DNA of 64,000 bases from contig VRVR01000017.1 in the NCBI GenBank assembly GCA_009859145.1, forward strand, positions 321,107 through 385,106, written 5' to 3'. The notes under the pieces were generated by a model. That model saw only the letters and a program-made list of their open reading frames with translations, was not told the DNA's origin and made no database searches. A program made the translations under genes and the position numbers. The DNA is from Andalucia godoyi And28. Lineage: Eukaryota > Protista > Jakobida. This document shows, in pieces, positions 1 to 64,000 of this stretch; the first letter of the stretch is position 1, and each line of letters opens with the position of its first letter.

Positions 1-12
1 CCCACAGATCCA

Positions 13-573
13 GTGGATGCTTCGAAGCCCGCGTTGCCTGTGGAGAGTCCTCATTCCCCGGAACCTTCCTCTCAGCCAACTGCAGCAGACACGCAGTCTC
101 CTGCGTCTCAAACATCCGAATCTGACTTCCCATTCACGTATCTTCCGCAGTGGTTCTATGTGCAGGTGACGATCCTCAAGAATGCAAAGAAGAACATCAC
201 GGAGGACTCCAACCCAGTTCTGTTTGCTGTTTCGTTTGGAAGTCCAAAGGCCAAACTGACCTTCCCTCCCACTGCCACGTTCCCGAGTTTGCAAGAACTT
301 CGCAACACCCACATCCTGCTGTTCTCTTTTAAGGGCAAAGATACCAAGAAGGGCTCCTTGTCAGGGTCGCTCGCGCTCTCGCAAGTCGGCAGTGCAGCCA
401 TGCAGGGCGATGCTCTCGTCCTCTCTCCGAAACCCGAGATTGGCACGTTTGCTTTGAATACGAACAAACTGACGAGAGTCATTCTCAAAGCTGACGATGC
501 AAACATCACGCAAGCGTTTGCCTACATCTTCGACTTGCTTCTGGAAACGCACCGCACTGCGCACTCTCCCTAA
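13..573 (+). CDS. Hypothetical protein, possibly 5'-incomplete at the window edge
   Basis: 186-codon ORF with coding-like composition and an AT-rich 3' flank. No family recognised. Confidence 0.6.
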   Translation: MDASKPALPVESPHSPEPSSQPTAADTQSPASQTSESDFPFTYLPQWFYVQVTILKNAKKNITEDSNPVLFAVSFGSPKAKLTFPPTATFPSLQELRNTHILLFSFKGKDTKKGSLSGSLALSQVGSAAMQGDALVLSPKPEIGTFALNTNKLTRVILKADDANITQAFAYIFDLLLETHRTAHSP

Positions 574-712
574 TGAGCCTGTGTTTCCTTCCGTTGTTAT
601 CCATTAATCTTTTCTTTTCTTATTTTATTTATTTAATTCTTTCATGATTTACGCAAAAAAGATTATAATAATAATAATAAAAATAAAAACACAAGTTGAT
701 TTCCAAGGCCAA

Positions 713-770
713 AGTGATTCAGAAGTGCCTCTCCGTCATCCGGTTCAAAAACACTTCATCATTCATACTG
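713..770 (-). promoter_or_regulatory. SECIS element (type II) in the 3'UTR of the SelK gene
   Basis: Minus strand reads AUGAU-GAAGUGUUUUU-G-AA-CCG(GAUGA)CGG-AGAGGCACUUC-UGAA. This gives a UGAU/UGAA non-Watson-Crick quartet, an 11-bp helix II, an unpaired AA and an apical minihelix, about 280 nt downstream of the SelK stop. Confidence 0.85.
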
Positions 771-1042
771 TTTCGTTTTTCTTCATGCTCCTTTCTCTGT
801 TAAAAACGCGGGGAAAAAACAACTGTCCCCTTAAGAAAGTGCATGCTCAACATCAGCTTCAAAAAATCACAACCTTGCATTCTTCCTTGTTTTCTCCACC
901 CCAATCCTTTGACGAAGCTCCGACACTCTTCCCTCGATTCGCCCACCGCTGTTATTACCATTACCGTTGGCATTTCCACTGCCACTGCTCGTATGCAGTG
1001 GTGGTTGGACACAACTAGACAAGAAAGGCGAGTGCGGAGGGA

Positions 1043-1312
1043 TTAACCTCAGGCCCCGGTGTTGCACGATGGCTTGATGCGTCCAATCGTTCGTGATTTC
1101 CCACCCATCATCCCGCCGCTCTTGAATCCCGATGACCCTCCATACGACGTCGCCGAGTTCCTGCTGTTAGACTGGAACACCTCTTCGCTGGACGGGTCCC
1201 AGAGCGATGTGAAGAACGCTGAAACATAGTTGAGGCACACCCAGACTCTCGACGTCCAGTATGATATCGACAGGTAACTCTGGACCGGCTTCCCGTCCTT
1301 GTAAACAGTCAT
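1043..1312 (-). CDS. SELENOK: Selenoprotein K (UGA = Sec as the penultimate residue)
   Basis: Short protein with an N-terminal membrane segment (SYWTSRVWVCLNYVSAFFTSLW) and a G/R/S-rich tail (SRTIGRIKP). It ends TGC AAC ACC GGG GCC TGA GGT TAA = CNTGA-U-G-stop, and a SECIS lies downstream. Confidence 0.88.
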
Positions 1313-1735
1313 TTTTTGTACTTTCCTCGAGATCGTCTTCTTCTAGCTCATAATCGTAATCGAACGTTGTGGATACGAAAAACCCTCTCCACTAAAAGCA
1401 TTTCTTTCTTGTTTTGAAGGAAATGAGAGTCGGAGGCGGGCAATTTCAAAAAACAAAAGACAAGTGTTTGAGTGACGTGTTAAAAAAGCGCACAGTCGCA
1501 ATGTGTCGACTTGATGCTGTCGGGCTTTTTTTCCAAATCGGGATGCAACTGCCCCCCCCCCCCGCCCAGAAAGACTCACACACGAGTCAAAAGAACTCAG
1601 AGGGAATTGCACTCTTCGGTATTCGTTTTCATTATTCGCTGCATTTTTCGAATCTCATATTTAAAAGAACAGATGATTAAAGATTTAAAAATAAATAATT
1701 AAAAAATAGAGAACACGGAAACGACGAGAGTTGAG

Positions 1736-2686
1736 ATGGCCAGTATGATATTGAAGAGCATTAGTCCGAATACCACCAAGCTTGGTTTCATCGGAGTCGG
1801 TGTGATGGGCCAGTCGATGGCAGCACACTTGATGAAACATGGATATGCAATGACTGTTTATTCGCGGACTGCATCCAAGTGCGCGGCGCTTGTGGAGGCC
1901 GGAGCAAAGCTTGCGCGCTCCCCAAAGGAGGTCGCTGAACAGTCGGACATCATCTTTTCCATTGTCGGGTATCCGAAAGATGTTGAATCAGTCATGCTGG
2001 GGTCTTCTGAGACGGGTGCGCGCGACGCGGTCATCGATGGAGTGAGGCCGGGATCGATCGTGGTGGACATGACCACTTCAAAGCCGTCGATTGCAAAGAG
2101 GTTGCACGAACTCTTCAAGGAGAAGTCAGTGTTTTCCATGGACTGCCCAGTGTCTGGAGGAGACATTGGTGCGCGAAATGCAGCGCTGACCATCATGTGT
2201 GGTGGTGATCAAGAGGTATTTGATGCACTGGTTCCGGTGCTCCAGTGCATGGGAAAGACAGTGCGACTTATGGGCGGACCAGGCATGGGCCAGGCAACAA
2301 AGTGTGCGAACCAAACGATGATTGCGTCGACAATGGTTGGTGTTTGCGAGGCGCTGTTGTTTGCACACAAGTCCGGGCTCAACGTAGAGGACGTGATTGC
2401 GGTTTTGTCCGGGGGAGCAGCACAGTGTTTCAGCTTGACTTCGTACGGACCGAGGATCTTGAAGGGAGACATGAAGCCGGGGTTCTACGTCGAACACTTT
2501 GTCAAGGACATGAAGATTGTGCTCGAAGAGTGCGATCGCATGGGGATCGTCCTCCCCGGCCTTACGCAGGCAAAAATGCTGTATGAGATCTTGATTGCAC
2601 AGGGCGGCGGACGCCTGGGAACTCAGGCACTCATGCTCGCTCTGGAGAAGCTGAACAACATCGAGTTTGTGCCGAAGAATCTGTAA
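1736..2686 (+). CDS. 3-hydroxyisobutyrate/2-hydroxy-3-oxopropionate reductase family NAD(P)-dependent dehydrogenase
   Basis: LGFIGVGVMG Rossmann motif, DCPVSGGDIGA, catalytic K in GQATKCANQ, GFYVEHFVKD. Confidence 0.9.
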   Translation: MASMILKSISPNTTKLGFIGVGVMGQSMAAHLMKHGYAMTVYSRTASKCAALVEAGAKLARSPKEVAEQSDIIFSIVGYPKDVESVMLGSSETGARDAVIDGVRPGSIVVDMTTSKPSIAKRLHELFKEKSVFSMDCPVSGGDIGARNAALTIMCGGDQEVFDALVPVLQCMGKTVRLMGGPGMGQATKCANQTMIASTMVGVCEALLFAHKSGLNVEDVIAVLSGGAAQCFSLTSYGPRILKGDMKPGFYVEHFVKDMKIVLEECDRMGIVLPGLTQAKMLYEILIAQGGGRLGTQALMLALEKLNNIEFVPKNL

Positions 2687-2884
2687 TATGCTTGATGTTT
2701 TTTCCTTCTTTTCTTTTTTTTTCTTTTTAGGGCATTTTAAACATTAAACAATAGTCATACGAAAATGCAGACTTTAGTCGGAGGATGCAAGAATTGTTTT
2801 ACTCAATACGCATTCGATGTACAGTTTTTCTCTCTTATTCTTTCTTTCTTTCTTTTTTTTTTTTTTGGTGTGTGGAGGCAGCAA

Positions 2885-4093
2885 TCACATTATTCCAGAT
2901 TCCAGATTCCAGCTGTTGAGGAGCATATTCCAACAGTAATCGGTGAACGACCAGCCAATCTCAGCAGCGGCCATTGCAACTAGACAGTCCTGCTCTTCTC
3001 GGCCGGGCCTTCCACGGCCAGTCAGGTTCGGTTTCATGTTGAGGTCAAAGAGGAAGAATGGCGATTCTGGCGCGCGGGTGCTTTGTCGAGCGTCTATCCG
3101 CAACGGGGCCTTGGGTGCCACGATCTGAGCAGCACGGACACATTCTTCGTACAGCGACTTGTAGATCGGATCCTCGTGTGCCAGTGACTTTGGGACGGCC
3201 TTGCTGTTTCTGATTACCGGTACCTCGCGGTTGGACGGCATAACGCCGTTGACTTGAGAGAACCGCAACACGGCAGGCAAACACCAATACTGCTCCATCG
3301 CTGTTTGCTGTCCGTCAATGATATATTGGCCGGGGGGCATCACTGTCACAGTCACTTCGTCTCCTTCCAGAAATGGTTCAACCATCAGCGCATTCCCAAA
3401 CGACCTGTCCTTGATCATGCGCTGCACTGTTTCCACAAACACTTCGGGTGTGTCACAGCGCACCACCCCGGCACTACCTCGGCCTCGGACAGGCTTCACA
3501 ACAACTGGGAATGTAAATCCACAATCTTGCATTATGTGGCTTTCTGCATTCCAACTATCCACATCCACCAGCGTCGTGTTGGCATGTCGTTCATCCAGTT
3601 CGTCCCGCTGCAACGCTTCATGCGGCCACAAACTGCTTCGCGATGTGGCTAGAAAAGAAGGTGAGGCACGCACGCCGCACGAAATGAGCAAGTCATTTGT
3701 CACTTTCTTGTCGTCGTACTTGTGCGTAAGGTGGACCGGTTGGCCCACAGCCCGGATGCAGGAGCGATGATGACGCTGGAATTTCTCGATGGGATGTCCA
3801 TTGAACAAGATGGTGTTGAGCCACAACACATTTGCACCGCAATCCACGACATGCCGGATAGATTCTTCCGTGTCTGGAAAAGCCCAGTGATCGTCTATTG
3901 CAGGATCAGGGTGCGGGGCAGGAACCAGTACTTTGCATCTATGCCGAGAATGCCGAGAGTGCAATGCAAACGCAATATCCGCACTTGAATCTCGGTATCC
4001 ACCAATCTTCATTGGCTTCACAATCCCATCGATCGCTGGCGGTGGTGCTGCTTGATACAGTACTGCCAGCACAATTTCCTCCTCCGTCTCCAT
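2885..4093 (-). CDS. ATP-grasp ligase (D-Ala-D-Ala-ligase-like family of unknown substrate)
   Basis: VVVKPVRGRGSAGV, LMVEPFLEGDEVTV, LRIDAR and DLNMKPN ATP-grasp motifs. First plausible ATG at 4093. Confidence 0.8.
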   Translation of the reverse strand: METEEEIVLAVLYQAAPPPAIDGIVKPMKIGGYRDSSADIAFALHSRHSRHRCKVLVPAPHPDPAIDDHWAFPDTEESIRHVVDCGANVLWLNTILFNGHPIEKFQRHHRSCIRAVGQPVHLTHKYDDKKVTNDLLISCGVRASPSFLATSRSSLWPHEALQRDELDERHANTTLVDVDSWNAESHIMQDCGFTFPVVVKPVRGRGSAGVVRCDTPEVFVETVQRMIKDRSFGNALMVEPFLEGDEVTVTVMPPGQYIIDGQQTAMEQYWCLPAVLRFSQVNGVMPSNREVPVIRNSKAVPKSLAHEDPIYKSLYEECVRAAQIVAPKAPLRIDARQSTRAPESPFFLFDLNMKPNLTGRGRPGREEQDCLVAMAAAEIGWSFTDYCWNMLLNSWNLESGIM

Positions 4094-4385
4094 CCTCCTC
4101 TGGGCCCAAAAAAGAGAAATAAAAATAATAAAATAAATATAAAAAAACGTGAAAAAAACTGGCAATGCGAACACAACTGTACCGATCGGCACACTTTTGA
4201 CTGGTGCGCGGAGTGAAACGGAGCGCTACAGCAAGCGTTTCGGAGAGCGAGTTTTAAAGCACATTTTGTGGGGGGGGTTTTGGTTTTGTTTGGAGATGGT
4301 TTCTCTTCTATTTTCTTCTGTACGTCTTCGTGTTGTTTCTATTATTGTGTGCTAGATAGTTCGAGAGAAGCAGACGGTTGAGATC

Positions 4386-5291
4386 ATGTCGGTTTCCAGT
4401 GCAGACAAGGCGCGCGACTACTACAATTCTGCAGATGCGGATAACTTTTACCATGCCATTTGGGGCGGCACAGACATCCACATTGGGATTTACACTGGTT
4501 CTACGAACGCGGAAATGCTCGCAAAGACTGTTTCCGACGATTTGTCTGGGGCTTCGTTTGAAGAGACGATCCACGGAGCATCCCGACGGACAGTTCGTGA
4601 GATGGCATCGCTGATTCCTCCGTGCTTGCTGGACGCAGAATCCAAAAGAGGAAACAAGGTCCTTGATATTGGTGCTGGGTATGGCGGGGCTTCGCGATAT
4701 CTTGCGTCGGTTCACTCGGTTCCTGTGGTATGTTTGAACCTTGCTGCTGCGCAAAACACGCGAAACCAAGAGATGAACTATGCCGAGAATCTGCACAGTC
4801 TGGTGACGGTTGTCGAAGGAAATTTCGAGTCACTGCCGTTTCCGGACGCTTCGTTCTCTGTAGTGTGGTCACAGGATGCCATCCTACACTCGGATAAGAA
4901 AGAAAAGGTGTTCTCGGAAGTATCGCGTGTGTTGAGGCCTGGTGGAGTGTTCGTTTTTTCGGATATTGTCGCAACGGACCATGCAGATGAAGATCGGCTG
5001 AAGCCCTTGCTGCAGAGAATCCACTTGTCGCAGTTTGGCTCCGACAGCACGTATAAGCGAATTGCATTGGACGTAGGACTAGAGTGGAAGCAAACGAGAC
5101 CGCTTCCGCAAAACGCACAGATGCATTATGCGCGTGTTCGGCAAGAGCTGCGGTCGCGAAAAGCAGCCAACCAACTCGACATCTCGGACGAGTATGCCCT
5201 TGGAATGGACAAGGGTCTTACGCTGTGGGTAAAGGGATTTGCAGACGGCCACGTATCATGGGGATTCTGGCATTTCCAAAAGCCATCTTAG
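4386..5291 (+). CDS. Sarcosine/dimethylglycine N-methyltransferase-like (betaine synthesis) SAM methyltransferase
   Basis: DYYNSADADNFYHAIWGGTDIHIG N-terminal signature, VLDIGAGYGG motif I, VVWSQDAILHS, RVLRPGG. Confidence 0.85.
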   Translation: MSVSSADKARDYYNSADADNFYHAIWGGTDIHIGIYTGSTNAEMLAKTVSDDLSGASFEETIHGASRRTVREMASLIPPCLLDAESKRGNKVLDIGAGYGGASRYLASVHSVPVVCLNLAAAQNTRNQEMNYAENLHSLVTVVEGNFESLPFPDASFSVVWSQDAILHSDKKEKVFSEVSRVLRPGGVFVFSDIVATDHADEDRLKPLLQRIHLSQFGSDSTYKRIALDVGLEWKQTRPLPQNAQMHYARVRQELRSRKAANQLDISDEYALGMDKGLTLWVKGFADGHVSWGFWHFQKPS

Positions 5292-5560
5292 AGGGAGGAA
5301 GCGAGAGAACTTCTGTGCTTGTTTTGTTATTTTTGCCGTTTGCCGTTTGCGGTGCAACCCCGCATTTACCATTTAAAAGAAGAAAAACAATGAAGCCTTT
5401 TCCCGTGCGCGGGCACATCTCTTTGCTGGCACCCTCTCACTTTTCCTCTCTTGCAAAAATAATGTACATAATGTTGTGCGCATGTTCCTTTTGCGCCCCT
5501 TGGCATCATCGTCGTCGTCGTCATTGTCGTCGTCGTCGTCGTCGTCGCCGTCGCTTACTG

Positions 5561-6040
5561 CTACACATAGAATATCCTAACGCGGGCATGGGCAACGACA
5601 TTGTCAGCGTCCATGAACTTCGTGTCGATGACGAGGTTTCCAGACAAGACTTCCGCAGGAATCATGTTTTCTCCGCCTTGGGCCTCAACGACTGTTTGCC
5701 AAGAATTTGTCGAATTGGGAATGACAAATCCAAAATCAAACGTCCACTCCTCAATCTCCTGGTCACCCAGATACACGTGCTGTTCCAAGCGCATCGCCGC
5801 CATCAGATCGCGGCTGTAGAACTCGATTGTCCGAGACACCTCCAAACACTGGAGGACGCTTGCTGGGATATGTGCCTCGAGTTCCGGCACTGTATTCGAC
5901 CCGTTGGACACGAACACAAGCTTCGCAGCATCAAATCCAGCATCCAGTGTTGAATCCCACATAACCTTCCCGCTCTCGCCGTCGTGCATGGACATCCCAA
6001 CAATTCGAAATGCAACATTCGGATCGTCCACTTTGCTCAT
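5561..6040 (-). CDS. PDE6D: PDE6-delta / prenyl-binding ciliary trafficking protein
   Basis: VSRTIEF, EEWTFDFGFVIPNSTNSWQ, PAEVLSGNLVIDTKF, RVRIFYV. Confidence 0.92.
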   Translation of the reverse strand: MSKVDDPNVAFRIVGMSMHDGESGKVMWDSTLDAGFDAAKLVFVSNGSNTVPELEAHIPASVLQCLEVSRTIEFYSRDLMAAMRLEQHVYLGDQEIEEWTFDFGFVIPNSTNSWQTVVEAQGGENMIPAEVLSGNLVIDTKFMDADNVVAHARVRIFYV

Positions 6041-6371
6041 CTTTGCACCAACAACACCTGCCCACCAGAGCACACGCAACGGCAAAAGCAATAATAATTA
6101 TTATTATAATAGGAATAGTAATAGTAAAACGAAGAAGAAAGAAGCAGCATTAATTTGAAAAAGATAGAAAGGAGAGAAAGAAAAACGTCCAAATAAAGGA
6201 AGAGCCCGCAACGGATAAGGAATGTCCTTGACATCTTGATGTGTGTGATGTGCGACAAGTTTGACTGATTACAAATTCAAAAACAAAATAAACAATACAG
6301 CATACAGGGACAAAGGGAAACAGAAAAAAAATCATCGGCCGGACTTTTGAGTTTTTCTGAGAGAAGACCGC

Positions 6372-6555
6372 GCCTACACTGTACGCTAACCCACGGATAA
6401 TCATCGCTGATCACCCATAATCAATGTTGCAGCCCAACAACATGCATAATGCAACGCGGTGGCGTATTTATAAAACGCTTGTGCATGGCGCGTGCCAGTG
6501 GGTTTGCTTACGTGCGCTCTAGATTGCTTCAACATATCGCAATAGATGGCTGCGG
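6372..6555 (-). mobile_element. Internally deleted non-autonomous copy of the Fanzor-like relic at 48079-48634
   Basis: Colinear similarity to 48079-48634, including the block ggataatcatcgctgatcacccataatcaatg, with two internal deletions. Confidence 0.7.
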
Positions 6556-6709
6556 TTTCCGAATTTGCCTGAGCAAACGAAAGCCACCCCGCTTTGTTCT
6601 CCAGATTCATGAATGCTGATTTTCTTTGCATTTGCACTTGGATTTTCTTCTTCTTCTTCTTGTTTTTTTTTTGCGACTGATTTTTCATTAAAAATAGTGG
6701 ACCAGAGGC

Positions 6710-8272
6710 ATGGGAGAGGAGTCCTTTCGGTTGCTGTCGAATGATTCGTCTGGTCCAAGGGCTGTGGTTCCGCGGAGTCGAAGGTTTCTTGATTTCATGA
6801 ATGTGTTCAAAGCGTTTATTGGGGCGAACTATTTGACGACATCGTTTGCGTACTCGCAAGCTGGATATGCATTGGGGGCAGTTGGTATGGTTCTCGTTGC
6901 ATGGCTGACGGATTTCTGCTGTGCGCTGATTGTTGATTGCAAAAAGTTTGTATTGGACGATCTCGAGCGCAAACGCGCATATGAATCATCATCGGCATCA
7001 TCATCATCATCGTTGTCGTCGTCTGGTGCAGGTATCGCGGCATCTAGGGGGATGATGACGGTGATGGGTGATCTGGGCAAGTCCAGCCACCCGTCTTCGC
7101 GCAAGGATGCAACTGCTGCATCAACGACTGACAGCATAAACACCGAATACTCGGCTGTGGATGAACGGGAGGCACTGGAAATGACGTTCACGTACGAGGA
7201 TGCAGCACGTGCGGCGTACGGAAAATGGGGTGTGCGCGTCACAAAGTCCGTGTTGTTCTTCACACAGTTTGGATTCTGCGTTGGGTATTTTATCTTTTTG
7301 GGCCAGGTTCTTCATTCGCTGCTTCCAGACGTCAATATATTGTTATGTGTTGCAATGCCCTTTCCTTTCTGTCTTGGATTGTCGCTTGTGAAGGACATGA
7401 GGAAGTTCTCTGGAATTTCCATGGTTGCAAACATCTGCGTGTTTTCTGGTTATGTTGTGGTGCTGATCGTGTGCGGATACCACATCAACCAGCAGCTGCA
7501 CGGATCCGAGAGCAAGGCACACATTGTCCCTGCAAAATGGAGCACATTCCCGGTGTTTCTGGGAATGACTGCCGGCGCATACGAAGGCATTGGATGCATC
7601 ATCCCGATCGAGTCGTCCATGAGAGAGAACAGAGGCGCATTCCGAAGTTATCTGCACGGAGCTGTCGGGCTGATGACAGTGATCTTGGCCACTTGCGGAT
7701 TGCTCGGCTACGGCGCATACGGAGATGACACTGCCCAAATCATCATTCTCAACTTTGACAATTCCGCGGGCTACGTCAAGGCGTTACGTGCAACTCTGTG
7801 CATTTCGATTCTGGGCACGTTTCCTATGCAGTTGTTCCCCGCAGTGCAGATCGTCGAGCTGTTCATCAAGAAGTGGGCTTCGAGACGGCGACCGTCGTTG
7901 ATTGCAAAGATCTCGCACTCGTCATTTGTCGACGAGGACGAAGATGGCGACGATGATGATCGAAAGTACGCACTGATGGATCTGCCAATATGGCTGCAAA
8001 ACATCATCCGGGTCGTCATGGTCATTGTTGCGTGTGGACTCGGACTCGCATTCCGAGACTACTTTGCGTATTTTGCTGCCATTGTCGGTGCGATTGGTGC
8101 CTCCTCTCTGTCGTTCATCTTACCGTGTCTGTTCTACAACAAGCTCGTTCCGGAGTCGAAGAGAACTCGCGCTGCGGTCATTCGAAATTATGCTATTGCA
8201 GTAATCGGCATCGTCGGCGGACTCGGTGCCGTTGTCATTGCCCTGTCCGCGATTGTGGGTGCCGACTTATAG
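6710..8272 (+). CDS. Amino acid/auxin permease (AAAP/SLC36-like) transporter
   Basis: NVFKAFIGANYL, FFTQFGFCVGYFIF, GAYEGIGCIIPIE, FPMQLFPA, about 11 TM segments. Confidence 0.9.
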   Translation: MGEESFRLLSNDSSGPRAVVPRSRRFLDFMNVFKAFIGANYLTTSFAYSQAGYALGAVGMVLVAWLTDFCCALIVDCKKFVLDDLERKRAYESSSASSSSSLSSSGAGIAASRGMMTVMGDLGKSSHPSSRKDATAASTTDSINTEYSAVDEREALEMTFTYEDAARAAYGKWGVRVTKSVLFFTQFGFCVGYFIFLGQVLHSLLPDVNILLCVAMPFPFCLGLSLVKDMRKFSGISMVANICVFSGYVVVLIVCGYHINQQLHGSESKAHIVPAKWSTFPVFLGMTAGAYEGIGCIIPIESSMRENRGAFRSYLHGAVGLMTVILATCGLLGYGAYGDDTAQIIILNFDNSAGYVKALRATLCISILGTFPMQLFPAVQIVELFIKKWASRRRPSLIAKISHSSFVDEDEDGDDDDRKYALMDLPIWLQNIIRVVMVIVACGLGLAFRDYFAYFAAIVGAIGASSLSFILPCLFYNKLVPESKRTRAAVIRNYAIAVIGIVGGLGAVVIALSAIVGADL

Positions 8273-9022
8273 ACGATTTCCAAGAGGAGACAAGTAAACA
8301 AGAAGCGTGGAAAGCGGCACCAGAATGTTATCGATTTCTCGGGGCGAGCACGCTTCAACCACTGTGGCAAGCGCGCTTGCAACTACCAGGAAAGGCAGGC
8401 TGTGGAGTGCCGCGTCACCCCCAAACATGAACGCCACATTCCCTGCCGAGCCAAGCACTGAACCAAGGAGCATGAATGCAGAGCCTTCCAGCGTCTTGGT
8501 TTCCACAATGCGATATGGATGACGACCGAAGTAGCATCCTCCAACAGGTGCCAATCCATCTCCCCATGCAAGCACGCCCATAAGAACCGCACCAATGATT
8601 GTATCAAACGCGAACACCCCGACCGCGATCATGAGGAGCGTGAAATACAAGGGTCCTTTAAGCAGCTCAGCAGGATGGCCGGATCGACACACGCTGCGCA
8701 CCAATGGATCACAAAGGACTTTCACCGGAATTGATTCTCGTCTTGCCTGGTTCACATACGGCAGTCCTTTCATACAGAAAACCACAGAGAACATCGCAGG
8801 GACAACGATGTTGAAAATCCACGAAAAGCCATCATCTTTTGAAAAAAACGGGTGCGAAAGTACCCAGGTGCCAGCAAAGACATGCACCAACTTCCGGGAC
8901 AAAAACACGGGAATCACATGCTTTGCAACGAGAAAATCCAGACCTCCAAGAATCGCTTTGACATACGCTACCGTGCAAGCCGCAACAGCCACATTCAGCC
9001 AAAACGGAGACATCCCCTCCAT
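8267..9022 (-). CDS. Phytol/farnesol kinase-like (cytidylyltransferase/dolichol kinase family) membrane kinase
   Basis: SRKLVHVFAG, ELLKGPLYF, LAWGDGLAPVGG, KTLEGS, IDNILVP. Confidence 0.88.
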   Translation of the reverse strand: MEGMSPFWLNVAVAACTVAYVKAILGGLDFLVAKHVIPVFLSRKLVHVFAGTWVLSHPFFSKDDGFSWIFNIVVPAMFSVVFCMKGLPYVNQARRESIPVKVLCDPLVRSVCRSGHPAELLKGPLYFTLLMIAVGVFAFDTIIGAVLMGVLAWGDGLAPVGGCYFGRHPYRIVETKTLEGSAFMLLGSVLGSAGNVAFMFGGDAALHSLPFLVVASALATVVEACSPREIDNILVPLSTLLVYLSPLGNRL

Positions 9023-9289
9023 CGTCAATCGTCTCACGCAGTCTTTCTCAGTCTCGGTGCAATGGTTTTATTCCTCCGTGTTTGCGGCAGTGCTAAATAC
9101 AACGTTTCCCAGCATGAAAAAAATAATAATAAACGTCTCAAAGCAACTCGATGCAGGAGTCAATTGACACAAAGTACTCTGGTGCAAGTCTTCAAAAAAT
9201 AATAACAACAATCATAATAATCCAAAGTCTCCAACGTAAAAATAAAAATAAAATAAAAAAAGCTGAGGTCTCTAACCGCTCGCCAGAAT

Positions 9290-9840
9290 CATTATTGGTC
9301 ATCGGCTAAGCTGTCACATCCAAGCCACATGTTGTTATTTGGGACGAGCACCACCTCTTCAGTGCGGTCAAGGGGTCATCGCAACGAACATATTCCCGAA
9401 TCGATTCAACATTCAATAAATGAACGTTGAAGGAAGCCGGCGGCGTTGCACATCGCTGCACCCTCTTGCTCTCTGACTTGAAAGCGCATTCCGAACGCGC
9501 AATCGACCACATCTCCGTGATTTGATGATCATCCGCTTGCTCAGCAAGTTGCGACGAGAGGGGAATCAACGGGTTTCTTGGTTCTCGGTGTCTTCGGGCA
9601 TGGCCTCGGATTGAGTTTGTTGGGAAGATCCCTCTTTGGAGCCATGAGACGCTTTGTCTTTGTCTCGGATGAAAGATGCTGCGTGAGGGTTCGATAATAA
9701 AAGACAAAACAGAAAAGAATAATAGAAAGAAAAGAAACGTGGAGACTGAAGACATTCGAGACTTGACTACGGTAAGAGCATCGCGTCCCCATTGAGTTGG
9801 ATGAACACAAACTTCCGGTATGATGTTTTGTTTGCTTGAC
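9290..9840 (+). mobile_element. Dispersed repeat family A copy 1; decayed Fanzor/TnpB 3' half plus candidate omegaRNA
   Basis: Near-identical inverted copy at 21545-22052 and a deleted copy at 37810-38035. Frameshifted translation gives HVVIWDEH-TS-V(C)SR(C)H (RuvC-II/Zn) and CSLT(W>stop)KR(D>I)PNA-AI(N)..I (RuvC-III WNRDxNAAxNI-like). Confidence 0.65.
9570..9655 (+). ncRNA. Candidate Fanzor omegaRNA scaffold core (structured RNA)
   Basis: Stem GUGUCU-(UCGGG bulge)-CAUGGC...GGGA(AGA)UCCC...GCCAUG-AGACGC. Copy 3 has GCAUCU/AGAUGU (a G-C to A-U compensatory change) and a changed loop, ACA. Confidence 0.5.
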
Positions 9841-9972
9841 ATTCACGAACCAAATGATCAACCGTATCAGTACGTTTTGAATGCTGCATGCTTATTTCAG
9901 GTGGTGTGAGTGACTCGTAGGGTATACTGATTTATTGATTTAATTAATTAATAATATTATTTTTGCGGAAGA

Positions 9973-10569
9973 ATGTCGAATATAGCAAGTCTAGATCGGA
10001 CGATTAAAGATTTGTGGGCTCGTCGAGAGCGGGTTGCAAAAGAGGTTGTGCGAGATGAAGACGAGCTGTGTACGGTGAATCGGGAAATTGCACAGCTACG
10101 AGAACGCATGGATGCATTAAGAAAAAAGGCTGTTGTTCGAGAGGCGTTGCATTCGAAGATGGTGGATACACAGAAACGAAGCATTGCGGAATTCAAACAG
10201 ATCAACCAGGATTCAATGGAGCTCAAGCACAATGCGAATTTCAAGAGTGTGAAGTCCATGGGCTCGTTCATTGATTCGCAAAGGGATGGACGGGCAGTTG
10301 CACTGACGCCCAGGCTTACGTCCAGAGCAAAAGACCAGATGGGCTCTACGTTCAACATGACTGCATCACGGTCTGCCCAGGCCCATCGTCACGATGACCA
10401 CGATCTGTCGATGGCCGGCAGCGCGACTGTGAGTTCAGCATCGACGTCGCGGCTCAACGTTGGGTCTTCATCAAGAGCGGACTCGGCAAACTCTACTCCC
10501 CGCAACACCCATAAGACCAGTCAGGAACGGCTGTTTACCCCGCGGATGACGACCCCGCGGAAATCTTAA
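9973..10569 (-). CDS. SSNA1/DIP13/NA14-like coiled-coil protein with a disordered C-terminal extension
   Basis: IKDLWARRERVAKEVVRDEDELCTVNREIAQLRERM matches the heptad and residue spacing of SSNA1 ([36 protein letters not shown], recalled from memory). Confidence 0.6.
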
Positions 10570-10599
10570 TCCAGCCCTCGTTCTCCCTCTTCCTTTCTC

Positions 10600-10600
<1 letters not shown>

Positions 10601-10643
<43 letters not shown>
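10601..10643. repeat. (TCA)n microsatellite
   Basis: Direct reading. Confidence 0.95.
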
Positions 10644-10869
10644 ATTTGTAGAGTTTCTCCCTTGAATGTGTTTGCCTCTCCTCGTGTATTTATTTATTTA
10701 TTTTAATTTTGAATATTTTTGTTGCGCATGTACGTTATTGTTTTGCATTCGACTGTTGTTCAATAGAGTGGATATAAACAGTAGGATTTCAGACGTAGTT
10801 TACTTTCTCATCATCCTTCGCCTATATTGCATACTGAGCATCGCGAATCATTTGCTGACCATCCATACT

Positions 10870-11110
10870 CAGTCTTGCGCCGGAACCAAAGGTGAATTCA
10901 ATTCAGAAACGGGGAGGTCAGGCCCTCCCAGTACGAGGAAGCGTTCTTCCAATTGCTGCGGCGCGTACCATTTTTCCAATCTCGATGCAGCCGTGTGCCA
11001 GACATGACAGGCAAGGCAAACACAGCACGAGATCGCCAGAGGAACGCAGGATGGTGAGGCGACACATTTCTGATCTTCCCAAGGGTTCAAATTGCAGGGC
11101 ACTTTTTAGT
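10870..11110 (-). mobile_element. Probable decayed Fanzor2/TnpB mid-protein fragment
   Basis: Frames give EMCRLTILRSSGDLVLCLP (WED-like), GCIEIGK, and FLVLGGPDLPVSEL, in the expected order but with deletions. Confidence 0.4.
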
Positions 11111-11154
11111 CTTAAAGCCCTCCCTCTTGGCATACTGGAAAAAACGAAAGGCCC

Positions 11155-13890
11155 TCAGTCGTGAGAGGAGCGATGCCGCCGGCGATAGAACAACACATAG
11201 GCTGACGGGCTGTCCAAGTCTCGTTGATTGGCAGCGGCTACCCACGAGTCGTCAAACTTGTACCACGAAACATTCTCATCCTTTCCAGACAAGGCAGATG
11301 CGGTGTAGTGGCCCCCGGACAAGGAGCCGAAATGGTTCGAAGTTGCAAATAGATCATACACGGTGTCCGACGCATCCGTAACTCCGTGTGCAGCGCTGTC
11401 CAGATACGGAGAAACATCAAGTCCTTCGACTGGGAAATTAATGGTCGTTTCCAGTTTGCTCCGGAACAATGAGGAATACGAGAAGCGCTTCAGATGAATA
11501 ACCAGAACCTCGGGCAACCGAGCCAAGTCAAACTTCTTTGATGCATGAACATGGGCTTTGCACTTTGGACAATACCACTGATCGTTGTCACCGAGAATTT
11601 CCTGCTTGACAAACATATCCAGACAGCTAGCGATGCTGCAGCCCGACTCTCGATCTGCCTTGTATTTGTGGATTGATGGATCTTCCACGACCTTGTCCTC
11701 CAGTTTACGAATGTCAAAGTCGCGATCCTCGAAAATCACTTGGTATTTGTTCTTCTCCCCATACGTGTAAAGCGGGTCTTCTGGGACAATTGTAAATGGC
11801 GATTCGCCATCTGCTTGATCGGTAGCATGCTCCGTATCGTCTTCGCGTGTCTCCACCGCGGCAGACGGTTCCGCGTCCTGTGCATCAATGTCCATCTGCG
11901 ATGCTACGCGCTTTGACGACTGTGCAAGCTGCGTCGCGTCCAGGAAGAACCGCAGTACGCTTGTGATGTGCTCCGTTACTCGATCATCCTTGGGAATCAC
12001 AAACGGAAGCCCGAGCTCGTGAGAAACGTTGCGTGAGGATCCATACGACCGCTCTCGACGACGGATGGAAACAAAATAGTATCCATTCTCCGGGGCTTCT
12101 GAAAACACATAGACATTTTGGACTTCGCGAACTACATGGCTGGATTCTATGGTCTTCGAGGATTCTATGATTCGATGGATGCGATCATGCCACGATTCCG
12201 CGAGCACCATGAAATGATCCACTGGAATGTCAGCTTGAGTGCGAACCAAATCCAACAAAAATTTCACAGATCGTCCTCGAGTGATGCTGACAATCATGTC
12301 TCGCACGGACACGTCGGTGCCACTCATGTCCCATAAGCGAACGTGGACAGGAATTTGAGACTCATTCGGCAACGGCAACGAAAGGTACATGAAAGGATCC
12401 CATGTGACAGACACCAAGCTGCAACTTGGGCAAACCAGGGTAGACTTGAGCTGCCCTTGGAAGAGGTCCACGATGACCGAATCATTCCGCGCCTTGTGCA
12501 ATGCCCATGCTTCCTCTGCAGACTTGACATTTGAGAGATCTGTGTATGGTTTCTGTTTCACTCTGTTGAGGTCTTCATGAAGGCCGTCGAGTAGGAATGC
12601 AAGCAGCTCCTGGGAATCATGTTGAGCGTACCCGGAAAACTGCGGCGCAAACCGACCCAGAGTGAATTTGAATTCTCGTGGGGTAACAACGGAATTTGGA
12701 GACCCGGACCACACTTCCCGAATCAATCGACCGAATTGGTCCGCAATGTATCCACCGGAGCCAAGTGCATTATCTCGATTCACTTCCTTGGTCCACCTCT
12801 CGTAATCGCTAAAATACTCCTTCAGAGGGACGGTGTGCATCAAGCACTGCAGCCCCGAGTTCATGAAACAAGTATTTCCCAAATTCGAGAGACCACAAAG
12901 GCCGGCGCCGTCCATAGGAGCAGGCTTTGCTCTCTTTTCATCCAAATAGGAGTGCTGCCCTTCTCTGGCGTTGCCGTGTCCGCGGCTGAGCCACATACTG
13001 TTACAGCTGTTGCTGCTGTTTCCTCCACTTGACAAGGAGTTATGTGGGTACCCGCTCTTCGACGTGGATGTCGAGCGACCTCCTGCTGGGTAAGTAGAAC
13101 CGTGATCGAACTCGTCCGAGCTTGAATTCGAATGCATCGACGCCACGGAGGATGAAGGAGATGGGATGAGCGAGTCCTCATCCGCAGCTGTGGCGCCCTC
13201 CGATACTCCAGTTCCATTCAAGACGGCAAAGTCAGATCCGCGCTCCAACAACGCACCGTCGAACAATTCGAGCTCTTCCAAAGACTTCTGGTCGTCGAGA
13301 ATAGCAACCTTGCCCGCAACCGACAGCCGCACGTACATCGGAATCCTGCAAAAGGACTTTATCTGACGAAGCGGCCATTTCTTCGACGCAAACAGCACGT
13401 GTTTTTCATCCTGCATCGACGCTGTCGAACTGGCAGACAACTGAAGCGTAATTTTCCAAGGATGCACCTCGACAGTGAGGTTTCCAGAGCCCGTTGTCGT
13501 GTCCTTCACAACCGGTCTTGGTACATGTGGTCCACCTCCGCACTTTTTCATGATCCAATCGTACTGCTCTTCATTGACAAGAACATAATCAAATGGCTCC
13601 ACCGCAGCAGCGCTCAATCGACACGGTCTTTCAGCCAAACTCTCGTCGACCGACACAATTCGAGAGTTGTCCACAGCTTCAAAGCTGTCCCATGACTCAT
13701 CCTGGAACCGATGCAGCCACTCCGTGCTCACGACATACATGATCTCGCCTTCCCGCATCGGCCGGTGCAGCCTGTCAAACTCGCTAGTACGAGCCGACAG
13801 CGGTAGAGACACGCAACTTCCAGTGTGCAACGATCCCTCTGTATACAGCGAATCCGGACATACCACATGCACTTCCGCCGTAACCGTCAT
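11155..13890 (-). CDS. Ubiquitin-specific protease, USP4/11/15 type (DUSP-UBL-split catalytic domain)
   Basis: GLSNLGNTCFMNSGLQCL, QHDSQELLAFLLDGLHEDLNR, WYCPKCK, NHFGSLSGGHYTA, SAYVLFYRRR. Confidence 0.95.
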   Translation of the reverse strand: MTVTAEVHVVCPDSLYTEGSLHTGSCVSLPLSARTSEFDRLHRPMREGEIMYVVSTEWLHRFQDESWDSFEAVDNSRIVSVDESLAERPCRLSAAAVEPFDYVLVNEEQYDWIMKKCGGGPHVPRPVVKDTTTGSGNLTVEVHPWKITLQLSASSTASMQDEKHVLFASKKWPLRQIKSFCRIPMYVRLSVAGKVAILDDQKSLEELELFDGALLERGSDFAVLNGTGVSEGATAADEDSLIPSPSSSVASMHSNSSSDEFDHGSTYPAGGRSTSTSKSGYPHNSLSSGGNSSNSCNSMWLSRGHGNAREGQHSYLDEKRAKPAPMDGAGLCGLSNLGNTCFMNSGLQCLMHTVPLKEYFSDYERWTKEVNRDNALGSGGYIADQFGRLIREVWSGSPNSVVTPREFKFTLGRFAPQFSGYAQHDSQELLAFLLDGLHEDLNRVKQKPYTDLSNVKSAEEAWALHKARNDSVIVDLFQGQLKSTLVCPSCSLVSVTWDPFMYLSLPLPNESQIPVHVRLWDMSGTDVSVRDMIVSITRGRSVKFLLDLVRTQADIPVDHFMVLAESWHDRIHRIIESSKTIESSHVVREVQNVYVFSEAPENGYYFVSIRRRERSYGSSRNVSHELGLPFVIPKDDRVTEHITSVLRFFLDATQLAQSSKRVASQMDIDAQDAEPSAAVETREDDTEHATDQADGESPFTIVPEDPLYTYGEKNKYQVIFEDRDFDIRKLEDKVVEDPSIHKYKADRESGCSIASCLDMFVKQEILGDNDQWYCPKCKAHVHASKKFDLARLPEVLVIHLKRFSYSSLFRSKLETTINFPVEGLDVSPYLDSAAHGVTDASDTVYDLFATSNHFGSLSGGHYTASALSGKDENVSWYKFDDSWVAAANQRDLDSPSAYVLFYRRRHRSSHD

Positions 13891-14227
13891 TGCTTCTTGC
13901 TCAACCCAGATATATACGAGAAAAAAAGACGGGCCGAAATGAAAAGAAGAAAAAACGTCTACTGCCTCGTCAACGCGGATAAGGAGACAAACGCAAAGAG
14001 AACCCAAGGAGAAACCCCCTCCCCACCTTACATTGTACCGTAATCGTAGTTCGCGTGTTCGCGGAGAGCTTAAATCGGTTCAAGTGCTGTGTCTCAAGTT
14101 GATACTGCGAAAAACACGCATCCGCGAAAAAGCCGTTCTCATGTTTTTTAACTGCTCACGCTGCTTACAAGACCTACTGGCATGTTCTCGCATCGATTGA
14201 AAACATCCGACCCGGGAAAAGAAGAGA

Positions 14228-15046
14228 ATGAACCGTGTGCACTTGTGGCGAGCATGCCGTTGTATTAGTAGCAGCAGTAGCACCAGCAGTAGTAGTAGTA
14301 GTATTGCTGCAGCTGTGCGGTGGCGACGGTTTTCCTCGTTTGTGCCGCTTGATACTACGGCCGCTGCGCCGCAAGTCAACGAGCTTGTTGCGGCGGCACT
14401 CAGGTCTACGAGGTCCAGTGCAAGCGCACGGAACGCAGAGTCTAGAAAATGGGGGCATGGAGGCCGAATGCCGCGTGTAAACTCCCTTTTGCACAGCTCA
14501 ATCAACTCCATTTTGCGAACGCGGGTTTCCGACCAGCTCGTGATGCATGCTCAGGTCGTGGTGACGAATGTCGAGACTTCGCGGGACCTTGGAATTGCGA
14601 AATGCTACTTTTCCTTTTCCATGGATGCTCTGCAGCACCAGCACCACCATCATCATAGTAGTAATAACAGTAGTAGCACTGCTCATCGTGAAATCAAAAG
14701 TAGCAACAGCAGCATTGGTCCTGCTGAGGATGGTGACAAGATGGTTGCGGTGGAAAACAAGGAGGCGAGTGCTCGGCAGCCTGACGAGGAAGGAGTCCTG
14801 GGCGCCGACAGGAAAAGGCCGCACGCCCCTAGGTTCCTTGGGAAGGACATGGAGCAAGCTGGATTGTGGGTAGAACACTATCTCAACACACACCTGTCGG
14901 CGTTTGTTCGAAGAAAGGTGTCGGAGAGCTCGGGGCTGGCTAGGGTCCCCAGATTGCACTTCGTCGTTGACGAGACGAGGTCACAGATGGCTGCTGTGGA
15001 AACCACGCTCAACTTGATCCGGTTTGCCGATTCCCCCAGAAGCTAG
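14228..15046 (+). CDS. rbfA: Mitochondrial ribosome-binding factor A
   Basis: Arg/Ser-rich presequence, VVVTNVETSRDLGIAKCYFS and RVPRLHFVVDE motifs, with a His/Ser-rich insertion in the domain. Confidence 0.75.
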   Translation: MNRVHLWRACRCISSSSSTSSSSSSIAAAVRWRRFSSFVPLDTTAAAPQVNELVAAALRSTRSSASARNAESRKWGHGGRMPRVNSLLHSSINSILRTRVSDQLVMHAQVVVTNVETSRDLGIAKCYFSFSMDALQHQHHHHHSSNNSSSTAHREIKSSNSSIGPAEDGDKMVAVENKEASARQPDEEGVLGADRKRPHAPRFLGKDMEQAGLWVEHYLNTHLSAFVRRKVSESSGLARVPRLHFVVDETRSQMAAVETTLNLIRFADSPRS

Positions 15047-15749
15047 ACTGCAGCACATTTATCGTCTCTTCGTTCATGTACTTTCAAATTGTTGTGCGTT
15101 GCTCCATTTGTCAACTCCTTCTACTACTATTATTATTATTATTACTACTACGACTACTAATGCCACTGCTGCTGCTCCAGCACTCACCCGGCTCCTCCGT
15201 CCTGTCCCGGCTTTTTGTAAACCCGCTCGTTTTTGGGCTTTTTTGATTCTGTGGAGATTCTGGTGTACGAGTTCTTCCAGGACGTGCTCGCCCTGCTCCT
15301 TCAAAGTTCGATCACACACGAAGTCTTCTGCTTGTCCTCATGGTCGCGGAATTTCCTTTGCAAGTCGACTGTGGCGTGCGGAAGCGGCTGTCATTCCAGT
15401 TCATTGTTTGGTGCTGAGATCTTTCTTCTGGACAAGCCATTCGGTTGCTCGCATACCGTTTACGTTCTGCTCGGACAACCATCGGATCGGGCGGCGAGAT
15501 CCTCTTGCAAAACAGACAGGATTCCCGTCGGATGTCGACAAAAGATTCCGGCACTAGCACTGCAGACCTTGGCAAGGAGTTCTTTGGAATCTCAACTTTT
15601 CTTTCCAATCTTTTTTTCTTTCTCGAAAGTGTTCTTCTTCCATGTTGCTGTTTTCCTCCGCCACAACCGCTCCAAGGGAAAAAAAGAAGAATTATTAAAA
15701 AAAGGAAAACACTGTGTGTTTTTGCGTATTTTTACCTCTCCTCTGTTCC

Positions 15750-15815
15750 GCGCCGCACCACACCACACCACACCACACCACACAGCACCGCACTGCACTA
15801 CACTACACTACACAC
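15750..15815. repeat. CACCA/CACTA pentamer tandem repeat
   Basis: caccacaccacaccacaccacacagcaccgcactgcactacactacactacac, just upstream of the LRR gene. Confidence 0.85.
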
Positions 15816-15845
15816 ATTCTTCGCGTTTTACCTTTTTTAAAAAAG

Positions 15846-18017
15846 ATGATGCGGTCCATGATGTCCGATGCAATGTGCATTCCGAATCTTGCGCTCCGGA
15901 TATGCACGTTTCTTCGAACCGATGACATCGCCAGCGTCGGGATGGTTTCCCACAGCTTCTCCGTCTACTCATGGTTTGCAATGGCCCGATTCCTGGAGCG
16001 CGATCTTGCAGACCGATGCACGGGTGGAAAGGGCATCTTGACCAGAGAATGTGTCGATGACATGCCCCGATGGCTGTCCCGCATCCCTGTGCAAGCCCGC
16101 TGGATGCTGTACAAGGTTGATCTGTGCAACTTGGCGAGAGGTGTGGATGCTCACATCTTTATTTCGTGGTGGAATCACATGTCGAACTACTGCCCGAACA
16201 TATCCGAGCTTCGTCTGGAGAATTTCCTAGTAACAAGGTACGAAGACGAGACCCCGTCTGCAATCTTGCGTGAATTGGGTCGGGCAGAATCGTTTCGGAA
16301 GCTGCGTGTCCTTTCGTGCTCCGAGGTGCGGTTCCTCAAATCTGCATCCCAGCATACACAGCGGCATGCGCATCCGCTGGGAATAGCATCGGACACTGAG
16401 GAGTTTGAAGCGCTGTGCGACGCAACGATGTGGAACTTGGAGGCTCTTCGATGGAACTGCAATGTCAAAAGCGACTATTCTGGCGAAGGGACTTGCCGAC
16501 GCATCCAAAGACATGCAAACGCTCTTTCCCAGGCGTATTTTCTGCCGATTATCCAATCCCTCATTATAGGTGATCTTAAGAAGACGCCAATCACAGAAAG
16601 CCACGACGCAGATTACCAGATGGACATGCATGCGTCACTCGAAAAGCTCATCCAGAGTATCCGTTCGGATGCTGTTGCGCTAGAGAATCTCCAGCTGTCA
16701 TTTTTCGGTTTTGAACACCCTCTTTGGAAGGCGTTTCACCGAGACGACAAGACGCGCCACGGGGATCCAATTCCGCGTCTCCGGATGGTCATCGAACTGC
16801 CTGGTGCTGTCATCAGCCCGGGGGCATCCGGCTGCTACTCGACCGATACTCCACTGCTGGGGAAGGATGTGTTTCCCCCAATTCCACTGAATGTTAGCTG
16901 CGACTCTGCGCTGCCGATGACGCATCATTCGGCCCAAGATTTGTCCCCGTCCACATGGGATACACTGTGCAACTCACCATGGACTCCGTCGGTGGTGGAG
17001 CTCACATTGGAGCGCAATTTCCCGACCTCCCCTGCAACCTCGGCAACCGTCTGCGGTGCACTTCCTGCAGCCTCTACGTTTCTCGACGACGACAGTTTGG
17101 ACACTGAAAGTTTGAGTTTGCCGAGGTGTCCGCAGGGATTCGCGAACCTCGCCCTGTCCACGCTATCCTTCTCGTGCACTTGGTTCAATGACGACGTTCT
17201 CACTGCTGCATTGAAGGATGATGCCCATTCTACGCTTCGCAGAACCCTCCGTTGTCTCCGGTTCCACGGACCATTCCATCGCGATTCCGAAGAGTCAATT
17301 TCGTTTGTTCCGTTGTTCGAGCATCCATGGCATGCCCTTGAGGAACTGTATCTCTGGGGCACATTTTCCCGCAGAAAATGTCTCATTGATGATGTCATCT
17401 CTCTTATCAAGGCCCCTCAGTTGCTGACTCTGTCCTTCTCGTCGTTCTCTCTCTCTGATGCGTCGACCGAATGCTTGTTGAAACACCTTCCACGATTTCC
17501 ACTCTTGCACACGCTCGATGTCCACGGCGCCTTTCGAGGCGGAGATCAAGTGCTATTGGCACTGTCGAGATTGTCTGTCCTGAGCCATCTGCGCACACTC
17601 AACCTGCGGGTCTGCGGAGTGACGGTCGATGGTCTCAACCGTGCAGTTCAGATCGCATCAGACCAACTTCCCACCGTCTCGAATCTTTCACGCTTGGAAA
17701 TGCTCAGCATTCGCTCCGAGGGTCTCGGCCGCAGAGGCTTGGAATCCATTTGGACTTCGAGAGTCTTTTCCTCGCTGCGGAAGCTTGTGTTCCATGAAAA
17801 CGGAGTCACGAAACACGATCTAATGGACTTGCTGAGCGATCCGGTCGTCGTTTGTCAGTTGCGGAGCTTGTGTGAGTTTGAGTGCAGGATGTGGAACCTG
17901 GCTTCTGAGCAGGATGATGTACAGTCTAGAAGGGTTCTTGATGCGGTTGCGCGGCTCAATCTGCCGTTTCTCAACCGATTCTCGCTCGCAAACTGGCAGC
18001 TCGCCGTCAACGACTGA
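15846..18017 (+). CDS. F-box-like/LRR (RNI-like) protein
   Basis: N-terminal LRICTFLRTDDIASVGMVS (F-box-like) and C-terminal LxxLxL repeats (LEELYLW, LHTLDVHG, LRTLNLR, LEMLSIR). Confidence 0.65.
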   Translation: MMRSMMSDAMCIPNLALRICTFLRTDDIASVGMVSHSFSVYSWFAMARFLERDLADRCTGGKGILTRECVDDMPRWLSRIPVQARWMLYKVDLCNLARGVDAHIFISWWNHMSNYCPNISELRLENFLVTRYEDETPSAILRELGRAESFRKLRVLSCSEVRFLKSASQHTQRHAHPLGIASDTEEFEALCDATMWNLEALRWNCNVKSDYSGEGTCRRIQRHANALSQAYFLPIIQSLIIGDLKKTPITESHDADYQMDMHASLEKLIQSIRSDAVALENLQLSFFGFEHPLWKAFHRDDKTRHGDPIPRLRMVIELPGAVISPGASGCYSTDTPLLGKDVFPPIPLNVSCDSALPMTHHSAQDLSPSTWDTLCNSPWTPSVVELTLERNFPTSPATSATVCGALPAASTFLDDDSLDTESLSLPRCPQGFANLALSTLSFSCTWFNDDVLTAALKDDAHSTLRRTLRCLRFHGPFHRDSEESISFVPLFEHPWHALEELYLWGTFSRRKCLIDDVISLIKAPQLLTLSFSSFSLSDASTECLLKHLPRFPLLHTLDVHGAFRGGDQVLLALSRLSVLSHLRTLNLRVCGVTVDGLNRAVQIASDQLPTVSNLSRLEMLSIRSEGLGRRGLESIWTSRVFSSLRKLVFHENGVTKHDLMDLLSDPVVVCQLRSLCEFECRMWNLASEQDDVQSRRVLDAVARLNLPFLNRFSLANWQLAVND

Positions 18018-18034
18018 TATTCGCCATCTCCCAG

Positions 18035-18930
18035 ATTATTCCGTTGGGAGAGTCCCAAACAAACGTCGGTCTTATCACAGAATCAAATGCCTTTTCCAAT
18101 TCCACGAAACACAAGAATGAAGATTCATTTGATCTGCACCGTTGCTGAAGGATCTTCGATAACGCACAACACTGATGCAGGCAATTACCAATCCCGTTTG
18201 AAAGTTCGGAAGAAACGGTCCTCCGCTCTGGTCCTTGTGAGACTCAAAGTGTTGAGAGAACAAGCTGATTGGGTCTGTCGTTTCCGGGGTGCTCTCAGTC
18301 ATCCTTGTCATTTTTGAAAACGAGAGTTATACTTGACCGTCCCCAGGAAACTGGCATTTTTTTCTTCCGATATCCACACTTTGCCCAAAACTGTAAAACA
18401 GAACATATTGAATTCGCAAGTCCATACTTCCAAGGAGTCCCGGCAAGGCAGAATCTGGTCCTGGAGCCTTTTCGGCATCAGTATGGGAGAGGGCAGTCAC
18501 AAGCTCCTCGGGAGAAAAAGTGGGAGTCGCAAAGGCCTCCATCCGCAGCAGTTGATTGGATAGCATTCTTATCAGTAAGAACTAGGCGGAAGTCCGTAAA
18601 AGATATGCAGTTAGGGGACTGCTGATGATTCGCGGTTAAATCGGGTAAAAGATGATCGACAGGCAATTCAGGCTGCAGAGGGTACTGAAGATGCTTCAAA
18701 CCCAGCTCTCAGAGTCATCTCAAAAAAGGCTTTTCTTTTTTCTTGTTTCCCAAAGCTGATCTGCTGTAAGGCGGCTCCATAGCCGGTGATGGTGATTGAC
18801 ATTTGACATTCCGATCTCAACGATTCTGCTTCGGCCAAGTTTCCCGATTTGGGTTTTTTGGGATAGTCCGACATGAATTCAATCGAAGAACCCAAACTGC
18901 CATCGAGAACGCAGTCGTTTCCCAACCTCC
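18035..18930 (-). mobile_element. Degenerate non-LTR (LINE) retrotransposon reverse transcriptase fragment
   Basis: Ordered motifs across stops and frameshifts: FSPEELVTALSHTDAEKAPGPD; MPVSWGRSSITLVFK; PGNDRP/ISLFS; CFVELEKAFDSV. Confidence 0.85.
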
Positions 18931-19246
18931 TCGTTGTTATGGTTTTTCACCCGTCGCCCTCTCCTTTTCCTCTTTCCTTTTTCCTTTTCCTTTTCCTTTT
19001 CCTCCGGGTTTACGCGCAACATCTTCTTCTTGGTTTATTCATTCCTTCTGTTTCTCCCAACGCGCATTTAGAACTGATCGTCGCTGCCACCTGATCTCTC
19101 CAATTCTAGATTTGAGCTTTTCCCGGTGTTTTATTGTTTTAATTAATTGTTTTAATTTTTTGTCTTTTTGTCTTTTTTTTTTTTTTAAATTATATATTTT
19201 GTTCGCATTGCATCATTATTTTTCAAAGTGCTTAAAACGGAATAGA

Positions 19247-20212
19247 ATGGCTGACATCTTTTCGCTGACAGAAGTGTCAGTACCTGCAATGCCTTCTGCT
19301 CGGCCCTCCAAAGTGCTTCTGACTGCTCGGCCTGATCATTCGTCCACTGCACCGCACCAGCCGCAGTCTCATTCTCAGTCTCAGGCTCATCCGCATGGCC
19401 CAACTCATCCGCAGCACTCTCAGCCGCTCTCAAAGCCTCAATTTCGATCACGGACTCCCCCGGCAAAACAGTCCCGGCCAACGCAGAGCAGCACAGGCCA
19501 TGCCAATGTCGGTGTAAGATCGTCAAAGGCTGAAAGGTCTGCTTCTCGAGGCTCAAACCAGATGTCGGTAAGCTCCCAGCCTATGAATCTGCCGGTTCAG
19601 GACCCATCTCTCCCCAACCACTCCAATGTCAACCATAATAGCAACAGCAGCGGCATCAGTCATAACAATGGACCTGCGAATGGGAATGTGAATATTCCAA
19701 GAGTTCCACTTTCGGCGCTTCGACAGACTTCGGCATCGTTGGCTCTTGAGCACGCAAGAAAGAGTGGTGGATCGCGATCGGAAGTGTCGTCTGTCACTTC
19801 GTACCTGTACTCGGACTGGGATGACGCTACCTCGGTGAACACAGCGTCGACAAACACACGGCATCGACTTGCCGAACTTGAAAAAACTCTGGGTTTAGAG
19901 CGGAGACAGCGTGAAGAAACAGAAAAGAAGTTACTGGAGCTGCAGCAAAGACAAGATGCCATTCTTCAGGAGCTTCAAAAGTCGGGCTACGTCGACGTTC
20001 CGTTGCACAATGCGTCGCCGGAAACTCTTGAAAAGCGGCTTAGACAGGCCGAGTCAGAGCTCGATCTCCTTCGAAGATCAATGTCATCAACTTCGGCTGC
20101 CGATGATGCGCTCGATAATGCTCTTCGAAACACGGCAATGGCTCCCAGACCAGTCACGCGCACAAAATACACGGTCGACTTTGCAGGACGCCTTGTGCCA
20201 TCCTACTATTAG
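19247..20212 (+). CDS. Hypothetical low-complexity protein with a C-terminal coiled coil
   Basis: Long ORF after an AT-rich leader; TRHRLAELEKTLGLERRQREETEKKLLELQQ. Confidence 0.7.
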   Translation: MADIFSLTEVSVPAMPSARPSKVLLTARPDHSSTAPHQPQSHSQSQAHPHGPTHPQHSQPLSKPQFRSRTPPAKQSRPTQSSTGHANVGVRSSKAERSASRGSNQMSVSSQPMNLPVQDPSLPNHSNVNHNSNSSGISHNNGPANGNVNIPRVPLSALRQTSASLALEHARKSGGSRSEVSSVTSYLYSDWDDATSVNTASTNTRHRLAELEKTLGLERRQREETEKKLLELQQRQDAILQELQKSGYVDVPLHNASPETLEKRLRQAESELDLLRRSMSSTSAADDALDNALRNTAMAPRPVTRTKYTVDFAGRLVPSYY

Positions 20213-20652
20213 TTGCGCACGGATATCGCTCCGAGTTTGCGGTTGTATTTCCATCCCTTTTTGTCTGCTATATTATTATACTGTATTCTATGATATATAC
20301 TTTTTCTCTTGATCACGGGTCATTCTTCAATCTGCATTGCCTTGATGATATTGATTACCTTGTTGTGGTAATGGGCAGTAGTAGTGGTCGTGGTAGTGGT
20401 CGTGCACATGCGCATCATTGAACGGTGGGTAATCCAGGTGCGTTGCATTCGTTTTACATTTTCTGAACTATTCATTTCCCGCAGACACCCAACTCATCGA
20501 CGAACACTACTATCCCAACACTGTGAATCCAGCGCAGGCTAAAGCAAAAACAACCACCTCCACCCACCCAACAAGCAAACCAGCAGACAACAGGTGCACA
20601 ATCATGGAAGAAGAAAAAGGAGGACAAAAGGAAAGAGCAAACCAGAGAAACT

Positions 20653-21333
20653 CTACATCTTTTTAGATTTCGAAGGAGTCTTTTGGATCTGAAGCAGCAA
20701 GCTTGGGTTTTTGAGCTTGACGAGAGCGGACACATCCTGCAGCCTGGCTTGCATAAGCTGGAGTCTGCTCTTGACAGCATTGTATCGGAATGTGATGTGT
20801 GATCGCACCGTTTCTTCACTGGACCGATCAAAGTCCAAACTTAGCAACTCGACAAACTTGTACTCCATGTTTTGGATGAATTCAAGTTGTCCCGGGCCGT
20901 TTCTCTGCATTACGAACACTGCGAGATGCGTATGTGGTTCCCGGATGCAGTCATTCAGCATCTTGATCAGAATCGTCGCGAACTCGCAAAACTCAACCAT
21001 CAGTTTTTGCGAGTCTTGCAGCGCCGAGTATGTATTTTGTGTCAGCACAGCAACATAGTGGAAAAACAAGTCAGACTCCGACGACAGCTCAACCTTGACC
21101 GATGTTGGTTCTGCATCCTCTCCCGCCAGAAGAACCTTGATTTTGATCGCCTCTAGAGTCCCAACATCGGTCTTTCTAGAAGATGGCTTTGTGTCTGCGA
21201 CAGACACAGTCGTTCGGATCTCTACTGGGACCTCTCGATCGTACACAACATGAAATCCACCATCAAGCGACGGATCAAGCTCATCAATCGCCCCAAAGTC
21301 CACAGAATGCGTAGGTGAAGAAGGTTCCGTCAT
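20653..21333 (-). CDS. SAS-6-like (SAS6L) protein
   Basis: SAS-6 head-like segment (VVYDREVPVEIR; VELSSESDLFFHY; LQDSQKLMVEFCEFATILIKML) followed by only a short coiled coil. Confidence 0.75.
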   Translation of the reverse strand: MTEPSSPTHSVDFGAIDELDPSLDGGFHVVYDREVPVEIRTTVSVADTKPSSRKTDVGTLEAIKIKVLLAGEDAEPTSVKVELSSESDLFFHYVAVLTQNTYSALQDSQKLMVEFCEFATILIKMLNDCIREPHTHLAVFVMQRNGPGQLEFIQNMEYKFVELLSLDFDRSSEETVRSHITFRYNAVKSRLQLMQARLQDVSALVKLKNPSLLLQIQKTPSKSKKM

Positions 21334-21359
21334 TATGTTTTGCGATTTCTTCTTTTTCT

Positions 21360-21362
<3 letters not shown>

Positions 21363-21400
<38 letters not shown>
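21363..21400. repeat. (TC)n microsatellite
   Basis: Direct reading. Confidence 0.95.
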
Positions 21401-21403
<3 letters not shown>

Positions 21404-21544
21404 TCTTCAAGATAAGTCCAGAAAACAAAGAAAACAAACAGAGAAGACAAGGTTGTGGGGGAGTAAAAGTTGCCGTGTTGCGTGTTTTGCATGTATTTTC
21501 GAGGAAAGAAAAGAACGGTTGAACATCAAGCAACAGAATTTTCC

Positions 21545-22052
21545 TACCGTAGTCAAGTCTCGAATGTCTTCAGTCTCCACGTTTCTTTTCTTTCTATTAT
21601 TCTTTTCTGTTTTGTCTTTTATTATCGAACCCTCACGCAGCGTCTTTCATCCGAGACAAAGACAAAGCGTCTCATGGCTCCAAAGAGGGATCTTCCCAAC
21701 AAACTCAATCCGGGGCCATGCCCGAAGACACCGAGAACCAAGAAACCCGTTGATTCCCCTCTCGTCGCAACGTGCTGAGCAAGCTGATGATCATCAAATC
21801 ACGGAGATGTGGTCGATTGCGCGTTCGGAATGCGCTTTCAAGTCAGAGAGCAAGAGGGTGCAGCGATGTGCAACGCCGCCGGCTTCCTTCAACGTTCATT
21901 TATTGAATGTTGAATCGATTGGGGAATATGTTGGTTGCGATGACCCCTTGACCGCACTGAAGAGGTGGTGCTCGTCCCACTTAAAATAAAAGTAAAACAC
22001 ATGCGGCTTTGGATCCGTCTTGCGCGACAGCGTAGCCAATGATTAATAAGTA
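21545..22052 (-). mobile_element. Repeat family A copy 2 (inverted, near-identical to copy 1)
   Basis: Reverse complement aligns to about 9290-9775 with only scattered substitutions in the core. Homology stops after ...gactacggta. Confidence 0.85.
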
Positions 22053-22300
22053 TTCATGTCCGGTTTTCTCGATTGGGTACTGATTGTACGGCCGTTTGGC
22101 AGAATTCTTGGGGCTTCCTGACTCCCGCCATCTGGCGCCAACTACGAAATCCAGAAATCGCCCAATTCGACACTTCTTCTCCTTTCGAAGCTGTGATTTG
22201 TGTTCTGTTTTTTAATTTAATTTTTAATTTTTTCTTTTTCTCGTTTTTCTTTTTTCCTTTCGTTTTTCATGACTTTCGTGATTCATCGGCTTGCGAGAGA

Positions 22301-23503
22301 ATGACAGACGACACAGTCAATTTTGCAGAAAAGACCGACGAGTCTTTGAGTGCTGTTGCAAAGGTTGGAAATGCTGAAGCCTGTGGTCAACCGCGACCAG
22401 AGCAAGGGGCATCGGTTGTCAAGACTTTGGAAGTCACAGTGATGAATGAAAGCGGAGATGCCGTTGTTGATGTCGACGATGATCATGCCGACGATGATCA
22501 TGCCGACGATGATCATGCCAGTGATGCCAGTGATGCCAACAATGCCGGTGATCAGCACCAGAAAGAGGATTTGGAATTGGAAGAAGTGGATCCTTCAGAG
22601 CTGCTTTTGCAAGGAAAAGAACTGTTGAAGCTTGAAGAATATGACGATGCGATAGAATCGTTTTCGGATGCCTTATCGCTGAAGATTGATCAGCTGAATG
22701 GAAACGAGCTCCACGAAAGTCTATTTGAATACTACATGACTTATGCGCGAGCGCTGCATACTACGTTGCTTGCTCGATCCCAAGGGCAACTTGTAGCGAG
22801 CGCAGATCAGGCAGAACTGTGTGAAATCGCATGGGAAATTCTCGACATGTGCCGTGTTATGTGCGAAAAGCAGGACAACTCCAGGCTGTTCGAACTTTCC
22901 GAAGTCCATATTATGCTTGGCGACATCTGTGTTGAGGCGTCCGATTATGCAGCCGCGATTGCAGAGTATGATGCAGGTCTGAAGGCACGAAAGATGCTGT
23001 ATCCGCAAGAAAACGACCGGTCGCTCATCGAAGTGTACTTGCTGAAGGCGAGCACGCTCAAGAGTCTCAGCGACGATTTGGACCAGCCGCGGAAGTGTTA
23101 TCATGCTGCGCTCGCCGTTTGCAGGGCCGTTGGAGATAAGGAACTCGGAGACGAGATTGAGCATTTATTGAAGGATCTCGATGAGATTGAGATTGATGTC
23201 CAAAACTCGGTACCCGTTGCTCCAGAAGAGCTCAAAAAGGCCACGATTCTGCAGGAAGCCACGGATAACGTGTTTGGAACACGTTCCACTGAAATGGAAA
23301 ATGCGCAAGTGGTAACTCTTCAGCCTCGATCAAAGAAGAGAAACGCTCCGGAAGCCGCCCCAGCATCCTCTTCGTCGTTCTCTTCGTCGTCCTCTTCGTC
23401 GTTGTCTTCGGCACCATCTCTGCAAACATTTTCGTCACGAACAACCGAAGAAAATGATGAAAACGTCGAGGCGCAAGCAAAAAGACCTCGAGTGGAAGCA
23501 TGA
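22301..23503 (+). CDS. NASP/Sim3-like histone chaperone (SHNi-TPR)
   Basis: Acidic N-terminus, EIAWEILDMCRV, SEVHIMLGDICVEASDYAAAIAEY, C-terminal NLS AKRPRVE. Confidence 0.75.
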   Translation: MTDDTVNFAEKTDESLSAVAKVGNAEACGQPRPEQGASVVKTLEVTVMNESGDAVVDVDDDHADDDHADDDHASDASDANNAGDQHQKEDLELEEVDPSELLLQGKELLKLEEYDDAIESFSDALSLKIDQLNGNELHESLFEYYMTYARALHTTLLARSQGQLVASADQAELCEIAWEILDMCRVMCEKQDNSRLFELSEVHIMLGDICVEASDYAAAIAEYDAGLKARKMLYPQENDRSLIEVYLLKASTLKSLSDDLDQPRKCYHAALAVCRAVGDKELGDEIEHLLKDLDEIEIDVQNSVPVAPEELKKATILQEATDNVFGTRSTEMENAQVVTLQPRSKKRNAPEAAPASSSSFSSSSSSSLSSAPSLQTFSSRTTEENDENVEAQAKRPRVEA

Positions 23504-23592
23504 TGAAGTGTTCCCGCGAGATGACAGCAAACAGGACTGAATCGTAAATTTGGCTATCTTCCCTTCTTATCGTTGCGATATCCGCAACAAAT

Positions 23593-24537
23593 CTACCAGC
23601 AGCACCAAATGATAAAGAAGCAAATCATACAAAAAATTGAAAACTTGAGAAACGCATTCTGGTCTGCATCTGGCTTGAGGTTGCTCAGAGAGGATGACCG
23701 GGACGTACCAGTCAATTGATTATTGATGGCATTCCGCAGATTACCCAGACCCAGATTATGATTTGCCATACCAAGCTGATCACCAGCGCCCGCCCCGATA
23801 CCACCACCATCACCACCACCACTGCTGCTGCTGCTGCTGTTGTTGTTGTTGTTGTTGTTGCTGTTTTCATCGTCGTGGTGGTGTGGAGTTCCGGCATTTC
23901 CAAATCGCTGGGCAGAGGGTGCATTCCTCGAGCTCTCAGCAGCCGTTTGATCCTTTAAAGTCCCGGACGCACCAGATGCTGCGTCCGCAGCATTCAGCGA
24001 ACTCGATACAAGATGCAACCCCGAATGCGTGTGCAGCATGGAACTGTACAAATTCGCCGGTTTCGTCGCGAATTGCGGGAACATTTCACAAAACCGCACG
24101 TTTTGTGCATTGAAGCTCCAACTCTTGGCAGCAAACTCCCTTCTTTGGGCATCCGATGCAGTCATGGAGCCGACTGCGCTTGCGACTTCTTCCAACATAA
24201 ACGACTGAAGACCCTGCAGTATCGCTCCTGCAGTCCAGAAGGTGGACCACGCATGCGGATGAAAGTCACTCATTGTGGTGCATATGCGATCTCCGGGTCG
24301 AAATCGTCCGCTTGGAGTGAACATCACAATGGAAGGGCCCGAGAACGGATACGTCTCGGGAAACAATAGACGGCCGTGGTAGCACCCGCCTTCATATGGT
24401 GTCCCCTGCGCTCCAATCAGCACAAAATGCCACTCCAATATATTGGAGGCAGCCGGACGAGCATCAATCAAAGGAAGCGGATTTCGTTGCAATGCAATGT
24501 AATCTTTGCGAAGGCGTGTGAATGCGGTACTTGCCAT
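23593..24537 (-). CDS. Tail-anchored ubiquitin-conjugating enzyme UBC6/UBE2J
   Basis: NILEWHFVL, TPYEGGCYHGRLLFP, TPSGRF, RICTTMSDFHP (catalytic Cys), C-terminal TM helix. Confidence 0.93.
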   Translation of the reverse strand: MASTAFTRLRKDYIALQRNPLPLIDARPAASNILEWHFVLIGAQGTPYEGGCYHGRLLFPETYPFSGPSIVMFTPSGRFRPGDRICTTMSDFHPHAWSTFWTAGAILQGLQSFMLEEVASAVGSMTASDAQRREFAAKSWSFNAQNVRFCEMFPQFATKPANLYSSMLHTHSGLHLVSSSLNAADAASGASGTLKDQTAAESSRNAPSAQRFGNAGTPHHHDDENSNNNNNNNSSSSSSGGGDGGGIGAGAGDQLGMANHNLGLGNLRNAINNQLTGTSRSSSLSNLKPDADQNAFLKFSIFCMICFFIIWCCW

Positions 24538-25195
24538 TCCTTGGAGACTTTTTTTGCTTTGGTAATCTCAGTCCAATAAGGCAATAAGAGTAGCAGAAAA
24601 AGAAGGAATAGCTCAATGGCAGGTAAACAATAACGAAACATGAATCAGCAATCACCATCGTCAATTCCTCAACAAGCCAAACAGAATGACGATCCGGGAA
24701 AGAGGAAAACGAGAGAACGGGAAAGCATCAACTGATGCCAGACTCTGCAATGAAAAGGGGGCGGGAAACTGGCAGTTGAAAGGGCGGGAATTTTTCGTGT
24801 ATTATTTTTTTTGGATCGGGATAACTTGGTGTCACCAGCAAAAACAGAAAAAGCCCGCTCTCTTGTCTGGGTCGGCTGTTGCGAGGGGAAAGACCGATAC
24901 AAAAAACACAACACAACACAACACAACAACAACAACGCACAGACGCACGCACAGAAGAAAAGAGAAGAGCGGCAATGAAAAGAACGAGAGAACGAACGAA
25001 TGAAGAAAGTTTCAACATCGCAAATCCTTTTTTATTATTGTTGATCTCTTTTTTTTTTTAATCATTAAAAATTGAAAAAATTAAAAAGAAGTTGTGAGGA
25101 GAGAGCGGGGAAGAAAAAGGAAGCTTTGACCAAAGAAGGGGGGAGGCTTGTGGTGCAAAACAAAAATTTGGCTGACTGATGATGATCACAAGGAC

Positions 25196-26302
25196 ATGGT
25201 TCAACTTCAAACCAGCGAATTGCGCAACGCGTCCTTTCCGGGTGACGAGTGCTTGCGTCGGCTAGATGAGCCGCATGCTCGCATGGAGCTTCTGCGTCTG
25301 CTGGAACGAATGCCGAAAGCAGAGCTTCATATCCACATTGAGGGGTCGTTGGAGCCGGATCTGATCTTTGCGCTTGCCCAACGAAACCGTCTCAAACTCA
25401 AATACGCATCCGTGGAAGCGCTCAAGTCTGCGTACGAATTCAAGGATTTGCAGAGTTTTCTGGATCTTTACTATGACGGATGCAGTGTCCTTTGTGAAGA
25501 GGAGGACTTCTACGAAATGACCATGGCGTACTTCGCGCGAGCTGCAGCCAACAACGTCATCCATGCCGAGATCTTTTTTGATCCACAGGCACATATGCAA
25601 CGCGGGGTGCCTTTTAAGAAGGTCATCCGAGGGCTTATTCGTGCGAAGCGCGATGCGTGGCACAGATGGCACATTTCATCCCAGCTGATCCTGTGCTTTT
25701 TGAGACACCTGTCTGAGCAGGATGCGTTCGACACCCTCGAGCATGCGATCCCTTTTCGTGAGCACGTGACAACTGTTGGTCTCGACAGCAGTGAGCGTGG
25801 AAATCCGCCGGAGAAGTTCTCGCGAGTCTTTGAGAGGTGCCGGGAGCTTGGATTCCATGCTGTGGCGCACGCGGGAGAGGAAGGACCTTGTGAGTACATC
25901 ACGGCTGCACTGGACGTACTGCACGTGGATCGCGTGGACCATGGGGTTCGATGCGTGGAAGAGGAGTCTTTGATCAACCGCCTGGCGCGGACGAGAGTGC
26001 CGCTTACCGTGTGCCCTTTATCCAACGTGAAGCTTGCTGTGTATCCGAGTTTGCGCCAGCATTGCATGGAGAAACTCTTGAGAAAAGGGGTGTGTGCGAC
26101 GGTGAACTCGGACGACCCTGCATATTTTGGCGGCTATGTCAATGACAATTTTGTGAGGCTGTTTGAAGCAATTCCGACGCTCTCTGCCCGCGATGCATTC
26201 CAACTTGCCTTCAACTCCATCGACGCATCCTTCGTCGCCAGCGATCAAAAAGAAGTATGGTGGCGTGCCCTCAAAGATTGTTTTGAGGCGTGCGGTGTCT
26301 AA
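25196..26302 (+). CDS. Adenine/adenosine deaminase (AAH1-type)
   Basis: PKAELHIHIEGSLEP, FKDLQSFLDLYY, VAHAGEEGP, RVDHGVR, CPLSN, NSDDPAYFGG. Confidence 0.93.
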   Translation: MVQLQTSELRNASFPGDECLRRLDEPHARMELLRLLERMPKAELHIHIEGSLEPDLIFALAQRNRLKLKYASVEALKSAYEFKDLQSFLDLYYDGCSVLCEEEDFYEMTMAYFARAAANNVIHAEIFFDPQAHMQRGVPFKKVIRGLIRAKRDAWHRWHISSQLILCFLRHLSEQDAFDTLEHAIPFREHVTTVGLDSSERGNPPEKFSRVFERCRELGFHAVAHAGEEGPCEYITAALDVLHVDRVDHGVRCVEEESLINRLARTRVPLTVCPLSNVKLAVYPSLRQHCMEKLLRKGVCATVNSDDPAYFGGYVNDNFVRLFEAIPTLSARDAFQLAFNSIDASFVASDQKEVWWRALKDCFEACGV

Positions 26303-26744
26303 AGGCCCGCGTGTGGTTCCGCAACAACAGCAGACCAGTTTAAATTTTTTTCCCACCCGTTTTATTATTAATATCATTATTATTATTATTGTTATTGTGC
26401 TCACTGTAGATTGTCCGTTCCCCCACCAGATCCTGACACCGTCGGGGAATTCAAACATTCCTTTTTTGGACAAAAAAAAAAGCACCCGCCGCGGACGCAC
26501 AAGTCACAACTGACATACTCGACAGCCCGACGATGTCACAGTGACAAATAATTCGCCGGCTACAATGTCTGTTTTGGTTTGCTTGCCTTGAGCTGTTATT
26601 CTTTTGCCTTTTCTTTCCATTCCTCTCTCAGTTCTTTTCACTTTCTGCATCTTCAACAACAACAGCAACAAAGCGAGGAGGCGGGAAAAAAAAACATTTT
26701 ATTATTATTTATTGATCCAAAGAACATTTTCTTATTCTGAAACA

Positions 26745-27869
26745 ATGTCCCGAGTTGCAGCTCCTGCGATTTTGGTTCTGTTGGCGCTCGCAGCCCTTGC
26801 GTCTGCCGCGCCGGTTCTGTTCCACCAGTCCGAGTTTGGCTCGATCCAGCTGACGGAGGAGGTCGGGACGTTCCCGAACGCCCCTTGTGATGGTCCTTTG
26901 GTCCTGGTTTCTGCCGCAGAAGCACGCAGTGTCCCGCGCTACATTTCAGTGCAGTGCAATGCAGCGACGTCCGTCAATACCGCTCCGCACCACGTGAACC
27001 AGCTGACGCTGCGCTTCGTCAGTGGAGTCCAGGCGCATTCTTCAGGACTTGTGGCGCTTGTGACCCGAAAGGCGCGTCTGGAGGAGGTTACGTCGAGCTT
27101 GCACATGAACCAGGCTGCGTTCTGCGTCGGGTTTAATGCAGATGGATCGTGCCAGAATGCACAGGCTCCGATCCCCATCTATTCGTCGCAGCTGCTCCAG
27201 GCCTCGTGCTCGGACTGCTTTGTAGGATTCTCCGGCGAGTTTGTGCTTCACTTGGACGTTTTCCGCCGCGAATTCGAAATTGGATTCACGAATCTGACCT
27301 TGGACTGGGCAGCTGTTGTGACCGCAACTGCGCAGAAATCGTGGACCGTTGGCTTCAACAAGGACTACGAGGTGGCCAAGATTGAGATTTTGAACTCAAA
27401 GATCGGATTCATCCCCATCCATGTGTGGGTTGAAATCCCATTGAACCTGGAAGCATCGGTTACTCTCAGCGGACAAGCCGAAGCATCTATTGGACTTAAG
27501 GCCAACGGTAACCTTGGAAGCTTGCTGTCGATCTACAAGGATGGAAAGTGGACTCACGAGTCTCCCTCCGCGGATTTCTCGTACCAGGTTGTGAAGACCT
27601 TCTCGTATGACGGAACCGCCGATGCATCTGCTTCCATCGTTCCACAGCTGCAGCTGCATGTTGACGACATCTTTGACGGAAACCTGGTCTTCACACCACT
27701 GCTGACTGCGCACGCAGAGATCCACACTGGACTCAAGGGTTGCGTCTCTGCACAGGAGTCGATGAAGCTCGACTGGACCGGCGAGGTGAAGCTCTCGTTC
27801 ATCCGCGTGGATAAGACTTGGGACAAGAACCTGTGGAGCCAGCAGCATACCATTGTTAACACTTGCTAA
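26745..27869 (+). CDS. Secreted beta-strand-rich protein of unknown family
   Basis: Signal peptide (AILVLLALAALASA), several Cys, alternating hydrophobic beta pattern. Confidence 0.75.
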   Translation: MSRVAAPAILVLLALAALASAAPVLFHQSEFGSIQLTEEVGTFPNAPCDGPLVLVSAAEARSVPRYISVQCNAATSVNTAPHHVNQLTLRFVSGVQAHSSGLVALVTRKARLEEVTSSLHMNQAAFCVGFNADGSCQNAQAPIPIYSSQLLQASCSDCFVGFSGEFVLHLDVFRREFEIGFTNLTLDWAAVVTATAQKSWTVGFNKDYEVAKIEILNSKIGFIPIHVWVEIPLNLEASVTLSGQAEASIGLKANGNLGSLLSIYKDGKWTHESPSADFSYQVVKTFSYDGTADASASIVPQLQLHVDDIFDGNLVFTPLLTAHAEIHTGLKGCVSAQESMKLDWTGEVKLSFIRVDKTWDKNLWSQQHTIVNTC

Positions 27870-28060
27870 GTGCTTGTCTCTCGGAGTAACAGTGGTTTTT
27901 TTTGTATCCCGAATCCTCTCTGGCTATAGGTGTTTTGTTTTGTTTTGTTTTGTTTATCATTATCATTGGTTGGTGATTTTCGTTCTCGATAAAAGGCTAT
28001 TTAAAAAAAAGCCGCACTTGTTTTGCAACAACTTGGATTGTGCTTACCACTTTCTGATCC

Positions 28061-28411
28061 TCAAATCTCATGCCCGAGCACTTCCTTCTCTGAGCGGTGG
28101 TATTCTGCTTCGCGCATGTCATGAGATCCAGTGTCGTTCACAATCGTGCCTGCGATTGCGTTTGTGTTGGCAGGGCCTCGCAGATTGTGACCGTGGCTCT
28201 TTGCTTCCACGTATTCTTCCTCGGTCGCGAATCCATGACGCTTTGCCTGCTTCTTCAAACTGCCGTGCTCCGCAACCGCTTCCTGAGGGCCATAGTTGTT
28301 GCCTTGGTACCCTCTCTGGGCCGCATCTGACGTCCGTGCTGTGTCCAACGGAACGTCAATATTTTCATTAAACTTGCGCTCTGCGTGCAGCTCACTGTTG
28401 GTCTTGCTCAT
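28061..28411 (-). CDS. Small hydrophilic (hydrophilin/LEA-like) protein
   Basis: 116 aa, rich in G/H/E/N, with no hydrophobic core. Confidence 0.6.
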   Translation of the reverse strand: MSKTNSELHAERKFNENIDVPLDTARTSDAAQRGYQGNNYGPQEAVAEHGSLKKQAKRHGFATEEEYVEAKSHGHNLRGPANTNAIAGTIVNDTGSHDMREAEYHRSEKEVLGHEI

Positions 28412-28931
28412 GTCTTCTTGTTCGCTGCTAGTCTTGCTTTTGCTGCGCAGAACATGAAATGAAACCTGCGAAACTGGCAGCGCAGCACCTTTTGAACTGT
28501 CCGCACTTGGAGATGCTCGGAACTGCGCACTTCACTTGAACACACTTTGTATTTGAATGAAAAACCAGCTGCTTCAAATTATCCGGGAGATGAAAGTTCA
28601 ACTCTGGGGCACCTTTTGTTTCTCTGCTTTCCTCGGTTAACCGTCGCGTCCAGAAAACGTCGCGCACCATCGCCCCAGTCGTTTGTTGCGCAGCAAGCAC
28701 CCACAATTCCACTGCCTACAATCAAACGCACGGCACCTCCTCTCTCCCCTCTCCTGTCTTGGTGCACGTGTTTTGTTTAATTATAACCCTTCAACCCAAA
28801 CGTCTGGTGGAACGGCTGTGGATATCATTGGATAGAATGGCTGAAGGTGTGCAGGTCGAAGCCCACTGAGAGACACTGTCGAATATTGAGAGTCGCATTC
28901 CTGTAATCGATGATTCCTCCACCGCGGAGGG

Positions 28932-28969
<38 letters not shown>

Positions 28970-28975
28970 TGTGTG
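28932..28975. repeat. Compound (CT)n(GT)n microsatellite
   Basis: Direct reading. Confidence 0.95.
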
Positions 28976-29772
28976 GGCGCACTCCATTGCCAATCAACAG
29001 AATCAATACAATATCCGCTCGATTGAAACAGAGAAGTAAAGATCGAGAGAGAGAGAGAAAGTGGATACAAAATGCGGAATGGCAATAAAAGAAGCCTGTT
29101 GAAATCCCTAAATTTCTCCTGGTTTCCAAGGTCCAAATGGTTTCTAACGAATGCACTCATTGATCGATTCGAGAGCTCTGACGAAGAATAGGCTGCTTCT
29201 GTTTTGGGGTGCGCAGACCCACAGATGTCCCACCCAAAAGGGGAACTCATTGGATGGGCGCTGATGCTCATTTATCAAGTCATTTTACGCCAAAAAAAAT
29301 AAAATCTGTCTGAGGCGCAGCATGCGAGACAAATGTTTGGAGACGTTTGGGTGGGAGGGGTATTACTTGAATGGCGATATTTCCCTCCCCCTTTCTTTCG
29401 GGGTTCGGAATTGCGTATAAGACTATCGGTTTGCTTCTCCACCGAGCACGATTTGGTGGAGGACAATCGGGATTGCATACAAATTAGACAAAGAAAACAA
29501 CAACAACAACAACGGGAAGAACTACAAGAACAGGAAGACATAAATAAAAACAAGACGAACGGAAAATTTGCAAAAAAAATAAAATAATAATAATAATAAA
29601 AATAACAGCGAATACGTATCCATTCGACGGTTTGTGGACGTCAGGAGGGATATGTATTCACTGCAATCGCGCAAACTGGCTTAGAGACATTGAAGGACGA
29701 TGAAACAGACAGACAGACAGACACATTAAATTAAAAAAAAAAAAGAAGAAAAGACAGTGGAAGAACGGTTGG

Positions 29773-30918
29773 TCAGAAGGACGAGTTACCAACGCCATAA
29801 AGCGACGCCAGTGAGTCATACGACTTGGTGGTTTTGAAGATTTCCCACGCCCTTGTTTCCATTGCGCTGTGGTCTTTGGGACCAGAACCGAGAACAGATG
29901 ACATTTCTGTAACTGCGTCGCTAGAGTCTGATGAATTCAAAGACTCGACAGATCCCCATCGATTATGGATGCCCATGCCCATGCCGATGCCGATGGCGGC
30001 TCCGTATCCCACGTCTGCGCCTGTGCCTGCACCCACCCCCGCCATTCCAGCTGATGCTGTCTTGTGCACAAAGTGGATGGTAGCAGCTCTCATATGGCGG
30101 TTGATGACTGGAGGCTCCACGGCTGGCTTCCCGCTTTTTTGAAGCCCGATTGCGCCCTCCACCATCTCAATTGCAGCACGGCAGGCCGCTTCCCACTGCG
30201 GTTCTGTGGCCCTCAGCACCTCGCACAGGGTATCCACTCGATCGACGCCGTCGTCAACCACCGCTTCGGGGCTCTCACAGTTCGATACGCTGGCTGGAAA
30301 TCCGTCAGCAACTGCATCGCGGCCGCCACGGTTCATTTGCAGACACTTTTGCGGATCTGCAGCCACGAGCTTGCGCATCGCCAGTGCTCCATCCAGCATG
30401 GTCAGCATAGATCGCGCTTGCAATTGGGCTCTCAGCAGATTGATGCAATGTCGCAGCGACGTCACAACCACTGGTTTTTTTGCACTTGCGCTTGGATTTC
30501 TGATGTTATTATTACTACTTGCGTCGCCGTCTTCCGACTCTTCGCCGGAAAAGAACTCAATTACAGCATTGGCGGACCGCAAGGCATCGTCTATTTTCCG
30601 TGATAGGGAGAGCAGGTAAAACGCAGACTCTGAATCGGGCTGATGCATATGCGGCGCCAAAACATCTTCGTCATCATTGTCCAATCGCAAACGATTCACA
30701 GACTGGGCACACCGATGCGGCACTGCAGACCCCATCGGGGGCGCAGACGGTGAAGAGAACAGCGACGCTTCATTGTGAGTCGACAATGAAGCAACGGGCG
30801 ACAGCATGAAATGTGGATGAAGAATAGGGGCAAGGTAGTCCGAGATCAGAGAAAGCACTTCTCGTTCACTCTCAAGCTTCTGTGACTGTGTCGATATGAT
30901 CCGCAGCGATGCGTCCAT
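29773..30918 (-). CDS. Hypothetical helical protein
   Basis: 381-codon ORF with a low-complexity tail. No family recognised. Confidence 0.7.
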   Translation of the reverse strand: MDASLRIISTQSQKLESEREVLSLISDYLAPILHPHFMLSPVASLSTHNEASLFSSPSAPPMGSAVPHRCAQSVNRLRLDNDDEDVLAPHMHQPDSESAFYLLSLSRKIDDALRSANAVIEFFSGEESEDGDASSNNNIRNPSASAKKPVVVTSLRHCINLLRAQLQARSMLTMLDGALAMRKLVAADPQKCLQMNRGGRDAVADGFPASVSNCESPEAVVDDGVDRVDTLCEVLRATEPQWEAACRAAIEMVEGAIGLQKSGKPAVEPPVINRHMRAATIHFVHKTASAGMAGVGAGTGADVGYGAAIGIGMGMGIHNRWGSVESLNSSDSSDAVTEMSSVLGSGPKDHSAMETRAWEIFKTTKSYDSLASLYGVGNSSF

Positions 30919-31129
30919 GATGATGATGATGACAGCCCGTTGGAAAATGTGAAAGAGTGGAAAAGCAAAATGTATGAACAGCAATAATCCCTCCACAAAA
31001 AAAGAATAAAAATAATAATAAAATTAAACAACAAAAAATACCAAGCAAACTGATTAATAAAAAAAGAAGATCAACAACAGCAGCGTCAATAACAGACTCG
31101 TGATCTTCTGTATGCAGACAGCGGGTAAG

Positions 31130-31450
31130 TTCCGTATTGCTCAAGACTGGCTAGCTTGCGATGGACCCGTGGACAATGGAACGTTCAATGCAGATGTCGC
31201 ATTCAACAGCGTCAAATAGCGACAATGGCAATCAACAAAGCAAAGGACGTGAAGGGACACGGAAAAGAACAGCAGCAGAGGGTTTCAAGTGCGAAATGGA
31301 ATGAGATTCGGGGAGGTGGAAACCCGGACAAATAGCGACAATATCAATCTATTTGGAGAGGTCAGGAATCAGGAGAAAGGTGGAAGGCAGAGATTGAAGA
31401 GGAATTGGCGAAAAGAGGATTCTACTCCCAGTCGAAGTCAATCTTTTGAG
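31130..31450 (+). mobile_element. Possible decayed Fanzor N-terminal fragment
   Basis: Frameshifted reading gives LLKxWLAC-RWT..FN, QIATMAINKAK, GFKCEM, YQSI. A 14-nt direct repeat (caaatagcgacaat) is also present. Confidence 0.3.
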
Positions 31451-31908
31451 TTGCTGGTGTCTATTTAAAAAAAGGATCGCATAGTGTCTGATTGGTGGAA
31501 CCTCCCGTCACCCCAATGAGGAAAGGTGATTCGTTGCCGAGCAATGATTTATTCCCTATTCGGGCAGTTTTTTTTTTTTTTTTGTTGCAGCTCGTCCGTC
31601 TACAGCAAGCGAGTTTTTGGGCGGGCTTGTGCTTGTTTCGAATGAGCAGCACGTGCCGATTTCAGCATCTTGTCGTCGGAGGGTGGGGTAGGGTGTGGGG
31701 TGAGTGAGCGACGTTGTGACGCAGAGCCTTTATATATATATGTTTATATAAATTGCATGTATTCTACAACTTTCATAGAAAGAGCGAGATCGGCGACACG
31801 GGAGGCGGGTTGTTTTTTTAAATTGTGGTTTTGGTGTTGCGAAGAAAGTGTCTTCTTCAATGGCGAACCTGGTGCAATTTAAGGGGAGCGCAGCCAAAGA
31901 GATCCCCC

Positions 31909-33333
31909 CTAAGCAGTTCGCAGGAATTGGATTTGAAACAGAAACAATGCTGCGGCTCCCGCGGCTCCTGCGATGCGCAGAACAACGCGAACGGAGAGGT
32001 CCGTTCCGAAGAGCGTGAAAGAAACGAGGCACTGCTGCGTATTGGCGCAAAACTTCTTCAGCAGCAGCTCGTCTTCGGCAGATAGACACGCTTGTGACAG
32101 TGCGCATGGGGTGGAGGCAGGTTCTTCGGTTTGCAATTGCAACGAGGAACTCGATCGATTGAGTTCTTCTGAGAACCCAAGGAACAAGGATGCAGACTGG
32201 TGCCAAGTGGTATCCGATTCAGAGATGAACAGTTTGCGATGGTGTCCCTCGATGGAGCCGAGTTGGACGGTAGAGCATAAGAACACGAATTTTTGTAACT
32301 GCTCTGTCGCTTTGGACCCATGGAGCAGTGACCACATGAAACCAATGGACAGCATGCAGCACGCCGCAACGCCAGCACTGACACCCTCTGTGTCCCTCTC
32401 AAACGCATACATGATGGAAAACGAAAAGGACAGCGCCACGGAAGACACTGAAGTTAGAAGCAGCACGGAAAGAGAGTTGCATAGAGGGGGAAGCGATCGC
32501 TGCATACGGACAAAGAGTTTCAGAATGTTTGAAATCTTCGATGCATACACGACCTCTTGATGAGCCGCCGCAGGGACTTCTGGATGCCCGATGACGAGAG
32601 TAAACAAATCATTGGTGAGAATTTTTGCGTGCAGCCGAACATGCATCGCAAAGAAGACATACAGTGCATTGCAGCACACAAATGACGCAGCCGAAACTGC
32701 GATTGCAGGTACGGAAAGAAGTCCTGCAAACACAACAAATAACTCGCTTGCATTCTGTTGCAAATACCTCAACGACAACATCACGGTGCTCGTAACAGCC
32801 AGCGACAGCGAAAACAATACAACAAACCAGCCTGCAAACTTTTCAGCATTCTTGAAGTACAGCACGTCTTTGACCTTGGATGGCGACACAATATGTGTGT
32901 GCAGTGCAGGCTTCAAGCTGCCGAACCCGATCCAGGCCGGAATCAAGGACAAAGTGAGCAGCACCACCAGACAGATGATCAGAACGATACCAGAATTGCC
33001 CGGCGCCGTGGGCTCCATAGTTGCCTGCATGTACGACCCAAGGATGAGACACATAGAGCTCATCATGATGCACGCGCGCATGACGACGATGAGATGTGAC
33101 GGCAAATGCGCTCCAGGACTGCAATATCCCCCAACAAATGCAAGGGATCTCCAGACGAGACTCACAGGTGGGCCGTCGTGGGGCAGATTGTCGTCGAGCA
33201 GTCCTTGATTAAGCAGACGGGCTCGGTGTGCATCAACCCATAGAGGCTTTGAACGTACTGCTTGAAGAACGCAGTATGCAAATCCCACATTCACAACTCC
33301 GCACAGGACAAGGAACACGTAGAAGATGATCAT
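31909..33333 (-). CDS. Multi-pass membrane protein, gustatory-receptor-like (GRL/7TM ion channel) candidate
   Basis: 7-8 hydrophobic segments. C-terminal FTLFGTDLSVRVVLRIAGAAGAAALFLFQIQF resembles the GR TM7a/7b signature (Fxx.G.f.i......i.g...ty.iil.QF). Confidence 0.55.
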   Translation of the reverse strand: MIIFYVFLVLCGVVNVGFAYCVLQAVRSKPLWVDAHRARLLNQGLLDDNLPHDGPPVSLVWRSLAFVGGYCSPGAHLPSHLIVVMRACIMMSSMCLILGSYMQATMEPTAPGNSGIVLIICLVVLLTLSLIPAWIGFGSLKPALHTHIVSPSKVKDVLYFKNAEKFAGWFVVLFSLSLAVTSTVMLSLRYLQQNASELFVVFAGLLSVPAIAVSAASFVCCNALYVFFAMHVRLHAKILTNDLFTLVIGHPEVPAAAHQEVVYASKISNILKLFVRMQRSLPPLCNSLSVLLLTSVSSVALSFSFSIMYAFERDTEGVSAGVAACCMLSIGFMWSLLHGSKATEQLQKFVFLCSTVQLGSIEGHHRKLFISESDTTWHQSASLFLGFSEELNRSSSSLQLQTEEPASTPCALSQACLSAEDELLLKKFCANTQQCLVSFTLFGTDLSVRVVLRIAGAAGAAALFLFQIQFLRTA

Positions 33334-33779
33334 CAGTGCACAGACCAGCCAGTAACGTGCGATTAACGGCAGCAGGGAATCGGGTTACTCAGCAGCAACA
33401 ACAACGATGTGGACGACGATGGCGAGAAGAAGAAGGGTACATTGTGTCTCATGTTTCGCAGAGGCCTTTTCAATTCACGGAAACGCCTCGGTTAGCGGAA
33501 AGTACCATACATACAGAGAAAAATCGGAATTCCGCAATCCAAATATGACACCCCCCCCATCTCCTTCCCCACCTGCAAAAACGCTTTGCCAAGAAAGTCG
33601 GGGCCTGACAAAGAATCCTCCGACAAGAATCCTCCGACAGGCAAAGGGTTTTCTGAGAAACGAGTCTCGCCCAGAAACTGCACACCGCGTGACCTTCGAC
33701 CGACAATGCAAAGACAATTTTGGAAAGTATTCAAGAAGGAGTGCTTTTGGTGAGAGCGGGCGGTCTGGGACAAGAGGGA

Positions 33780-34289
33780 ATGTCGCATGATAATCGCCCG
33801 ATTCGATCGACCGGGACATACAATTTAGACGCACTGGACGCAGAAATGGAAGAGGATTACGACGAAGACGTCCGAGATGCGTTGATGCAGCAGTGGTGGA
33901 TTTCGTTTGTCGACGGAAAGCGCACTGATTCGCAGTCGCGGTCTGCAGAGCGGCTTCAAATCCTGAATCGAAGAGCACGGATAAAGGGGTTTCTTCCTCC
34001 TGCAGATTTTGTAAAGATCAAAAAGACGCTGTTCAAGCCTGGAGCGGCGGACAACGACGGCAAAAGCAGTGTCCACCAAGAATGCAGTGTCTGCTACGAT
34101 GAATTCAAAGGGAACGATGGATTACGGATGCTCAAGTGCGGCCATGTGTTTCACGACGTGTGCTTGCGGGATTGGATGCTGCAGAGTTATGTGTGCCCGT
34201 TGTGTCGAGACGACCAAAGATCTGCAGACACACTTGCTCGAATGAGGCAAGAAGATCTCGACGATGCAGACGTCCTCGAGGAAAGTTGA
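33780..34289 (+). CDS. RING-H2 E3 ubiquitin ligase
   Basis: CSVCYDEF...LKCGHVFHDVCLRDW...CPLCR. Confidence 0.9.
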   Translation: MSHDNRPIRSTGTYNLDALDAEMEEDYDEDVRDALMQQWWISFVDGKRTDSQSRSAERLQILNRRARIKGFLPPADFVKIKKTLFKPGAADNDGKSSVHQECSVCYDEFKGNDGLRMLKCGHVFHDVCLRDWMLQSYVCPLCRDDQRSADTLARMRQEDLDDADVLEES

Positions 34290-34500
34290 CGTTCCCACCC
34301 CTCTCTTTTGTTGTAATGTATATGAGTGATGTATGCTATTCAGACGCAAGCCAATCGTTTATCACGGAACACGGAATGTCCCCCAGGAGTGAGTGAAACA
34401 GAAGAAAAGAAGAAGGACCAAGTGTGTGTTGTTCTTGCGTGCAACAGATTATGCAGTATTTGTAAGTGGAGGAAATGGTATGTGTGGGAGCGAATGAGAA

Positions 34501-35703
34501 TCAAAAGGGGGCAAAAGCAATCGTCACTGGCGAAAACGTGTCAAAAGCGGATGCGAGAGCAAGATTTCCCGATTTCCCATCGATCGCAAACACGGTGATG
34601 TTGTGCGACTCTTGGTTCGCAACAAGGAGCCATTCGCCACTGGGAGTCATCATGAAGTTGCGTGGGATGCTTCCACCGCAGTCCACATGACTGTGTACGC
34701 TCAGCAAGCCCGATTCGGCATCAATCGACATGACTGCAATCGAATTTTGTCCGCGAATCGACACGTACAAGAAGTTTCCTGAAGGATGAACCAGAATTTG
34801 AGCGCAGTTGCTTTGCTTCTTCGAGTTGTCGTACCCTTCTGGCAAGCAGGACTTGGCTTCCAGGACCCGGTAGCGACTCGGTCCCACTGCAGCAGACATC
34901 GAGACAGCAAACACCTGGCAGTCAATCTCTCCGACGACATAAAATATGGGAAGAGAAGGATGAAAGTCCATGTGTCGTGGTCCCGAAGCCCGACTCAGCA
35001 CGACATCTGTATCGGCCAATCGTTCCCATTTCCCACGACCCTGCCGCAAAAACACTCGCACGCGGTCGGTTCCCTTGTCGGGCACAAACAAGGTGTCGGA
35101 CGCAGCGTGGAACCGAGCTTGGTGTGCATGGGGTGCATCTTGATCTGGGCCCAAGATGCTACCACCGTCCGCATCGGTTGCCTCCAGATTGAACACCGCA
35201 CACGCATCTCCAAGAGTACCGTCAGGTGATATTGTGTAAATGGACAACGATCCGTTCGAATAATTAGGGACGGCGAGAACAGTTTCCGACTGGTCAAGCT
35301 CACAATGCACGGGAGCGCTCCCAAACGACGACGACTCGGAAGCAAGTATCAGGTCATGCGCTGCTTTTGGTGCTGTCGCAGTCGCTGCAGTCGAAGACGA
35401 ACAAGGGGCTATATGGAAGCATGCAACACGGCCATTTTCCACTTCATTCACAACATAGAGCTTGGATCCGCAACGATTCGTGCAGACCCATGCGGGATTT
35501 TCACCAACAGAAACGGGCGGCTTCAGCTCAGAAAGCGTTCCTGTCGATAAATCCAGCGCCGCTTGCGTAACCCCAAGTCCTTTTCCATCCGGCACATGCG
35601 GCAGCTTCTGTGTATAGCATCCTACCCACACTCGAATCCGCAAATCATCACCACCCGTTCTCATTTCTGTTCTCTGCCCACCCTCACTTCTCGTCATCTC
35701 CAT
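34501..35703 (-). CDS. 6-phosphogluconolactonase (Pgl/YbhE-type 7-bladed beta-propeller lactonase)
   Basis: VWVGCYT, ENPAWV, APHAHQ, VPDKGTD, SGPRHMDFHP, FLYVSIRG, IPRNF, LLVANQES. Start codon uncertain. Confidence 0.9.
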   Translation of the reverse strand: MEMTRSEGGQRTEMRTGGDDLRIRVWVGCYTQKLPHVPDGKGLGVTQAALDLSTGTLSELKPPVSVGENPAWVCTNRCGSKLYVVNEVENGRVACFHIAPCSSSTAATATAPKAAHDLILASESSSFGSAPVHCELDQSETVLAVPNYSNGSLSIYTISPDGTLGDACAVFNLEATDADGGSILGPDQDAPHAHQARFHAASDTLFVPDKGTDRVRVFLRQGRGKWERLADTDVVLSRASGPRHMDFHPSLPIFYVVGEIDCQVFAVSMSAAVGPSRYRVLEAKSCLPEGYDNSKKQSNCAQILVHPSGNFLYVSIRGQNSIAVMSIDAESGLLSVHSHVDCGGSIPRNFMMTPSGEWLLVANQESHNITVFAIDGKSGNLALASAFDTFSPVTIAFAPF

Positions 35704-36239
35704 CTCCGAACGATCACTCTCCAAGCCCGCAGCCGGCCAGCGTCCACTTGCCTGCCAATTGCCAAAGGGCCCAGTCGCGCAAACCCCAGTCAGCTCCGCA
35801 GCATCAAGCGCCGGCACCTCACGGTTTCGGAGAATTTGAGTCTGTCAAGAAATCAACACAGCCAGTGCGCTGCCCAACAACCCAACTTGATTTACGTCCT
35901 GGAAACCCAGATGCGAAACATCATCAACAAGAAGAGCCAAAGCGCTAAAAAAACAAAAAAACCCCAAAAAAGAAAGGAAAGGTGAGGAGGAATTAAAAAC
36001 GAGGAAGAGAGAAAAAAAGCAGTCTTTTAATTAAAAAAAAAAAAAAGGGTAGGAGAAGCATCTGTGCGGGATGGTATTTTTTGTTTAGTTTGTTGTTTTG
36101 GAAAGATTTTTGCTCTCTAGACTTTGCATTCCTAGAATTCATTTGCATTCGCACTACCGCAGCCGATAATTTTTGTACATAAGAATTAGTAAGAAGTGGT
36201 AGCAGGTTGAAAGAGCGCGTGTTGCAGAGTTTATTAGAA

Positions 36240-37515
36240 ATGGAGCCGATAACGAGTCTTATTCCGGAAGACAGCTACGCAACTGCACAAGGGGATTCAG
36301 CAAGGCAAGTATCCCAAGACTTTCTTGCTGGTGTTCTTGGAGGCTGTGTAGCTCAAATCATCGTATGCTTGTTCAGTTTATCCCGCGTGTTTGCGCATTT
36401 TTGGTTGCGGTTCCATGGTTACTCACACGTTATTCCGGTTTCTTTAATTATTTTATTATTTACATGTGTTTTTGCGTGGTTGGTTGGTTGGTTGGTTGGT
36501 TGCGGTCTGTGCTTGATGTGTGGGAAACAAACACGCGGTGTGATTATAACAACAATGGATGGTTGATGAGAACAACGATTAGACCCATCCTTTGGATACA
36601 GTCAAGACTCGTCTTCAGACGCCGAGCTTTGCGATGCGGTATCATTCTTCAACGGTGAATGCAATGTGCAAAATTCCGGTTCGTTCGTTGTTTTCGGGAC
36701 TCACACCGCTTCTGGTGGGCCAGGCTCCAGCCTCTGGACTGTATTTCGCGGTATACGAGCTGATCAAAACCGCGGCGCTGATGCACCTTCCAGACCAGTG
36801 TTATGCGCCGATTGTACATTTTGTTGCAGGTGGAATCGGCGATGTGGTGTCATCTGCCATTATTGTCCCGACAGAGATCCTCAAACTGCGGATGCAAACG
36901 TACGATGAATCGAACGGGGCAAAGAGACCGCGCATGCTTCAAGAAGCACGATCAATATATGCGACAAGCGGAATCCGAGGCCTTTATCGTGGGTGGTTTG
37001 CCACGTGTCTTCGCGATGGGCCATATTCAGCATTTCAATTTTTGTTCTACGAATATTTGAAAGAATGGACGTTTTCGGCGCTTCAAGCACCAGTGAATCC
37101 TGTACGGGTGCTTCATGGTGAGAGCCGGCGGGGAGCAGCGACGTCAGAAGAAAGGACGCCTACGCTTGGGCAGTTGATTCCGGGTTGGAGCTCGCTGTCT
37201 CGCGAGGCACAGGCGGCGATTGTTGCGCTATGGAGTGGGGGCTTGGCAGGCGGGGCTGCGGCTGCACTGACCAATCCGTTGGATGTGGTCAAAACGAGAC
37301 TTCAGCTCAACACAGTTCCTGTTGGAATTTCGCACACTGGGAAGGTGGGAATCGCAGAAATGACCAAGCTGATGTGGCGACACGAAGGATTCAAGTCCTT
37401 TGCCTCCGGAGTGCTTCCACGGACTGTCTGGATGACTGCAGTGACGTCGCTCACCTTTGCATTCTACGAGGCATCGCGTGTGTATCTGCAAGGCCATTGG
37501 CTTGGAAAGACATGA
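36240..37515 (+). CDS. Mitochondrial carrier family protein (exons 36240-36362 and 36583-37515)
   Basis: Splicing joins GGCVAQII to THPLDTVKTRLQ in frame. Three PX[DE]XX[KR] signatures. Confidence 0.92.
36363..36582 (+). other. Spliceosomal intron (220 nt, GTATGC...GATTAG)
   Basis: Removal restores the carrier motif in frame. Confidence 0.88.
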
Positions 37516-37809
37516 CCCGCAAGACTACTTTTTTGATGATCAGCACCAACTTGGCGTTTCGTTTCGTTTCGTTTCGTTTCCCGTACTCCCCGCATCTTCT
37601 CAATATTTATTAACGTCTAGTTTAGTTTGATGTTTGTTGTGACATATCCAAGAGCAAACTTCCACCAGTAAATTTTCTCTGTGTACATGCGTGTTCGTCA
37701 GGTAATCAGCCTCATGACCTGCAGCCAGCAACGGCCATGAAGTACCATTATTGCATCACAGAAGAAATGCTTGACCGTTTTGTGGATCAGCATTGAAAAC
37801 CAAAAAACA

Positions 37810-38035
37810 AACAACGTCATACCGGAAGTTTGTTTATCTGAACCCAAAACATCTCATGGCCCCGTAGAGGGATGTTCCCAATAAACTCAAACCCGGCCAT
37901 GCCCGAAGATGCCGAGAACCAAGAAACTCGTGGTTGCGATGACCCTTTGATGCACGGCAGTCTGCATGGAAGAGTGGGTGCTCGTCCCAAATTGAATCTG
38001 TCTTCGGTGACAGTTCAGCCCGATGATGATCCATA
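37810..38035 (-). mobile_element. Repeat family A copy 3 (diverged, internally deleted)
   Basis: Retains IWDEH, the structured core and aaacttccggtatga, but lacks about 200 nt containing the RuvC-III-like segment. Confidence 0.75.
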
Positions 38036-38216
38036 ATGAATCATGTTTTGACAACCTGTTGTAACATTAGAATTCCGATGCCTGCTTCAAACCGGTGGGG
38101 AATTCCAGTTTCACGCCGCCTGACGCCCCAAAGAAAACAAAAACACAAGCGAAAACCGTGCACTGATAAACAGCTCGGAAGTGGTTTTGTGTTTGCTTGC
38201 TTGTTTGCGTGTGTCT

Positions 38217-38280
38217 TGTGGTTGCGTGTGGTTGCGTGTGGTTGCGTGTGGTTGCGTGTGGTTGCGTGTGGTTGCGTGCG
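38217..38280. repeat. (GTTGCGTGTG)x~6 minisatellite
   Basis: Direct reading. Confidence 0.95.
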
Positions 38281-38325
38281 CGAGTTGCTTGCGTTCGGGA
38301 ATGGATGGGAAGAGAAGTGGAGTGA

Positions 38326-38595
38326 ATGGGGTTCGTAATGTCGAGTACGTTTCGTAGAGTTCAAGTGATTGTGAATCACCTTTCCTCTCGGCCGTCACAT
38401 GGAGACGCAGGGTCGCCGAGCGGCCTCGTAGCAGATGCGAAACATGCTCAATGGGAACAGCGATTTCATGCGCTCCAAACACCCGATGGACGGATTGAGG
38501 ATCAGGATGGGGACAGTGCAGATGGGTTTTTCGTAGCCTCTCGCGACGGGTCGCTCCGTGCTGTCCCCATTGTGCGAGCTCGAAAACCAAATTGA
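38326..38595 (+). CDS. Possible small protein with a PTS2-like motif; strand assignment ambiguous
   Basis: RVQVIVNHL fits the PTS2 consensus. An equally open antisense frame exists. Confidence 0.3.
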   Translation: MGFVMSSTFRRVQVIVNHLSSRPSHGDAGSPSGLVADAKHAQWEQRFHALQTPDGRIEDQDGDSADGFFVASRDGSLRAVPIVRARKPN

Positions 38596-38885
38596 GACGA
38601 TTCAGTGTCCCGTTTTTCAAATATGCTCCGTCCATACGTTCTTCTTTCTTCTCTCGCCGACAAGCGCTGTCGGGTCCGCCATGGGCATTCAAAATGTGGG
38701 CCAGAAGGACGTGCAACCAACCAAAAGAATAATGTAAATGAAAAAAAAAAATGGAGGGGAAAAGAAAAGAAAGGAGTAGACTAATTTCCAAACTGAAATG
38801 CAATTTTTTACGAAAAACAGCATTGTTCAATGCAAAAAAAAGAAACGCCGCTGTTTGGCTGGACGTTTCTCCAAACGCACTTGTC

Positions 38886-39767
38886 TTAAACAATGTTGTA
38901 CTTTGCCTTGATCTGGGCGACACGGTTTGCACGTGCCTTGCGGTTGACCTTGGAAAGAACAAACTTCTTGGTCGCGGCATACTCCTCGGCAGTCTTCTTC
39001 TGGGTGGGGACGGCATCCGGGTTCTTGCGGATGTTTGCGTGGACCTGGGTGTAGGTTTTCTCGAGGTCCTCAGCCTTGATACCAGCCTTGATGAACTGAG
39101 AGAACTGGCGTGCATAGCGCTCCTGATCCTCGGACTGGAGAGACTTCATGTAGGCAGCAACATGTCCTCCGAAGATGTACTTCCGGAGAACAGCGGCGTC
39201 AAACTTCTCCTCCTCCTTGTTGTATCCCGGGAAGCGCTTCTCCTTGTGGGGGATCTGGACTCCTCCATCAACGGCACCCTTGAGAACTCCAAAGGCACGG
39301 TTTCCGGTGGTAGTACGGGTCAGACCAACGTCCAGGATGGCCTTGAACGGACGACCGTTCTCGCCATCGGCAATTTCGGTGAACTGCCCGTTGACCTTGG
39401 TAACTCCCTGGAAAGCCTTGTCGAGGTTCAGCTTCTTGAGCGCTCGGCGAGCAACCAAGAGACCAGTGGCATAGGCGGCGGCGTAGTTGGTAAGACCGAA
39501 CTTGAGGCCATAGTTGGGGAGCTCGTGCGAGTACGCGGCAACAAGAACCTCGTCGTGGTCAATCTTTGCAGAAATGATCTGGGCAATGATGTCCTTGTTC
39601 GTGAAACGGACGACAAGGCGGTACTTGGGTGCGTTGAACTTGTTCTTCTCCTGAACAACCAGGCGCTTACGGGCATAGTAGTCAGTCTTTCCCTCGCGAC
39701 GGCGACGGAACAGGGTCTGGAAACGCTTGAAGTACGCCTTGTTCTTAACGGCACGGACGAAAACCAT
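38886..39767 (-). CDS. RPL5: 60S ribosomal protein L5 (uL18)
   Basis: [30 protein letters not shown]; [15 protein letters not shown]; GAVDGG. Confidence 0.99.
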
Positions 39768-40093
39768 TTTTGAATTGCTATTATACGGGGCGATACGTAG
39801 AACACGGTCTGGAAAAAGAGTCTCAGGGTGCTATTCCTACAATATAATTGCCAAGAGGAGAAAAAGAAAAAAAAAAAAAGAAAAAAAGGAGAAAAGAACA
39901 ACGAAAAGAAAAGAAACAGAACAGAAACAAGAAAAAACAGCAGAGAATAGAGGTCGGAATTCACGGAGAGCGGTGCGGTGAAGGTGCGTGAGTGCCCCAA
40001 GCTTTAAAAATGGTGGGCCATTTGAGGATCCTCTTTTTTCTTTTTTCTTTTATTGTTCTGCTGAGCTGCTTTCTGTCGGACACTTTTTTCCCT

Positions 40094-40127
40094 CAAGACC
40101 TAACCCTAGACCTAGGGTTACGTCTTG
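40094..40127. promoter_or_regulatory. Palindromic telo-box-like element upstream of RPL5
   Basis: CAAGAC-C-TAACCCTAG-AC-CTAGGGTTA-C-GTCTTG, an inverted repeat of telomere-type motifs about 330 nt upstream of the RPL5 ATG. Confidence 0.5.
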
Positions 40128-40296
40128 TTAAGCTAAATAACTACAGCAGGCAGAGCTGACAAAACACAGTGGCATACGAAATCTATGCTTGGGGCGGGGG
40201 ACGGTGGGTCCGTTGAAGACCAGCCACGCCAGTTTTGAAACGGCAATAACTTTTAAAAAGGCATAATAGGATAGAATATAGAGCTACGTGTGTACT

Positions 40297-41083
40297 TCAG
40301 CTGCTGGGGGTCTGCTGGTTCGGCAGATGCAGATCACCTGCAGGAGTGGGGGGCTGCACGGGGCCAGCGGAGTGCGGTGGCGCCTGTTGGTGCGATGTTG
40401 CGTGTTGCTGAGGAGACGCGTGAGAACCGACACCGACAGCACCATGCTGAGCCTGGACTTGGGGTCCTCCCCTTCCAAGGTTATTGACAAACGTTGTCAA
40501 CAACTGCGGATTGTTCTGCAGGAGAGTGAGAATGTACGGATTCATAATTGCCATTTGAGGAGCACCACCGCCAAACCCAGGGTGCATCATCGACGCGGCG
40601 TGCTGCTGCTGCTGCTGGTCAACATTGGGACCCATAACTGGCATCGCTTGTGAAGCAGGACCCGCATTGCCCGAATTCTGCTGGAGCTGCTGTTGCCGCA
40701 AAAACTGCTGCTGCATCAGCAATTGCTGCTTGTTCATTTGTGCAACATAGGAAGCATACACTGCTGCTTGGGCCTGTTGCATCTGCAAAGCATGGTAGTA
40801 ATTCAAATAGTCCACGCTTGACATCCCCGCAACGGGTGCCGCACTGCCCTGACTCGAGCCGTTGTTTCCAGCATGTCCAGACATCATGTAGCCCGCAGGG
40901 GGATACGGACCAGGCACAAACTGATGCGACTGTGGACGACTGCCTCCTCCTCGCTTATTGGAGGACGCAGAGTCGTGGCGCTTTCGAGAAGACGAGTCTT
41001 TTCTCGCTGGTCTTCTTCGTCCAGAACGCGGCCTATTGTCGAAAAGATCTTCATAATCCTCATCTTCATCTACAACGACACTG

Positions 41084-41115
<32 letters not shown>

Positions 41116-42672
41116 CAATACAACATCTTCGTCGTCGTCATCTGTTTTTCTGCGTCGCTTGCGTGGCGCTTCTTGTACATCAGAGTCACTCTGCGCATCA
41201 TCCTCGACAATGTGTTGTCTCTTCTTTTTCTTCTCCGCGCCACCGTCTCTCTCAGCATCCACATCCCAGTCGACTTCTTCATCCAATTGACGCCTGCGGC
41301 TGTTGCGACCTCCTTTCGGCTTTGTGCCTGAACCAAGCTCCACTGCTTCCAGCGCCTTTTGTTGTTCCAACAGCCGTTTCTTCCCTTCTTCTCCTTCGGT
41401 ATTGAGAATCGCGTCTTCAATGAGCCTGTCCAGCTCCTCTTCCTGTCCATAGAATCTGCTAGTGCCTCTGGACCTGGAAGTTCGACGTTCGGTTCGCTCC
41501 ACCTCTTCCAATTTTGTTCGGATGATGTCTTCCCTAGTTTGCTGAACGAAGATCTCACGCAGGCGAGTACTACGTCGATTCCCTTCTTTCTCATCTCTTT
41601 CAATCTCTTCCTGTACAAGTCTGTTGATTTCTTCCTCGTCCAGTTGAATTTCGGCTTTCTTCTCCTTCTCCTTCTTCTTCGATTCCTCCTGTTCTTCGGC
41701 CTCCTCGTCATCCTCTTCAGCACCATCCGGGCCCTTGTCGCCACCTGAGCCGTTTGCACTCCGCAGATTTCGTAATTCCCGAGTTCCGTGGAGCTTCTTC
41801 TTCTCGGCCTTTTCCTCTTTCCTGACGGCCTCTTCTGCCTTTTGTACATACTCCGATTCTTCTAAGCAAAACTCCCGAAGTTGTCTGCACTTTGCATCCT
41901 TCACGGACAAAGAAGACGCAAACGCCTTCATTTCCTCCCACGTGGAACAGACTACTTCCCACACTTGCGTCTTTATGCGCTCGCGATACATTCTACAGGC
42001 GTCCGGATCATCTCGTTGCGAGAACACGTAATATTCATATCCAAGATACCGGAAGGACGGTTTTGGCCTCAAAATATCAACATCAAACAACCGGCCCCGC
42101 ATGCATCTTTCCACATCAGGATTGTCTTCCATGGCATGCCACACAATGTTGACGAGAATTTCCACGCGCTTGGGGGTTGGAGCAAGCCACACAGACGAAT
42201 GCTCCAGCTGAAACTCCTCTGGAAACTCCGTCAGAAACTTCCGGAGAACAGGGGCGTAAGTACTTCGAGTCACTTTCGGATACTTGCGGTTCGCCTGCCG
42301 CAACAGTGTAAGAAGCGCGACAATTATATTCTCGATGAGAGCCATGGGCTTTCCCGACCGGCTGTCAAGACATTTTTCCAAATCAACTGCCGAGAAAACA
42401 GGCATCTTGTCCAGGTCGCAATATACGCGAAGAAACCGGCACATTGCACAGAGCACAGCAGTCGAAAACAACTGGCATGCCGGTGTCGACGCTTCCACCT
42501 TGTCTTCCACCACAGCTTCTTCGGAGCCGCCTTCTTGATCTGACACGGATCCAGCATCTGAAGTTGCATCATTATCCGATTCCACGCCGTCTTCCTGTAC
42601 TGCTGCTTTTGGCTCACGTCCCTGTTCAACCTCGCGGCGCTTCGAGAGTCCTGTATCGTCCTCCGAAGTCAT
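40297..42672 (-). CDS. DDT-WHIM-WSD chromatin-remodelling (ISWI partner, RSF1/CECR2-like) protein
   Basis: AMCRFLRVYCDLDKMPVFSAVDLEKCL (DDT-like), KRVEILVNIVWHA (WHIM1-like), YYVF..CRMYRE..WEVVCSTWEEM (WSD-like), acidic and Q-rich tails. Confidence 0.7.
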
Positions 42673-42861
42673 TCTCCTTTGGCCACCTCTGTACCTGCAA
42701 TCTCTGCTGTCCCCACCACGAACTGCGAATGTGTGGGAAATATACCAACTTTCTTCTAATGCCTTGAATCAATTCACCAGTATCTGCAGCCCAGAATAAA
42801 GCATGGAATGCTGTACCAAAACAACAGAAGATAAACATAAAAGAAGGAGGGAGAAAAAACA

Positions 42862-42874
42862 GAAAGAAAGAGAC

Positions 42875-42958
<84 letters not shown>
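42862..42958. repeat. (GA)n microsatellite with GACA interruptions
   Basis: Direct reading. Confidence 0.95.
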
Positions 42959-42962
<4 letters not shown>

Positions 42963-43384
42963 GGGAAAACGGATTTTTCCGAAAACCCAGCACTCCTGCG
43001 GTGTAGCCTCGTGGGATTTCATCGTGTGAAAAAAAGAAAAAAAAAATGTCATTGTGCTCGAAGTCCATGAAGCATCAATTGATTCCGCCAAAAACGCTCC
43101 TTCCAAAAATAATATCATAATGAAATAAAAGGAAAGGAAAAGAAAAAAAAAAAGAGTCGAAAAATCCGAAAAGAAATGGCTGGTGTTTTGGGCGGGACCG
43201 CTTCTCTCCTTCTCAGCATTCGGATCCTGATACTGGACCTCATTATCGTCTTCTTCATACATATCTGATGGAGAAATGGAAAACACTCGCATAATCGATG
43301 AACTGCGAACAGAAGATTGAATACGATTTGCTATTTGGATCCATTTAAGTGCTTTCAGTTTTTGCCGTTCTTGGAGTTGTTTTC

Positions 43385-44527
43385 ATGAGCGAGTTGGAGG
43401 CTTCCCCGCGGGATGCGTCAGTTGACCTGGTCGAATGTGCGAGGATTCTGGTCATGCTGCATGAGCTGCGTAACGCCTCGGATTTGCTGCAGGTCCTGTC
43501 TAGGCGTGAGAGACTTGTTCATTTGTATGGAAAGCATGTCCAAAAGATTAACGCGATCGTCACAAAGAACACGCTTGTGTTTTTCCAACGGAAAACTGCG
43601 CGCTGCGATGAGTTGGTCGAAAAGATGAGGCAGAATGTCGCTTTATCCGGCAGGTTTTCTGATCCAGATGTTTTGGCAGTGTTTCAGGAGATCGGTCTGA
43701 TCAATGAGCACATGTTGCGATACGCAGACCTTGATACACGTCGCAAGGTGATGAGCGAATTGATTGCGTGGGAGGATGTTCCGCCCGCTGTTCCATTGTT
43801 TTTTCCGGTGATGTCGCTTCGTGAACGTCCATACGGATTCCAGCTGCCTTCGCTGCTTGAGCCGTCATCGTCACTGTCTTCTTCTGGAAAGAGGGAATTG
43901 CAAGATCGCCTGTACCGTTTGTCGCATGATTTGCATGTCAAGCCGTTCTCCATATCGTCTTCCAATTTGGGTGACGTTCTGGATCCACTCTCTCTCACCA
44001 TGCTATCTTCCAAGCTTCATTCCACGCGGCAGTCTCGTCCAACGTCTTTGGAAAAAGAAATACGGTTCCTATCCGCGCTGGAACCCACCTCTTCTTCTGT
44101 GCAGCGCCTGCTGGACAGACGCTGCGGCATGCAGGACTCGAATTCGGAAATCCTTCGAGCCATTGCCCATTCGTTTTCCGTCGAATATGGAGCGTGCGTC
44201 GATCGGTTGATTCAGTTTTTCGATTTTACGTTTTTTGAGTTTTGGAAGAAGAATGAATCTGCTGACCTTGCATCGGCGCTGCAGAGTTATTTGGATCCTG
44301 GTGTTGCAGCGGCCTCTCCCACTCTTTTCCTGTTTCTCTTTCGCACATTCGTTCGACAATATCTTCAAACAGCGCATTCCAGATTCGAACATCGACTTCA
44401 GCATCGACTAGCATCAGATCTACATGTTTTGCACCAGTGGATTCAGAAGAAACTGCCTGCAAGTCTTGCATCCGCAATCCAACGACAGTGCATGCTTGCT
44501 ACCTGGGAATCTATGCTGAAAACTTGA
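43385..44527 (+). CDS. Hypothetical helical protein
   Basis: 380-codon ORF. No family recognised. Confidence 0.7.
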   Translation: MSELEASPRDASVDLVECARILVMLHELRNASDLLQVLSRRERLVHLYGKHVQKINAIVTKNTLVFFQRKTARCDELVEKMRQNVALSGRFSDPDVLAVFQEIGLINEHMLRYADLDTRRKVMSELIAWEDVPPAVPLFFPVMSLRERPYGFQLPSLLEPSSSLSSSGKRELQDRLYRLSHDLHVKPFSISSSNLGDVLDPLSLTMLSSKLHSTRQSRPTSLEKEIRFLSALEPTSSSVQRLLDRRCGMQDSNSEILRAIAHSFSVEYGACVDRLIQFFDFTFFEFWKKNESADLASALQSYLDPGVAAASPTLFLFLFRTFVRQYLQTAHSRFEHRLQHRLASDLHVLHQWIQKKLPASLASAIQRQCMLATWESMLKT

Positions 44528-44542
44528 GTGCATGACGCGGCA

Positions 44543-45097
44543 TCAATTGCCGTTGTCTCCACGAACACGCAGGACTGCGGCGCCGAGTCCCTCGCTCTCC
44601 ACCATTATGACGAGCTCGCTTCGGATATTCAGTAAGCGCTTGACTGCCTGAGACGCCTTCTGGTCGGACGCCGTCAGCTTATCCAGAAACTGCCCACACG
44701 AAGCACGAATTTTGGTTTCAAGTGCCGGTCGTTCATCTGCCAATGGATGTGGTTCCACAAGCTGCGCTCCGATTGCCATCCAATCCGATCCGTTCCAGCC
44801 GTCGGGGTCGATTGCAAGAAGTTCCGTCAGTAAACATTCTGCCCTGTGCGCAGTGTCTTCCTTTGCAGAAAGAGAAAGCGCATAGGCCATGCCTTGCATC
44901 ATCCCAATAGCATACCCCGCAGCAGAACCATACGAGAAGCCTTGGTCAAACCCGTGCTGAACACCAGCATCTTTGCTCGAAACGCTCTCCTCACGAAACG
45001 CCTGCTTGTGCAAGGTCGCAGAGTGGGATTCGAGCTCCCTCTCGTGGCCCATATCACTCTGGTCATTCGTATCTAGCCAATCAGAGTGATCCGCCAT
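44543..45097 (-). CDS. YAE1: YAE1-like protein (Yae1_N, ABCE1 Fe-S maturation)
   Basis: AFREES...VQHGFDQGFSYGSAAGYAIGMMQG deca-GX3-like motif. Confidence 0.6.
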   Translation of the reverse strand: MADHSDWLDTNDQSDMGHERELESHSATLHKQAFREESVSSKDAGVQHGFDQGFSYGSAAGYAIGMMQGMAYALSLSAKEDTAHRAECLLTELLAIDPDGWNGSDWMAIGAQLVEPHPLADERPALETKIRASCGQFLDKLTASDQKASQAVKRLLNIRSELVIMVESEGLGAAVLRVRGDNGN

Positions 45098-45503
45098 GGC
45101 TGCCGTTTCGATCGTCGCCAAGCGCTTTGAACACCCTTTTCGCGGTCACGTTCTGGCTCCGACACGCAGATTTAACACTCCTCTCGATTGATTCACATTG
45201 TTTTTTCTTTTTGCTGGAAAAAAAAAAAAAAAGTCTGTGTCTCAATTGAAGCCAGACAGAAGGAAAGCCCGAGGCAAAACTCCTATTTTTGCCCGAAACT
45301 GGCCTCTCTCCATTTCTGTGTAAATCGTAAACGCACCCCCCCGCAGTTCTTTTACTCCTTTGTTCGGTGCAGTCAGTTTCAATTAATGGTCTAGGTGCAT
45401 GTTAGTGAAGGAAGGAAATCTGCCTTTTTGTACACTTACTGCTATATATCCGTTTGAAATAGTGGGGTGATAAAAAAAGAAGAAGAAGAAACAGTACTGA
45501 TTC

Positions 45504-47726
45504 ATGTCTTCGTATCCTGGAGTCGAGCTGTCTCTGATCCGCGGATCGGGAGCTGCTCTTAATGCCGCAAAGTACCCGGAAGCCGACCGGATTATCACAT
45601 ATCTCTGGCAGTACAGCGAGCAGTCTATGCATGTGATTGCGGCGTTGGAGCGCCAAGTTCAAGACGGGAGAACCAAGCTGTTGGAACTACAGGCAAGCAA
45701 GCGGGTGTCTTCGTTTTCGTCAATTGAAGAGCAACAGGAGTTTGAGTTTCTCAAGTTGCAGATTAACATCGCAGAAAAGAGGATTCTGTTCGAGAGACTG
45801 GTTCGCGAAATATGCGAGGAGACGACGACCGACATTTGCCAGCACCCAGATGACGATTCCTACAAGATCTCTGTTGCCGACTACGTAGGAGTGTTTGAAA
45901 GGGTAGTGAGGACCGATTCGAGATCCGTCCCGATTCTAGCGGTGCTGTTGTCGCTCCAAACATCACTGTATGCCACTATGCGGTACGTGAAACACGTGCA
46001 CGAAACCAAGATGACATCCGGTCGTGGAATCGCGCAAATATCGGCAGAGGTCAGCAAGTTTTTGGAAGCAGACGATCGTCCGTCTGCAGTAAAGCCGACG
46101 CTAACGGAGACGCAGACACAGCACATCGACGCGTTTTTATCCAGGTGCGCTGCGGAGTCGCAGTTCATTATGAACGCCAAGCAGTTTGTGGAAGAGTTGG
46201 TCACTCTGGAGGGTGAGCACTCGAATCCGGATCCAGAGCTGATTGCAGTTGTCGAAGATGCTGTGTTTCCGAAGTACTATACTGAACTAATGCAGCATTG
46301 TGCATTGGAATGCAAGGAAGAAGATGCACAGTTCCAGGAGCGTTGTCAGCAGTTTTCATCGATCTCACAGAAATCCTTGTACATTAATGACGATTTTATC
46401 TCCTTAGAGTCGTTCCCGTATATGCAGGCGGTCGCCTATCTGCGGACCGTGTATTTTGGCGTGTCTCCCACACGGAAGCTGAGGACGTTTTTGCATGCCG
46501 CGCAGGCTGTCTATCGACACATGGAGGAAATGCGGGCACGAACAAGCGGGAAAGTCCAGGAAATTGCTGCAGACGAATTCTTACCTGTTCTCATTTTCAC
46601 CGTCTTGAAAGCGAATGTTCGAGACATTTGCTCGCAGCTCCAGTTTGTCAAGACGTATGCAAGCGACCGATTTATGAACGGTGAAATGGGATACTACTTG
46701 TCATCGGTCGAATTAGCTGTTGAGTACATCAAGAACTTGTCGTCGGAAAAGCTGTGTCCCAGCAAATCGCCGTCTCTCCTCCGGAAGTTTGCCTTTCCCG
46801 AACGGCAGAAGTACTTGAGATGGGCAGCTACGGACAGCCACGTGTCGTTGCTGTCCCCGGACGTTGTGCTCAAAGGATATCAGCTGTTTGCTATCCAGGA
46901 CTGGATTCTTTCGCCTGCTCGCTTAGTGAGCACTGTTCTCAAGCGAACGGGTTGTTCCTCGGACATCGTCCATCTGTGCTCCGTTCGAATCAACGAAAAG
47001 GCTACGGAGATGCAGTTGGACTTTCTAACCAAGACCTTCCTGCAATTTCCTTTGCACTCAGGGTTTACCTCTGAGGACACTGTACACGGAACCGTCGTCA
47101 CGTTTGAATCGGATGAATCGCATCCGGCCCTTGCTGGGCTGCATTTTATTCCGGTGCGATCGGGCGATTATGACTCGGAAGTTGTGTCGATTGTCGATGA
47201 CTTGATGTTGCACCGCGTTACGGATGCGGATCGTTTGATTCAGTTGCTCGGAGTCCAAACTCTTCGTGAAGTTGTGACGTATGTGCAGGAGTGTTTGATC
47301 TACTTTGACTTGATTATGACCGTCCTTCCATCGAGAGAAGGTGTCCTTGACGACGTCGTTGTATTTGGCATCACACAATTTCAAAAATCGAGGGATTTGA
47401 AGGGGTGCGCTCCCGGCCACTTGGATGTCGCAACCTTGGCTGCAATTCGCTCTCGTGCCGAGGAGTGCTCGTGGTCGCTTAAGAGTATCAACTATCTGGA
47501 TTCCACTTTCAATCCGAAAACTCCTGCCGTCTTTGCTGCACTGACTGCTGCAACAAAGCAGTTTCAGAAGCAGTGCGGGCTGTTTCCCGATGGAAGAATG
47601 GGGACCAAAACACTTATGCTTCTCAACAAAATTGTCCAAGGAGACACCAGTGCCGAGGAGGAGCGTCATCACGCTGCCCAGTTTCTGCGGAAGGTTTCCG
47701 GAAATGAAGATTCGACATCTGCATGA
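45504..47726 (+). CDS. VPS9-domain Rab5 GEF fused to an STB6-like domain and a C-terminal peptidoglycan-binding-like helix
   Basis: IAADEFLPVLIFTVL and GEMGYYLSSVELAVEYI (VPS9); FPERQKYL..KGYQLFAIQDW..TG (STB6_N-like); FQKQCGLFPDGRMGTKT. Confidence 0.75.
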   Translation: MSSYPGVELSLIRGSGAALNAAKYPEADRIITYLWQYSEQSMHVIAALERQVQDGRTKLLELQASKRVSSFSSIEEQQEFEFLKLQINIAEKRILFERLVREICEETTTDICQHPDDDSYKISVADYVGVFERVVRTDSRSVPILAVLLSLQTSLYATMRYVKHVHETKMTSGRGIAQISAEVSKFLEADDRPSAVKPTLTETQTQHIDAFLSRCAAESQFIMNAKQFVEELVTLEGEHSNPDPELIAVVEDAVFPKYYTELMQHCALECKEEDAQFQERCQQFSSISQKSLYINDDFISLESFPYMQAVAYLRTVYFGVSPTRKLRTFLHAAQAVYRHMEEMRARTSGKVQEIAADEFLPVLIFTVLKANVRDICSQLQFVKTYASDRFMNGEMGYYLSSVELAVEYIKNLSSEKLCPSKSPSLLRKFAFPERQKYLRWAATDSHVSLLSPDVVLKGYQLFAIQDWILSPARLVSTVLKRTGCSSDIVHLCSVRINEKATEMQLDFLTKTFLQFPLHSGFTSEDTVHGTVVTFESDESHPALAGLHFIPVRSGDYDSEVVSIVDDLMLHRVTDADRLIQLLGVQTLREVVTYVQECLIYFDLIMTVLPSREGVLDDVVVFGITQFQKSRDLKGCAPGHLDVATLAAIRSRAEECSWSLKSINYLDSTFNPKTPAVFAALTAATKQFQKQCGLFPDGRMGTKTLMLLNKIVQGDTSAEEERHHAAQFLRKVSGNEDSTSA

Positions 47727-47800
47727 GCTGGGGCGTCCCGTTTTCTTTTCATCTCTTCCCCATCCAGTTAAAAACTAAATAAAAACGATATCTTCTCCTC

Positions 47801-48075
47801 AGGGTTACTGTCAGTTTCGCCAGCGACCGCTGGACATGGAAAGACAGAATGGAACCGCTGAGGTATTCCGATGTTCAGCGTGTGCAGCGATGATCGATCG
47901 AGACTGGGGAAATGGATCGCGCAACATCAACTTTGAAAGAACACGGCGAGCGCACGCACTTGTGAGCTTGGGACCTTGCCAATCTCTTCACAATTGATTC
48001 ATAGAATTCATTGTGACGCAAAACATTCCAATAGTACCAATTAGACCCGATTAGGTGTTAATGCAGTATATCGCA
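47801..48075 (+). mobile_element. Decayed Fanzor2/TnpB C-terminus (RuvC-II, Zn ribbon, RuvC-III) and downstream candidate omegaRNA
   Basis: 47863-47904 reads VFRCSACAAMIDRD. After a 7-nt G-run frameshift, 47912-47929 reads NGSRNI. Upstream RVTVSFAS-DR(C)G resembles VxExxTSxxCxxCG. A hairpin lies at 47988-48016. Confidence 0.8.
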
Positions 48076-48078
48076 GAT

Positions 48079-48634
48079 GCGCCTACATTGTACACTAACC
48101 ATGGATAATCATCGCTGATCACCCATAATCAATGCTGCAACCCAACAACATGCATATCATGATTGTGAAAGGGGGTAGGCCCCAACACGCCCCTCGGCAT
48201 GCGAGACGTTCTTAAGATAGATGTAGATGTTGCTTTCGGTGCTGCACTGTCCGTTGTGGCGGGCAACGAAGCAGGTGGTGATGGCGCGTTCGACGTCTGC
48301 GAGGCAGTGCACGCGATGGGAGCCGGCGTGGATGTTGCGAATCGTTCCGGCGGCGGTGGAGATGTCACGACTCGTGCGCAGCGTTGCGGGCGTGACGTAC
48401 ATGGTGCGTTGCACGGACAATAAAAATAAAGAAATGAAATGAGCGACGCTGTGCGAGAATGCAACGCGGCGGCGTGTTTATAGGGATTTTATGGTCAAAA
48501 ATGGGGGCGAATCGAATCGGGCATCGTGTGGACGGAGTTGCTTACGATAACAAACGCATGCGCATGGCGCGTGGCAGTGTTCTTGGTTACGTGCGCTTTC
48601 GATTGCTTCATCATACCGCAGTAAGTGGCAGCGG
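48079..48634 (-). mobile_element. Second decayed Fanzor2-like element, convergent with the first
   Basis: Minus frames give MMKQSKAHVTKNTATR; VTPA..TSR..TAAGTIRNIHAGSHRVHC...CFVARHNG..SNI..YLKN; then LGPTP (48185-48171) and a hairpin at 48166-48145. Confidence 0.65.
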
Positions 48635-48784
48635 CCAATAAAAATAAACTGGAGTCAAAAATAAACCATTCCCCTCCTCTCTTTTCATTCTTTGCCTATC
48701 AATTTCTTCAATTGGTTCTTTTGTTTGGTTTCTTTTTTCTCGTTTATCCTTAACTCAAGAGATTAGCACCGCTTTCACCGATCA

Positions 48785-48964
48785 ATGTGTTCTCGTACCA
48801 ACTGCAGTTCTTGTGGCAAGGCCTCCTTTGCTGGATGCGGACGACACCTGAACAGCTTGTTCGCTGCAACGCCGACGGATCAGCTGTGCCACTGCAATTC
48901 CACTATGAAGCAGTACATTAACAATAGAGAAACTGCTGGAATGAAGGACAAGGATACCCGCTGA
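48785..48964 (+). CDS. 59-aa Cys-rich microprotein (CxxxxCxxCGKxxxxGCGxH...CxC family)
   Basis: MCSRTNCSSCGKASFAGCGRHLNSLFAATPTDQLCHCNSTMKQYINNRETAGMKDKDTR*. It falls below the 60-aa ORF cutoff. Confidence 0.8.
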   Translation: MCSRTNCSSCGKASFAGCGRHLNSLFAATPTDQLCHCNSTMKQYINNRETAGMKDKDTR

Positions 48965-49216
48965 CTATCGGAAAGCACTTGCTCTATTCTGTGACGAACG
49001 CTCGTTTTCGTTTACTGTGGCAGAGACAGGTACAGAAAAGAGGGGTGGTCTAAACGCAAGCCAAGGGCCAGCTTCACGAAAGCCCTTCAAGCAAGCCAGA
49101 CAAGAAGAGAGAAGTATCTGTTTTCCATTTCAAAAAATGCTTATAGTACAGTACAAGGAAATAGAAAAACCTATCATGATCATCAACCACAAGGTATATC
49201 AGCAACCACGTGTGGA

Positions 49217-50890
49217 TCAATTATCAGTTCCACACATCTGCTTCCACTTTTCAAACCTTTGAACAGCTGTTTGGGAATCAGTCGGTCTCACAGATTGGAT
49301 CGCGGCAAACACATCGTTCACATGAATCACGGACAACTCCTTTGCTTGAGAGGATGCGAGGAGCAGCTTCAATTCATCGATTGATTTTCCGGACGAGAAG
49401 CGTCGCATGGGCAGCATGGCAGCCTCGCGACACACAATGACGATGTCCGCTGCAGAGTAACCATCTGTCTTTGCGGCAAATGCATCGTATGCGGTTGCAA
49501 ACTCCCCCGCTGGCAAGAATGACGACACATCCAGAGTGATATCATGTGAATCCGCCAAGCACGCCTTGAACAAGTCTTTGCGGCCGTTGGAATCCGGAGG
49601 CGGGACGTAGATTCTCTGTTCCAGCCTTCGCAGCATGGCTGCTCCAATGTCCCATGGTTTGTTGGTTGTCCCAATGACAGCAACTCCCACAGTGTTCTCA
49701 TCTCCGACTGGCTCTGCAGACTGCGAGCAAAGACCATCAATTTCCGCAAGAAAGGCAGTCGACACCCTTCTGTTCGCATCGTGGTTGCTGCTGGCGGACT
49801 CACGATCGTGGAATATGGAGTCCATCTCGTCGACGAAGACAATTGACGGTGCAAGAGCGCGAGCAATGCTAAATAGCACGCGAACGATCTTCTCTGATTC
49901 GCCGTACCACTTCGATGTTACGGTGGCAGCCGAGATGTTGAAGAACGTCGCAGATGTCTCCGACACAACGGCTTTTGCAAGCATTGTCTTTCCTGTTCCA
50001 GGAGGTCCATAGAGCAGTACTCCTCTCCAGGGTCTCCGTATTCCACGAAACAGCTGTGGTGCCAAAAGAGGCATCACGACCGCTTCCTGAAGCGCCTGCT
50101 TTGCACTCCCTTGCCCAACAATGCCGGCCCACTGCACACCAGGGCTAGTCAAGACGATTTCTGACAAGATCACGTCCACGAACTTTTGGTAGTCAGGAGG
50201 CAGATTGTCCAGAGCGCCAGATCGTTGCAGCCGTTCTGTCAACTGCGCGCGCATGGCCGCGGTCGAATTCGACACGTCTAATGCTTTTGCAGAACTTCCT
50301 ACTTTTCCTCCTGTTCCTCTTCCTGGTGCTGTTGCTACTGTTGTCGTTGTCGTTGTCGTTGAAGATGACGATGACGATGACGATGACGGTGCTAGTGCTG
50401 GTGACGGAAGGGCTGGTTCCTGCGCGTCTTGCTTCTGGAGGTGCTGTTGGTGGGCTCTTTGCATCTGCGGCTTGACGGACGATGATGTTCGGAGATCAAC
50501 CACCGAAGCCGAACGCTTTGAAATTCCAGCTGCATGAACGCCCTTTGATCCTTCCGAAAGCTTGCACTTGCTCTTGGAATTCGCATTGGACGCTGTTGCT
50601 GCAGGCGATGTGGAGGAGGAAGAATGGATGGACATACGAGACGAAGGGACTGTGGGCTGAAGCTTCCAGTCCGCATTTCTTCTTGCCAATGGTTGTGAAT
50701 TCCAAGCAGATGCATGTGGCAGAACCGTTCGATGTACAGCGGACGATGAGAAGCGATTTTGTGTCGAACTGCTGCTGCTCGGATACGTCGTCCGAGCACC
50801 AGCAGAACTGGACTTGATAGAGTCGTAGATCGCGCGTTGCAATCCAGCCTCATATGCCATATGAGAATGCAAGTTTTCTCTATCGCTCAT
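49217..50890 (-). CDS. Katanin p60-like (KATNAL2-like) microtubule-severing AAA ATPase
   Basis: RRPWRGVLLYGPPGTGKTMLAKAV, SKWYGESEKIVRVLF, IVFVDEMDS, RRLEQRIYVPPP, C-terminal FEKW. Confidence 0.85.
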   Translation of the reverse strand: MSDRENLHSHMAYEAGLQRAIYDSIKSSSAGARTTYPSSSSSTQNRFSSSAVHRTVLPHASAWNSQPLARRNADWKLQPTVPSSRMSIHSSSSTSPAATASNANSKSKCKLSEGSKGVHAAGISKRSASVVDLRTSSSVKPQMQRAHQQHLQKQDAQEPALPSPALAPSSSSSSSSSTTTTTTTVATAPGRGTGGKVGSSAKALDVSNSTAAMRAQLTERLQRSGALDNLPPDYQKFVDVILSEIVLTSPGVQWAGIVGQGSAKQALQEAVVMPLLAPQLFRGIRRPWRGVLLYGPPGTGKTMLAKAVVSETSATFFNISAATVTSKWYGESEKIVRVLFSIARALAPSIVFVDEMDSIFHDRESASSNHDANRRVSTAFLAEIDGLCSQSAEPVGDENTVGVAVIGTTNKPWDIGAAMLRRLEQRIYVPPPDSNGRKDLFKACLADSHDITLDVSSFLPAGEFATAYDAFAAKTDGYSAADIVIVCREAAMLPMRRFSSGKSIDELKLLLASSQAKELSVIHVNDVFAAIQSVRPTDSQTAVQRFEKWKQMCGTDN

Positions 50891-51203
50891 GATGGATGCC
50901 TGGAGCACAGACGACCAGCATTGCAAACACTGCAGACAAATGTACAGATCGAGGAAAACGAAACTCCATTAATTGGTTTTTAAAAAATAACACCGTGAAG
51001 AAGGTTTGAAAAAGAAAAACACAATTTCGCCGGACCTTTATCGGACAATTTTCTCCAACAGGAATCACCACGAAAAACAAACCCGGTTGGCTGGGTCTAT
51101 TCGGAGGAGGGTTTTCCTTGTTCTGCTTGAATAAGGTGTGTGTACCCATTGCGTGCTTTTGCTGGCGGAAGAGAACAAAATACCAGTGACGAGTGAAAAA
51201 CGT

Positions 51204-53567
51204 ATGGATTGTGAAGTATCTGCTTGGAGAGCACGCCCGGATGGATCGGGTGTTTTGCCGGAGTACCGCATTCCTCTGCAATCGATATGCGTTCATCCTC
51301 GTTGGATGGCTCACAGCAGCGTCTTGTCTCGCATGCAGCAGCTGGCGGCGATCACGAAGCAACATCCGCTGACAGTTTCAATTGAGCAGGTTGTTACGGA
51401 GATGATTCAAAAGACATTTAGTGTTGCAACGGATGCCGGCGCTCGAGCGCTACGCAGTAGCGTCGATGAGTGCGAGACTGGGACCTGCCATTTGTTTGCA
51501 GACGCTATGACATACTGCTGCTCGCTTACTTGGGAGCATTCGTACCTTCATGCAGCTCTTAGAGAGCTAGTGGAGACGGAGGATGAGACAGGACTACGGC
51601 TCATTTTGGGATTGATGGTGCGCTCCGCCCGCGAATGCAATGCTCGAAAACGAGATACATTCAACATGATCATCAAGCGACTGTCCATGCCTCGCGGAGC
51701 TCCAAGTTCCTCGGAGCTCTGCACAGATAGGGGTGTCCTTGGAGGAGCAATGAAAGATGCTTCAGAACGTGCAGTCTTGGCGGCACTTCGACTCTTGAAC
51801 CGAACGGTTCTGTGCATAGAAGACTGGAAGGACCGGTCGTTTTCTTCATGTTTCCTGCAGCCATCACTCTTCACTTTCGATCAATGGGGCGATCATCAAG
51901 CCGCGTTGGACGCAGACGTTCATGGAGGCAGTGTGTACTTGGCATTGCTGCTGGCAACCACTGGAATTCGAACCAGTAGGCTTCCCGATGTGAGTGATCG
52001 CGTGAAAGGGGTTGTTGATTTTCGCCAAGTGACAACGGCGGGCTTTGAGAATGCGGTGCAGGCAATATGCAGTCCAGAGAACATTGGAAAGAGCTTTCGA
52101 GGAATTCCTGTATGCCGTTGCGTAAGCAAGCCGCCGATTTCCAGACCTCTCCAGACGACATCGTTCATTTGGTCTGCCATCGATACTCTGGAACTGGCCG
52201 AAAAAGCAATCAATCCGAGAGAGGGGAATGCAGAGAGGAGAACACGATTTGCCGCGTACTTGAAATCGTACTGTGATTTATTTTCGTCCGATGTTTTACT
52301 GAAGCGGTTGTTCCAAGTGGTCTCTGGATCCGTAGACTCGTCAAATGCTTCTTCTGAAGGGCTTTTGGCGGACTGCCAGCTGGTTGCCGAATTTCTATGG
52401 CCACTTGAGCTGGTGGATGGCGTGGACGTTCGACAGTGGGTATGGGACCTGGATGGCAAAACAGCGACGTTCCGCGCAGATCGAGCGCGATTGCTGCTTG
52501 CTGCGATTGGGATCATCAAGGACGACAACTGGATTGCGAGCCCAATGGACTCGGCGCTCGCTGTAGGCCACCAACATTTCGTTCTTGATGACGGGGTGCT
52601 CGATCCCTGGCAATCAAGACCAGTGATTCCAAAGGAGCATATATCCTTGGATGCTGCCGGGGATATTCGGGGAGGGGGAACGGGCAGGGAGTTTCTGGAA
52701 AACCTGCTTTCGGACGGACAGCAGCCATGGAACAAATGGGTGCATCCCGGATACGTCAGACGTTCGTGGATTCTGGCCAAGTTTGATTCTCCTTACAAAG
52801 TCGCCGAATACGGACTTTGCTCTGCGAATGATGCACCAAATCGAGATCCGCAGTCGTGGACTCTGTGGGGCTTGGCTCCCTATGCATCGGAATGGACAGT
52901 GCTTCATGAAGTGCCCCACTTCTGGTTTTCAAGGAGATGGGAATGGACACGGTGCACGATCGCTCATCCAATGGTTGTCGTTGCCCTGCGCTTGGAAATC
53001 ACCAGCGTCCGTGAACCTAGAGACTGCTTGCAAATCGGGCATGTGCGATTCGCCCATCATCCGATTGACCGCTCCACAGATCACGCAATGCTACGACTTT
53101 TAATTCAACGAATTGATGCGAAGTTGATCGACGTTTCTGTCCAGGGTCACTTGGCAGCAGCAGGCTCCGTGACAGGAAATGAACTGCTGGAGAGTTTGGA
53201 AACGCTTGGGTTCCATTCTTGGAACAAATGGCTCCAGTTTGGTTCAACTATTGCACCTTCGTGGATGGTTGCCGAAATGGTCGTTCCACAAACAGTGACA
53301 GGATTTGCTGTTTGTAGCGCCAGCAGTCGTCAGGATCGGGACCCTTTCTCATGCGACGTTCTCGCTATGCCGCTGGATCCGGCATCCAGCTGGACTGAGA
53401 TCGAAACTTCCCTTTTATTCGATTTCCACTCGAGGTCTCAATGGAAAGTGTTCACATTTGCGAGCCCCGTGCAGGCACGCTCGATCAAGGTGACTTTTCA
53501 CAGCGCATCGCACAGTGCGGACTGCATCCAAGTTTCACAATGGCATTTGTTCGGCCATTCTTGTTGA
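51204..53567 (+). CDS. Protein with two C-terminal galactose-binding-like (F5/8 type C-like) domains and an unknown N-terminal domain
   Basis: Two repeats of WNKW...YGLCSANDAPNRDPQSWTLWG / FAVCSASSRQDRDP...F..R..W...LQI/IQV. Confidence 0.75.
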   Translation: MDCEVSAWRARPDGSGVLPEYRIPLQSICVHPRWMAHSSVLSRMQQLAAITKQHPLTVSIEQVVTEMIQKTFSVATDAGARALRSSVDECETGTCHLFADAMTYCCSLTWEHSYLHAALRELVETEDETGLRLILGLMVRSARECNARKRDTFNMIIKRLSMPRGAPSSSELCTDRGVLGGAMKDASERAVLAALRLLNRTVLCIEDWKDRSFSSCFLQPSLFTFDQWGDHQAALDADVHGGSVYLALLLATTGIRTSRLPDVSDRVKGVVDFRQVTTAGFENAVQAICSPENIGKSFRGIPVCRCVSKPPISRPLQTTSFIWSAIDTLELAEKAINPREGNAERRTRFAAYLKSYCDLFSSDVLLKRLFQVVSGSVDSSNASSEGLLADCQLVAEFLWPLELVDGVDVRQWVWDLDGKTATFRADRARLLLAAIGIIKDDNWIASPMDSALAVGHQHFVLDDGVLDPWQSRPVIPKEHISLDAAGDIRGGGTGREFLENLLSDGQQPWNKWVHPGYVRRSWILAKFDSPYKVAEYGLCSANDAPNRDPQSWTLWGLAPYASEWTVLHEVPHFWFSRRWEWTRCTIAHPMVVVALRLEITSVREPRDCLQIGHVRFAHHPIDRSTDHAMLRLLIQRIDAKLIDVSVQGHLAAAGSVTGNELLESLETLGFHSWNKWLQFGSTIAPSWMVAEMVVPQTVTGFAVCSASSRQDRDPFSCDVLAMPLDPASSWTEIETSLLFDFHSRSQWKVFTFASPVQARSIKVTFHSASHSADCIQVSQWHLFGHSC

Positions 53568-54111
53568 TGATGCCTGCCACGATTTCCCCTGTTTTTCCAA
53601 TGTTATTATAAATTTATATTTAATTTATCTTTTGAGGACTGGGATGATGCAATTATTATATAAAAAGTCACCCGCAGTCGCAGCGTTGCTTCCCTGTCTC
53701 AACTCTGTAGTTGCGGAGCCCCTGATCAAATTGCTTCACCCCCGGGCACTTCTCACTTGGCCGATTCGTTTTCCCTCGCCGTTTTCGTGCTTTGCAGTGT
53801 TTTGCTTCCCTCCTCCTTCTCTTTCCGTGATCCTTGCCCCGAAACCGCCCCCCCGCAATCAAGACGGAAAGTAACATCTTGGCTACAGTTTTTTTTTTTT
53901 TTTGTTGTTGTTAGGTAATAGCAATCTGTGCTCCTTCGACGTAGTTCCACCTATTGTGCAGTGCTATCATAGTCATCAATCTTTTATTGTTATTGTTATT
54001 GTTATTGTTATTGTTATAATAATAATTATTGTTATTGTTATTTCCACCACCACGACCACCAACCCGCTTCGCAACGCCCTTGACGATTTTGATTGTATAG
54101 TGCACTCGGTT

Positions 54112-55803
54112 ATGTTTTCGCAGACTCGCTCGACGACTTCGTCCGTACCAGCTCCAAGTGCTGGTGTTTCTGACATGGTTTCATTGCTGCCGACCGCCTC
54201 GACTTCTTCTGCATTTTCCGTTTCTGCTCCCGTTGTTCCTACTGCGTCGATCGGAAATGACCAAACCAACTCATTGAAGAGAATGTTTTCTCGTTGTGGC
54301 TCGACTGCGTCTGTTTCCAACAATGCCGTGAATCCGTTTGGGCCGTCCGTGTCGTTTGGACCCACCATGTCGTTTGGACCCACTGCCTCGATCGACCAGG
54401 ATGGGTGGATGATATTTTCGCAAACACATTCTTCTTCCGCGGCATCGGCGTCGGCTTCGGCATCGGCATCGGTTCCTGTACCTCTTGCTTCTGTTCCGTC
54501 TGAAGACAGTCACGTCCTTGGAGGGTTCCACGCGTCGCAGACTGGCGCAAGTCTCATCAAATTTGGCCGAACGGATTCGTCTTCATCGGTTTCTGCAAAA
54601 CATCCATTCTCGACTGACGCGATGTTTTCGGAAGGAATGCTTATGCGAACCGATTCCAATTCCATGACCGGAGGACTGCCAGTTCCAGTGCCAATGTGCC
54701 AGACGCTGTCAACGTGTTCTCTGGATGTACCGTCGGCAGAATCGAGCCACAACGAGCTGAACGAGTACAGCACTGGCAAGTATGCGCCGAGCGCAAGCGC
54801 AAGACCGTCTGCGTTCTCCTCGGCTGCTCCGCATGCCATGTATAATCTTGCCTCTAATTCCGCTTCTGTTGCAGGTGCCCTGCCCAGCGCAGCATCGAAC
54901 TTAACCACTGGCCTGAACTCGTCTTCGAGCATGACCACCGGGTCGTCCGTACATCATGCCCTTTTGCAGAAGGATTCTGTGCTGCCGGCGGCAATTGGGC
55001 TTGCCTCTGCACCGGTCCGCGTCGTTTCTGGGTTTATGGACTCGCTCTTCCAAAAGACCAGCTGGTCGTTTTCTGACTCGTCGTTGTCACATCAGTCCTT
55101 GTCATTTTCGCTGAAGACCAAACGAGAAGATTCCTGGCACTTTGATATTCCGCAGCGGCTGTTTTGGACTTCGCACTACGTGCTCCGAGTCGTTTGCAGA
55201 TCGGAAAAGTTCGCGCATGTGTCGCCGTCTGTTTCCATCGAGCTTGTGCATGCGGATTCGTTCACCCCCATCCATGCACGTACTGCCGGGACTTCTGCCA
55301 TTACGGGGGACGTTCAGAATGCCGTACTGGAGTCTGCGCAAAACAACCAAGTTTTCATGAATGAGCTGTCTATTCACTTTCATACACACTCTTTTCAGCA
55401 GGGCAATGCCCCGTTCCGCTTTCGTGTCGTTTTCTCGAATGGAATGGAGGCCTTCTCTCCACCATTCCGCGTGCTGGCAAGGCGTCCTGCTTCGGATGGG
55501 CAAAACCGGGTTTACAACAGTGCAAGTGTGTTGAATGGTTCCGTTTCCGGGAACAACTCTGACGACGGCTCCGACGATGACCAGACTGTCAGCGAGCCTA
55601 TGCGCAAGTTATCGCGAAAGTCCGGTGCGTCGACAGAAGACCTTGAGCGGCGTTGTCGAATTGAGAAGTTTTTTTCAAATCCGAACCAACTGACGCAGCT
55701 GGAGAGGGCAGAGGTTGTGACCAGTTTTTTGGAGGCGTTTGCTTCGCTTCCGGCAGCGGAGCGTGCCAAGGTTGCCCATCGATTTACGCGAAATGAAATG
55801 TAA
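54112..55803 (+). CDS. Ser-rich protein with a putative Ig-fold (CudA/CBP60/p53-like) DNA-binding domain
   Basis: Long low-complexity N-terminus, then a beta-rich domain ending IHFHTHSF..PFRFRV..AFSPPFRVLARRP. Confidence 0.55.
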   Translation: MFSQTRSTTSSVPAPSAGVSDMVSLLPTASTSSAFSVSAPVVPTASIGNDQTNSLKRMFSRCGSTASVSNNAVNPFGPSVSFGPTMSFGPTASIDQDGWMIFSQTHSSSAASASASASASVPVPLASVPSEDSHVLGGFHASQTGASLIKFGRTDSSSSVSAKHPFSTDAMFSEGMLMRTDSNSMTGGLPVPVPMCQTLSTCSLDVPSAESSHNELNEYSTGKYAPSASARPSAFSSAAPHAMYNLASNSASVAGALPSAASNLTTGLNSSSSMTTGSSVHHALLQKDSVLPAAIGLASAPVRVVSGFMDSLFQKTSWSFSDSSLSHQSLSFSLKTKREDSWHFDIPQRLFWTSHYVLRVVCRSEKFAHVSPSVSIELVHADSFTPIHARTAGTSAITGDVQNAVLESAQNNQVFMNELSIHFHTHSFQQGNAPFRFRVVFSNGMEAFSPPFRVLARRPASDGQNRVYNSASVLNGSVSGNNSDDGSDDDQTVSEPMRKLSRKSGASTEDLERRCRIEKFFSNPNQLTQLERAEVVTSFLEAFASLPAAERAKVAHRFTRNEM

Positions 55804-55824
55804 AGGTAGCTCTCGAATTGTAAA

Positions 55825-55875
55825 TACAAATAATCATAATCATAATCATAATCATAATCATAATCATAATCATAG
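55825..55875. repeat. (ATCATA)n hexamer repeat
   Basis: Direct reading. Confidence 0.95.
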
Positions 55876-55911
55876 CTGTTGGTATTATTATTAATGTTTT
55901 CCCCTTCCTTC

Positions 55912-56511
55912 TTATCCGACGGTTTGCAATGCATCGACCTCGTGATCAGAGTATGTCAGTTGCGAATTCACAAATCGCCAGTACCGTAGAGAATTGCTTC
56001 GCTCTCGCCGATGAACATACGGAATGGCAATGCACACAAGGCGCTCGCCTTGCACAATGTCGCGAAGAGACTTCGTCAAGCAAATGACGACACACATTTC
56101 CCAGCCCTTTCGATTTGCAATCGCTTGTGCTGGGGAAATAAGAAGTTGAACAACTTTGTCAAAGTCGTATCCCGACGACACTTCCACCCGATTAAAGCAG
56201 TCGCCATCGGAACGTCGGACGAGACCACAGTTCTTCAGTGGAAGATGAAGGGCGTGGACGTTCTGTGTTTTCAGTCGCTCAACTTCCTCTCTGACAAGAC
56301 GCTCCAAAGCAGCTTTCAATTCCGTGTCGGGTGCATCTTCAGGATTATCATCCAGTGGAACTGATCATCATCCATTTTTCGTAGAGTGGAAAAAGAAAAC
56401 CCACAAAAATTTCCGGGTAAGTGAATCGCAGTGCACAGAAACCGTTAAACAATGAAAAAAAGGAAACATACTTCTTGATACCACTTCGTCAAGCGCCGCG
56501 TCGTTTCGCAT
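55912..56511 (-). CDS. Hypothetical 162-aa spliced protein (exons 56511-56472 and 56360-55912)
   Basis: A GTATGT...GATCAG intron of 111 nt joins MRNDAALDEVVSR-I-PLDDNPEDAPDTELKAALER in frame. Confidence 0.65.
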
Positions 56512-56814
56512 CGTATGGAGGCGATTGCAGAATGAGCAGCGATGCACCAAAAAAAAAAGAAAAAAAAAGAGATGCTTTGAAGAATTTCAAAACGTTCCCA
56601 AATATCGCGGTCGCTCATCAGGAGGTGAATTGCCCGACAACCAATAAATAGAATAAAATAAAAAGAAACCTCTCCATCATTCCAAACAAGAAAAGGGGAG
56701 CATGAATAAATAAAAGCACTTCTGTGCTTTGCTTGTTGTCAGAGGATCGGAAATGCAATAAGTTTTTTCTTTTACTATGGCAGACATTCCAGGACATGAA
56801 GACGTGCGTAAAAA

Positions 56815-59800
56815 TCAGCGAATGCGAAGCCGGACAGGAGGGATATCGACATCCTCATCAGTGTCCTTGTCGGCAACCATTGCTTCAACCACAAGATACA
56901 CCTGACCATCCGCGATTTTCTTTTTGGAAACAGTCTCGTACACCACGCTCATCGGCATGTTCATCCTTTCTTGGTTCTTCGCTTGGTTGCCAAAGGAAGA
57001 ATACAAGATGGCCTGTCCAGAAGCAATCATAGAAACCACAAGATGAAGTTCTTGCTCGAAATAGTCGATCAAGTTGCGAAGAGTCAAATCCCCTCGCTGA
57101 ACTTCGATATGGCTCCACAATGAGAATTCAAGATCCTTCCACTTCTGCGTTGCGGCCTTGATTGGCTCCGACATGGTGCAGAACGGGAGTGCCAAGTTGA
57201 CAAACGCATTTCGATACGATTCGATGTCCTTTCGACCTTGTGCGATCTAATCAATATGCAGGAAAAGAGAGAGAGAGAGAGAGAAAGAGAGAGGGAGAGA
57301 GGGGAAGAAGAAGAAGACCAAAAAAACACACAAAACATTAGTCAACAGCTCCAGAACGACGTCAAAGACAAAGTCGAAAGCGGTATGCCGGGTGAAGGAG
57401 TCGGGGGACCGGGCTAAATGAAAAAGAATGTTGGATGTATGGTAGAACAAAGATGGAACTGCTTGCTCATCTGCCTCTGTTGAGAACACTTCCGTACTGT
57501 TGTAGCACAACAAGGGAGCTGGCAAACAATTGTGGAATCAGCAGCTCGCCATGCAACCATGTGCAAAGAAAGAGAGACCCGAGGCAAACAAACAAGCAAC
57601 AGGCAAACAGAAGAAGAAAAAAAGGAAAAGAATAAAGAACACAAAATGGCGCAAAGAACGAAAAGAGAGGAACACATACCTTAATAAGCTCGATCATGAC
57701 AATGCCAGTGATAAGAGCCGTCGTGGTAACCATAGCAGGAATAATCTTGCCAGCGATCATCTTGGTTCGGTGACGGTCCGCTTCCGTAATGGCATACGAA
57801 CGAGCACGCAAGTTTGACGCAGCGGTAACAAACGCAACATGGAAATTCGAATCATCATCCTTCTCAAATTCAATAACTTCAAATGGTGAATGAGACGCCG
57901 TTGCCGTTTCCGCCAACAGCTGTCGTTCTATTTGCGCAATTTCCGCCTCCTCATCAGAGCCGCCAGGAACTGTTGCTGAGGCAGCTTCGTTGCTCTGTGG
58001 CTGTGACTGCAGCTCCGCATCCGACGCCGCGATCCGAACGTTCGTCTTCGGAGCCCATTGTGTCACAGGAACGCTGGATGCCAGATCCCGAACGCGTTGA
58101 TCATCTGTGACGCGATCTGCAATTCCACACATCTGCGCGCAAAGATTCGTCGCAGACACAATGAAGTCGACATGGAGGGGATCGGCAGTACTAAAGGACA
58201 CGGGCGTCGGCGGGCGCTTCAAGCCCGACCAGAATGGCGCTCCGGTGGACGTAATCTGATCAATTGGAAAGTTAAACAACAGCTGTTTCATGTCGTTTGC
58301 AAACAGCCGCTCAAATTCATTTCGCGCCCAAGCAACACAGTCCGCGATGGTCTTTGGTCGCTCGCGAATTACTTGCAGCACCGATTCCAGGGTGGGCTTT
58401 CGGACAGATGGATTCTGCCTCAGCGTATCAAGAAAAGCGTCACGCGATGCTGCATCGAGGAACGAATTCGCATCACGGCTTCGAGACACCCACAGTCCTT
58501 CAAACAAATCTCTCGCCCACTGAATCGTATGCTCGATTGCATACGGAAAATTCTTCAGCGTGCAGATGGGGATGGACTTCTCTGGAGGATCTCTGGACGA
58601 CCCATAGGACTCCGTCAAACGAGGAACAACGACCTGGGCGTTGGCCTTCGTTCCAAGCGTCCCGGACTCCAAAAGAGACTTTCCATAGTACACGCACCGG
58701 CTATCCACATACAGTCTTGCCTGCACGTTGTCCAGTGCATTACAAACACCGTCGAGCCCAGTCCAGAACAAGTCGGTAAAGACATGCTCTGTATCTGGAG
58801 CTACCTTGTCTTGCAAAGCGGTCACATGCATTGCAGGGTTCATGTGCCGAGCTGCTTCCGCTGCCACCACGGATTTCGATTTTCCAACATGCTGCCGCCG
58901 GAACAAAAACTGGCGAGAAAGATTCGACATTTCGATAGTATCCATGTCCGTGACGATGACAGATCCAATGCCCATCATGGCAAAATTCTTCAAAAACTCG
59001 CACCCGAGAGCACCCGCACCAACTATGAAATATTTGAGTTTTGCCAACTTCTCCTGGAAGGCAGCACCGAACACTGCAATCTGGCCGTCGTATCGGCAGC
59101 CACGAGGGGCAGCGTCTGCTGCAGTCACAATCGGATCGAAAGCCTCGAATGCGTCGAAATAGATCCACTGACGAAGAGGTCCGAACTTTCCAGATACCGC
59201 CTTGAGCACTTCCTGGGCAGTGAATCCACCGATAAAGGCAGCGAGCGCATTGAGCGCGCCAGCTGCAGTTCTCGCAAACTTTTCCAGCAAAACAACATCC
59301 AACGACTCCACAACATGCAGTTCTGCATTCACACGTTTTGCAATTTCGATGAAATCCTGAGTATGCGACAGAGTGTGCGGAGCTGGGAGGCTTCCGCCAT
59401 GGACATTCTTGTACTCGGCAAGCGCTAGGTAGGCGACGTGAAGATGCCGAGGGGCCTCCATCTTTGAAAAATCGCAGATCAGGGTTTCCGGATTCTTCGC
59501 AGACTCGGAGAACGGAAGAAAGTGCATTACAGACGGCTGCTTGACTTGAATCACTTGTCCTCCTCTCACAAACTGACTGAATCCCCGGGAATCCACAGGG
59601 ATGGTCATCGAGAACGGGCCTGTAACTTTTACAGGAACGGGCTCCATTGAGTTCAGCTCCTCGACACCCGTAAGTCCCTCAAACCGAACTGTGTCGCCCG
59701 ATTCAAGGACAATCCTCGTATCCTCGTGGACCGTCACCAGCGTGCACCATGTCCCGTCCGCATTTTCTTGCGGATCGACAGACGTCACCACCGCAGAAAA

Positions 59801-60376
59801 CGGCTCCTCTCCGTCTTTATCCAAGCATACAAAATTAGCCCCAAAATCGCAGAATGCTGCAGCGGTCAGCCCGCGAGACTCTACAAGAACGAACTTGATA
59901 TTCAGCTCTCGACAGGCAGCATTAATCTGCGAGATGCGATGAAACGAAAAACCACAAGGAGGATCCACAAGGGCGAGGACAGATACATGCGAGCCAACCG
60001 ACGACAGGGCTTGAACAATGTTCGGAGCGTCCACCAGGTGAACATCTGACGAATTCGACTGCCAAGCAGAAACACGAACGTACGGGTTGAGTTCGGAGAT
60101 GAAGGGCAGCACCACAGCTGCGCGCGGACGACCGGCCGTCACATCACTCTCATTCAAAAAGAAGTTTGACGCCAAGTCGTCAAAGCGAGCAGGAGTCGGG
60201 TCATGCAGAGTGAGTGCCCCAACACCAGCCAAAGCAAGATTCTTCGCTAACTCGACGCCAGCACCGGACAGGCCCACAAGGAGGACATGCGCAGAACTCA
60301 TGCGATTCATCGCTTCGTGCCCCAAGACATAGAGCTGTCGGGAATACAACGACTCGTCAATCATGGGAGTTGCCAT
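56815..60376 (-). CDS. UBA1: Ubiquitin-activating enzyme E1 (exons 60376-57680 and 57246-56815)
   Basis: [36 protein letters not shown] catalytic Cys, [12 protein letters not shown]. Splicing joins IELIK to [21 protein letters not shown] and the UFD domain. Confidence 0.97.
57247..57679 (-). other. Spliceosomal intron in UBA1 (433 nt, GTATGT...TGATTAG)
   Basis: Phase-0 removal restores the E1 C-terminus. Confidence 0.92.
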
Positions 60377-61090
60377 GTTACGAAACAGAAAGAGGCGTCT
60401 TGTGACGAGAAGAAAGGAGGAGGGATAAACCAGAACAAACAAGGAACGCAGAGAGACGAAAAAAATTGTCTTCCCAGCGCCCCTCCCCCCTCAGTGCGAC
60501 CAAATTGAAACGAAATTCAAGTCACTCCCAGACCTCACTTGACCTGAGCAACGAGCACTGTCTGTTGGGTTCAATTGATGGCGGCGGACACGCACCGTCG
60601 TTATTTCCCGCTCTCGAAAATCCCGCCCAAAAAAAAGCGCATTTCCCAGCTTCATCCAAGTCTTTTCCTGCGTCTTCCAGGTGCGTTGCCGTTTTTTCTC
60701 CTCCACCCCCATCTTTCTTTTATTTGTTCCTTTCCCTTTTGCTATTTTTTAAATTTTATTTCAGCGTTTGTTTACTGTTCCTCGTTCCTGATTATTCTCG
60801 CTGTCTCCGGCAGGCGGTTCTCTGCTGTTGTTTTCCTATTTCCTTTCAACATTCGTTATTTCTTCTTTTCATCGCTATCCCGTTGCGCCTCCTATCCCGC
60901 TGAATTTTGTTTTTGTTTTTGTTTGTATTTTTATTTTATATTTTTCGATTACCCTTTTTTTGGTCTGAACACACCTTTTTTTAAAAAAGATTTACCGGTA
61001 TTTGTTCCTCGATTTCCAGAAATTCACGGGCGAAAGCTCAAAAATTTCTTTGCCTTTCAAAACCAACCAAGTGGCGAGGAAACAAAGGAA

Positions 61091-62287
61091 ATGGTTGCAC
61101 AATCTCTTTGGATTGGATCTCTCAATCGCAATATCCCTCCCATCCAGCTCAAACGAGGTCTTCTGAAAGTTCTGGAAGTTGTCTTCTGCGACATCGACGT
61201 GTACGTTCCATTGCCCGATCACGGACCTGGATCCAACTGTGCTCCAAATGCTCTCAATCGCGGATACGCCTTCATTGAGTTTTCTACTGTGGATGAGGCC
61301 GAACGGTTCAAAAGACTGCAGCACCAAATCCGCTTTCCAGCGGAGTGCCTTCAGCGAGGGGTCAAAACATTTACTGTCGGAGACTCCAATCGACACCAGG
61401 AGTCCAACAACATGTCAACATATCAGGCTATGGCCGCTCAGCAGCAAACGTTGCACGCCCAGGCACAAGCCCAGTTGGTGTCCATGATGCACCAGTCTGC
61501 TGGCGGAACGTGCACGTATCCTGTCGCCGTGGGAACGCAGTCGCCGTCTTCGCAACCAGCTGCGACGTCCCCTATCCGCAAGCTTTCTGGGCTCAGCACT
61601 TCCGTGCAACCTACCGTTCCGTATGAGCAGCAGCAACAGTCGCATCAACATATGCAAGGACCTCGACAGATGTTTTTCGGCCCGGCAGCAACCATGCACT
61701 ATCCCCCCCACCAACCGCATGCCATGCAACAGGCTATGGGAATGCCAGTGGGATTGGTGATGCCCGGGCCCCAAATTTCCGAGGAAATGCCGTCTCCCAT
61801 TCCTGCTCATCGGATGTCACGATACATGTCGATGTCTCCCGACCATGATTCATCTTTTGACGGTTCCTTGATGTCCTCGCAGTCCACGTCCACGTCCACG
61901 TTTGTGGATGAGGGATCTGTTCTCGACATGAGCTTAAGCGACGAAGGCGAGGATGTGTTCTCTACAAAGTCCCCCTCAGCCGCACTCGATTTTGCGTCGT
62001 TTTCCGACTCGCTTCCCTTGGATGCAACGCCATCCGCCCCAAATACAGCCCCCTTTTCTGCAGGACAACACCACTGTTTGCCACCAACCACGTATGACCA
62101 AATGCCCTCCATAATGGAGAAGCTGCAGTCGTCCTTGAACATGTTGTCGTCTCTCCATGCTGGCCTGGAGAATGTCGGAGCGGATATCCAAAATCGCGCG
62201 GCTTGTTCTCAAGCCATCCAACTCGTGCATTCCATCAGCACAAGTCTCCACAAGGAAAAGCGTATGACGGTCGATTGGCGGTTCTGA
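61091..62287 (+). CDS. RRM RNA-binding protein with a Q/S-rich tail
   Basis: LWIGSL (RNP2) and RGYAFIEF (RNP1). Confidence 0.85.
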   Translation: MVAQSLWIGSLNRNIPPIQLKRGLLKVLEVVFCDIDVYVPLPDHGPGSNCAPNALNRGYAFIEFSTVDEAERFKRLQHQIRFPAECLQRGVKTFTVGDSNRHQESNNMSTYQAMAAQQQTLHAQAQAQLVSMMHQSAGGTCTYPVAVGTQSPSSQPAATSPIRKLSGLSTSVQPTVPYEQQQQSHQHMQGPRQMFFGPAATMHYPPHQPHAMQQAMGMPVGLVMPGPQISEEMPSPIPAHRMSRYMSMSPDHDSSFDGSLMSSQSTSTSTFVDEGSVLDMSLSDEGEDVFSTKSPSAALDFASFSDSLPLDATPSAPNTAPFSAGQHHCLPPTTYDQMPSIMEKLQSSLNMLSSLHAGLENVGADIQNRAACSQAIQLVHSISTSLHKEKRMTVDWRF

Positions 62288-62681
62288 GGGATCATAGATC
62301 AGTCTGTGTGCGATTTGCTATGCACCCCCTTGTTTTTGTACATAATGATAAATGTGTTGCTTTGAATGAAACAACTGGCTGCTCGCTCGGCAAAAGGATG
62401 ACCATCCCACAACATCAATTTCACCTGCTTGGAGGCTCTTTTTATTACTATTTTAAACTAAAATTAAATTGTTCCGCTGGTCTGTGTCAGGCTGACACTG
62501 ACACTCCTGACTCCTCGCTAAAAGACAGAGCGACGGACTTTTTCCACGACTGCCGGAACTCTCTTTTTTTCAAACATTTTCGTTTGAGCAGTGTCTTTTT
62601 TCCCTCCTCTTTCTTTTTTGGTTTTGGTTTTTGTTATTGTTTTGGACTGCAGAATTCTTTCATAGAGGCCGCGCATCGAAC

Positions 62682-63911
62682 ATGAATCAAACAACTGTTC
62701 CTCCTGGTTCCAAAAACAAGGCACCGCATGTTGGCATTTCACAGCCCATGCCATTGCGACCCCAGCCAAGTGGCTCGTCCTCATCTTCTGCCAATCCTCT
62801 GTTCAACCCGGAACTTTCCTCCGTCTTCGGATCAGGTTCTTCTCAGTCACCGTTCGTCTCGTCCTCCACCAACAGTACCACTGTAACTCCGCATACCAAT
62901 CAAGCAACGAGTTCTTCGAATGGAAATGGGGCATCGAGCTCCTCTTCCTCTCGAAATTCGGCATTTTTGCCAGCCTCTCCTCCCATGGATGGATCCAGTT
63001 TCCAAGTACCAGTTTCGGATGGCTCCGGTTCTATTCCAACGCCTCCAGCAGAACCAAAGCCAAAGAGGCCACGCAAGAAGAATGTGGACGTAGACTCTGC
63101 GCCTGCTGTCCCCCCTGCATCCGGAATATCTGTTGGACCGCTGGCCCCATCGCCGGGCGTGACGGATGTGTTTCCTGTGTCCGTTGTGCCGCTCGTCGGT
63201 TTTTCTGCATGTCCTTCCGATACAGATGTCCGCTATATAGTCTCAAAGGGGGTTCCATCTTTTGGTGTTGTACCTGCGCCTGTTGGCCTCATTAAGAATG
63301 TTCCACAGCCAGCTCCGGCTTCTGCTGTCACCAATGCCACCTTGCCGTCCGCAGTCGCATCGCCAGTTTCTGGACCTTCTCATGAGGACATTACGCCCGA
63401 AAGTGCTCCCACAAAGCCGTCGCAAAAGATTAAGAATCGCGTGGAGCTGTGCCGCTCTGCATATGCAATCGGTGCACAGTCAGCAGATGCGCGCACTCAT
63501 TCTTCGTATTACAATCTCAGTGTTTTCGTTTCTGCACTAAGAGAAGAAGATTTCCCCAACGGTGCAGAAGACATGTTTATGGAAGTTGTAGCGTTGCAAG
63601 ATGGAAAGCCTGTGAAGTTGGATGTCAAGCTTACGTCGTACACACCCCGGAAAAAGCCAGGGGAAGACGGATCGCGGCCGTTCTTCGAATCGCTCAGCTT
63701 GCATCGTGTGCAAATGTTCATGGATCCCATGATCCAAAAGTACACGTGCGAATACCGGGCGACGTTTTGCATGTGGCTGCCAGAAGTTCCAAGAGGAAAC
63801 AGACAACATGCACGAAAAGACTTTGCGTTCCAAGTGACGGTCAATACTCGGGATTCTCGATGGTCTTGGATCGGACTGACAGACCCCTTCCACTTTATTT
63901 CTAAATCATAA
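62682..63911 (+). CDS. Pro/Ser-rich protein with a C-terminal beta-rich (possibly Ig-fold DNA-binding) domain
   Basis: Disordered N-terminus with KPKRPRKK NLS; C-terminal DFAFQVTV..TDPFHFISK. Confidence 0.55.
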   Translation: MNQTTVPPGSKNKAPHVGISQPMPLRPQPSGSSSSSANPLFNPELSSVFGSGSSQSPFVSSSTNSTTVTPHTNQATSSSNGNGASSSSSSRNSAFLPASPPMDGSSFQVPVSDGSGSIPTPPAEPKPKRPRKKNVDVDSAPAVPPASGISVGPLAPSPGVTDVFPVSVVPLVGFSACPSDTDVRYIVSKGVPSFGVVPAPVGLIKNVPQPAPASAVTNATLPSAVASPVSGPSHEDITPESAPTKPSQKIKNRVELCRSAYAIGAQSADARTHSSYYNLSVFVSALREEDFPNGAEDMFMEVVALQDGKPVKLDVKLTSYTPRKKPGEDGSRPFFESLSLHRVQMFMDPMIQKYTCEYRATFCMWLPEVPRGNRQHARKDFAFQVTVNTRDSRWSWIGLTDPFHFISKS

Positions 63912-63945
63912 ATTAAAATTAATTAATTAAAATAAAACACACACA

Positions 63946-63951
63946 CAGAGA

Positions 63952-64000
<49 letters not shown>
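63946..64000. repeat. (GA)n microsatellite at the window end
   Basis: Direct reading. Confidence 0.95.

Follow-up and report, generated by a model that had tools for sequence, protein, structure and literature searches.

Probable Fanzor2/IS607-type transposon relics in the last 64 kb of an Andalucia godoyi scaffold

Do the intergenic segments of this locus that echo TnpB and Fanzor nucleases descend from such elements, and, if so, from how many lineages? A preliminary description had read them as a landscape littered with the relics of at least two lineages, one Fanzor1-like (family A) and one Fanzor2-like, left behind by large bursts. The stretch analysed here, the window, comprises the last 64 kb of scaffold VRVR01000017.1 of the jakobid A. 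godoyi, whose genome is compact (20 Mb). In an active element, the nuclease gene ends in a hairpin at which the omegaRNA (reRNA) begins; the RNA scaffold then reaches the right end of the element, and the guide comes from the flanking DNA.

Protein homology was sought with a Fanzor2 HMM of 526 positions against 2,259 six-frame fragments of the window, with tblastn queries of 120 Fanzor2 proteins, and with two Fanzor1 HMMs, one chytrid and one broad (124 Fanzor1 representatives). Additionally, window-independent models of the right end were run over the 64 kb on both strands: an nhmmer HMM (five external loci) and two covariance models, CM R1 (five external seeds) and CM R2 (22 external sequences), all trained on external sequences alone. 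The whole-window protein, nhmmer and covariance-model scans yielded no relics beyond R1, R2, B1 and the newly found R3 (11040-10819), and the up to four weaker segments proposed earlier had been given without coordinates. All features are listed in Table 1.

Table 1. Positions of the relics and of the family A repeats in the window
Feature	Position	Strand	Description
R1	47803..48054 (to 48057 including the RNA-like tail)	+	5'-truncated Fanzor2/IS607-TnpB ORF remnant, ~80 last codons
R1 tail	47962..48057	+	Putative degenerate omegaRNA-like tail, overlapping the end of the R1 ORF remnant
R2, whole	about 48750-48080	-	Decayed ORF tail and full-length omegaRNA/right-end module
R2 scaffold	48080..48191	-	IS607-type omegaRNA (reRNA) scaffold and right end (nhmmer, two covariance models)
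R2 ORF remnant	48157..48750	-	Decayed, frameshifted, ~190 last codons
B1	6370..6699	-	'Ghost' copy of R2-type element
R3	10819..11040	-	ORF C-terminus and divergent omegaRNA/right end; fourth relic
A1	9286..9833	+	Family A copy, head-to-head intergenic region
A2	21542..22055	-	Family A copy, inverted relative to A1 and 11.7 kb away, head-to-head intergenic region
A3	37805..38042	-	Short family A copy

At the protein level, R1 is the sole match of the Fanzor2 HMM (E 5.2e-5) and the location of the best HSP for 100 of the 120 tblastn queries (E down to 1.8e-5); for instance, residues 459-483 of the 495 in Naegleria lovaniensis Fanzor2 align with 58% identity over 26 aa. Frameshift-tolerant alignment gave R1 40.3 bits against 14.9 +/- 2.3 for shuffles (z ~11), the highest score of any tile window-wide, and its top Pfam match is PF07282 (E 0.006, 17 bits), under the gathering cut-off. 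R1 begins 77 nt downstream of the stop codon of a VPS9-domain gene (47726), on the same strand, with a degenerate first zinc-finger half ('GYCQFR', 47803-47823), followed by the second CxxC ('FRCSAC', 47866-47883) and the RuvC-III motif, in which 'DRD' (47896-47904) continues as 'WG-NGSRNI' to 47928 (+). This is the single occurrence of 'DRD..NGSRNI' in the window (47896-47928, +); the DRD motif described earlier is therefore present, but its actual reading, DRD-WG-NGSRNI, has one residue more. Further downstream lie 'SLGPCQS' (47965-47985) and an in-frame stop (47995-47997), past which the homology carries on to 'IRPD' and its stop codon (48040-48054).

The tail of R1 carries CTTGGGACCTTGCCAA (47967-47982) and '...GATTAGGTG' (48049-48057), a likeness to omegaRNA motifs that was spotted by eye, and an iterated nhmmer profile built from R2, R3 and B1 matches 47894-48020 (E 0.02). 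These resemblances suggest, and do not prove, a degenerate omegaRNA-like region. A 171-nt covariance-model search gave the RNA part of R1 2.5 bits (E 0.63), which is not significant. Folded thermodynamically, neither the R1 3' region nor B1 did better than shuffles.

The RNA-level models identify R2. Its scaffold is the single window match of the nhmmer HMM (E 1.7e-5), the sole match of CM R1 with filters off (34.1 bits, E 5e-6, model positions 1-100 of 100) and the sole window match of CM R2 (31.5 bits, E 5e-5). Stem-loop 1, GTTGGGGCCTACCCCC (48186-48171, -), has a loop, GCCUAC, that complements the 3'-terminal GUAGGC ('GGTTAGTGTACAATGTAGGCGC', 48100-48079), giving a pseudoknot or closing helix; an inner long helix lies around 48140-48095, and the element boundary falls at 48079/48080. 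Published IS607 reRNAs contain three stem-loops and a pseudoknot of the stem-loop 1 apical loop with guide-adjacent nucleotides (PMC10711439), which matches the closing helix of the R2 module. The scaffold at 48191-48080 (-) still fits the conserved three-helix/pseudoknot structure of the family, in agreement with the earlier proposal that the ORF 3' end and the omegaRNA/right end are what survives.

The R2 ORF remnant starts ~460 nt downstream of the stop codon of an AAA-ATPase gene (49217), on the same strand. Within it, 'LFLLAAATYCGMMKQSKAHVTKNTA' (48647-48573) resembles the RuvC-II region 'ILLPSFETQ.M....KI.SKTA', and 'NIYIYLKNVSHAEGRVGAYPLSQS' with its stop (48231-48157; TGA at 48159-48157) resembles '(R)NILLRYL......VGAYPL'; these protein matches are collinear, and none is significant individually (z 1.3-3.0). 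The tail peptide coincides with a conserved nucleotide hairpin that is also present in external loci L002, L004 and L005 and reads 'VGAYPL' in one frame and 'LGPTPF' in the other. The 'LGPTP' cue of the preliminary description is therefore a real family feature, one of two frames of the hairpin, and occurs once in the window (48171-48185, -). The motifs invoked earlier exist, but the order claimed for them fails in one detail: LGPTP lies in R2 rather than R1, on the strand opposite the DRD motif.

The tail hairpin and the terminal 'TTTAAT.GTAGGCG' of the R2 scaffold recur in three unrelated loci, one of them (L005) a classic IS607 whose TnpA is a Resolvase. Two locus pairs, L002/L003 and L007/L056, confirm GTAGG[CT]G as the terminus, as their flanks diverge immediately beyond it, and the B1/R2 repeat boundary agrees with this right-end terminus, GTAGGCG, within 1 nt. 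The covariance model is specific: it also finds the module directly 3' of the TnpB/Fanzor2 ORF in 17 non-seed loci, and 23 of 23 base pairs covary. In an alignment fitted to the model, from which these covariation counts came, paired cells amount to 91%, whereas shuffles reach 58% and slid controls 38%. The terminal helix is also supported when the sequences are aligned with MAFFT.

B1 shares 82-92% identity with 48079-48634 in three blocks (blastn, local alignment), and the repeat in R2 reaches ~48760. It matches the nhmmer profile at 6699-6448 and 6448-6370, and its homology stops at the right-end terminus of R2. What remains is a remnant of the RuvC-II region ('AAIYCDMLKQSRAHVSKPTG', 6553-6494) and the distal omegaRNA part with the right end ('GGGTTAGCGTACAGTGTAGGCGC', 6392-6370), placed antisense in the promoter/5' region of an amino-acid transporter gene (ATG at 6710). 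B1 is a deletion derivative of an R2-type element: the R2 ORF remnant includes stretches of 302 nt (48157-48458) and 69 nt (48483-48551) that B1 lacks, and with its ORF tail and stem-loop 1 deleted, B1 has lost the pseudoknot partner. As expected after this deletion, B1 has no covariance-model match, and its Fanzor2 assignment follows from homology to the 48.1 kb copy, by that route only.

R3 was found by the B-family nhmmer profile (11013-10819, E 3.4e-5), ~115 nt downstream of the stop codon of a ubiquitin-hydrolase gene (11155) on the same strand. It reads 'CLPCLSC' (11013-11002) and, after a frameshift, 'GTRLHRDWKNGTRRSNWKNASSYWEGLTSPFLN' with its stop (10999-10898), and has in common with R1 an unusual extra residue after RD-W ('RDW.NG'). 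Stem-loop 1 (GGGAGGGCCTGACCTCCCC, 10929-10911) and the terminus ('GCAATATAGGCG', 10830-10819) are recognizable, and five of six pairs of the terminal (pseudoknot) helix are kept in an independent alignment. The ORF remnant is not significant on its own at the protein level, and R3 lies beyond the reach of the external family HMM and covariance models, so its membership rests on likeness to R2 and R1.

Our findings indicate that R1, R2, B1 and R3 very probably descend from IS607-type transposons with a gene for an RNA-guided Fanzor2 (eukaryotic TnpB) nuclease, of which they are decayed, 5'-truncated and now inert pieces, and that family A is separate from them. The earlier attribution of the 47.8, 48.1 and 6.4 kb group to Fanzor2/IS607-TnpB is thereby upheld, for R1 by several protein tests, for R2 by DNA and RNA models, and for B1 via R2. 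As in Fanzor2 and IS607-family TnpB elements (e.g. N. lovaniensis NlovFz2; bacterial IS607, with its serine-recombinase TnpA), the relics show the C-terminal signature 'F.C..C-x4-DRD-x-NG(A/S)RNI', the ORF-tail hairpin, a scaffold that begins in the ORF 3' end and finishes at a right-end terminus ...TAAT.GTAGGCG, and three helices, including the pairing of the stem-loop 1 loop with guide-adjacent nucleotides; terminal inverted repeats and target-site duplications are likewise not seen. Unlike those systems, R1 and R3 have one extra residue between RD and NG, and all window copies are 5'-truncated, without TnpA, an intact ORF or a left end. All that survives is the final 60-190 codons and the right end that codes for RNA. 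In R1 the zinc-finger/RuvC-III peptide is still readable and the RNA part degraded, in R2 conversely the ORF is destroyed and the scaffold full-length, and R3 retains both parts, both degraded. The preferential retention of omegaRNA ends proposed earlier fits this anatomy, but the scaffold is intact in only one of the four relics (R2), and 5' truncation by itself accounts for the pattern just as well.

Family A, like the B copies at 6.4 and 48.1-48.6 kb, proved to be a real, non-random set of segments. A1 and A2 share 98% identity across 438 bp, and A3 is without equivalents of A1 9386-9568 and ~9657-9806. Most A1/A2 differences in the shared long ORF alter the amino acid, which suggests a probably non-coding sequence. 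The family is a genuine dispersed repeat, unclassified and separate from the Fanzor2 relics, for which no link to Fanzor could be demonstrated. Profile HMMs, tblastn and frameshift-tolerant alignment gave no Fanzor1 or Fanzor2 signal (z -0.8 to 1.7 against Fanzor1), and A1 has no TnpB match by Pfam on single fragments, no Rfam match and no unusual RNA folding. This negative does not prove unrelatedness to Fanzor because the protein tests detect decayed relics poorly and miss R2 and R3 as well. It is conceivable, although unlikely, that family A corresponds to the decayed 5' portion, with left end and N-terminal coding sequence, of this Fanzor2 element family: on the plus strand of A1, 'SKP..IWDEH', 'RVSWFSVS' and 'ETEDIRD' recall, in the correct order, 'SKPFWNEY', 'NSWFSV' and 'ETPYDVRD' of eukaryote-type Fanzor2 N-termini, and a chain alignment ranks A1 20th of 362 real-sequence tiles, ~3 sd above shuffles. 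However, these motifs were noticed post hoc, a conserved-column PSSM places A1 324th of 362, and tblastn gives no HSP at E <= 10 on them. The spacings are wrong, with 1 residue between SWF and 'L..W' in A1 where the family has ~75. A3 does not score, and A and B copies never adjoin.

Less probable still is that the relics are not inert, R2 (perhaps R3) being transcribed in sense from host-gene 3' regions and then either serving an intact Fanzor2 in trans or acting as exapted 3'-end/regulatory RNA elements. The full-length, structure-compatible scaffold of R2 would permit this, R1, R2 and R3 each follow shortly after the stop codon of a host gene on their own strand, and nuclease-free 'ghost' omegaRNA loci are documented for Spizellomyces in supplementary material of PMC10432273. 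Against it, three of three same-strand placements has p ~0.125, scaffolds are broken in three of the four relics, and the intact trans-acting Fanzor envisaged earlier was not found among the annotated A. godoyi proteins searched.

The original model of two Fanzor lineages, large bursts and selective retention of omegaRNA ends is quite improbable. It draws on a real Fanzor2 group, on family A being truly repetitive, with several copies of which two form a very recent pair, and on every relic being a 3'-end piece, but the chytrid HMM, the 124-sequence HMM, tblastn and frameshift-tolerant alignment found no Fanzor1 signal in family A. Compared with Fanzor1 (e.g. SpuFz1), only short motif letters are alike, with misfitting register and spacing: 'VVIWDE', found once in the window (A1, 9331-9348, +), is out of register with 'VViGDW', and 'SSACSASC' is a C-x3-C without the second zinc-finger pair. 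This 64-kb scaffold end holds only four fragments, which supports neither a littered landscape nor large bursts, and only one of the four RNA scaffolds is intact. Finally, early concatenated searches were empty, a PDB phmmer search returned only a chance match, and Pfam noise matches on hydrophobic frames reached similar E-values, but chance resemblance from six-frame translations with nothing TnpB/Fanzor-derived is extremely improbable, given that independent external-sequence models single out 47.8 kb (protein) and 48.1 kb (RNA) from the whole window on both strands, that the repeat boundary agrees with the family terminus, and that HMM, tblastn, nhmmer and covariance-model matches reject a chance origin of R1 and R2.

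As decayed Fanzor2 remnants, the four relics are comparable to the 'ghost' Fanzor loci of Spizellomyces punctatus (Saito et al. 2023). As presented in Supplementary Data 2 of that study, those loci are of the Fanzor1 type and retain inverted repeats as well as both ends, whereas the window relics are IS607/Fanzor2-type, with right ends only and most scaffolds damaged. In both, omegaRNA-coding ends outlast the functional nuclease gene; B1 is the clearest such case, and R2 is effectively one too. Lacking RuvC-I, RuvC-II, WED and REC, none of the relics can give rise to a nuclease, and they are most likely inert; at most, a Fanzor2 from elsewhere in the genome, if there is one, might bind the R2 scaffold in trans.

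The remnant of a nuclease at 47.8 kb, the 5'-truncated relic R1, was identified by several protein-level tests. The N. lovaniensis Fanzor2 sequence supplied with Saito et al. 2023 served as query to retrieve 120 Fanzor2/IS607-TnpB proteins; for 100 of them the best tblastn HSP against the window falls at 47803-48048 (+), with E-values down to 1.8e-5. These alignments always run through the C-terminal end of the proteins, as when 'GLSEVFRCPSCGSIFDRD-INGARNI' is aligned to 'GTAEVFRCSACAAMIDRDWGNGSRNI'. The zinc finger and RuvC-III signature 'F.C..C....DRD.NG(A/S)RNI' is present in R1 as 'EVFRCSACAAMIDRDWGNGSRNI', with one extra residue after 'RD', and identity to the N. lovaniensis protein reaches 58% over 26 aa. 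When the window's 2,259 stop-to-stop fragments were all searched with filters off, R1 was the single match of a 526-position HMM (E 5.2e-5; all others at least 1), covering only positions of about 455-526. In a frameshift-tolerant profile-to-DNA alignment it scored 40.3 bits versus 14.9 +/- 2.3 in shuffles, the highest-scoring tile in the whole window. The best Pfam family for the 72-aa frame fragment 47779-47994 is PF07282 (Cas12f1-like TNB / OrfB zinc ribbon), with an E-value of 0.006 and 17 bits, below the curated cut-off. Because the Pfam, tblastn, HMM and frameshift-tolerant tests agree, R1 truly derives from a Fanzor2-type C-terminus.

HMM fragments, tblastn and whole-window tiles detected no homology upstream of R1 in any frame; nothing survives there, since only 77 nt separate R1 from the end of the VPS9-domain gene. 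The RNA part of R1 is faintly recognisable and lacks the combined sequence and structure of an omegaRNA. A PDB phmmer match that would make the R1 peptide a succinate-dehydrogenase relative was judged to be chance. Concatenated six-frame queries matched nothing in Pfam or a 5.8-billion-protein set, a consequence of query length: the R1 fragment alone matches PF07282, and joining six frames into one long pseudo-protein masked a true HMMER match. Thermodynamic folding z-scores were unremarkable for B1, the 3' region of R1 and the family A cores, codon-usage scoring of small ORFs did not discriminate, and covariation within the B1-B2 pair was uninformative.

Features of the relics and of the family A repeat
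Feature	Position	Strand	Description
Gap between host gene and R1	47726-47803	+	downstream of VPS9-domain gene
Gap between host gene and R2	48750-49217	-	downstream of AAA-ATPase gene
Gap between host gene and R3	11040-11155	-	downstream of ubiquitin hydrolase gene
R2 RuvC-II-region-like stretch	48647-48573	-	collinear trace
R2 tail 'NIYIYLKNV...VGAYPL'	upstream of module	-	collinear trace
A1	9286-9833	+	self-comparison
A2	22055-21542	-	self-comparison
A3	38042-37805	-	self-comparison; shorter, two internal deletions

In the second relic, R2, the preserved part is the right end. At their C-termini the 120 proteins read 'VG(A/T)YPL', 'LGPTPF' or 'LGLTPS', and on the minus strand 48192-48157 translates as 'GRVGAYPLSQS*', or as 'VLGPTPFHN' in the following frame. 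Within one IS607-TnpB/Fanzor2 clade, the tails VGAYPL, LGPTPF and LGLTPS are a single conserved omegaRNA hairpin read in different frames (external loci L002-L164; window 48171-48186). The DNA of three unrelated homologues shares GTTGGGGCCTACCCCC near the stop codon and a terminal 'TTTAAT.GTAGGCG' 45-78 nt beyond it; one of these loci is a typical IS607 element that carries a Resolvase TnpA. In two pairs of external loci (L002/L003 and L007/L056), the same element lies in different flanks and similarity is lost directly after GTAGG[CT]G, which is therefore the right-end terminus, common to copies with unrelated flanks. Self-comparison shows family B to be a repeat of two copies, B1 from 6370 and B2, the copy corresponding to R2, from 48079, with three shared blocks at 82-92% identity and an extra 302 nt and 69 nt in B2. 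Their homology stops at ...GTAGGCGC, at those two positions, so the family B boundary is the right end of the Fanzor2/IS607 family on the minus strand.

The right-end module of R2, 48191-48080 (-), begins within the ORF 3' end, as it encloses the stop codon at 48159-48157, and the same layout of ORF 3' end, module and right boundary occurs in the external loci. An nhmmer profile of five external sequences matches the window once, at 48186-48081 (-), with E 1.7e-5. A covariance model (CM) of the same five sequences, with 23 base pairs, likewise has one match with filters off, 48191-48080 (-), spanning the whole model (34.1 bits, E 5e-6), and a second CM, built from 22 external sequences, again returned this interval alone at full length (31.5 bits, E 5e-5). 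About 23 of the ~160 fetched external loci match the CM, which is specific, since it places the module directly 3' of a TnpB/Fanzor2 ORF in 17 further loci outside its building set. In a 23-sequence alignment that is itself fitted to the CM, standard pairs occupy 91% of pair cells, versus 58% in shuffles and about 38% in slid controls, and compensatory changes occur at 23/23 pairs.

In the predicted outer helix, which is intact in R2 and also backed by an independent MAFFT alignment, the tail-hairpin loop GCCUAC pairs with GUAGGC adjoining the guide position. This helix corresponds to the pseudoknot of IS607 reRNAs, which have three stem-loops and a pseudoknot joining the loop of stem-loop 1 to nucleotides flanking the guide (PMC10711439). 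Stem-loop 1, the inner helix and the loop-to-guide-flank pairing are all modelled in R2, and its module is a predicted IS607-type omegaRNA scaffold and right end.

Upstream of the module, R2 retains two weak collinear ORF traces (see table), neither significant alone. B1 is an R2-type element minus the ORF tail and stem-loop 1; it has no CM match and lacks the combined sequence and structure of an omegaRNA. A profile of B1 and B2 revealed a fourth relic, R3, at 11013-10819 (-) with E 3.4e-5, which lies outside the reach of the external HMM and CM. R3 reads 'CLPCLSC', a frameshift, then 'HRDWKNGTRRS...YWEGLTSPFLN*'; like R1, it has an unusual additional residue following 'RDW'; it also carries a hairpin of its own, terminates in '...ATAGGCG' and keeps 5/6 pairs of the terminal helix. 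When the profile was iterated with R2, R3 and B1, the next match was R1 (E 0.02), and nothing further was found in the window.

No relic contains an intact Fanzor2/TnpB ORF (about 400-650 aa with RuvC-I D, RuvC-II E and RuvC-III D): all are 5'-truncated and adjoin host genes, and the ORF remnants of R2 and R3 carry frameshifts and stops. The scanned intergenic fragments contain no Resolvase or other transposase domain, and neither an IS607 TnpA nor a left end was found. Neither repeat family has terminal inverted repeats or target-site duplications, and exact-pattern searches of metagenome and viral contigs found no match to the repeat cores. Two further candidates were judged to be chance. 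The plus-strand 'RWRCHDSCAA/RCGRDVHGA' at 48348-48408, considered as a Fanzor motif, has a z of 1.8 and is antisense to R2; a tblastn cluster to the Fanzor2 C-terminus at 52858-53007 (+), with 37 proteins and a best E of 0.02, is an alternative frame inside a real F5/8-type-C (discoidin) domain gene.

Family A is a separate repeat, which had been read as Fanzor1-like. A1 and A2 form an inverted pair 11.7 kb apart with 98% identity over 438 bp, each within a head-to-head promoter region. A short tandem duplication, 38181-38340, adjoins A3; its two strands translate as 'RVVACGCVWLRVVACGCV' and 'TQPHATTRNHTQPHATTRNH'. In the two translations read, differences in the long ORF common to A1 and A2 mostly change the amino acid, which suggests that family A is probably a non-coding repeat. 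Neither Pfam nor Rfam has a match in it, and its single fragments match no Pfam TnpB family. The Pfam copy used misses even intact SpuFz1, so its negatives carry no weight for Fanzor1, and we built our own profiles, one from 56 chytrid proteins and the other from 124 full-length representatives collected by scanning 1.84 billion proteins in full with HMMER. With both, no Fanzor1 signal appeared on either strand of A1, A2 or A3 (z -0.8 to 1.7), and tblastn (best E 1.3 or worse) and frameshift-tolerant alignment were also negative. The best window fragment against these profiles (E 0.44) lies outside family A, which shows no profile similarity to the Fanzor1 RuvC/zinc-finger region 'viviGDW ... 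TS..C..C ... C....C ... WNRD.NA..N'.

Family A might instead derive from the N-terminal part of a Fanzor2, a reading we consider unlikely. The plus strand of A1 has motifs resembling 'SKPFWNEY', 'NSWFSV' and 'ETPYDVRD' of eukaryote-type Fanzor2 N-termini, a likeness noticed late in the analysis, and a chaining alignment suggestively ranked A1 20 of 362 real-sequence tiles. However, a PSSM of conserved columns only ranked it 324 of 362, a test of low power, as it misses R2 and R3 too. Family A is an unclassified dispersed repeat.

Part of the preliminary description holds. Its Fanzor2/IS607-type relic group is confirmed by the protein tests at R1 and by nhmmer and two CMs at R2; its segments are real repeats in self-comparison, with three copies of family A and two of family B; its decayed nuclease ORFs are borne out by the short HMM span of R1 and the disrupted frames of R2 and R3; and its view that RNA-coding right ends are what remains of this group is correct. 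Each motif it quoted is present once, with the corrections that 'DRD' reads DRD-WG-NGSRNI and 'LGPTP' lies on the opposite strand. Fanzor profiles run on the window find Fanzor2 at R1 and Fanzor1 nowhere in family A, and the claims of a Fanzor1 family, of two lineages and of a burst are not supported.

Only about 22 nt (48058-48079), close to one guide length, separate the putative right ends of R1 (+) and R2 (-), which point towards each other. The arrangement may be a coincidence, or one element may have inserted beside the other's end. Each of the three ORF-bearing relics, R1, R2 and R3, follows a host stop codon by 77-460 nt on the strand of the gene; this same-strand placement (3/3) is not significant (p about 0.125), and the relics are probably in or beside 3' UTRs. 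Searches of protein collections turned up no close annotated relative, and NCBI-sourced candidates for an intact A. godoyi Fanzor2 belong to other assemblies. We regard it as very unlikely that such a protein persists and ghost modules serve it in trans, or that the modules have been exapted as 3'-end elements. One possible place for an intact Fanzor2 would be the subtelomeric 'transposon/viral-like' scaffolds, some of which were omitted from the assembly (PMC7050145). Gene-adjacent ghost modules, above all that of R2, would then be carried in host 3'-UTR transcripts and taken up by the nuclease in trans, with guides that would match host intergenic DNA. Trans use or exaptation, if true, would make this the first OMEGA-type system to function in a jakobid.

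The A. godoyi draft genome measures about 20 Mb, with few introns and short intergenic spacers (PMC7050145). The window, the terminal 64 kb of a 385-kb scaffold (assembly GCA_009859145.1, record VRVR01000017.1, 321107-385106), carries, by Pfam annotation, eukaryotic housekeeping genes of the ordinary kind on both strands. Of ten long ORFs looked up by exact sequence, eight occur in the protein collection (EukProt, with two in NCBI as well), and one of these places the window on that record. It contains no tRNAs and no Rfam match at gathering or relaxed thresholds. Long (GA)n/(CT)n microsatellites occur at 63929-64000, 42863-42966, 21351-21402 and 57248-57337, and the window and scaffold end within one.

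The known hosts of Fanzor2/IS607-type elements are amoebae, Naegleria, fungi, molluscs and giant viruses. As no link of Fanzor with Andalucia or jakobids was found in the literature or the Fanzor supplements, the relics add Jakobida to the recorded hosts. What is new is the host lineage; the element is of a known kind, present as dead fragments, and the finding reveals no new mechanism and does not show a large reservoir. As a practical search handle for decayed copies, the ORF-tail hairpin and right-end motif proved more sensitive than searches at the protein level. These relics show that a very compact, gene-dense genome, too, was once invaded by Fanzor2/IS607-type elements.
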